Source: Deinococcales bacterium
GTDB taxonomy: Bacteria; Deinococcota; Deinococci; Deinococcales; JAAFIG01
Length of the DNA: 24,840 nucleotides
Assembly: GCA_031414595.1 (NCBI GenBank)
Contig: JANNVX010000063.1
Location: 1-24,840 of the forward strand
Direction: 5' to 3'
A program made the translations under genes and the position numbers. Shown here in pieces: positions 1-24,840 of the stretch; the first letter of the stretch is position 1, and every line of letters begins with the position of its first letter. The notes beneath the pieces were generated by a model. The model was not told the origin of the DNA. It ran no database searches and worked only from the letters and a program-made list of their open reading frames with translations.

Positions 1-5
1 TAGCA

Positions 6-79
6 GGACAGACACAGGGGTCTGTCCCTACAAAATCCATAAAAATACGTCAGGTAGGGCGGACCCCCGTGTCCGCCCT
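6..79. repeat. Pair of inverted GTAG-type REP-like palindromes
   Basis: 6..31 on the minus strand reads GTAG-GGACAGAC-CCCTGT-GTCTGTCC. 54..79 on the plus strand reads GTAG-GGCGGAC-CCCCGT-GTCCGCC-CT. Both have a 5' GTAG followed by a GC-rich stem with a similar 6-nt loop. Confidence 0.75.
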
Positions 80-167
80 GTGACCAATTGTCTGTTTTTG
101 GTCTATTTGAAATCAGGAAGTTATTCTTGGACAGTTCCTAACCTCATTATACAAGTGTGAAATTTTG

Positions 168-1220
168 TCATTCAATGCCAAGGAATGCCGCCATACGTTC
201 AAGTTCGGCTTTTAATTGCCGCTTAAAAGCCGCGCTTTTGGGCTGGCGCACATAGCCAAGCTCTGCTGTAAAACCATTTTTAACACTGATGTTCGCCCAA
301 CCAATCACTTCGGTGTTGTAGAGCATCGGCAGGGCGTAATAACCTCGGATGCGTTTTTCTGGTTTTGTATAGGCTTCAAATCGGTACTCCCAGCCATGCA
401 GTAATTCAAATCTGCGTCTGTCCCAAACAATCGGGTCAAATGGTGCAAGCAGGGTTACACTGTCCGTTGGTTCAGTGCTAGGCTCGAGAAGCGGCATTGC
501 CCATTTTATGCCGTCCACCAGCACCGTACTGAGTTGCTGCGCCAGTTTTCGGGTCAGTGGTTTAAGACTTGGTGCGCCAAGCCCAGAAAAAGAACAGAGC
601 TGCAATAAACTGCTCAAAGGTAGAGGTGCATAATTCTTTAGGATTAACTCGAGTATTCCCGTGGCTCGAGCCTCGGGGGTTAAAATTTTTACATTATGCG
701 TTACCGCTTCGTAAACCTTAATGCCCTTTTCGCGCCCAGCGACACGCAAATGCCCTTGGTAATGCAGCCCTTCAAGCGCTCGAGTGGTAGCGTTAGAAGT
801 GCCGCCCCACGCATTGCCGACTCGGGTTTTTCCAAAATGTGTTTCTAAGGCTTTTGGGTGACTTGCGCCGTTTTGACGCACATACTCGAGAACTTCTGGA
901 ATTAAATCTGGTGCATCGGCTTCAATCATCAATTTTCTAGCACGGACTCGAGGGTGAAAAAGTGGGCGCAGGGATTGTTGTAAAAAGCCGTAATTGACAA
1001 AGTAATCCTCGTCAATACTCAGTTTTGGGTACTGTGTCTCGAGCCTTCCAGCAAGATAGCCCTGCACTCGAGGACGAAGAATTAGGTCTTGCGCCCGAGC
1101 AGGAGCGCGAATTGGGTCGGCTTGGACAAATCCAAGTTTTTCTAGGGCATTCTCGAGGCTGTCGGGCGTAAAAAGTGTTTGACTGACCGCAAGGCGGCGC
1201 AGGTCTTTGAGTGTGGTCAT
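168..1220 (-). CDS. ycaQ: YcaQ/AlkZ-superfamily (HTH_42) DNA crosslink-repair glycosylase
   Basis: 350 aa. N-terminal FVQADPIRAPARAQDL carries the Q-x-D motif of the YcaQ-like clade. C-terminal LLAPFDPIVWDRRRFELLHGWEYRFEAY..RGYYALPML is typical of the family. Confidence 0.88.
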   Translation of the reverse strand: MTTLKDLRRLAVSQTLFTPDSLENALEKLGFVQADPIRAPARAQDLILRPRVQGYLAGRLETQYPKLSIDEDYFVNYGFLQQSLRPLFHPRVRARKLMIEADAPDLIPEVLEYVRQNGASHPKALETHFGKTRVGNAWGGTSNATTRALEGLHYQGHLRVAGREKGIKVYEAVTHNVKILTPEARATGILELILKNYAPLPLSSLLQLCSFSGLGAPSLKPLTRKLAQQLSTVLVDGIKWAMPLLEPSTEPTDSVTLLAPFDPIVWDRRRFELLHGWEYRFEAYTKPEKRIRGYYALPMLYNTEVIGWANISVKNGFTAELGYVRQPKSAAFKRQLKAELERMAAFLGIE

Positions 1221-1226
1221 AAAATC

Positions 1227-1232
1227 ATATTA
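1227..1232 (-). promoter_or_regulatory. Putative -10 box (TAATAT) for leaderless ycaQ transcript
   Basis: Minus-strand TAATAT lies 6 nt before the ATG at 1220 and overlaps the TAA stop of the upstream SRPBCC gene. No Shine-Dalgarno is visible. Confidence 0.55.
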
Positions 1233-1688
1233 CGATATTGGCGTAAAAAATGCTGCCAGTGCGCCAAGTCTTTTTTTGGTCTCAAGCCGAAATATCAGGG
1301 TCATGATTGGATGAAGTAACCACCTTAACCACCTTGGACGCGCCGTAAAATTGTATTTGTACTCAATTTCAGAAGTGCCATTTGGTAAGTCCCTATGCCG
1401 AATCGTGGCAGCAAATTTTGCAAAAAAAGGCGGTTGATTGACCAATTGAATTGCCGCCGAAAATGGTGGCTTGAACGAAATATACTTGGTTTTAACCGCA
1501 AATCCACCTAGCCCAATTCGTCCGACACAAACCGAGGTCGCATCAAGCTGCGCCGATTCCCAGCCATCGGTTAAATAAGCGGCTTTTAACAAGGTGTCCC
1601 ACTCGAGTCGTCGGTTGTAATCATGAAACACTGCAAAGACCTCGGTGCTTGGTGCGGCAATGACAGCAGTGATTGACCCATGAGGCAT
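1230..1688 (-). CDS. SRPBCC (polyketide cyclase/START-like) family protein
   Basis: 152 aa. N-terminal SITAVIAAPSTEVFAVFHDYNRRLEWD and the C-terminal amphipathic helix are typical of SRPBCC proteins. AAGGA SD upstream. Confidence 0.8.
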   Translation of the reverse strand: MPHGSITAVIAAPSTEVFAVFHDYNRRLEWDTLLKAAYLTDGWESAQLDATSVCVGRIGLGGFAVKTKYISFKPPFSAAIQLVNQPPFFAKFAATIRHRDLPNGTSEIEYKYNFTARPRWLRWLLHPIMTLIFRLETKKRLGALAAFFTPIS

Positions 1689-1699
1689 AAGTGTTCCTT

Positions 1700-3250
1700 T
1701 TACTCGGCTTGAAAAAACTGAGTTCTCGAGAGCAATAATTTGTTGCTGCTATCAAATACCCGTAACTCGAGGCTGTGTTTGCCTTTCTCGAGGGCGGGGA
1801 GTTTGGCAATGTAGGGAATGGTTCGGCTTTCGGCAACCACAGCGTTGTCAAGCAGGTACTGCACCTTGTCTGGCAATGGGTCAAAGGTTTTAATCCAAGC
1901 TGTGACATCAAACGGGAAACGTGCCAAAATTCGATTTGGAAAACGGCTTGGCATGACGGTTGGTTCAAGCGCGTCGTAATGAATAAAAATTGGATTTGAT
2001 AATATGGTTTTCATTGCCTCGAGTTTTATGCCGACCAACTGATAATTGTTGCGTCGTTCGGCAGCCCTTGAAGGGGTGATGTACTTGGAGCGAATCATGT
2101 CTATATCCAGCCAATTGATGTTTTTGATGCGTGGATAGCGTTGTGCAACGCCCCAGTAAAGCATACTCATTTTCTGCACCGCATAATCGGTGTAGTCGGT
2201 GCTTGGAGTCAGCAATGTTTCGTGACTGGCAGCGTATTCGCTAATTTGAATCGGGTGACGACGAGCGTATTTTTCGTAAATTGGTTTTAATTGGTCGAGC
2301 GGCGAGACCCTGATATTATTTTGTTTGATGTCCCCATTGGCAAAAGGTGTGCTGTACATCGAAATCCCAACCCAATCCACGTACTTTTCTCCTGGGTAGT
2401 AGGCATCCAGCACCTCGAGCCGACTTGCCATTGGCATCCAGACGATGACCGCATTGGGGGCGATGTTATGAAAGGTATTGGCGACCAATCTAAATTTTTG
2501 GATGTACAGAGCAGGGTTTTTGCTCCATTCGTTACTCGGGTCGTTGAATTCACCCGCGAAACGAATAAAGGTTGGTACACCCGAATTCCGCACGGCTTTG
2601 GCAAACGGCTCGAGGACATCTGCGCTGATTTGTGCCAGTGGCGTACTGGGTTCAATGGCTAAATGCACCATGCCGTTTGCTTTTCGTACCGCATTGTAAA
2701 ACCGTGTTGGGAAGAATGGACGGCTTGCATTGCCTTGGCTGGGTTTAATCAGTTTGTGATAGCGAAAGTAAACCGCAAATCTCGAGCCAAAGCGGTTGGG
2801 TACACGCAACTGGTCACGTTCATCAATGCCTGTTTCATCCACATACATGCCCATCAAGACACCATTGTTTGGCTCGAGCAGGGCAAGTTTAGCAGCTTTT
2901 TGCACAGGTTGCCAAATGTAGACTTCGCCTTGTTGCCGAAATGGATTGGTACGGTTTTCTAAAGCCCTTGCAGTAATCAGGTCGTTTTTAGCACGGTACT
3001 TGGCAATGGCTTGGTCAAAGGCTTGGGTGGCGTTATCGTACTCCTCGAGTTTGGCATACGCCTCGCCGAGCCAACGCCAATTGGCGGCGGTTGGGTTTTG
3101 TTGCACCGCGTTTTTGAAGGCTGTCGCCGCCGTGCGGTAATCGCTTTGCTGCATCGCAGCTTGCCCAGCCGCGTACCACTGGTCGGCATTGCGTTGCCCC
3201 AAAGCCAGACTCGAGATAAGCAGTAAAATCAAAGCCAATAAAAGGCGCAT
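1700..3250 (-). CDS. Secreted TPR + glycoside hydrolase family 26-like protein with C-terminal beta-rich (Ig-like) domain
   Basis: Signal peptide MRLLLALILLLISSLALG; two TPR-like repeats (QWYAAGQAAMQQSDYRTAATAF.., NWRWLGEAYAKLEEYDNATQAFDQAI). GH26-type motifs FIRFAGEFN, YYPGEKYVDWVGISMY and PIQISEYA. C-terminal KVQYLLDN..GKHSLELRVFD. Confidence 0.8.
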   Translation of the reverse strand: MRLLLALILLLISSLALGQRNADQWYAAGQAAMQQSDYRTAATAFKNAVQQNPTAANWRWLGEAYAKLEEYDNATQAFDQAIAKYRAKNDLITARALENRTNPFRQQGEVYIWQPVQKAAKLALLEPNNGVLMGMYVDETGIDERDQLRVPNRFGSRFAVYFRYHKLIKPSQGNASRPFFPTRFYNAVRKANGMVHLAIEPSTPLAQISADVLEPFAKAVRNSGVPTFIRFAGEFNDPSNEWSKNPALYIQKFRLVANTFHNIAPNAVIVWMPMASRLEVLDAYYPGEKYVDWVGISMYSTPFANGDIKQNNIRVSPLDQLKPIYEKYARRHPIQISEYAASHETLLTPSTDYTDYAVQKMSMLYWGVAQRYPRIKNINWLDIDMIRSKYITPSRAAERRNNYQLVGIKLEAMKTILSNPIFIHYDALEPTVMPSRFPNRILARFPFDVTAWIKTFDPLPDKVQYLLDNAVVAESRTIPYIAKLPALEKGKHSLELRVFDSSNKLLLSRTQFFQAE

Positions 3251-3256
3251 AACCTC

Positions 3257-3262
3257 AGTCTA
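3257..3262 (-). promoter_or_regulatory. Putative -10 box (TAGACT) for leaderless GH26 transcript
   Basis: Minus-strand TAGACT lies 6 nt before the ATG at 3250. Confidence 0.6.
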
Positions 3263-3274
3263 AAGCATCTTTGT

Positions 3275-4249
3275 TTATCTGGTTTGAGATTCGCCAATCA
3301 CACTGGTAATCACAGCTTTATGGGCGCGTTTCTCGGCATACATTTGTACATCGGCTTCGGTCAGGGCTTGGTCTAGCGTGATATGACTGGCTCGAGACCA
3401 ACCACCGGAAACACTGGGGAATTTGGTTCGTACCCGTTCGTACAGTTTGCCGCCGTTGGCAAGCCCAAGGTGTAAGGCTACAAATTCATCGCCACCTGTG
3501 CGGTATAAGCCGTCTTTGTCGCGTACTGCTTCTTGTAAGGCAGCCACAAACCCAAGGATGTACTCATCGCCGGCTTGGTGACCTTTGCGGTCATTGATGC
3601 GTTTTAAGCCGTCTAAATCCCAACTGGTTAAAAGGAGCGGTAAGCCTTTGGTTTGGGCGGTGTTTTGGAATTTAGCAAAATCCTCGAGCAATGCCCGACG
3701 GTTGCCGATTTGGGTCAGTGTATCGGTGTTGACCGAACGCTCGAGTTCTTTATGTCGGGCTTCGGCACTTTGAAAAAATCCCTGTAAAATCCAGCCCAAA
3801 ATCCCGTTTAAGGTCATGATCATTAGTCCAACCACCATTGGTTCTGGTCGGTTTGAAGGCAGGAACGCCAAGATAATCACTGCCACAAGGTTTAGGGTCA
3901 TGCCCGCCCCGCCCCAAATAAAGGTGATGCCAAAAGTAAAAGGGGCAACCAAAACACCATAAATAATGCCGCCAATGCCCAACAATTCCCAAGTGGTATG
4001 GCTGTAGGACATAAAAAGCACATTCAGAATGAGACCAAAAATCATTTGGGCAGCACTGGCAATTTCTGGGTAACGCGCTAAATTTGCGATACAAATGAAA
4101 GTCACCACCGCTTGGAAAAGCAAAAACAGACTGGTCTCGAGCCATAAAATCGGTTGAGCAAACCAGCCACCAAGCGAAGCCATGAGGATAGCTGCCCAAG
4201 CCCCCGTCCAGAACGAACGGTAAAGTGGGCTTTGCGAGGGGCTGGTCAT
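3275..4249 (-). CDS. Membrane-bound diguanylate cyclase (GGDEF)
   Basis: About 5-6 hydrophobic N-terminal segments, then TDTLTQIGNRR, DLDGLKRINDRKGHQAGD and RTGGDEF. The RxxD I-site (RDKD) sits five residues before GGDEF. Confidence 0.92.
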   Translation of the reverse strand: MTSPSQSPLYRSFWTGAWAAILMASLGGWFAQPILWLETSLFLLFQAVVTFICIANLARYPEIASAAQMIFGLILNVLFMSYSHTTWELLGIGGIIYGVLVAPFTFGITFIWGGAGMTLNLVAVIILAFLPSNRPEPMVVGLMIMTLNGILGWILQGFFQSAEARHKELERSVNTDTLTQIGNRRALLEDFAKFQNTAQTKGLPLLLTSWDLDGLKRINDRKGHQAGDEYILGFVAALQEAVRDKDGLYRTGGDEFVALHLGLANGGKLYERVRTKFPSVSGGWSRASHITLDQALTEADVQMYAEKRAHKAVITSVIGESQTR

Positions 4250-4256
4250 GTTGCCT

Positions 4257-4469
4257 TTAAGGTTCTTGGAATTCGATTGTTACCGCAGGAGCAGTAAATC
4301 CAGCCGCTTTATGTGCGCTGTCACAAAAGGGTTTATTTTGACTATGCCCACACCGACACAGACTGAATCGAGGTTTTTCGATTATCTGTTGACCCTCAGC
4401 CGTGGTCAGGGTGTACGAACCATTGGTTTCAACCAGTATCGAACCGTTTTCTCGAATTGTCAGTTTCAT
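4257..4469 (-). CDS. CDGSH iron-sulfur domain protein
   Basis: 70 aa. SLCRCGHSQNKPFCDSAH matches the 3Cys-1His CDGSH [2Fe-2S] motif. Confidence 0.92.
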   Translation of the reverse strand: MKLTIRENGSILVETNGSYTLTTAEGQQIIEKPRFSLCRCGHSQNKPFCDSAHKAAGFTAPAVTIEFQEP

Positions 4470-4513
4470 AGCGCCTAGTCTACCCTAGGTGAGACTAGAC
4501 TATACTGGTGTCC
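4470..4513. promoter_or_regulatory. Back-to-back divergent leaderless promoters (CDGSH gene / lipid kinase)
   Basis: Minus-strand TAGACT (4477-4482) is 7 nt before the ATG at 4469. Plus-strand TATACT (4501-4506) is 7 nt before the ATG at 4514, and TAGACT (4496-4501) is 6 nt before the GTG at 4508. Confidence 0.65.
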
Positions 4514-5398
4514 ATGCAACATTTTGTGATTAACCCAGCCGCCGGTGGTGGACGGGCAGCCCGAGCCATTCCAGAATTACAAAGAACCATCGAGCAACAT
4601 AAACTCGAGGCAACCGTTCATGTCACCAACAAAGCAGGAGATGCGACAGTTTTAGTCCAAACCCTACCCAGTCTCGAGCCAATCATTGTGCTTGGTGGCG
4701 ATGGCACACTGCATGAAGTGATTCGTGGACTGCTCGATGGGCAAACACGTTCTGAACGTCCAATTGGTTTAATTCCGCTTGGGACTGGCGATGATTTTGC
4801 CCGTGGTGTCGGTATTCCCTTAAACAACTTAAGTGCCGCGCTCGAGATTGTTACAAGGGGGCGAACCCGTTGGTTTGATGCCGCCCGAATTGGTGATAGG
4901 AGCTTCTTAAATGGTTTTGGCGCAGGGTTTGATGCCCAAGTTGCCCGCACCGTCAAAACCACCCCCAAAGGCTTACCGGGCAGTCTGCGCTATTTACTGG
5001 CAATTATTCAAGAACTGAGCGCCCTCGAGCCGCGCTATGCCAAAGTTTTTGCCGATGATGTGCTGGTTCACGATAATCCCGCCCTGTTAATTGCGGTCAT
5101 GAACCTTAAGGGCTATGGCGGCGGATTAAAAATAAATCCCAATGCCAACGGCTTTGATGGTTTACTCGAGATTGTGATTGGTGGGCGTTTTTCTAAACTT
5201 GGTACACTTGGGATTCTGCCGCAACTTGCCCAAGGTAAACACTTAGGGCATAAAGAAGTCCAGGTTTTTCAGGCTAAAAAGATTCGCCTCGAGTGGCGCG
5301 ACATCATGCCCGCCCATGTAGACGGCGAACTGCTCGAGCCAGCGCGGGTCTTTGAACTGGCGGTGCTGCCAGAAGCCATTTCGATTTTTATGCCTTAA
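4514..5398 (+). CDS. Diacylglycerol/lipid kinase family protein (DagK/YegS/BmrU-like)
   Basis: Motifs INPAAGGG, LGGDGTLHEV, IPLGTGDDFAR, GAGFDA, YGGG and HVDGE. The start may be ATG 4514 or GTG 4508. Confidence 0.9.
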   Translation: MQHFVINPAAGGGRAARAIPELQRTIEQHKLEATVHVTNKAGDATVLVQTLPSLEPIIVLGGDGTLHEVIRGLLDGQTRSERPIGLIPLGTGDDFARGVGIPLNNLSAALEIVTRGRTRWFDAARIGDRSFLNGFGAGFDAQVARTVKTTPKGLPGSLRYLLAIIQELSALEPRYAKVFADDVLVHDNPALLIAVMNLKGYGGGLKINPNANGFDGLLEIVIGGRFSKLGTLGILPQLAQGKHLGHKEVQVFQAKKIRLEWRDIMPAHVDGELLEPARVFELAVLPEAISIFMP

Positions 5399-5410
5399 CG
5401 TCATGGTTTT

Positions 5411-7228
5411 TCACAGTTGCTCGAGAAAATTACTATCTGCGCCACGGAATACAGGGCTAAATTCTGGGGTGGCATAGACCCGAACACAATCTAAACTGCC
5501 CGCGTAGACTCGAGTTGAGTCTGGACTGAACGCAACGGTGTAATGCGGATTAAAAGGGGTGTAGAAACAGAAGTGTTCTTGTTGGGTGGCAATCTCCCAG
5601 ATTTGAATTGTGCCGTTCATACCTGCGGTCGCCAACCAATAGCCATCTGGACTAAAAGCGAGACTTTGGGTATTTGTGTTTTTAGTTTTGAAGTGCCAGA
5701 AGAGCTTCCCAGTGGCGGTTTCGCCAACCCATGCGCTGTTTTTGTTTGTGCCAATCGCAAAATATTTTCCTGTTGCATCAAATCTCAGACAATAGGTATT
5801 GGTTGCCGCATGACTTGATTGCCAAATTTTTGTTTGACTCGAGACCTCCCATAAGCTCAGACTGCTCGAGAAACCTTGACAGGTCAGGATGTACTGCCCA
5901 CTTGGATGAAAAGCAAGTTGTTCGATACCTTGTCCAAATTCTTGTTGAGTCCCTGTGTACAAGTCCCAAAATCGAAGTCTGTTCATGCCAAGTGCCAGCC
6001 GAATACCGTCGGGGGCAAAGGCTAGACTTCTGACCCGTTCTGGGAGGTCTTTTAATTGTTGCTTAGCTTTGCCTGTTTTGGTCTCCCATAGACAAACTGT
6101 TTTATCGCGGCAAGCACTGGCAATTTGTTCTCCATCTGGGGAAAATGCCAGACTGAGGATACCAGCGCCGTGGGCTTCGAGGGTGTGCAGGAGTTGTTGG
6201 TTTTGCGTCTCCCAAATGCGTACTAAGCCGTTTAGCCCTCCAGTTACCATGTAGCCACCATCTGGGCTGAGCGCAAAAGTGCTGATAAAACTTGCATGTG
6301 GCGCGATTTGGTGTACGGCTGTGCCTGTACTTATTTTGTAAACTCGAGCCATGCCGTCTGCTTCACCAACAACTATACGTTGGTTATCTGGAGCGAAATC
6401 CATTGTCCAGCCAGCCACACTTAGCAGCTTGGTGTGGTCGGTTGCATCCCAGATTTGGACGTTTTGGTCGGTACAAACGGCAAACATTGTTCCATCGGTG
6501 CTGTAGCGAACTTGGCGAATTTGTTTTGCGGTCATGGGTATCACCGTTTCTAGGCTGCCACTCGAGGAGTTGCGTAGTTCAAGGTGGCTCGAGTCGCCAG
6601 CAACGAGGATGCTTGTTCCATCGGGGCTGTAGGCAAGGCTTTGAATAGCAAAAGTAAGTTCAAAGGTTTTGAGGGCTTGAAGACTTTTTAAGCCCCAAAC
6701 GCGCATTGTTTGGTCTGTGCCACCCGAAACCAAGATATTCTCGAGCGGGTGAAATGCCAAACAAGTGGCATCGCCGTGATGGAGAAAACGAGCTATTTCT
6801 TGGTTATTTTGTGCCTTAAAGAGTTCGATTATACCTGTACGTTGACCGGTTCGCGCCGAGGCAACCGCAAAATACTGTCCGTTTGGACTAAAACCCACGG
6901 CTAATTTAGAAGAAAGCGAAGTGGCTAAGCACCAAGGGTTGGTGTTTTGCATCGAGAACCTATAAGCAAGGTTATTGCTACTGCCAGCCAGCAGATGTTT
7001 TCCATCTGACGAGAAGCATAAGTCAAGGATGTGGCTGTATGGCTCGGGAAGGTTGCGTAATTGTAAAACCCGAAGTGTCTGGGCGGCTAAATCCCAGAGT
7101 TTAACCACACCATCTTCGCCACCCGAGGCGACTGTTTTTCCGTCTTTGCTAAATGCGACACAAAATATTTTTCCGATGTGATGAATTTTACTGCCTTGTT
7201 GGGCTACATCCCCAAGACGATTGGTCAT
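5411..7228 (-). CDS. WD40-repeat beta-propeller protein
   Basis: 605 aa made almost entirely of repeats such as VAFSKDGKTVASGGEDGVVKLWD and LAFSPDGEQIASACRDKTVCLWE; roughly 14 repeats. Confidence 0.9.
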   Translation of the reverse strand: MTNRLGDVAQQGSKIHHIGKIFCVAFSKDGKTVASGGEDGVVKLWDLAAQTLRVLQLRNLPEPYSHILDLCFSSDGKHLLAGSSNNLAYRFSMQNTNPWCLATSLSSKLAVGFSPNGQYFAVASARTGQRTGIIELFKAQNNQEIARFLHHGDATCLAFHPLENILVSGGTDQTMRVWGLKSLQALKTFELTFAIQSLAYSPDGTSILVAGDSSHLELRNSSSGSLETVIPMTAKQIRQVRYSTDGTMFAVCTDQNVQIWDATDHTKLLSVAGWTMDFAPDNQRIVVGEADGMARVYKISTGTAVHQIAPHASFISTFALSPDGGYMVTGGLNGLVRIWETQNQQLLHTLEAHGAGILSLAFSPDGEQIASACRDKTVCLWETKTGKAKQQLKDLPERVRSLAFAPDGIRLALGMNRLRFWDLYTGTQQEFGQGIEQLAFHPSGQYILTCQGFSSSLSLWEVSSQTKIWQSSHAATNTYCLRFDATGKYFAIGTNKNSAWVGETATGKLFWHFKTKNTNTQSLAFSPDGYWLATAGMNGTIQIWEIATQQEHFCFYTPFNPHYTVAFSPDSTRVYAGSLDCVRVYATPEFSPVFRGADSNFLEQL

Positions 7229-7279
7229 AGAAAAGCTACCTTAACACCTAAACCATCTGGCAAGACAGACAACTCAAGA

Positions 7280-7351
7280 TGATTGCTTTTGAGCGATTTG
7301 TATGCTATATTGATTGAAAGAAGCAGAAATATGAATTTATCTGATTTTATT
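7280..7351 (+). promoter_or_regulatory. Sigma70-type promoter of the DeoR-ABC operon overlapped by phased 10-bp TGA-box direct repeats (putative DeoR operator)
   Basis: TTGCTT (7283-7288), 17-nt spacer, TATATT (7306-7311) with an extended TG at 7303-7304. Repeats: TGATTGCTTT 7280, TGAGCGATTT 7290, TGATTGAAAG 7311, TGAATTTATC 7332, TGATTTTATT 7342. Confidence 0.65.
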
Positions 7352-7390
7352 TAAGGTTTTGAGGTGTGAATTTGCATCTCGAGGGAACAT

Positions 7391-8296
7391 ATGCTCGAAC
7401 AACGACTCGACAAAATTCGGCAGTATCTTTATCAACATGGACTCTCGAGTGTCCAAACTTTGGTGGGTCACACCAACTCTTCGCTTGCCACGATTCGCCG
7501 TGACCTCGAAAAACTCGAGACCGAGGGCGTGGTCATCCGTACCCATGGTGGAGCAAAACTTGCCGACTCGAGCGGTGTAGAAGTCGGTTTTCGGCAACGT
7601 GAACACCGCGAAGTTGCCCACAAACGCGTCATTGCCGAAGCAGCTTATAAGCACCTGAAGCCAGACAGCAGTATTTTTTTAGACTCCAGTACCACCGCTT
7701 TGCAGTTGGCTCGGCGCTTACGCTTACATCCAATTCGCTTAAATTTAACCACCAATAGTTTTGCGGCGGCTCAAGAATTATTTGGTGTTCCCGAAGTACA
7801 ACTTTTATTTGTCGGTGGGCATATCCGTACCGAAAACCTTGCCACAATAGGCATGTACGCCGAAGAAACCCTAGACCGACTCTGGTTTGACCAACTTTTT
7901 ATGAGCGCCAATGCGATTCACCAAGACCACGGATTCACCACCTTTGACACTTCCGAAGCAGCAATCAATCGCAAAATGCTAACTCGAGCCACCAAACGCT
8001 TTGTGCTTTCGGATTTTACCAAATTTGGACGTATTGCACCGCATCACATTGCTGCGCTTTCGATGGTGCAACACATCATCACCGATTCGCGACTGAGCAC
8101 CACTTGGGCAGAACATCTTTACCGAGCAGGAGTTCATCTCGAACAAACGCTCGAGCCACAATCCACCACGCTCGAGCCACAATCCACCACGCTTGAGCCA
8201 CAATCCACCACGCTCGAGCCAAAAATGTTCAAACCGCACCACCCCACTATTAGCCACAACGAGACACGAGTCTCGAGGTTGCAGGAGGATTTATGA
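7391..8296 (+). CDS. DeoR/GlpR family transcriptional regulator with repeat-containing C-terminal extension
   Basis: HTH SSLATIRRDLEKLETEGVVIRTHGGA. Sensor-domain motifs IFLDSSTT, TTNS and DFTKFG. The stop overlaps the next start (ATGA). Confidence 0.93.
   Translation: MLEQRLDKIRQYLYQHGLSSVQTLVGHTNSSLATIRRDLEKLETEGVVIRTHGGAKLADSSGVEVGFRQREHREVAHKRVIAEAAYKHLKPDSSIFLDSSTTALQLARRLRLHPIRLNLTTNSFAAAQELFGVPEVQLLFVGGHIRTENLATIGMYAEETLDRLWFDQLFMSANAIHQDHGFTTFDTSEAAINRKMLTRATKRFVLSDFTKFGRIAPHHIAALSMVQHIITDSRLSTTWAEHLYRAGVHLEQTLEPQSTTLEPQSTTLEPQSTTLEPKMFKPHHPTISHNETRVSRLQEDL
8147..8221 (+). repeat. In-frame 21-bp tandem repeat (3 full copies + 12-bp partial) centred on CTCGAG
   Basis: Unit ACGCTCGAGCCACAATCCACC at 8147, 8168 and 8189 (third copy has CTTGAG), partial at 8210. 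It encodes (TLEPQST)x3-TLEP. Confidence 0.97.
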
Positions 8297-9546
8297 AAAA
8301 ACGTTGGGTATTACTCGCAAGTGCTTTTGGTGCATTAGGTATGGCAGCATTAGCTCAGAACAAAGTCTCGATTGAATTCTGGTCTTGGTACTTAAGCCCG
8401 AAATTTGATCCGTACTTACAAGGAGTGATTAACGAATTCCAAAAAGCCAATCCAAACATCGAAGTCAAACTTGTAGATAAACAAGACACCATGGAACGTG
8501 ACTTGCAAGCCTCGATTGCCCTTGGTAAAAGCCCTGATGTGGTTAATCTCTGGCAAGATGCAACCGCCGCTGCCGCCCAGAACGGTTTGCTCGCACCAAT
8601 TAATGACCTGACCACGATGAGTCAATTACAAGCACAATTTTGGAATAACACCCTGAATATGTTTGTGATAGACGGCAAGAATTATGGCTACCCGTGGTAC
8701 GGCTGGACAGACCAAGGCGTGATGGCGTACAACACTGAAATCATGAAAAAGGCTGGCATTACAAAAGTTCCAACCACCATCTCGGGTTTACTAACCGCTT
8801 CAAAAATCATTAAACAACGCACCGGTTCATATGGTTGGTTGCCATCGGTTAAAGACCCGAACGGTGCGAGTTTCTTAGGGCAATTCTATCTCGAGGGATT
8901 ACCGCTCTTTGCTAACGGTAAAGCTGCCTTTAACACTGCTAAGCACACCGCGCTTTTGCAAAAATTCATTGACTTAATGAAAGGCGATTTTATTCCGCAA
9001 GACTTACTTCGTAAGGAAGCCTTCCAACTCAACAACGAATACTACAGCCAAGGTAAGAGTGCCTTTATCGTCGGTGGCGCACAAGCCCTTGTGCGGGTCA
9101 AAGATGCCAACAAAGATATTTACTCCAAAACCAAAGTTGTTCCCGCTCCACTCGGGGCTGGCGGCGTACAGACTGGCGGCAGCATGAGTCTGGTTATTCC
9201 AAAAGCCAGCAAGAACCAAAAAGAAGCGGCTTTATTTGCGATGTTCATGACCAACAACAAAGCCCAAGTACAATTTGCTAAACTGGCTGGAATTGTTCCA
9301 ACCACCAAAGGTGCAGAAAACGACCCAGACTTAAAAGCCGCCAATCCAAACGATGCTTTGGACGTTGCGACATCATTGGTCAGTGGCACTGGACGCTTTA
9401 TCACCCCGGGTTGGAGTCCACCCAAGAACACCGATAATGTCTACAAGAACTTTAACGACAATATCGAAGCTGCTTTCTTAGGTGCAAAATCTGCCCGTCA
9501 AGCATTAAATGACGCTGTGGCATTTTGGAATGCCAACGCTAAGTAA
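8293..9546 (+). CDS. Sugar ABC transporter substrate-binding protein (CUT1 family)
   Basis: Signal peptide ending ALA-Q. Motifs IEFWSW, FQKANPNIEVK, PDVVNL, DGKNYGYPWY and GGSMSLVIPK. AGGAGG SD. Confidence 0.92.
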   Translation: MKKRWVLLASAFGALGMAALAQNKVSIEFWSWYLSPKFDPYLQGVINEFQKANPNIEVKLVDKQDTMERDLQASIALGKSPDVVNLWQDATAAAAQNGLLAPINDLTTMSQLQAQFWNNTLNMFVIDGKNYGYPWYGWTDQGVMAYNTEIMKKAGITKVPTTISGLLTASKIIKQRTGSYGWLPSVKDPNGASFLGQFYLEGLPLFANGKAAFNTAKHTALLQKFIDLMKGDFIPQDLLRKEAFQLNNEYYSQGKSAFIVGGAQALVRVKDANKDIYSKTKVVPAPLGAGGVQTGGSMSLVIPKASKNQKEAALFAMFMTNNKAQVQFAKLAGIVPTTKGAENDPDLKAANPNDALDVATSLVSGTGRFITPGWSPPKNTDNVYKNFNDNIEAAFLGAKSARQALNDAVAFWNANAK

Positions 9547-9554
9547 AAAAACAC

Positions 9555-9580
9555 AGAGGCTCGAGTTTTCTCGAGCCTCT
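9555..9580. terminator. Perfect 11-bp stem-loop after the SBP gene (mRNA-stabilising or partial terminator)
   Basis: AGAGGCTCGAG-TTTT-CTCGAGCCTCT. There is no U-tract on the plus strand; an A-run precedes the stem. Confidence 0.65.
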
Positions 9581-9689
9581 AAATAATCGGTTAGCGCATC
9601 TTGTGCCGTCAGTATTCACTTGTGACTTTTATAGTCTCGAGTGGTGAACCAATGGACAAAGCACTATTTTCAAAAAACAGGAATTGATT

Positions 9690-10601
9690 ATGAAAACTAA
9701 ATCATCTGTCACATTCACTGCCTATTTATTGTTACTGCCTGCCTTGGCTTTAATGGCTGTATTTACTTTTTATCCAGTCTTGTACGGTTCTTACCTTGGT
9801 TTCACAGAGTATACAGCCGCTAACTTAGGCTCGAATACCCCACCAAAATGGGTGGGACTCGAGAATTTTCGCACTGTCATTTCCGATGAATTATTTAGAA
9901 TAGGGTTGCTCAATAGTCTTAAATACCTGATCATCGTACCGATTTTGCAAATGGCAAGTTTAGCAGCAGCAGTGCTGGTCAATCGGCAAATTCCCGGGAT
10001 TGCGCTTTTTAGGGCTGCCTATTACGTACCCGTGATTACTTCGATTACTCTGGCAGCCGTGATGTGGGATTGGGTTTTTACCCGTGAAGGACTCTTAAAT
10101 TATGTTCTCGAGTTTTTTAAGATTATAGACCCTAACGGTTCTTTTGGTTGGTTACTCAATCCGAATACCGCTCTCTGGGCGATTATGTTGGTCACATTTT
10201 GGCGTGGTTTTGGCTATTACATGGTCTTGTACCTTGGTGGTTTGCAGAGTATTCCACTAGAACTCGAGGAAGCAGCCTTACTGGATGGAGCGAATGCTTG
10301 GCAGCGTTTCTGGCAGATTACTGTCCCACTGATGCGCCCAACAATTTTACTGTGCAGTTTACTCTCGAGCCTAGCGGCAATTCGGGTTCTCGAGGAGATT
10401 CTGGTCTTCACCAATGGCGGACCCTTAAACAGTACCTATACGGTTTTAATGTATGTCTACCAAAAATCTTTTGGCTTAGACTTTAATTATGGTGTGGCGA
10501 GTGCGGCTGGTTTGTTACTAGCAGTGGTTGGTTTTATCTTGTCGTATATCAATTTTCGGATTACTCGAGAAGATGCGCCAAAACGGGGGGCAAAAGCATG
10601 A
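9690..10601 (+). CDS. Carbohydrate ABC transporter permease 1
   Basis: YLLLLPAL, WVGLENF and EAA motif LEEAALLDGANAWQRFWQITVPLMRP. ATG 9690 follows AGGA and is preferred over TTG 9684. Confidence 0.93.
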   Translation: MKTKSSVTFTAYLLLLPALALMAVFTFYPVLYGSYLGFTEYTAANLGSNTPPKWVGLENFRTVISDELFRIGLLNSLKYLIIVPILQMASLAAAVLVNRQIPGIALFRAAYYVPVITSITLAAVMWDWVFTREGLLNYVLEFFKIIDPNGSFGWLLNPNTALWAIMLVTFWRGFGYYMVLYLGGLQSIPLELEEAALLDGANAWQRFWQITVPLMRPTILLCSLLSSLAAIRVLEEILVFTNGGPLNSTYTVLMYVYQKSFGLDFNYGVASAAGLLLAVVGFILSYINFRITREDAPKRGAKA

Positions 10602-11449
10602 AAACTCGAGTTGCGCCGTTCAAAGCTCTAAATTTAGGCTTAACCTATGTGTTACTGATTACCATTGGTTTATTTGCAGTTTTTCCTTTCTTGTGGACAT
10701 TTGCCATCAGCATTACCGATAAAACCGTTGCCAGTGGTGTTTCGATTTTTGATTTCCCGCAATCACTTTTTCCTAAAGCCATTACCTTTAACAATTTTAT
10801 CGAGGTCTACCGTGTTTTTGGACTCGAGAAGTATTTACTGAATTCGGTGATTATTTCTTTTGCGACAGTTCTGGGGACGTTACTGGTCTCGGCAATGGCA
10901 GCCTACCCGCTTTCTAAAATGGTTTTTCCGGGGCGTGACCTGATTTTTGGGGCGATGCTGGCAACCTTGGTTTTACCCAGTGAAACAAACTTTATCGTCA
11001 ATGTCCTGACGCTTAATAAAATCGGCTTACTCGGCACATATTGGGGTGTAGTGATTCCCACGATTGCCACGGCATTTGGTATTTTTATCATGCGCCAAAC
11101 CTATATGGCAGTCCCAGATTCGCTGCTCGAGGCGGCGCGAATAGATGGTGCAACTGAATTCCAGATTTTATGGCGGATTATGATTCCACTTTCTCGCCCA
11201 GCCCTGACAGCCCTAGGTATTTTTACCTTGGTCAACACTTGGAATTCATATTTCTGGCCCAGTGTGGCACTGCTTGGGGCGGATAATCTTCAACCGCTTT
11301 CAGTGGCAATGCTCAAACTCAAAGGGCAATTTAACCATGATTCTTTTAATGTCGCGGCTGGGGCAATGATTATGATGATTCCAGTGTTAATTGTTTTTGT
11401 CGCCGCACAACGTCTTTTTATGCGTGGACTCGAAGGGGCAGTGAAATAA
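10598..11449 (+). CDS. Carbohydrate ABC transporter permease 2
   Basis: EAA motif LLEAARIDGATEFQILWRIMIPL; also WNSYFWP and QRLFMRGL. ATGA overlap with permease 1. Confidence 0.93.
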   Translation: MKTRVAPFKALNLGLTYVLLITIGLFAVFPFLWTFAISITDKTVASGVSIFDFPQSLFPKAITFNNFIEVYRVFGLEKYLLNSVIISFATVLGTLLVSAMAAYPLSKMVFPGRDLIFGAMLATLVLPSETNFIVNVLTLNKIGLLGTYWGVVIPTIATAFGIFIMRQTYMAVPDSLLEAARIDGATEFQILWRIMIPLSRPALTALGIFTLVNTWNSYFWPSVALLGADNLQPLSVAMLKLKGQFNHDSFNVAAGAMIMMIPVLIVFVAAQRLFMRGLEGAVK

Positions 11450-11452
11450 ATC

Positions 11453-12493
11453 ATGACTGACCCCAAAATGCTCCAAGAAATTCGTCAAGCGCCGCAAGTG
11501 ATTAAAAATCAACTCGAGCAGAATAAAACTCGAGTTGCAGCACTGGCAAAGGCGATTCATGAACGCCAACCGGCTTTTGCAATGACCATTGCTCGCGGCA
11601 CTTCTGACCATGCAGCAAACTTTTTACAGTACGCCCTCGAGTCACAATTGGGTTTGGTGACGGCTTCGGCTGCGCCTAGTGTGATTACCGCCTATAACGC
11701 CAAACTTAAACTCAATGGGGCGTTGGTGATTGCAATTTCTCAGTCTGGGCAATCGCCGGATGTGGTTAATTCCTTAAGTGCGGCAAGGGAACAAGGGGCG
11801 CTGACGGTGGCTATCGTTAATGCTCCAAACACCCCGCTCGAGGAGGTGGCAGAATTTTGCTTACCGATGTGCGCCGGAACGGAGGAAGCTGTAGCCGCCA
11901 CCAAGAGTTTTATTGCCAGTCTGGTCGCACCCTTAAGTGTGATTGCTGCTTTGAATCACGACTCGAGCCTAACAACTGCCCTCGAGAATTTACCAGAAAT
12001 AATGCAAATTGCCCTCGAAACTGAACAGATTTGTGCTGACCGTGCCGAGCGGTATCGCTACGCCGAGAGTATGGTTACGCTTGGGAGGGGTTTGCATTAC
12101 CCATTGGCAAGGGAAGCTGCGCTGAAACTCAAAGAAACTTCAGTCATCAGTGCCGAAGCGTTTAGCACCGCCGAATTTGCCCACGGTCCAATTATTCTGA
12201 TTGAAGCTGGTTTTCCTGTGCTTGCCTTTCAAGCCCGCGATGCCACTGCGGCTGGTTCTTTAGAGCGCTACACCGATTTAATGGCTCGAGGGGCAGAAGT
12301 GATTTTAGTGGGTGCAGATACACCAGAATTACCCGCCACGATTCGGCTGAGTACCCTTGCTACGGGTCATGACCTAACCGACCCAATCCCTGCGATGTTA
12401 GCCGCCTATTTATTTGCGGGACACCTGAGTTTGGCAAGGGGCATGAACCCAGATGCACCCCGAACCCTGTCTAAAGTCACCAAGACACTTTAG
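11453..12493 (+). CDS. Double-SIS-domain amino-sugar phosphate isomerase/deaminase (GlmS C-terminal-like, NagB-II type)
   Basis: MLQEIRQAP, ARGTSDHAA, ISQSGQSPD, EEAVAATKS, EAALKLKET, EFAHGP and NPDAPRTLSKVT. The glutaminase domain of full GlmS is absent. Confidence 0.85.
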   Translation: MTDPKMLQEIRQAPQVIKNQLEQNKTRVAALAKAIHERQPAFAMTIARGTSDHAANFLQYALESQLGLVTASAAPSVITAYNAKLKLNGALVIAISQSGQSPDVVNSLSAAREQGALTVAIVNAPNTPLEEVAEFCLPMCAGTEEAVAATKSFIASLVAPLSVIAALNHDSSLTTALENLPEIMQIALETEQICADRAERYRYAESMVTLGRGLHYPLAREAALKLKETSVISAEAFSTAEFAHGPIILIEAGFPVLAFQARDATAAGSLERYTDLMARGAEVILVGADTPELPATIRLSTLATGHDLTDPIPAMLAAYLFAGHLSLARGMNPDAPRTLSKVTKTL

Positions 12494-12553
12494 CGCTTGA
12501 CGAAAGCATGACCTATGACGCAGACTATGCCATCTTATTCTCGAGGGGTGCAT

Positions 12554-13597
12554 ATGAAAAAGTTTGTTCTTGTGGCATTTGGTGGAGTCGTCGCATTGGG
12601 TTTGTTAGCGCAGGGTTCGGCGCAAACTCGAGTGCTGAACTTGTTTAACTGGTCGGAGTACATGGATCCCGCCATTCTCAAGGACTTTGAAAAGCAGTTT
12701 GATGCCCGAGTCAATGTGTCTTTATACGAATCCAACGAGGATTTAATCGCTAAGCTCAAAGCCAATGGTGGCAGTCAATACGATGTGGTTGTGCCGGGGC
12801 AGTATGCGATTCCTTTGATGTCTAGGTCAAACTTACTCTTAAAACTCGATAAGACCAAAATCCCAAATATCAAGAATTTATCCAAAAAATTTGTCAATCC
12901 CAGTTACGACCCTCAAAACACCTACAGCGCCGCTTATCAATGGGGAACAGTTGGCGTGGTTTACCGCAAGGATAAAGTCAAACCGACCGAACAAAGCTGG
13001 TCATTGTTTTTTGACAAGACCAAACAACAAGGCACTTTTTTAATGATGGATTCGACCCGAGAAATGCTCGGACCAGTCCTCAAATACCTTGGCAAAAGCC
13101 TCAACAGCACCAAACCCGACGACCTCAGAGCCGCCCTCGAGATGATGGTTGAAACCAAAGGACGCAGCCTAGGCTTTGATGGCGGCGTAGGCAACCGCAA
13201 TAAAGTTGCGGCTGCCCAAGCCAATTATGGGGTGGCGTACAACGGCGATGTGGTTAAACTCCAAGCCGAAGACCCCAACCTTGGTTTTTTTGTTCCCAAA
13301 GAAGGCAGCGTAATTTTTACCGACAGCATGGCGATTCCGATTAAAGCCCCAAATGCAGCCCTTGCACATCAATTTATTAACTTTATTCTTGACCCCAAAG
13401 TCGGAGCGCGTCTGAGTACCTACAATCAGTACGCCACGCCCAACGAAGCCGCCAAGCCTTTCTTGAAGAAAACCGATGTCCAGAACTCAGCTATTTATCC
13501 ACCTGCTAATGTGATGGCAAACCTCGAGTTTATTCTTGACTTGGGTAAGAATAATAATTTGTACGATAGCGCTTGGACGAAGATAAAAGCAAGGTAG
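12554..13597 (+). CDS. potD: Spermidine/putrescine ABC transporter substrate-binding protein (PotD/PotF family)
   Basis: LNLFNWSEYMDP, YESNEDL, YQWGTVG, PKEGSVIFTDSMAIP and AHQFINFILDP. Start moved to ATG 12554 (MKKFVL signal peptide), 5 nt after GAGGGG. Confidence 0.85.
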   Translation: MKKFVLVAFGGVVALGLLAQGSAQTRVLNLFNWSEYMDPAILKDFEKQFDARVNVSLYESNEDLIAKLKANGGSQYDVVVPGQYAIPLMSRSNLLLKLDKTKIPNIKNLSKKFVNPSYDPQNTYSAAYQWGTVGVVYRKDKVKPTEQSWSLFFDKTKQQGTFLMMDSTREMLGPVLKYLGKSLNSTKPDDLRAALEMMVETKGRSLGFDGGVGNRNKVAAAQANYGVAYNGDVVKLQAEDPNLGFFVPKEGSVIFTDSMAIPIKAPNAALAHQFINFILDPKVGARLSTYNQYATPNEAAKPFLKKTDVQNSAIYPPANVMANLEFILDLGKNNNLYDSAWTKIKAR

Positions 13598-13598
13598 T

Positions 13599-14147
13599 TC
13601 ATTTTGGCGCAAAAAAACTGACTCCACCCAAAGCCTCGAGTTGCTGCTCGAGGTCTTGTTTTGTTTGGCTCGGGCGGCTGTTCGGGTCGCCTGGTAACGT
13701 GCCAATCAGCACTTCAAAGGCATCGGCAAAACCATCTGCGTCGTTGTCGGCTTGGAGCTTAAAGTCGGCATCAAAACGACTTTGCAAGTCACTCAGTTTT
13801 TCACTTGGTTTATCATCTCGAGCGCTTGGGTTTGTGCCAGTAAAGCGCTCTAAGACATCGGGAAAGCCATCACGGTCTGTATCGCCACCGTAACGCACTG
13901 CGCTGTAGGTTGCAGCTTGAATACTTTGCTTTTTACCGCGCCAAAAGCCTACCGCTAAACCAAAAGAATTCCAAGGCGCATCACCATCTGGCTTGACATG
14001 ACACATTTGGCATTTGGCTTTTGCCAAAGCAGAACTCGGAATTCGCTCGAGTTTTAGGGTTTTATAAGCTGTGGTGTCAAAGCCACTACGAGCCAAGGCA
14101 ACGCTAAGCAGGGCAACAAAAATAGCAAGAAGACGAATCGGGGTCAT
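13599..14147 (-). CDS. Secreted monoheme c-type cytochrome-like protein with two DxDxDG (TSP3-like Ca-binding) repeats
   Basis: Signal peptide ending ALA; single CQMCH; repeats DTDRDGFPDVLERFTGTNP and DNDADGFADAFEVLIGTLP. Confidence 0.72.
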   Translation of the reverse strand: MTPIRLLAIFVALLSVALARSGFDTTAYKTLKLERIPSSALAKAKCQMCHVKPDGDAPWNSFGLAVGFWRGKKQSIQAATYSAVRYGGDTDRDGFPDVLERFTGTNPSARDDKPSEKLSDLQSRFDADFKLQADNDADGFADAFEVLIGTLPGDPNSRPSQTKQDLEQQLEALGGVSFFAPK

Positions 14148-14188
14148 GATGAATTTAGATGTACGGGTTTCTCGAGAAGTTCCCTCTA

Positions 14189-14223
14189 GCTAATCGCTAA
14201 TAACTAGCAGCTAGTGGCTGATT
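14189..14223. repeat. Degenerate heptamer tandem repeat (consensus GCTRNNN x5)
   Basis: GCTAATC GCTAATA ACTAGCA GCTAGTG GCTGATT, directly abutting the kinase stop codon. Confidence 0.55.
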
Positions 14224-16299
14224 TTATTTCGGACGAATATACATTGCTAAACTCTGGACGGGCGAGTAGGTCTCTATCGTTTGAATTAGGCTGCAATCTG
14301 GGGCGTATTTACGAATCAAATGCCCACCGCGTCTGGCGACATACAAATTGCCTTGCGGGTCAAGTACCAAATCAAGGGCTTGGCTCGAGTCCTCGCCTTG
14401 AAGAGCTTCGATGATGGCGTAAGGTCCTTGTGCGCCTTTGGGTGGCAGAAGAGTGCGAACCCTCGAGGCGGTGGCATCGGCAATATAGACTGTGCCGTTG
14501 GCTGCCGCCGTAACCCCATCCAAAAGCCGCAAGTCTGGTGAGTCTTTACTGACCTTAAACGAGTACCGATTGACATACTCACCTTCGGGCGAGAAGCGTT
14601 GTACCCGACGATTTCCATAATCCAGCACGTAAATCATGCCATCGGTAGCGGCAACGACACTGCGTGGGTCTTCAAATAACCCTTGGCTTGTGCCGCGTCC
14701 GCCAAAGCGCCCTAAGTAATTGCCATCGAGGTCAAATCTCGAGACGCTGTACGATTCGCCGTCCAGTACATACAACTGATTCCAGTGGGCAACTGTTAGA
14801 GACATCGGGTAGAGCAGTTCGCCGGGTTTCATACCATAAGCCCCAAAAGCCAGCATCTGCTTGTGTTCTTTATCAAACTTACGCAATAAACGGGCGGTTG
14901 GGTCATTAGAGCGGTACTCGAGAATCGAGACATAAAAATTCATTTCCGAGTCAACCCCGATTGCCACTGGTGCGCCGGGTAATTGCCCCGAAGCAATTTG
15001 CCCAAAACTGCGTTCAAGATTGCCGTTTAAGTCCAGTACCCGAATTGGTCCTTTGCGGGTGTTTAAGCTGACCACAATATGGGCGGGTCCATGCAGGTCT
15101 ACTTGTTGGTCAAATAATCCTTTTTCGATTTCTTCCATCACCTCGGTTAAGGTTGGGCGCTTATCGGGGTCTTTATCAATCATTCGCATCACTAAATCAT
15201 TGTATTTTGGTGGAACTTCTAAGTTAATCTGCCGAGGTGGGGTTGGGGTTTGAAAAATCTGGGCTTGCACCACCGCTTCATAACCACCCTTAAAGGCGGT
15301 TTGTCCGGTTGCCATTTCATAAAACACCAAGCCAAGGCTGTAAATATCGGTACGGTGATCTATTTTATTGCCTCGAGCCTGTTCTGGACTCATATAAACC
15401 GGTGTGCCAACCCTTGCACCCGTCATGGTTAAGCGGGTCAAGACTCGCCCTGCGGCAATCCCAAAGTCCATCAGCTTAACGCTGCCTAACTCGAGTTGCG
15501 CGGTTGGGTCGGTTTTAATCGCGTTTTTGGTGACCATGATATTGCCCGGTTTAATATCACGGTGAATAATCCCTTGCTTATGCACATAACGCAGTGCATC
15601 TGAAACTTGTTTAATAATCTGTACACTTTGTTCTAAAGTTAAACGCCGTGTCTCGACTAAACTCTCGAGGGCTTCGCCTTCAATCAGTTCCATGGCGATA
15701 AAGTGGGTTGCCCCTTCGTTGTTATGCTCAAAAACTTTGACCACATTGGGATGATTGAGTTTCATTAAAACATCGGCTTCACGGTGAAAACGCCGCACAA
15801 AACGTGCATCAGCAATAAATTTATCCTGCGGGATTTTTAAGGCAACCATTTTATTGTCGTCTTTGCGCCGCGCTTTATAAACAGTAGCCATACCACCAAT
15901 ACCAATTCGGTCTTGGGTTTCGTAACGGGCGAGTTGCGTCCCTGCATCCAGATTTTTTTTACCACCCAAACTGGTTAGGGTTGGGGTTTTAGACGGGGCG
16001 GGGGCATTGACTTTGCGTTTTTGCTTACGGCGATTTCGCACTGGAGCGCCGTCGGTGTCCAGAGGCACAAGCGAAGCCGCCACTAACAAACCAACCACCG
16101 CTAAAATCGCGGTGCTGCGAAACGGACTGGCTTTACCGCCACCAAGGTCTGGACTGGAATTCAGCACAAACATCAAGCCAGCCACCAGCAGCAACACCCC
16201 ACAAACCGTATAAATCAGGATTCGTGGTGGAACACGCCAAAAAATAAAAGCCGCCAAAATAAAAAGAGCTACCAGCACAACCACGGTTAGTAAAGTCAT
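14224..16299 (-). CDS. Hanks-type Ser/Thr protein kinase with N-terminal membrane anchor and C-terminal NHL-repeat propeller
   Basis: Kinase motifs GIGGMATVY, VALK, HRDIKPGN, DFG and GTPVYMSPE. Three hydrophobic N-terminal segments. NHL-like FEDPRSVVAATDGMIYVLDYGNRRVQRF. Start set at ATG 16299, which forms an ATGA overlap with the phosphatase stop. Confidence 0.92.
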   Translation of the reverse strand: MTLLTVVVLVALFILAAFIFWRVPPRILIYTVCGVLLLVAGLMFVLNSSPDLGGGKASPFRSTAILAVVGLLVAASLVPLDTDGAPVRNRRKQKRKVNAPAPSKTPTLTSLGGKKNLDAGTQLARYETQDRIGIGGMATVYKARRKDDNKMVALKIPQDKFIADARFVRRFHREADVLMKLNHPNVVKVFEHNNEGATHFIAMELIEGEALESLVETRRLTLEQSVQIIKQVSDALRYVHKQGIIHRDIKPGNIMVTKNAIKTDPTAQLELGSVKLMDFGIAAGRVLTRLTMTGARVGTPVYMSPEQARGNKIDHRTDIYSLGLVFYEMATGQTAFKGGYEAVVQAQIFQTPTPPRQINLEVPPKYNDLVMRMIDKDPDKRPTLTEVMEEIEKGLFDQQVDLHGPAHIVVSLNTRKGPIRVLDLNGNLERSFGQIASGQLPGAPVAIGVDSEMNFYVSILEYRSNDPTARLLRKFDKEHKQMLAFGAYGMKPGELLYPMSLTVAHWNQLYVLDGESYSVSRFDLDGNYLGRFGGRGTSQGLFEDPRSVVAATDGMIYVLDYGNRRVQRFSPEGEYVNRYSFKVSKDSPDLRLLDGVTAAANGTVYIADATASRVRTLLPPKGAQGPYAIIEALQGEDSSQALDLVLDPQGNLYVARRGGHLIRKYAPDCSLIQTIETYSPVQSLAMYIRPK

Positions 16300-17078
16300 G
16301 CCACCACCTGCGCGATCACACAAGTGATGTTATCTAAACCACCACGCGAATTTGCCATACCAATAAAATACTCGACCGCACTCTGTAAATTTAAGCCCTT
16401 GCGTTGTAATTCCTCGAGAAATTCAAAATCCTCAACAAAACCATGTAAGCCATCCGAAGAAAGTAAAAACACATCACCAACTTTGGTTTGAATGGTTCCG
16501 ACATCCACCAATACCTCGGCTCGAGTTCCCAATGCCCGCATTAACTGATTGCGATTGGCGTGGTTTTGGGCTTCTTCTGGGGTCATGATGCCATGTTCGA
16601 CCTGAAAACCAACCCAAGAATGGTCTCGAGTGACCTGGGAAATTTCGCCATTTCGCACTAAATACGCCCGAGAATCGCCCACATGCCCATAAATCAGTTG
16701 CCGTTCTAAGGCAATACAAACCGTGATGGTTGTCCCCATACCACTGAATTCTGGATTCTCGAGGGCTTCGCGGTTAATTCGGCGGTTCGCCGCCACCAAC
16801 GCCCGTTCTAAGGCTTTGTCTAAAGGAATGGCTTTATTGCCAGCCGAAGTGAAATCCACATAATCCGAGATGGCTTTAGAGACCACTTCGATAGCGGTTT
16901 TACTGGCACGTTCACCCGCCGCCGCGCCGCCCATACCATCTGCCACAGCAAAAAAACTGATTGCACTGCGCCCAGAAGAAAAGGTCTTAACGCGGTGATA
17001 ATCCTCGTTATGGTCGCGCACACGCCCGACACTCGAGCCGTGACCGAAGATAACATTTCCTTTCGTTTGCACCACCAT
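16296..17078 (-). CDS. PP2C-family Ser/Thr phosphatase (Stp1/IreP/PrpC-like)
   Basis: GRVRDHNED, VADGMGG, GMGTT, HVGDSRAY, LSSDGL and GGLDNIT. ATG 17078 follows an AGGAG SD. Confidence 0.93.
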   Translation of the reverse strand: MVVQTKGNVIFGHGSSVGRVRDHNEDYHRVKTFSSGRSAISFFAVADGMGGAAAGERASKTAIEVVSKAISDYVDFTSAGNKAIPLDKALERALVAANRRINREALENPEFSGMGTTITVCIALERQLIYGHVGDSRAYLVRNGEISQVTRDHSWVGFQVEHGIMTPEEAQNHANRNQLMRALGTRAEVLVDVGTIQTKVGDVFLLSSDGLHGFVEDFEFLEELQRKGLNLQSAVEYFIGMANSRGGLDNITCVIAQVVA

Positions 17079-17115
17079 AAGCTCCTGAATTCGCAAAATA
17101 CCGTCTTTGCAACAT

Positions 17116-17124
17116 AGTCTAACA
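17116..17124 (-). promoter_or_regulatory. Putative extended -10 (TG-T-TAGACT) of the phosphatase-kinase operon
   Basis: Minus-strand TGTTAGACT lies about 37 nt upstream of the ATG at 17078. Confidence 0.45.
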
Positions 17125-17226
17125 TTATTGAGTCACCATGTACTGACAACCCGATACCCAAATTGTGAAAAACTCGGCGGAAAAAAACTTACAAAACCCT
17201 TACAATTTTTCTAGGAGGGGACAGCC

Positions 17227-17568
17227 ATGCAATATGCGGTTCGCTTAGACCAACAAATCACCAGTGGTAAACGACGCAACGACATCGCTAAACGGGTCGC
17301 ACCACACCTTGGACTGGGCATCCCCACATTAGAGCGCCATCTCGAGCGCCCCGATAAGAGCATTATGGTACGCAGCAACAAGCGCAGCGCGGCTGAATTT
17401 ATCGCCAGATGGTTAAGAGCCTACGGTGTTTGCGTCACCGTTCTCGAATACCGTAACCCAAGCACCATGATTCGCCTGACCAGACACGCCAGTCTAACCA
17501 TTCCACCTCGAGCCAATGGATTCAACCGCGTACCGCTTGGGCGACAACCAGCCCCGACGCTGTGCTAA
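17227..17568 (+). CDS. Hypothetical basic protein (113 aa)
   Basis: Strong AGGAGG SD upstream; fills the gap before FKBP. No recognisable family motif. Confidence 0.65.
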   Translation: MQYAVRLDQQITSGKRRNDIAKRVAPHLGLGIPTLERHLERPDKSIMVRSNKRSAAEFIARWLRAYGVCVTVLEYRNPSTMIRLTRHASLTIPPRANGFNRVPLGRQPAPTLC

Positions 17569-17592
17569 AAATTACGGTAAACTGCATGTTCT

Positions 17593-17919
17593 ATGGACGA
17601 AATGATTATCGAAGATAGCATCATCGGCACAGGCGCAACCGCAACTTCTGGACAAATTGTTAAAGTCCACTACACGGGTATGTTCCCAGATGGCAGAGTT
17701 TTTGACTCGAGCCTGCCACGGGGTGAAGCCTTTGAATTCCCCCTTGGGGCTGGGCATGTGATTAAAGGCTGGGATGAAGGTGTAGCCGGTATGAAAGTTG
17801 GCGGAAAACGCAAACTGACCATTCCACCACATCTTGGGTATGGCGCAAGGGGCGCGGGCGGTGTGATTCCACCAAATGCCACACTCGTTTTTGAAGTTGA
17901 ATTGCTTGGCGTGGAGTAG
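17593..17919 (+). CDS. FKBP-type peptidyl-prolyl cis-trans isomerase
   Basis: [40 protein letters not shown] and [14 protein letters not shown]. Confidence 0.96.
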
Positions 17920-17928
17920 AATAAAAGC

Positions 17929-18204
17929 ATGACCATGCTTGAACAAGTCTTATCAAAAAAAGCCTTTGCTGCTTTAGAGCAAATTCGGCAATCACGCGGC
18001 ATCCGTTCTCGAGCTAAAACACTAGAAATGCTGTTGCTCGAGAATGCACCAGATGAAGACGAAATTAATGGGGAAATCGTTCACAGTCCCGAAGATGCGG
18101 CGCTGTTTGCATCTCGAGTTGCCTCAGCCAAAGCAGGGAACACCATTCCAGCCGAAGAAGTTTGGCGAATGCTAGATGAAAAAATCCGAAAGTCCGGCAC
18201 ATGA
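17929..18204 (+). CDS. Putative type II antitoxin (RHH-like N-terminus, acidic C-terminal region)
   Basis: 91 aa immediately upstream of a RelE-like gene with an ATGA overlap. C-terminal AKAGNTIPAEEVWRML resembles RelB/ParD-type tails. TAGAAT -10 (17917-17922) lies 6 nt before the ATG. Confidence 0.72.
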   Translation: MTMLEQVLSKKAFAALEQIRQSRGIRSRAKTLEMLLLENAPDEDEINGEIVHSPEDAALFASRVASAKAGNTIPAEEVWRMLDEKIRKSGT

Positions 18205-18494
18205 GACGATTAGCTGGAACACCTTTACAACTCAGATTTGAATTTGATTCGCCAAAAGAATTACTTCAACTTGCAAGTCATGATGCTTTGGGTGTCAAAA
18301 GACAACTCGATGAACTTGCTTTAACAGGACTTGGCGATGTAAAACCTCTTAGAGGCTCAAAAGATTATTTTCGTTTACGTGTAGGACAAGTTCGGATTGA
18401 GTTTTATGTTGAACTACCTGTTCATCTTCTGGTTGTTGTGCGTATTTTTTATCGTCAAGAAGGATATAAGACCAAAGGGCGCTCGAGACGTTAA
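18201..18494 (+). CDS. RelE/ParE-superfamily type II toxin
   Basis: 97 aa with GDVKPLRGSKDYFRLRVGQVRIEF..LVVVRIFYRQEGY, the typical RelE/StbE pattern. Confidence 0.85.
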   Translation: MRRLAGTPLQLRFEFDSPKELLQLASHDALGVKRQLDELALTGLGDVKPLRGSKDYFRLRVGQVRIEFYVELPVHLLVVVRIFYRQEGYKTKGRSRR

Positions 18495-19675
18495 TGAATT
18501 ATCTTCTGGCTCATACGGTGCGCTTTAGCCGTGAGTTACGTGAAGCTGGGGTGCGGGTCACACCAAGCCAAACCGAGGTTTTCACACTGGCGCTCAGTCA
18601 TATTTCGATGCTCGAGCCAAAAGCCTTTGCCGATACTGCCCGAACTTGTTTAATCTCGAGACGCGAGGACTTGGCTAAATTTGAACAGGTTTTCAGAACC
18701 TTCTGGACTGAACTTGGCATGGGCGGAATTCCCGATGAACTGCTGAATCAACTGAGCCTACCCAATCAGCAACAAAAACCCCGTCCTGCCGAAGTTCGGG
18801 AAAGCTCGAGTCAAACTGCGCCTCGTTCAGATTTGCCACCACAACCGCTGACCGACCGAGCCTTGACCTACAGTTCTGATGAAACCCTTAAAGCCAAGCG
18901 TTTTGACCAAATGAACCCGTTTGAACTCGAGGCAGCCAAAAATGCCTTAAAGCGTTTTCAGTGGCGCGTTGGCGAGCGGCGTACCCGACGATTTGCACCT
19001 GCCACCAAAGGCGAACGGCTCGATTACCGCAAGTCGTTTCGCACCGCCATGCGTTATGGGGGCGAATGGATTCGGCTCGAGATGAGACAAACAAAAACCA
19101 AGCCACGTCCGCTTGTTGTGATTGCCGATGTCTCGGGCAGTATGGAACGCTATGCACGGTTGTTGCTGCATTTTATGCACGCTGTAACCCAACGACTCGA
19201 GCGGCGCAATATCGAAACTTTTGCCTTTGGTACACGCCTGACCAGAATCACCAAGAACCTCGAGCGGCGCGATGTAGATACTGCCCTGACCGAAGTCGGA
19301 CAGCGCGTTAATGATTGGTCTGGCGGAACACGCATTGGCTCGAGCTTAGAAATTTTTAATCGGGTTCATGCCAAACGGGTCTTAGGACGCGGCGCAGTGG
19401 TCCTCATTATCTCCGATGGCTGGGATCAAGGCGAACCGAACGTACTGGGCGCAGCAATGGAGCGCTTACAAAAAACCTGTCACCGTTTAATCTGGCTTAA
19501 CCCACTGATTGGCACAAAGGATTTTCAACCTCAGACAAGGGGACTTCTGGCAGCCCTACCCTTCGTGGATGATTTCCTGAGCATTCATAACTTAAGCAGT
19601 CTCGAGCAACTAGCCACACATCTTGAAGGCATCAGCAGTTTGCGTTCGGCAAGACGCAGTGGGCTTAAAGGTTAA
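18494..19675 (+). CDS. CoxE-like VWA domain protein
   Basis: N-terminal FSRELREAGVRV..FEQVFRTFW; MIDAS DVSGSMERYAR; FAFGTRLTRIT, WSGGTRIG, ISDGWDQG and LIWLNPL. Confidence 0.9.
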   Translation: MNYLLAHTVRFSRELREAGVRVTPSQTEVFTLALSHISMLEPKAFADTARTCLISRREDLAKFEQVFRTFWTELGMGGIPDELLNQLSLPNQQQKPRPAEVRESSSQTAPRSDLPPQPLTDRALTYSSDETLKAKRFDQMNPFELEAAKNALKRFQWRVGERRTRRFAPATKGERLDYRKSFRTAMRYGGEWIRLEMRQTKTKPRPLVVIADVSGSMERYARLLLHFMHAVTQRLERRNIETFAFGTRLTRITKNLERRDVDTALTEVGQRVNDWSGGTRIGSSLEIFNRVHAKRVLGRGAVVLIISDGWDQGEPNVLGAAMERLQKTCHRLIWLNPLIGTKDFQPQTRGLLAALPFVDDFLSIHNLSSLEQLATHLEGISSLRSARRSGLKG

Positions 19676-20055
19676 AGGTTAGGAAATTCTACTAATGCGC
19701 CTAGTCCAAGAATAATTTCCTCAAGAACTTCGGGTTCGAGAACACTAAGACGCTTAATAAAACGTTGCGAACTAACAGTCATAGCTCGAGTTTGTGCTGT
19801 GTCTGCCGCCGATTTCTTCTCGAGACCATTTTGGATTGTTGATTCAATGGGAATAATCCAAATTCGATTTTCGTAAGTTTTTGCCCATCCTGTTAATGGA
19901 ACGACCAAACGAACAGGATGTAACAGCAGTGCATCAGAACTAATGACCACGGCAGGACGTTGTTTTTGAATTTCAGAACCCCTAGCGGGATTAAAATTAA
20001 CTTGCCAAATTTCGCCACGCTTTACAATTGGTGGGACACCGTAAACTTCAGTCAT
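19672..20055 (-). CDS. PemK/MazF family toxin (endoribonuclease)
   Basis: KRGEIWQVNFNPARGSEIQKQRPAVVIS, VVPLT, NGLEKKSAADTAQTR. Confidence 0.92.
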   Translation of the reverse strand: MTEVYGVPPIVKRGEIWQVNFNPARGSEIQKQRPAVVISSDALLLHPVRLVVPLTGWAKTYENRIWIIPIESTIQNGLEKKSAADTAQTRAMTVSSQRFIKRLSVLEPEVLEEIILGLGALVEFPNL

Positions 20056-20245
20056 GGAGTCCTGTTAGGTCATCGGTTTGTTCAAGCCATTCCATCGCTT
20101 CGGAATCGGGTGTGTAAATTGCCTCGCCAATAGCTTGTAGCTCAAGTAAATCACGCCTTTGTTGAACCGATAAACGCATAAATGCCCGCCTGTCTAAATG
20201 AGGCAACGGATGTGTTCTATCCGTGATTTGTTGGGAAGAGTTCAT
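20048..20245 (-). CDS. Putative antitoxin of the MazF gene (65 aa, not MazE/AbrB-like)
   Basis: Overlaps the toxin start by 8 nt; acidic C-terminus. TACACT -10 (20253-20258) lies 7 nt before its ATG. Confidence 0.7.
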   Translation of the reverse strand: MNSSQQITDRTHPLPHLDRRAFMRLSVQQRRDLLELQAIGEAIYTPDSEAMEWLEQTDDLTGLHD

Positions 20246-20291
20246 ACTAAATAGTGTAGCAGGTTCATCTAGCCCATGTTACTCTGCCCAA
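20246..20291. promoter_or_regulatory. Divergent leaderless promoters (antitoxin-MazF / hisA)
   Basis: Minus-strand TACACT (20253-20258) is 7 nt before ATG 20245. Plus-strand TG-T-TACTCT (20277-20285) is 6 nt before ATG 20292. Confidence 0.65.
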
Positions 20292-20993
20292 ATGGTTAAT
20301 GTGATTCCTTGTGTGGACATTCAACGCGGACGGGCAGTACGGCTTTATAAAGGCGACCCAAAACTCGAGACGGTCTATTTTGATTCGTCTCTCGAGGCAG
20401 CGCTGCACTGGGCAAACAAAGGTGCAAAACTGGTGCATTTGGTGGATTTAGACGCAGCCACTGGCACAGGCGAGAACCGCGCCATTATTCTCGAGATTGC
20501 TAAGACCTTGAGTGTACCGGTTGAAGTTGGTGGTGGGATTCGCAGTCTCGAGTCGGCAAGGGAATTACTAAACGGTGGCGTAAACCGAATTATTATTGGA
20601 ACGGCAGCCGTGACCGACCCAAAATTGATCAAAACTGCGATTCTCGAGTTTGGCACAGATAAAGTTGTGGTTAGCCTAGATGCTAAAGAGGGCTTAGTGG
20701 CGGTCAAAGGTTGGGCAGAAACCAGCAGTCTGAGTGCCGTAGAAATGGCAGCCCAAGTTTGGGAGGCTGGAATCCGCACCCTGATTTACACCGATATTGC
20801 CAGAGATGGTACACTCGAGGGCTTAAATCCAGAGCCACTAAAACCGATGCGACTGGCTTGGCGAGGTGAGCTAATCGCCGGTGGTGGGGTGCGTGACCAA
20901 GCCGATATTCGTCTGCTCGAGACCCTAAGAATAGAGGGTGTGATTGTTGGACGAGCGATTTACGAAGGGACACTCAAATTTGGGATAAACTAA
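20292..20993 (+). CDS. hisA: ProFAR isomerase (histidine biosynthesis)
   Basis: VIPCVDIQRGRAVRLYKG, VHLVDLDAA, VEVGGGIRS, IYTDIARDGTLEG, IAGGGV and GVIVGRAIYEG. Start corrected to ATG 20292. Confidence 0.95.
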   Translation: MVNVIPCVDIQRGRAVRLYKGDPKLETVYFDSSLEAALHWANKGAKLVHLVDLDAATGTGENRAIILEIAKTLSVPVEVGGGIRSLESARELLNGGVNRIIIGTAAVTDPKLIKTAILEFGTDKVVVSLDAKEGLVAVKGWAETSSLSAVEMAAQVWEAGIRTLIYTDIARDGTLEGLNPEPLKPMRLAWRGELIAGGGVRDQADIRLLETLRIEGVIVGRAIYEGTLKFGIN

Positions 20994-20996
20994 ATC

Positions 20997-22154
20997 ATGA
21001 CAACAGACTTAGCGGCTTTACAATCTAAACTCCGTGATTTTATGAATAGCGTTGTTATCCCAAGGGAACGCGAATTCGTTGGGCATTTTAGCCTCGAGCA
21101 ACTCGAAACGGTTCGGTCAGAACTGCAAACCGAAGGCAAAAAAACGGGGCTGTGGTTGCCGCATTTACCAAGTTCGCTTGGGGGTTTGGGGCTGCCTTGG
21201 GTACAAGCCTATAAACTTTTCATCGAAGCGGGACGCAGTATGCTCGGACCTCATGCGCTAAACATTGCCGCGCCAGATGAAGGCAATATGCACTTGCTGC
21301 ATGTGGTGGCAAATGAAACCCAAAAAGAAAAATGGTTGATGCCATTAACAAAGGGTGAAATCAGGTCGTGTTTCTCGATGACCGAACCACCGCCCGGGGC
21401 GGGTTCAGACCCAAGTATGCTCCAAGCCAGTGCGGTTAAAGAAAATGGAGTCTGGAAACTCGAGGCAAAAAAATGGTTTATTTCAGGAGCGTGGGGTGCA
21501 GCTTTTACGCTGATACTGGCAAAAACTGTAGAAGGTGCAACGATTTTTTTAATCCCAATGAATCACCCAAGTATTCGGATTTCTCGAGTCATCCCAACGC
21601 TTGACCATTTTTCGCCTGGTGGACATTGCGAACTCGAGTTTGACAATTTAGAGCTAACTGATGCCGATGTACTTGGTGAACCCGGTAAGGGTTTTGATTA
21701 CGCTCAGATTCGCCTCGACCCAGCCCGATTAACCCACTGTATGCGCTGGCTTGGAATTGCCATGCGTTCACTCGAGTACGCCGAAAATTACGCGCTCAAC
21801 CGTTCGAGTTTTGGCAAGAAATTATCTGAGCAGCAAATGGTGCAACAAATGATTGCCGATAGCCATATCGAAATTTTTGCTTGCCAGACAATGATAGAGC
21901 AGGCTTGTCGAATTTTAGACGCGGGTGAGCGAGTTCGCCATGAAGCCAGCATGACCAAGGTTTTTGTGTCCGAAGCGGTCAATAAAATCATTGACCGCAG
22001 CTTGCAAATCATGGGCAGCACAGGCATTAGCGAAGATTATCCAGTCTCGAGTTTTTATAAAGAAGCGAGACCATTTAGAATTTATGATGGGGCGAACGAA
22101 GTCCACCGCATGAGCATTGCGCGGCGGGCATTTCGGCGGGCTTCGGAACGTTAG
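20997..22154 (+). CDS. Acyl-CoA dehydrogenase family protein
   Basis: APDEGNMHLL, RSCFSMTEP..GSD, KWFISGA, RLTHCMRWLG and RIYDGANEVH. Confidence 0.95.
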   Translation: MTTDLAALQSKLRDFMNSVVIPREREFVGHFSLEQLETVRSELQTEGKKTGLWLPHLPSSLGGLGLPWVQAYKLFIEAGRSMLGPHALNIAAPDEGNMHLLHVVANETQKEKWLMPLTKGEIRSCFSMTEPPPGAGSDPSMLQASAVKENGVWKLEAKKWFISGAWGAAFTLILAKTVEGATIFLIPMNHPSIRISRVIPTLDHFSPGGHCELEFDNLELTDADVLGEPGKGFDYAQIRLDPARLTHCMRWLGIAMRSLEYAENYALNRSSFGKKLSEQQMVQQMIADSHIEIFACQTMIEQACRILDAGERVRHEASMTKVFVSEAVNKIIDRSLQIMGSTGISEDYPVSSFYKEARPFRIYDGANEVHRMSIARRAFRRASER

Positions 22155-22222
22155 CGGTTAACATTCTGTACTGCGTCTAAACTCTTCGCCTCGAGCCTGA
22201 ATAATTTGTATGATGCACCACC

Positions 22223-24193
22223 ATGAATGAGACCCTTGCTGTCAATACCTTACGCGCCCTCGCCCTTGATGCTATTTGCAAAGCCAAAGAAGGACACCCC
22301 GGTGCGCCGCTTGGGATGGCGGCGATTGGTTATGTGCTGTGGACAAAAATCATGCGCTATAACCCCAAAAACCCAAACTGGTTGGCTCGAGACCGTTTTG
22401 TGCTGAGTGCGGGTCATGGCAGCATGTTGCAGTACGCCGCTTTGCACCTGACGGGGTATGACTTGCCACTTGAGCAACTAAAGCAATTCAGGCAATGGGG
22501 CAGTGCCACGGCTGGACACCCAGAAGTTGGGCATACGGCTGGAGTCGAGACCACCACTGGTCCACTTGGGCAGGGCTTTGCCAATGCGGTTGGTATGGCA
22601 CTGGGTTTACAGCACTTGGCGGCGCGGTACAATCGTGACCAACACGAGATTGTGGACGGATTTGTCTATGGTATTTGCTCTGACGGCGACCTCCAAGAAG
22701 GGATTTCACACGAGACCGCCAGTTTAGCGGGGCATCTTGGGCTTGGCAAACTGATTATGCTTTACGATGACAACAACATCCAACTTGATGGTCCGACCCA
22801 GTGGGCATTTTCCGAAGACATAACAGTGCGTTTTATGTCTTACAATTGGCAAGTCCTCGAGATTACCGAGGGCGATACCGATTATGCTGGTCTCGAGAAT
22901 GCGATTAAAGCTGCCCAAGCCGACCCACGTCCAAGTTTAATCAAAGTCAGAACCACGATTGGTTATGGTTTACCAAAGGCGGGACAAGCCGATGTTCACG
23001 GTAAAGCCCCAAGCGCGGATGATGTGATTTTTGCCAAAAAGCAGTACGGTTTTACGAACCTCGAGCCGTTTTTTATAGACCCAGAAGGTGCTGCCCCGTG
23101 GCAAGAAGCTGGTGCAAAAGGTGCGGTACTCGAGGCAGCAGGCAATGCCAAATACGGGGCGTATATGGCAGCTTACCCAGAACTGGCATCAGAATTACTC
23201 AGCATGATGCAAAATCCAGTCCAGCACTACCCACTCGAGAACTTGCCCAAATACGAAGTTGGCAAGATGGTACGCACCCGTAACGCTGGCGGCGACAGCA
23301 TCAATGTGCTTGTTAAACTCGAGCCACGCCTGATTGGTGGCAGTGCCGACCTCAGCAGCAGCAACATGACGACCATCAAGGGCGAAGCTGCCATGACCAA
23401 AGATAATTTGGCAGCCCGCAACATTAACTTTGGAGTACGCGAATTTGGTATGGCGGGTATGGCAAATGGTATGGCACTGGTGGGGCTACGCCCGTTTATC
23501 GCCACATTCTTTACCTTCTCCGATTATATGAAAAACGCCATCCGCATGGCAGCCCTGATGCACCAACCTGTGATTTATGTCTTCACCCACGATAGCATTG
23601 GTGTAGGCACAGACGGACCAACCCACCAACCGATTGAACATTTGGCAGCCTTGCGAGCGATTCCAAACCTAAGCGTCATTCGCCCAGCCGATGCCAACGA
23701 GACCAGTGTGGCATGGAAAATAGCCCTCGAGCAGCAGCATAAACCAACGGCGATTGTGCTTAGTCGCCAAGATTTACCAGTCCTCGAGATAAACGCCAAT
23801 GCAGCCAAAGGCGGCTATATTGTTAAGGATTCCGACGGCACAGCCGATGTGATTCTGATTGCTACTGGCAGCGAAGTGAGTTTGGCACTCGAGACCCAAA
23901 AAGCACTGCTCGAGCAGGGGAAAAAAGCCCGTGTGGTCAGTTTGTTGTCTTGGGATATTTTTGCCATGCAAAGTGCCGAGTACAAGGAAAGTGTACTGCC
24001 CAATAGCATCCGCGCTCGGGTGGCGATTGAGGCTGGCTCGAGCCTCGGCTGGGAGCGGTTTGTGGGCTTGGATGGCGGTATGGTGACGCTTGACAGGTAC
24101 GGAGCAAGTGCGCCAGATGCGGTGGTGTTTAAGGAGCTTGGGTTTAATGTGGAGAATGTGGTTAAGGTTGTTCTCGAGACAATAAAAGGATAA
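22223..24193 (+). CDS. tkt: Transketolase
   Basis: GHPGAPLG, RDRFVLSAGHGSML, TTGPLGQG, DGDLQEGIS, FGVREFGM, THDSIGVGTDGPTHQP and RPADANE. Confidence 0.98.
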   Translation: MNETLAVNTLRALALDAICKAKEGHPGAPLGMAAIGYVLWTKIMRYNPKNPNWLARDRFVLSAGHGSMLQYAALHLTGYDLPLEQLKQFRQWGSATAGHPEVGHTAGVETTTGPLGQGFANAVGMALGLQHLAARYNRDQHEIVDGFVYGICSDGDLQEGISHETASLAGHLGLGKLIMLYDDNNIQLDGPTQWAFSEDITVRFMSYNWQVLEITEGDTDYAGLENAIKAAQADPRPSLIKVRTTIGYGLPKAGQADVHGKAPSADDVIFAKKQYGFTNLEPFFIDPEGAAPWQEAGAKGAVLEAAGNAKYGAYMAAYPELASELLSMMQNPVQHYPLENLPKYEVGKMVRTRNAGGDSINVLVKLEPRLIGGSADLSSSNMTTIKGEAAMTKDNLAARNINFGVREFGMAGMANGMALVGLRPFIATFFTFSDYMKNAIRMAALMHQPVIYVFTHDSIGVGTDGPTHQPIEHLAALRAIPNLSVIRPADANETSVAWKIALEQQHKPTAIVLSRQDLPVLEINANAAKGGYIVKDSDGTADVILIATGSEVSLALETQKALLEQGKKARVVSLLSWDIFAMQSAEYKESVLPNSIRARVAIEAGSSLGWERFVGLDGGMVTLDRYGASAPDAVVFKELGFNVENVVKVVLETIKG

Positions 24194-24203
24194 AAGGAGA
24201 CTT

Positions 24204-24641
24204 ATGAACATGGATGAGTACAAAGTGGCAACTTTAGCAATCGGGGATAGAAAAGTTAAGGGAAAAGCAAAGTTTACTTATAAAAAAAGTGATTTAACTG
24301 AAAGGTTCAATCCGGCAAATCCTGTTTTTGATTTTTTTATGGGTGAATTTAGCGCTTTATTAGAAGAATTTGGTCTTGAATACGATCAAAATAGTCAATC
24401 TTGTAGGATACTAGATTCAAATACTGAAAATAGATCTAAACAAGTGGACTCTGAATCAAACTCCGAAAGAAAAACAATCGTTCAACAAATCATAGGTGAT
24501 GAACAAGTAATATTTACCGTATTTTTAAGCGATGGAGTGCAGATCGATATACCTGTAACAGTAGAAAATAGCTCTTCAAACGATGGACTTTCTATAACAG
24601 TTAAATTCAGTAAGACAACCCCCTATACTCGAGGCAACTAA
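24204..24641 (+). CDS. Hypothetical protein, AT-rich (145 aa)
   Basis: AAGGAG SD just upstream; visibly more AT-rich than neighbouring genes. No recognisable motif. Confidence 0.6.
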   Translation: MNMDEYKVATLAIGDRKVKGKAKFTYKKSDLTERFNPANPVFDFFMGEFSALLEEFGLEYDQNSQSCRILDSNTENRSKQVDSESNSERKTIVQQIIGDEQVIFTVFLSDGVQIDIPVTVENSSSNDGLSITVKFSKTTPYTRGN

Positions 24642-24702
24642 ACAAAAACCAGCATCTCCCACGCACTCCCCCTCGCCTTAGGCTCGACCCTTCTTGCTCA
24701 TA

Positions 24703-24840
24703 ATACCAAATTTACTTAGATAGTATTTAATCATCGAGCCAGCTAAAACCAGCCCGACCACGAACCAGTTCAGGATTCTGCATCAGAAAAGCACAACGGT
24801 CACACAAAATATCTTCCAAAGCATCCAAATCAGCAAAGAT
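24703..24840 (-). mobile_element. End of a probable IS630-family insertion sequence (transposase C-terminus, truncated by the window edge)
   Basis: Minus frame 24840..24727 reads IFADLDALEDILCDRCAFLMQNPELVRGRAGFSWLDD-stop, resembling IS630 transposase C-termini. About 25 bp later comes ATACCAAATTTAC (plus strand 24703) next to a TA dinucleotide (24701-24702), the typical IS630 target. This ORF is not in the supplied track. Confidence 0.7.

Follow-up and report, generated by a model that had tools for sequence, protein, structure and literature searches.

CTCGAG is a highly iterated palindrome throughout a family of uncultured Deinococcus relatives, a denser counterpart of cyanobacterial HIP1

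The highly iterated palindrome HIP1 (GCGATCGC) has, to our knowledge, lacked an explanation for thirty years, and work on it has been confined to a single phylum; Xu et al. 2018 (PMC5861425) is said to be a source on HIP1 and on the alternate HIPs of cyanobacteria. The uptake sequences of Neisseriaceae (DUS) and Pasteurellaceae (USS) are non-palindromic words of 9–12 bp that occur about once per kb, for which experiments have demonstrated both a receptor and biased uptake. The Chi sites of the RecBCD and AddAB systems are short over-represented marks of self DNA, some of five to seven bases, which are asymmetric and co-oriented with replication. A restriction-modification system of M. smegmatis (PMC7526240) reportedly uses the same six letters, CTCGAG, as the word analyzed here. 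An uptake-sequence hypothesis for HIP1 is put forward in Rodriguez-Cruz et al. 2026 (PMC13756078), and available excerpts of the HIP1 literature state that the word raises transformation, an effect that depends on methylation, and that it correlates with pilus and competence proteins, not significantly with methyltransferases. The string CTCGAG occurs 0 times in the accessible text of Elhai 2015 (PMC4390886), and we found no published report of its enrichment in the literature.

The window analyzed here is the whole stretch of 24,840 nucleotides of contig JANNVX010000063.1 (assembly GCA_031414595.1, Deinococcales), for which a roughly 20-fold excess of CTCGAG, with about 135 copies against about 6 expected, had originally been predicted. 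Exact counting gave 135 sites at the positions predicted, one per 184 bp, in an array spanning 483..24633 (first site at 483, last at 24628–24633), against a zero-order expectation of 5.6; in 100 dinucleotide-preserving shuffles of the window the mean was 2.86 and the maximum 7, none reaching 135. The enrichment extends beyond this contig: the genome contains 23,235 copies in 4,488,778 bp (observed/expected ratio, O/E, 23.9; about one per 190 bases), which makes CTCGAG its commonest hexamer, and when both strands were counted 46,470 occurrences were observed against Markov expectations of 1,067 (first-order) and 2,562 (second-order). Every contig carried at least 2.3 sites per kb, and the lowest of 837 windows of 5 kb still had at least 6. 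As predicted from the varying flanks, the unit is the 6-mer itself: flanking bases were nearly free genome-wide, TCGA outside CTCGAG showed no enrichment and NTCGAN palindromes were almost missing. Logan contigs of one run, possibly the source of the assembly, showed 0 differences to the window over pieces of 3,336, 12,217 and 4,379 bases, contigs of another study came from strains 90–99% identical, and in all four runs from two studies yielded contigs with this stretch or from strains 90–99% identical.

Within the window, 125 of the sites lie inside ORFs of at least 100 aa, all 23 of which contain at least one, as expected from the claim that almost every gene carries the word. The other 10 comprise the six intergenic sites already predicted (7378, 9560, 9570, 9636, 14171 and 22190) and four more (18008, 18037, 18113 and 18482), which occupy 18008..18487 in the 490-bp gap between the ORFs at 17670–18002 and 18494–19675. 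All three codon phases were in use, again as predicted: 81 sites read CTC-GAG (Leu-Glu), as at 22856..22861 (+ strand) in a transketolase gene with 13 sites (22223–24193); 23 read xCT-CGA-Gxx, the Arg phase, as at 10605..10610 (+ strand) in an ABC permease gene (10598–11449); and 21 read xxC-TCG-AGx. Both of these examples had been assigned correctly. The corresponding counts in the long ORFs of the whole genome were 11,423, 3,712 and 4,028, with 60% of sites in the Leu-Glu phase. Long ORFs had 5.14 sites per kb (O/E 23.1) and short spacers 5.26 (O/E 32.8), and the profile around gene starts and stops was flat at about 5 per kb. Shuffling of synonymous codons in long ORFs led to an expectation of about 1,870 sites versus 19,163 observed, with each phase 9–17 times above this null, so the enrichment survives the codon-based check that had been proposed for it.

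Codon choice was found to depend on context, as CTC accounted for 64.7% of Leu codons before Glu versus 7.9% elsewhere, and GAG for 70% of Glu codons after Leu versus 20% elsewhere. Moreover, CTCGAG has altered protein sequences: the Leu-Glu dipeptide is over-used 2.2-fold (O/E 2.22, versus 0.98 for Glu-Leu), and 60% of the 19,027 Leu-Glu pairs of the genome are written CTCGAG. The 23S rRNA genes contained 0–1 sites versus 18–22 in their 3-kb flanks. Gaps of at most 20 bp made up 3.4% of all gaps versus 9.9% under a geometric distribution, a deficit extending up to about 50 bp that hints at a spacing-dependent function; otherwise gap lengths were near geometric (CV 0.99), and 44% were multiples of three.

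Comparison with orthologous loci revealed that CTCGAG sites are actively held in position. At about 80% DNA identity, 62 of 77 sites (80%) were retained versus a fraction of 0.285 of control hexamers; in the other comparisons 86/100, 80/97, 64/98 and 30/56 sites were retained versus control hexamer identities of 0.61, 0.67, 0.256 and 0.21, respectively. The conservation footprint was exactly six bases wide and included synonymous positions, with 87 of 94 third codon positions identical inside the sites versus 222 of 374 in the flanks. Gains and losses were about equal. The comparison of orthologues, which had been suggested as a way to detect site gain, identified the site at 13136..13141 (+ strand) as gained in the own lineage of this genome: the closest genomes, G001 and G005, and a related-strain contig of run X5 have TTAGAT, the site is missing from both outgroup genomes, and its origin took three changes including Asp to Glu. 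Conversely, at 8138..8143 (+ strand) this genome has CTCGAA where G001, G005 and the outgroups have CTCGAG, a loss of the kind also observed at 7684, 12014, 12108 and 13388. The ratio of sites to one-letter neighbors was about 1.9 to 1 (1.85 in spacers, 1.96 in genes) versus 0.056 under neutrality, that is 33–35 times neutral, and corresponds to a scaled fixation bias of about 3.5. Among the one-off words, the C-to-T forms were the least depleted (O/E 1.07–1.23 versus 0.17–0.69 for transversion words). A directional force for CTCGAG thus exists, specific for six bases and alike in genes and spacers, and the predicted DNA-level process that creates or keeps the sites is upheld by the equal coding and non-coding density, the context-dependent codon choice and the six-base footprint.

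The family to which this genome belongs consists of uncultured Deinococcus relatives, and was represented by 19 genomes, mostly incomplete MAGs, among them the closed 5.09-Mb G013 and the 91% complete G010. All 19, from 5 genera and with members sampled at GC contents of 47, 52.5, 59 and 62%, carried 4.3–6.8 CTCGAG per kb, an enrichment of 12–25-fold, and the force on the word predates the family. Sampled sequence of three genomes, which belong to two further families of the order, showed weaker enrichment (O/E about 6–8), and in one genus the word was depleted; across 151 genomes of the order densities ranged from 0.01 to 6.8 per kb.

CTCGAG is therefore a denser counterpart of HIP1 in another phylum, and the proposal of a HIP1-like iterated palindrome outside cyanobacteria holds across genome and family, in all phases and equally in coding and non-coding DNA. 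It displays several features of the HIP class, namely an excess of at least about 15-fold, presence in every frame and outside coding DNA, positional conservation and occurrence in a whole lineage. Like HIP1 and the alternate HIPs, it is a short GC-rich palindrome, hyper-abundant throughout a lineage, in genes in all frames as well as in spacers, and its sites, like those of HIP1, keep their positions more often than the background does. Per site, the bias is also similar, with 33–35 times neutral for CTCGAG versus 12–69 times for HIP1 in the cyanobacterial loci measured, where the site to one-off ratio was 0.5–2.9 versus 0.042 neutral and the fixation bias 2.5–4.2. Nevertheless, CTCGAG is not HIP1 proper: it is another word in another phylum, of six letters rather than eight, is 5–20 times denser (5.2 per kb versus 0.27–1.04 per kb in cyanobacterial loci) and, unlike HIP1, visibly shifts amino-acid usage through its 2.2-fold excess of Leu-Glu. 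Moreover, HIP1 has DmtA and DmtC, whereas no conserved methyltransferase was found for CTCGAG. With the uptake sequences it shares family-wide over-representation in all compartments, an influence on peptide content, lower density in recently acquired islands, occasional hairpins after genes (as at 9555–9580) and occurrence in lineages with a competence channel; it differs in being a 6-bp palindrome five times as dense. As its own reverse complement it cannot be oriented and lacks the strand skew of Chi. Finally, restriction targets are avoided in their hosts, whereas CTCGAG, the target of the XhoI/PaeR7I type, is enriched 24-fold here.

We tentatively propose that CTCGAG is a watermark of the whole family that is read when DNA is taken up or recombines. 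A protein recognizing the exact hexamer would give each site a small transmission advantage, presumably at a step of DNA exchange, either by preferential uptake of site-bearing fragments or by their preferential, Chi-like recombination. The spread of the word would then be due to molecular drive, like that of the uptake sequences in Neisseria and Haemophilus and as proposed in 2024–2026 for HIP1, so that sites would be created, held in place and replaced after loss, against codon preference and amino-acid sequence, while the many restriction systems of the same lineage would purge most other palindromes. A link to DNA exchange is suggested by the roughly 25 methyltransferase genes of this genome, by the near-loss of 34 of the 64 palindromic hexamers and by a low site density in flexible islands. 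Such islands of atypical GC content (a polysaccharide cluster, a defence plus RHS island and a Tn7-like one) carried 1.9–3 sites per kb versus 5.2. The competence protein ComEC was found in 18 of the 19 family genomes, but does not track the trait, because it is also present in genomes of the order without enrichment (it occurs in 145 of 151 across the order). Several observations speak against the uptake reading: the effect of HIP1 on transformation depends on methylation, yet no conserved methyltransferase was found here; known uptake sequences are longer, non-palindromic and present about once per kb; and pure per-site drive does not predict the deficit of short gaps. No phages of these hosts were found that could serve as a test for a chromosome-limited force. 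It is conceivable, though we hold it doubtful, that CTCGAG marks an independent second origin of a HIP, read by a conserved non-methyltransferase protein that biases uptake or recombination.

On present evidence, the reader is probably not a conserved DNA methyltransferase. This genome encodes about 25 methyltransferases, two of them with the Eco57I plus TaqI_C architecture, which we take to be that of known CTCGAG m6A enzymes, and such genes would suit Elhai's HIP model, in which an orphan CTCGAG methylase coupled to methyl-directed or very-short-patch-like repair turns near-sites into sites. In further support of it, the accessible text of Elhai 2015 (PMC4390886) has each alternate HIP accompanied by a methyltransferase of that specificity, and the HIP1 effect on transformation needs methylation. 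However, the two TaqI_C-type enzymes do not follow the trait (4/18 and 2/18 other family genomes), and each broader class is missing somewhere: C5 methylases occur in 17/19 (none in G010, 91% complete), the N4/N6 beta class in 16/19 (none in the closed G013) and MT-A70 in 1/19. D12 enzymes are only 25–37% identical to each other, and 3 of 5 tested adjoin MutH-like, EcoRV or NotI nuclease genes. The suggested search for a methyltransferase tracking the enrichment came back empty, with none common to the family in six Pfam families across the 19 genomes, mostly incomplete MAGs, and no orthologue found in common among G000, G006, G010 and G013. A search of this genome detected no Vsr, the C-to-T one-off words, expected targets of such repair, are the least depleted, and the site density is five times the approximately 1 per kb expected from the repair-spacing argument, so we regard the methylase and repair model as rather unlikely. 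Of the three mechanisms originally listed, the orphan methyltransferase is thus weakened, and recombination or uptake is the best supported, by analogy with HIP1; the accompanying claim that the window contains no candidate enzyme agreed with a Pfam scan of its 23 ORFs. A search of the genome for the XhoI-family nuclease (PF04555) gave no match, but its control was likewise silent.

That each site is under direct selection because an abundant chromosomal factor binds or recognizes it is possible but far from established; the factor could be a nucleoid protein, or the site could be a Chi-like self mark at which a nuclease degrading DNA from its ends would halt after some 190 bases in either direction of travel. 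The set-point, uniform across compartments at about 5 per kb, the scarcity of close pairs, a palindrome suited to a dimeric reader and the near-absence of sites from 23S rRNA genes, where the force gives way to strong constraint in the manner of weak selection, are consistent with it, and the accessible text of Kamoku and Nielsen suggests a Chi-like role for HIP1. Nonetheless, the otherwise near-geometric gaps point to spacing that is not tightly regulated, and the strand orientation of Chi is impossible for a palindrome. Escape from restriction sites could also funnel sequence into one tolerated palindrome, as 34 of the 64 palindromic hexamers in this genome have an O/E below 0.1 (1,093 copies versus 35,075 expected). 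Such a by-product is nevertheless very improbable: the avoided sets vary by genus (TGCGCA, O/E 0.00 here, 1.21 in G010 and 1.08 in G011), merely 11–13 palindromes fall below 0.1 in G010 and G013 while CTCGAG is still enriched 12–25-fold in all, and most avoided words are at least three changes away from CTCGAG. The 60% share of the Leu-Glu phase might suggest a trivial origin in the usage of codons or dipeptides, in base composition or in a family of repeats, or else an artefact of assembly or of linkers, but the equal spacer density, the excess in every phase over the synonymous null, the unconstrained flanks, and the enrichment of 19 genomes, one closed, with four runs of two studies carrying the stretch or close strains, leave this with a negligible chance.

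A second system with another word in an unrelated phylum makes it possible to test by comparison what such words do: CTCGAG matches HIP1 in per-site strength at five times its density, and weighs heavily on codon choice and on the proteome, with about 10,000 extra Leu-Glu pairs. The gradient within the order, from depletion in one genus through 6–8-fold to 12–25-fold enrichment, supplies what a correlative search for the reading protein would need. If the apparent lack of a conserved methyltransferase is borne out, HIPs would be uncoupled from methylation, and uptake or recombination would be favored; should CTCGAG indeed be a second HIP origin, short palindromic watermarks would generally arise where restriction-rich lineages exchange DNA heavily. 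In any case, a word this abundant skews binning by composition, models of codon usage and methods that rely on restriction for these genomes.

Two of the sites in the window (9560 and 9570) form a hairpin at 9555..9580 (+ strand) that has a perfect stem of 11 bp closed by a loop of UUUU and begins 9 bases past the stop codon of a solute-binding-protein gene (8293–9546). Its RNA fold was calculated at −21 kcal/mol (z −7.3), a stability that none of 200 shuffles reached. Such hairpins are a side use of CTCGAG rather than its cause, because only 54 of the 557 close pairs in the genome extend to stems of at least 9 bp.

CTCGAG was found exactly 135 times in the window, matching the original prediction in both number and position, against a zero-order expectation of 5.6 and a mean of 2.86 (maximum 7) in 100 dinucleotide-preserving shuffles. 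Copies lay in genes and between them, as claimed: each of the 23 window ORFs of at least 100 amino acids contained at least one (125 in total), and 10 were intergenic. All three codon phases were indeed occupied (81 CTC-GAG, 23 xCT-CGA-Gxx and 21 xxC-TCG-AGx). GAGCTC was absent from the window and GGCC occurred once. In the whole assembly (120 contigs totalling 4,488,778 bp, with marker genes indicating 94% completeness), CTCGAG was the commonest of all hexamers, with 23,235 copies and an observed/expected ratio (O/E) of 23.9. Its both-strand count of 46,470 compares with Markov expectations of 1,067 (first-order) and 2,562 (second-order). The enrichment thus holds genome-wide under Markov nulls and is not a property of a single contig, the lowest contig density being 2.3 per kb; among 837 windows of 5 kb the minimum was 6 copies (mean 25.9, sd 6.4).

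The bases flanking CTCGAG were almost unconstrained across the genome, as first noticed in the window, with the exception of CCTCGAGG. It had 178 copies, whereas each of the fifteen remaining flank combinations had 1,108–1,905, and single-flank frequencies would predict about 700. The eight-letter palindrome seems to be avoided in its own right. TCGA outside CTCGAG was not enriched (10,239 of 33,474 TCGA), and the palindromes TTCGAA, GTCGAC and ATCGAT were nearly absent (29, 26 and 89 copies, respectively); therefore, the unit is the full hexamer. In alignments of the window with five genomes of the same genus, identity was 0.88–0.97 across the six CTCGAG positions and 0.6–0.85 at most positions on either side; the conserved footprint is thus limited essentially to the six bases of the hexamer.

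Genes and non-coding DNA were affected alike. Genes were called crudely, by greedy selection of non-overlapping ORFs of 150 amino acids or more (3,244 ORFs, 3.73 Mb in total); on this basis, CTCGAG density was 5.14 per kb in long ORFs and 5.38 per kb in the remainder. The 1,341 short spacers between long ORFs (20–300 bp; 140.8 kb; GC 42.5%) held 740 copies, or 5.26 per kb, corresponding to an O/E of 32.8 compared to 23.1 in coding DNA. Within 300 bp on either side of starts and stops the density hardly varied, except that it fell at the start itself (4.3 per kb) and reached 6.6–6.9 per kb just past the stop. The long ORFs contained 11,423 CTC-GAG, 3,712 xCT-CGA-Gxx and 4,028 xxC-TCG-AGx sites. 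A within-gene synonymous-codon shuffle left about 1,870 (about 1,255, 372 and 241 by phase) and a codon-order shuffle about 877; the enrichment consequently survives the codon-shuffled null in every phase, at 9–17 times the synonymous shuffle. Its effect on codon choice was strong: CTC accounted for 64.7% of Leu codons preceding Glu versus 7.9% elsewhere, GAG for 70% of Glu codons following Leu versus 20% elsewhere, and 60% of the 19,027 Leu-Glu pairs were encoded as CTCGAG. Moreover, the Leu-Glu dipeptide had an O/E of 2.22 from amino-acid frequencies, but Glu-Leu only 0.98, and therefore protein sequence has been altered as well.

In the alignments within the genus, sites were retained more often than control hexamers were identical. 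At 91% and 92% DNA identity (G001 and G005), 86 of 100 and 80 of 97 sites were retained, the identical fractions of control hexamers being 0.61 and 0.67; at 80%, 78% and 76% identity (G003, G007 and G006), the corresponding values were 62 of 77, 64 of 98 and 30 of 56 sites, and 0.285, 0.256 and 0.21. Third codon positions compared with G003 were identical in 87 of 94 cases inside Leu-Glu-phase sites versus 222 of 374 in flanking codons. Sites nevertheless turn over, with relative-only and window-only sites about equal in number (12 versus 14, 11 versus 17, 26 versus 15, 30 versus 34, and 22 versus 26). Polarising the trio formed by the window genome, G001 and G005 with outgroups gave 58 sites common to all three, 11 losses and 5 gains. 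One gain in the window genome, at 13136, is three changes away from TTAGAT, a form also present in the letters listed for a related-strain contig from another study. In 14 of 50 site/non-site pairs (6 of 24 for G001 and 8 of 26 for G005, the pairs being non-independent), at least three positions differed, compared to 6–7% of differing control hexamers. We do not take this multi-letter excess as a sign of templated conversion, as it is equally explained by fast decay of the unpreferred CTC/GAG codons after loss or by import of divergent DNA.

The strength of the bias was estimated from the 11,992 copies of all one-letter neighbours of CTCGAG combined, roughly half the number of sites. The site-to-neighbour ratio (spacers, 1.85; genes, 1.96) lies 33–35-fold above the neutral 1/18. 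Under a simple two-class model assuming symmetric mutation, a shift of this size translates into a scaled selective or conversion bias of roughly 3.5. Since genes and spacers give the same ratio, the force works on each site independently of context. Strongly constrained RNAs resist it: in two family members, the 2.9 kb of 23S rRNA gene contained 0 and 1 CTCGAG, against 18–22 in the 3-kb flanks, and the 68 tRNA genes of the window genome contained 7 in place of the 27.5 expected at genome density. The directional force thus gives way to rRNA constraint but overrides codon preference and many amino-acid preferences. Five of the seven tRNA sites fall in one cluster of tRNA genes (contig C56, 1–3000), one in each of five tRNAs (two Ser, Cys, Thr and Glu); of the other 63 tRNAs, only two carry one.

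All 19 genomes of the family (five genera, 57–94% complete, with one closed contig of 5.09 Mb) contained 4.3–6.8 CTCGAG per kb, and loci of the closest relatives contained 4.4–6.6 per kb with no GAGCTC. In samples of 170–400 kb from three further family genera, with GC contents of 52.5, 59 and 62%, CTCGAG was the top hexamer (O/E 25, 14 and 12, respectively), showing that the trait does not depend on base composition. The hexamer-specific, per-site and context-independent force predates the family. The rest of the order comprised 132 genomes from four other families. Over all 151 genomes of the order, CTCGAG density ran from 0.01 to 6.8 per kb. The opposite pattern was found in genus g7 (35 genomes, 1.9–4.8 Mb), where CTCGAG was depleted throughout (37–942 copies per genome) and GAGCTC was similarly low. 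Two other families include genomes with 1.5–3.4 CTCGAG per kb (O/E 5.9–7.9 in three samples), and the remaining genomes were unremarkable, CTCGAG being about as frequent as GAGCTC. Viral contigs were also scanned for three clustered CTCGAG; among the matches listed, 27 of 80 loci had at least 2 per kb beyond the triggering three. The five densest were not taken as phages of family hosts, since their whole records have GAGCTC about as often as CTCGAG (e.g. 276 versus 305) and lack the family signature. A search for HK97 capsid proteins gave no match above the cut-off in the 19 family genomes.

Other palindromes have been purged from the window genome, where 58 of the 64 palindromic hexamers were below expectation and 34 had an O/E below 0.1 (1,093 copies versus 35,075 expected). 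Examples are GGGCCC (0), TGCGCA (2), CGATCG (3) and GAGCTC (6), and GGCC occurred 152 times in 4.5 Mb. The purged sets vary by genus, with 11–25 palindromes at O/E below 0.1 in three other genera sampled, a pattern expected from turnover of restriction systems. Since CTCGAG enrichment is constant across those genera, purge and enrichment are distinct phenomena, and the purge cannot explain the enrichment. The forbidden palindromes that persist cluster in CTCGAG-poor DNA, with 5.75 per 5 kb in the four windows of lowest CTCGAG density versus about 1.0–1.2 in denser ones. At 1.9–3 CTCGAG per kb, these regions comprise a polysaccharide cluster with 38.5% GC, a GTPase-associated defence system accompanied by an RHS toxin, a Tn7-like element and a copper/thiol island. 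Such a distribution is consistent with incoming DNA gradually adopting the pattern of the resident genome, although the donors might also be relatives already bearing CTCGAG. The two lowest-density regions (contig C14, 16000–46000, and contig C46, 26000–44000) are flexible-genome islands, one being the polysaccharide-synthesis cluster and the other containing the GTPase-associated defence system, which includes a SIR2 protein, beside an RHS protein of 2,937 aa that has a pretoxin-HINT neighbour.

Gaps between sites had a coefficient of variation of 0.99, with a deficit of short ones (3.4% at 20 bp or less versus 9.9% for a geometric distribution; 16% versus 23% at 50 bp or less), and 44% were divisible by three. 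A gap of 6 was never seen because GAGCTC would arise. At gap 7, CTCGAGNCTCGAG had 101 copies versus 17–49 for gaps 8–11, several of them in longer inverted repeats beside A or T runs. Pairs 3–12 bases apart form hairpins by themselves, one example being the hairpin at 9555–9580 of the window, directly 3' of a stop codon (−21 kcal/mol, z −7.3). Hairpin building was discarded as the cause of the abundance, given that just 54 of 557 close pairs give stems of at least 9 bp, 34 of them in spacers; hairpin formation is a secondary role that involves fewer than 1 in 200 sites.

A model coupling methylation to repair was also considered. The window genome encodes about 25 DNA methyltransferases (11 of gamma/Eco57I type, 8 beta N4/N6 including one fragment, 5 C5 and 1 D12). 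Two of them, on contigs C89 and C4, combine Eco57I and TaqI_C domains, the architecture of CTCGAG-type m6A enzymes, and these were found in only 4 and 2 of the 18 other family genomes. Together with a beta-class enzyme on contig C98, they would be candidates for a CTCGAG methylase. The search comprised six Pfam families (PF07669, PF02384, PF01555, PF00145, PF02086 and PF05063), two full-length proteins in sets of 19 or 151 genomes, and a detailed comparison of four genomes. C5 enzymes were found in 17 of 19 family genomes (G002 and the 91% complete G010 lacking them), beta-class enzymes in 16 (the closed genome G013 lacking them) and MT-A70 in G013 alone. D12 enzymes occurred in all five genomes tested, with pairwise identities of 25–37%, three adjoining genes for MutH-like, EcoRV or NotI nucleases. 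The complement of G013 consisted of one MT-A70, one C5, two D12, three HsdM-type and one Type ISP enzyme, and that of G010 of one BREX-linked, one HsdM, one beta and one D12 enzyme. No orthologue from these canonical families was common to the window genome, G006, G010 and G013, most family genomes being incomplete MAGs. A methyltransferase tracking the enrichment, one of the candidates originally put forward, was therefore not borne out: within the six Pfam families, none was common across these mostly incomplete genomes. Vsr (PF03852) was not found in the window genome, and C-to-T neighbours of CTCGAG, words that very-short-patch repair would be expected to remove, were the least depleted neighbours. 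Transversion neighbours were more depleted than in a simple model, a comparison confounded by CTAG avoidance and rare CTC/GAG codons; for this reason, the spectrum was dropped as a mechanistic fingerprint and supports just the negative verdict on very-short-patch repair. The XhoI nuclease family (PF04555) had no match in the window genome, an uninformative result as the control search was silent everywhere. We rank the methylation-repair model third and regard it as improbable.

The reading we favour, although tentatively, is that CTCGAG would be read during DNA uptake or recombination and then spread by drive. It fits a family that is restriction-rich, purged of palindromes and ComEC-bearing, with islands lagging in site density; the many restriction systems and the purge are read as signs of heavy DNA traffic. 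The competence channel ComEC itself was present in 18 of 19 family genomes and in 145 of 151 order genomes, so it does not discriminate as a correlate of CTCGAG density. The force described here could also be direct selection of CTCGAG as a binding or self-marking site, an explanation that we rank second and consider rather doubtful. For the favoured uptake or recombination reading, the nature of the reader is something we infer, with the highly iterated palindrome HIP1 of cyanobacteria as comparison. According to Kamoku and Nielsen, methylated HIP1 sites can increase natural transformation in Synechococcus PCC 7002 by more than 100-fold, and effects on uptake or processing are proposed together with a Chi-like role. 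Across cyanobacteria, HIP1 abundance is reported in PMC13756078 to track type IV pilus and competence proteins and not significantly the HIP1 methyltransferases DmtA or DmtC, and a phylum-wide uptake watermark is hypothesised from this correlation.

CTCGAG of this Deinococcales family is a HIP-type word. In cyanobacterial loci fetched by a transketolase search, HIP1 had site-to-neighbour ratios of 0.5–2.9 versus a neutral 1/24, a 12–69-fold shift that resembles the 33–35-fold of CTCGAG in per-site strength. The six-letter CTCGAG is far denser, with a five-fold higher density than HIP1 (0.27–1.04 per kb in those loci), and differs from it also in word, in phylum, in its visible proteome effect and in being so far without a cognate methyltransferase. 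A literature search outside subscription journals found no description of CTCGAG over-representation in any bacterium, nor any joining "iterated palindrome" with Deinococcus, Thermus or Deinococcota; CTCGAG is likewise absent from the text of Elhai 2015 (PMC4390886).

Two further features of the window were observed. Positions 1–141 are a dispersed repeat without CTCGAG, which has 92 BLAST matches in the genome and multiple copies in G001 and G007; it breaks the assembly, because many copies sit exactly at contig ends. The segment 19675–20269, comprising a PemK/MazF-like toxin gene (19672–20055) and the DNA up to 20269, is absent from related strains, and in contigs from two sequencing runs (X5 and X7) position 19674 is joined to 20270 with GGGA between them.
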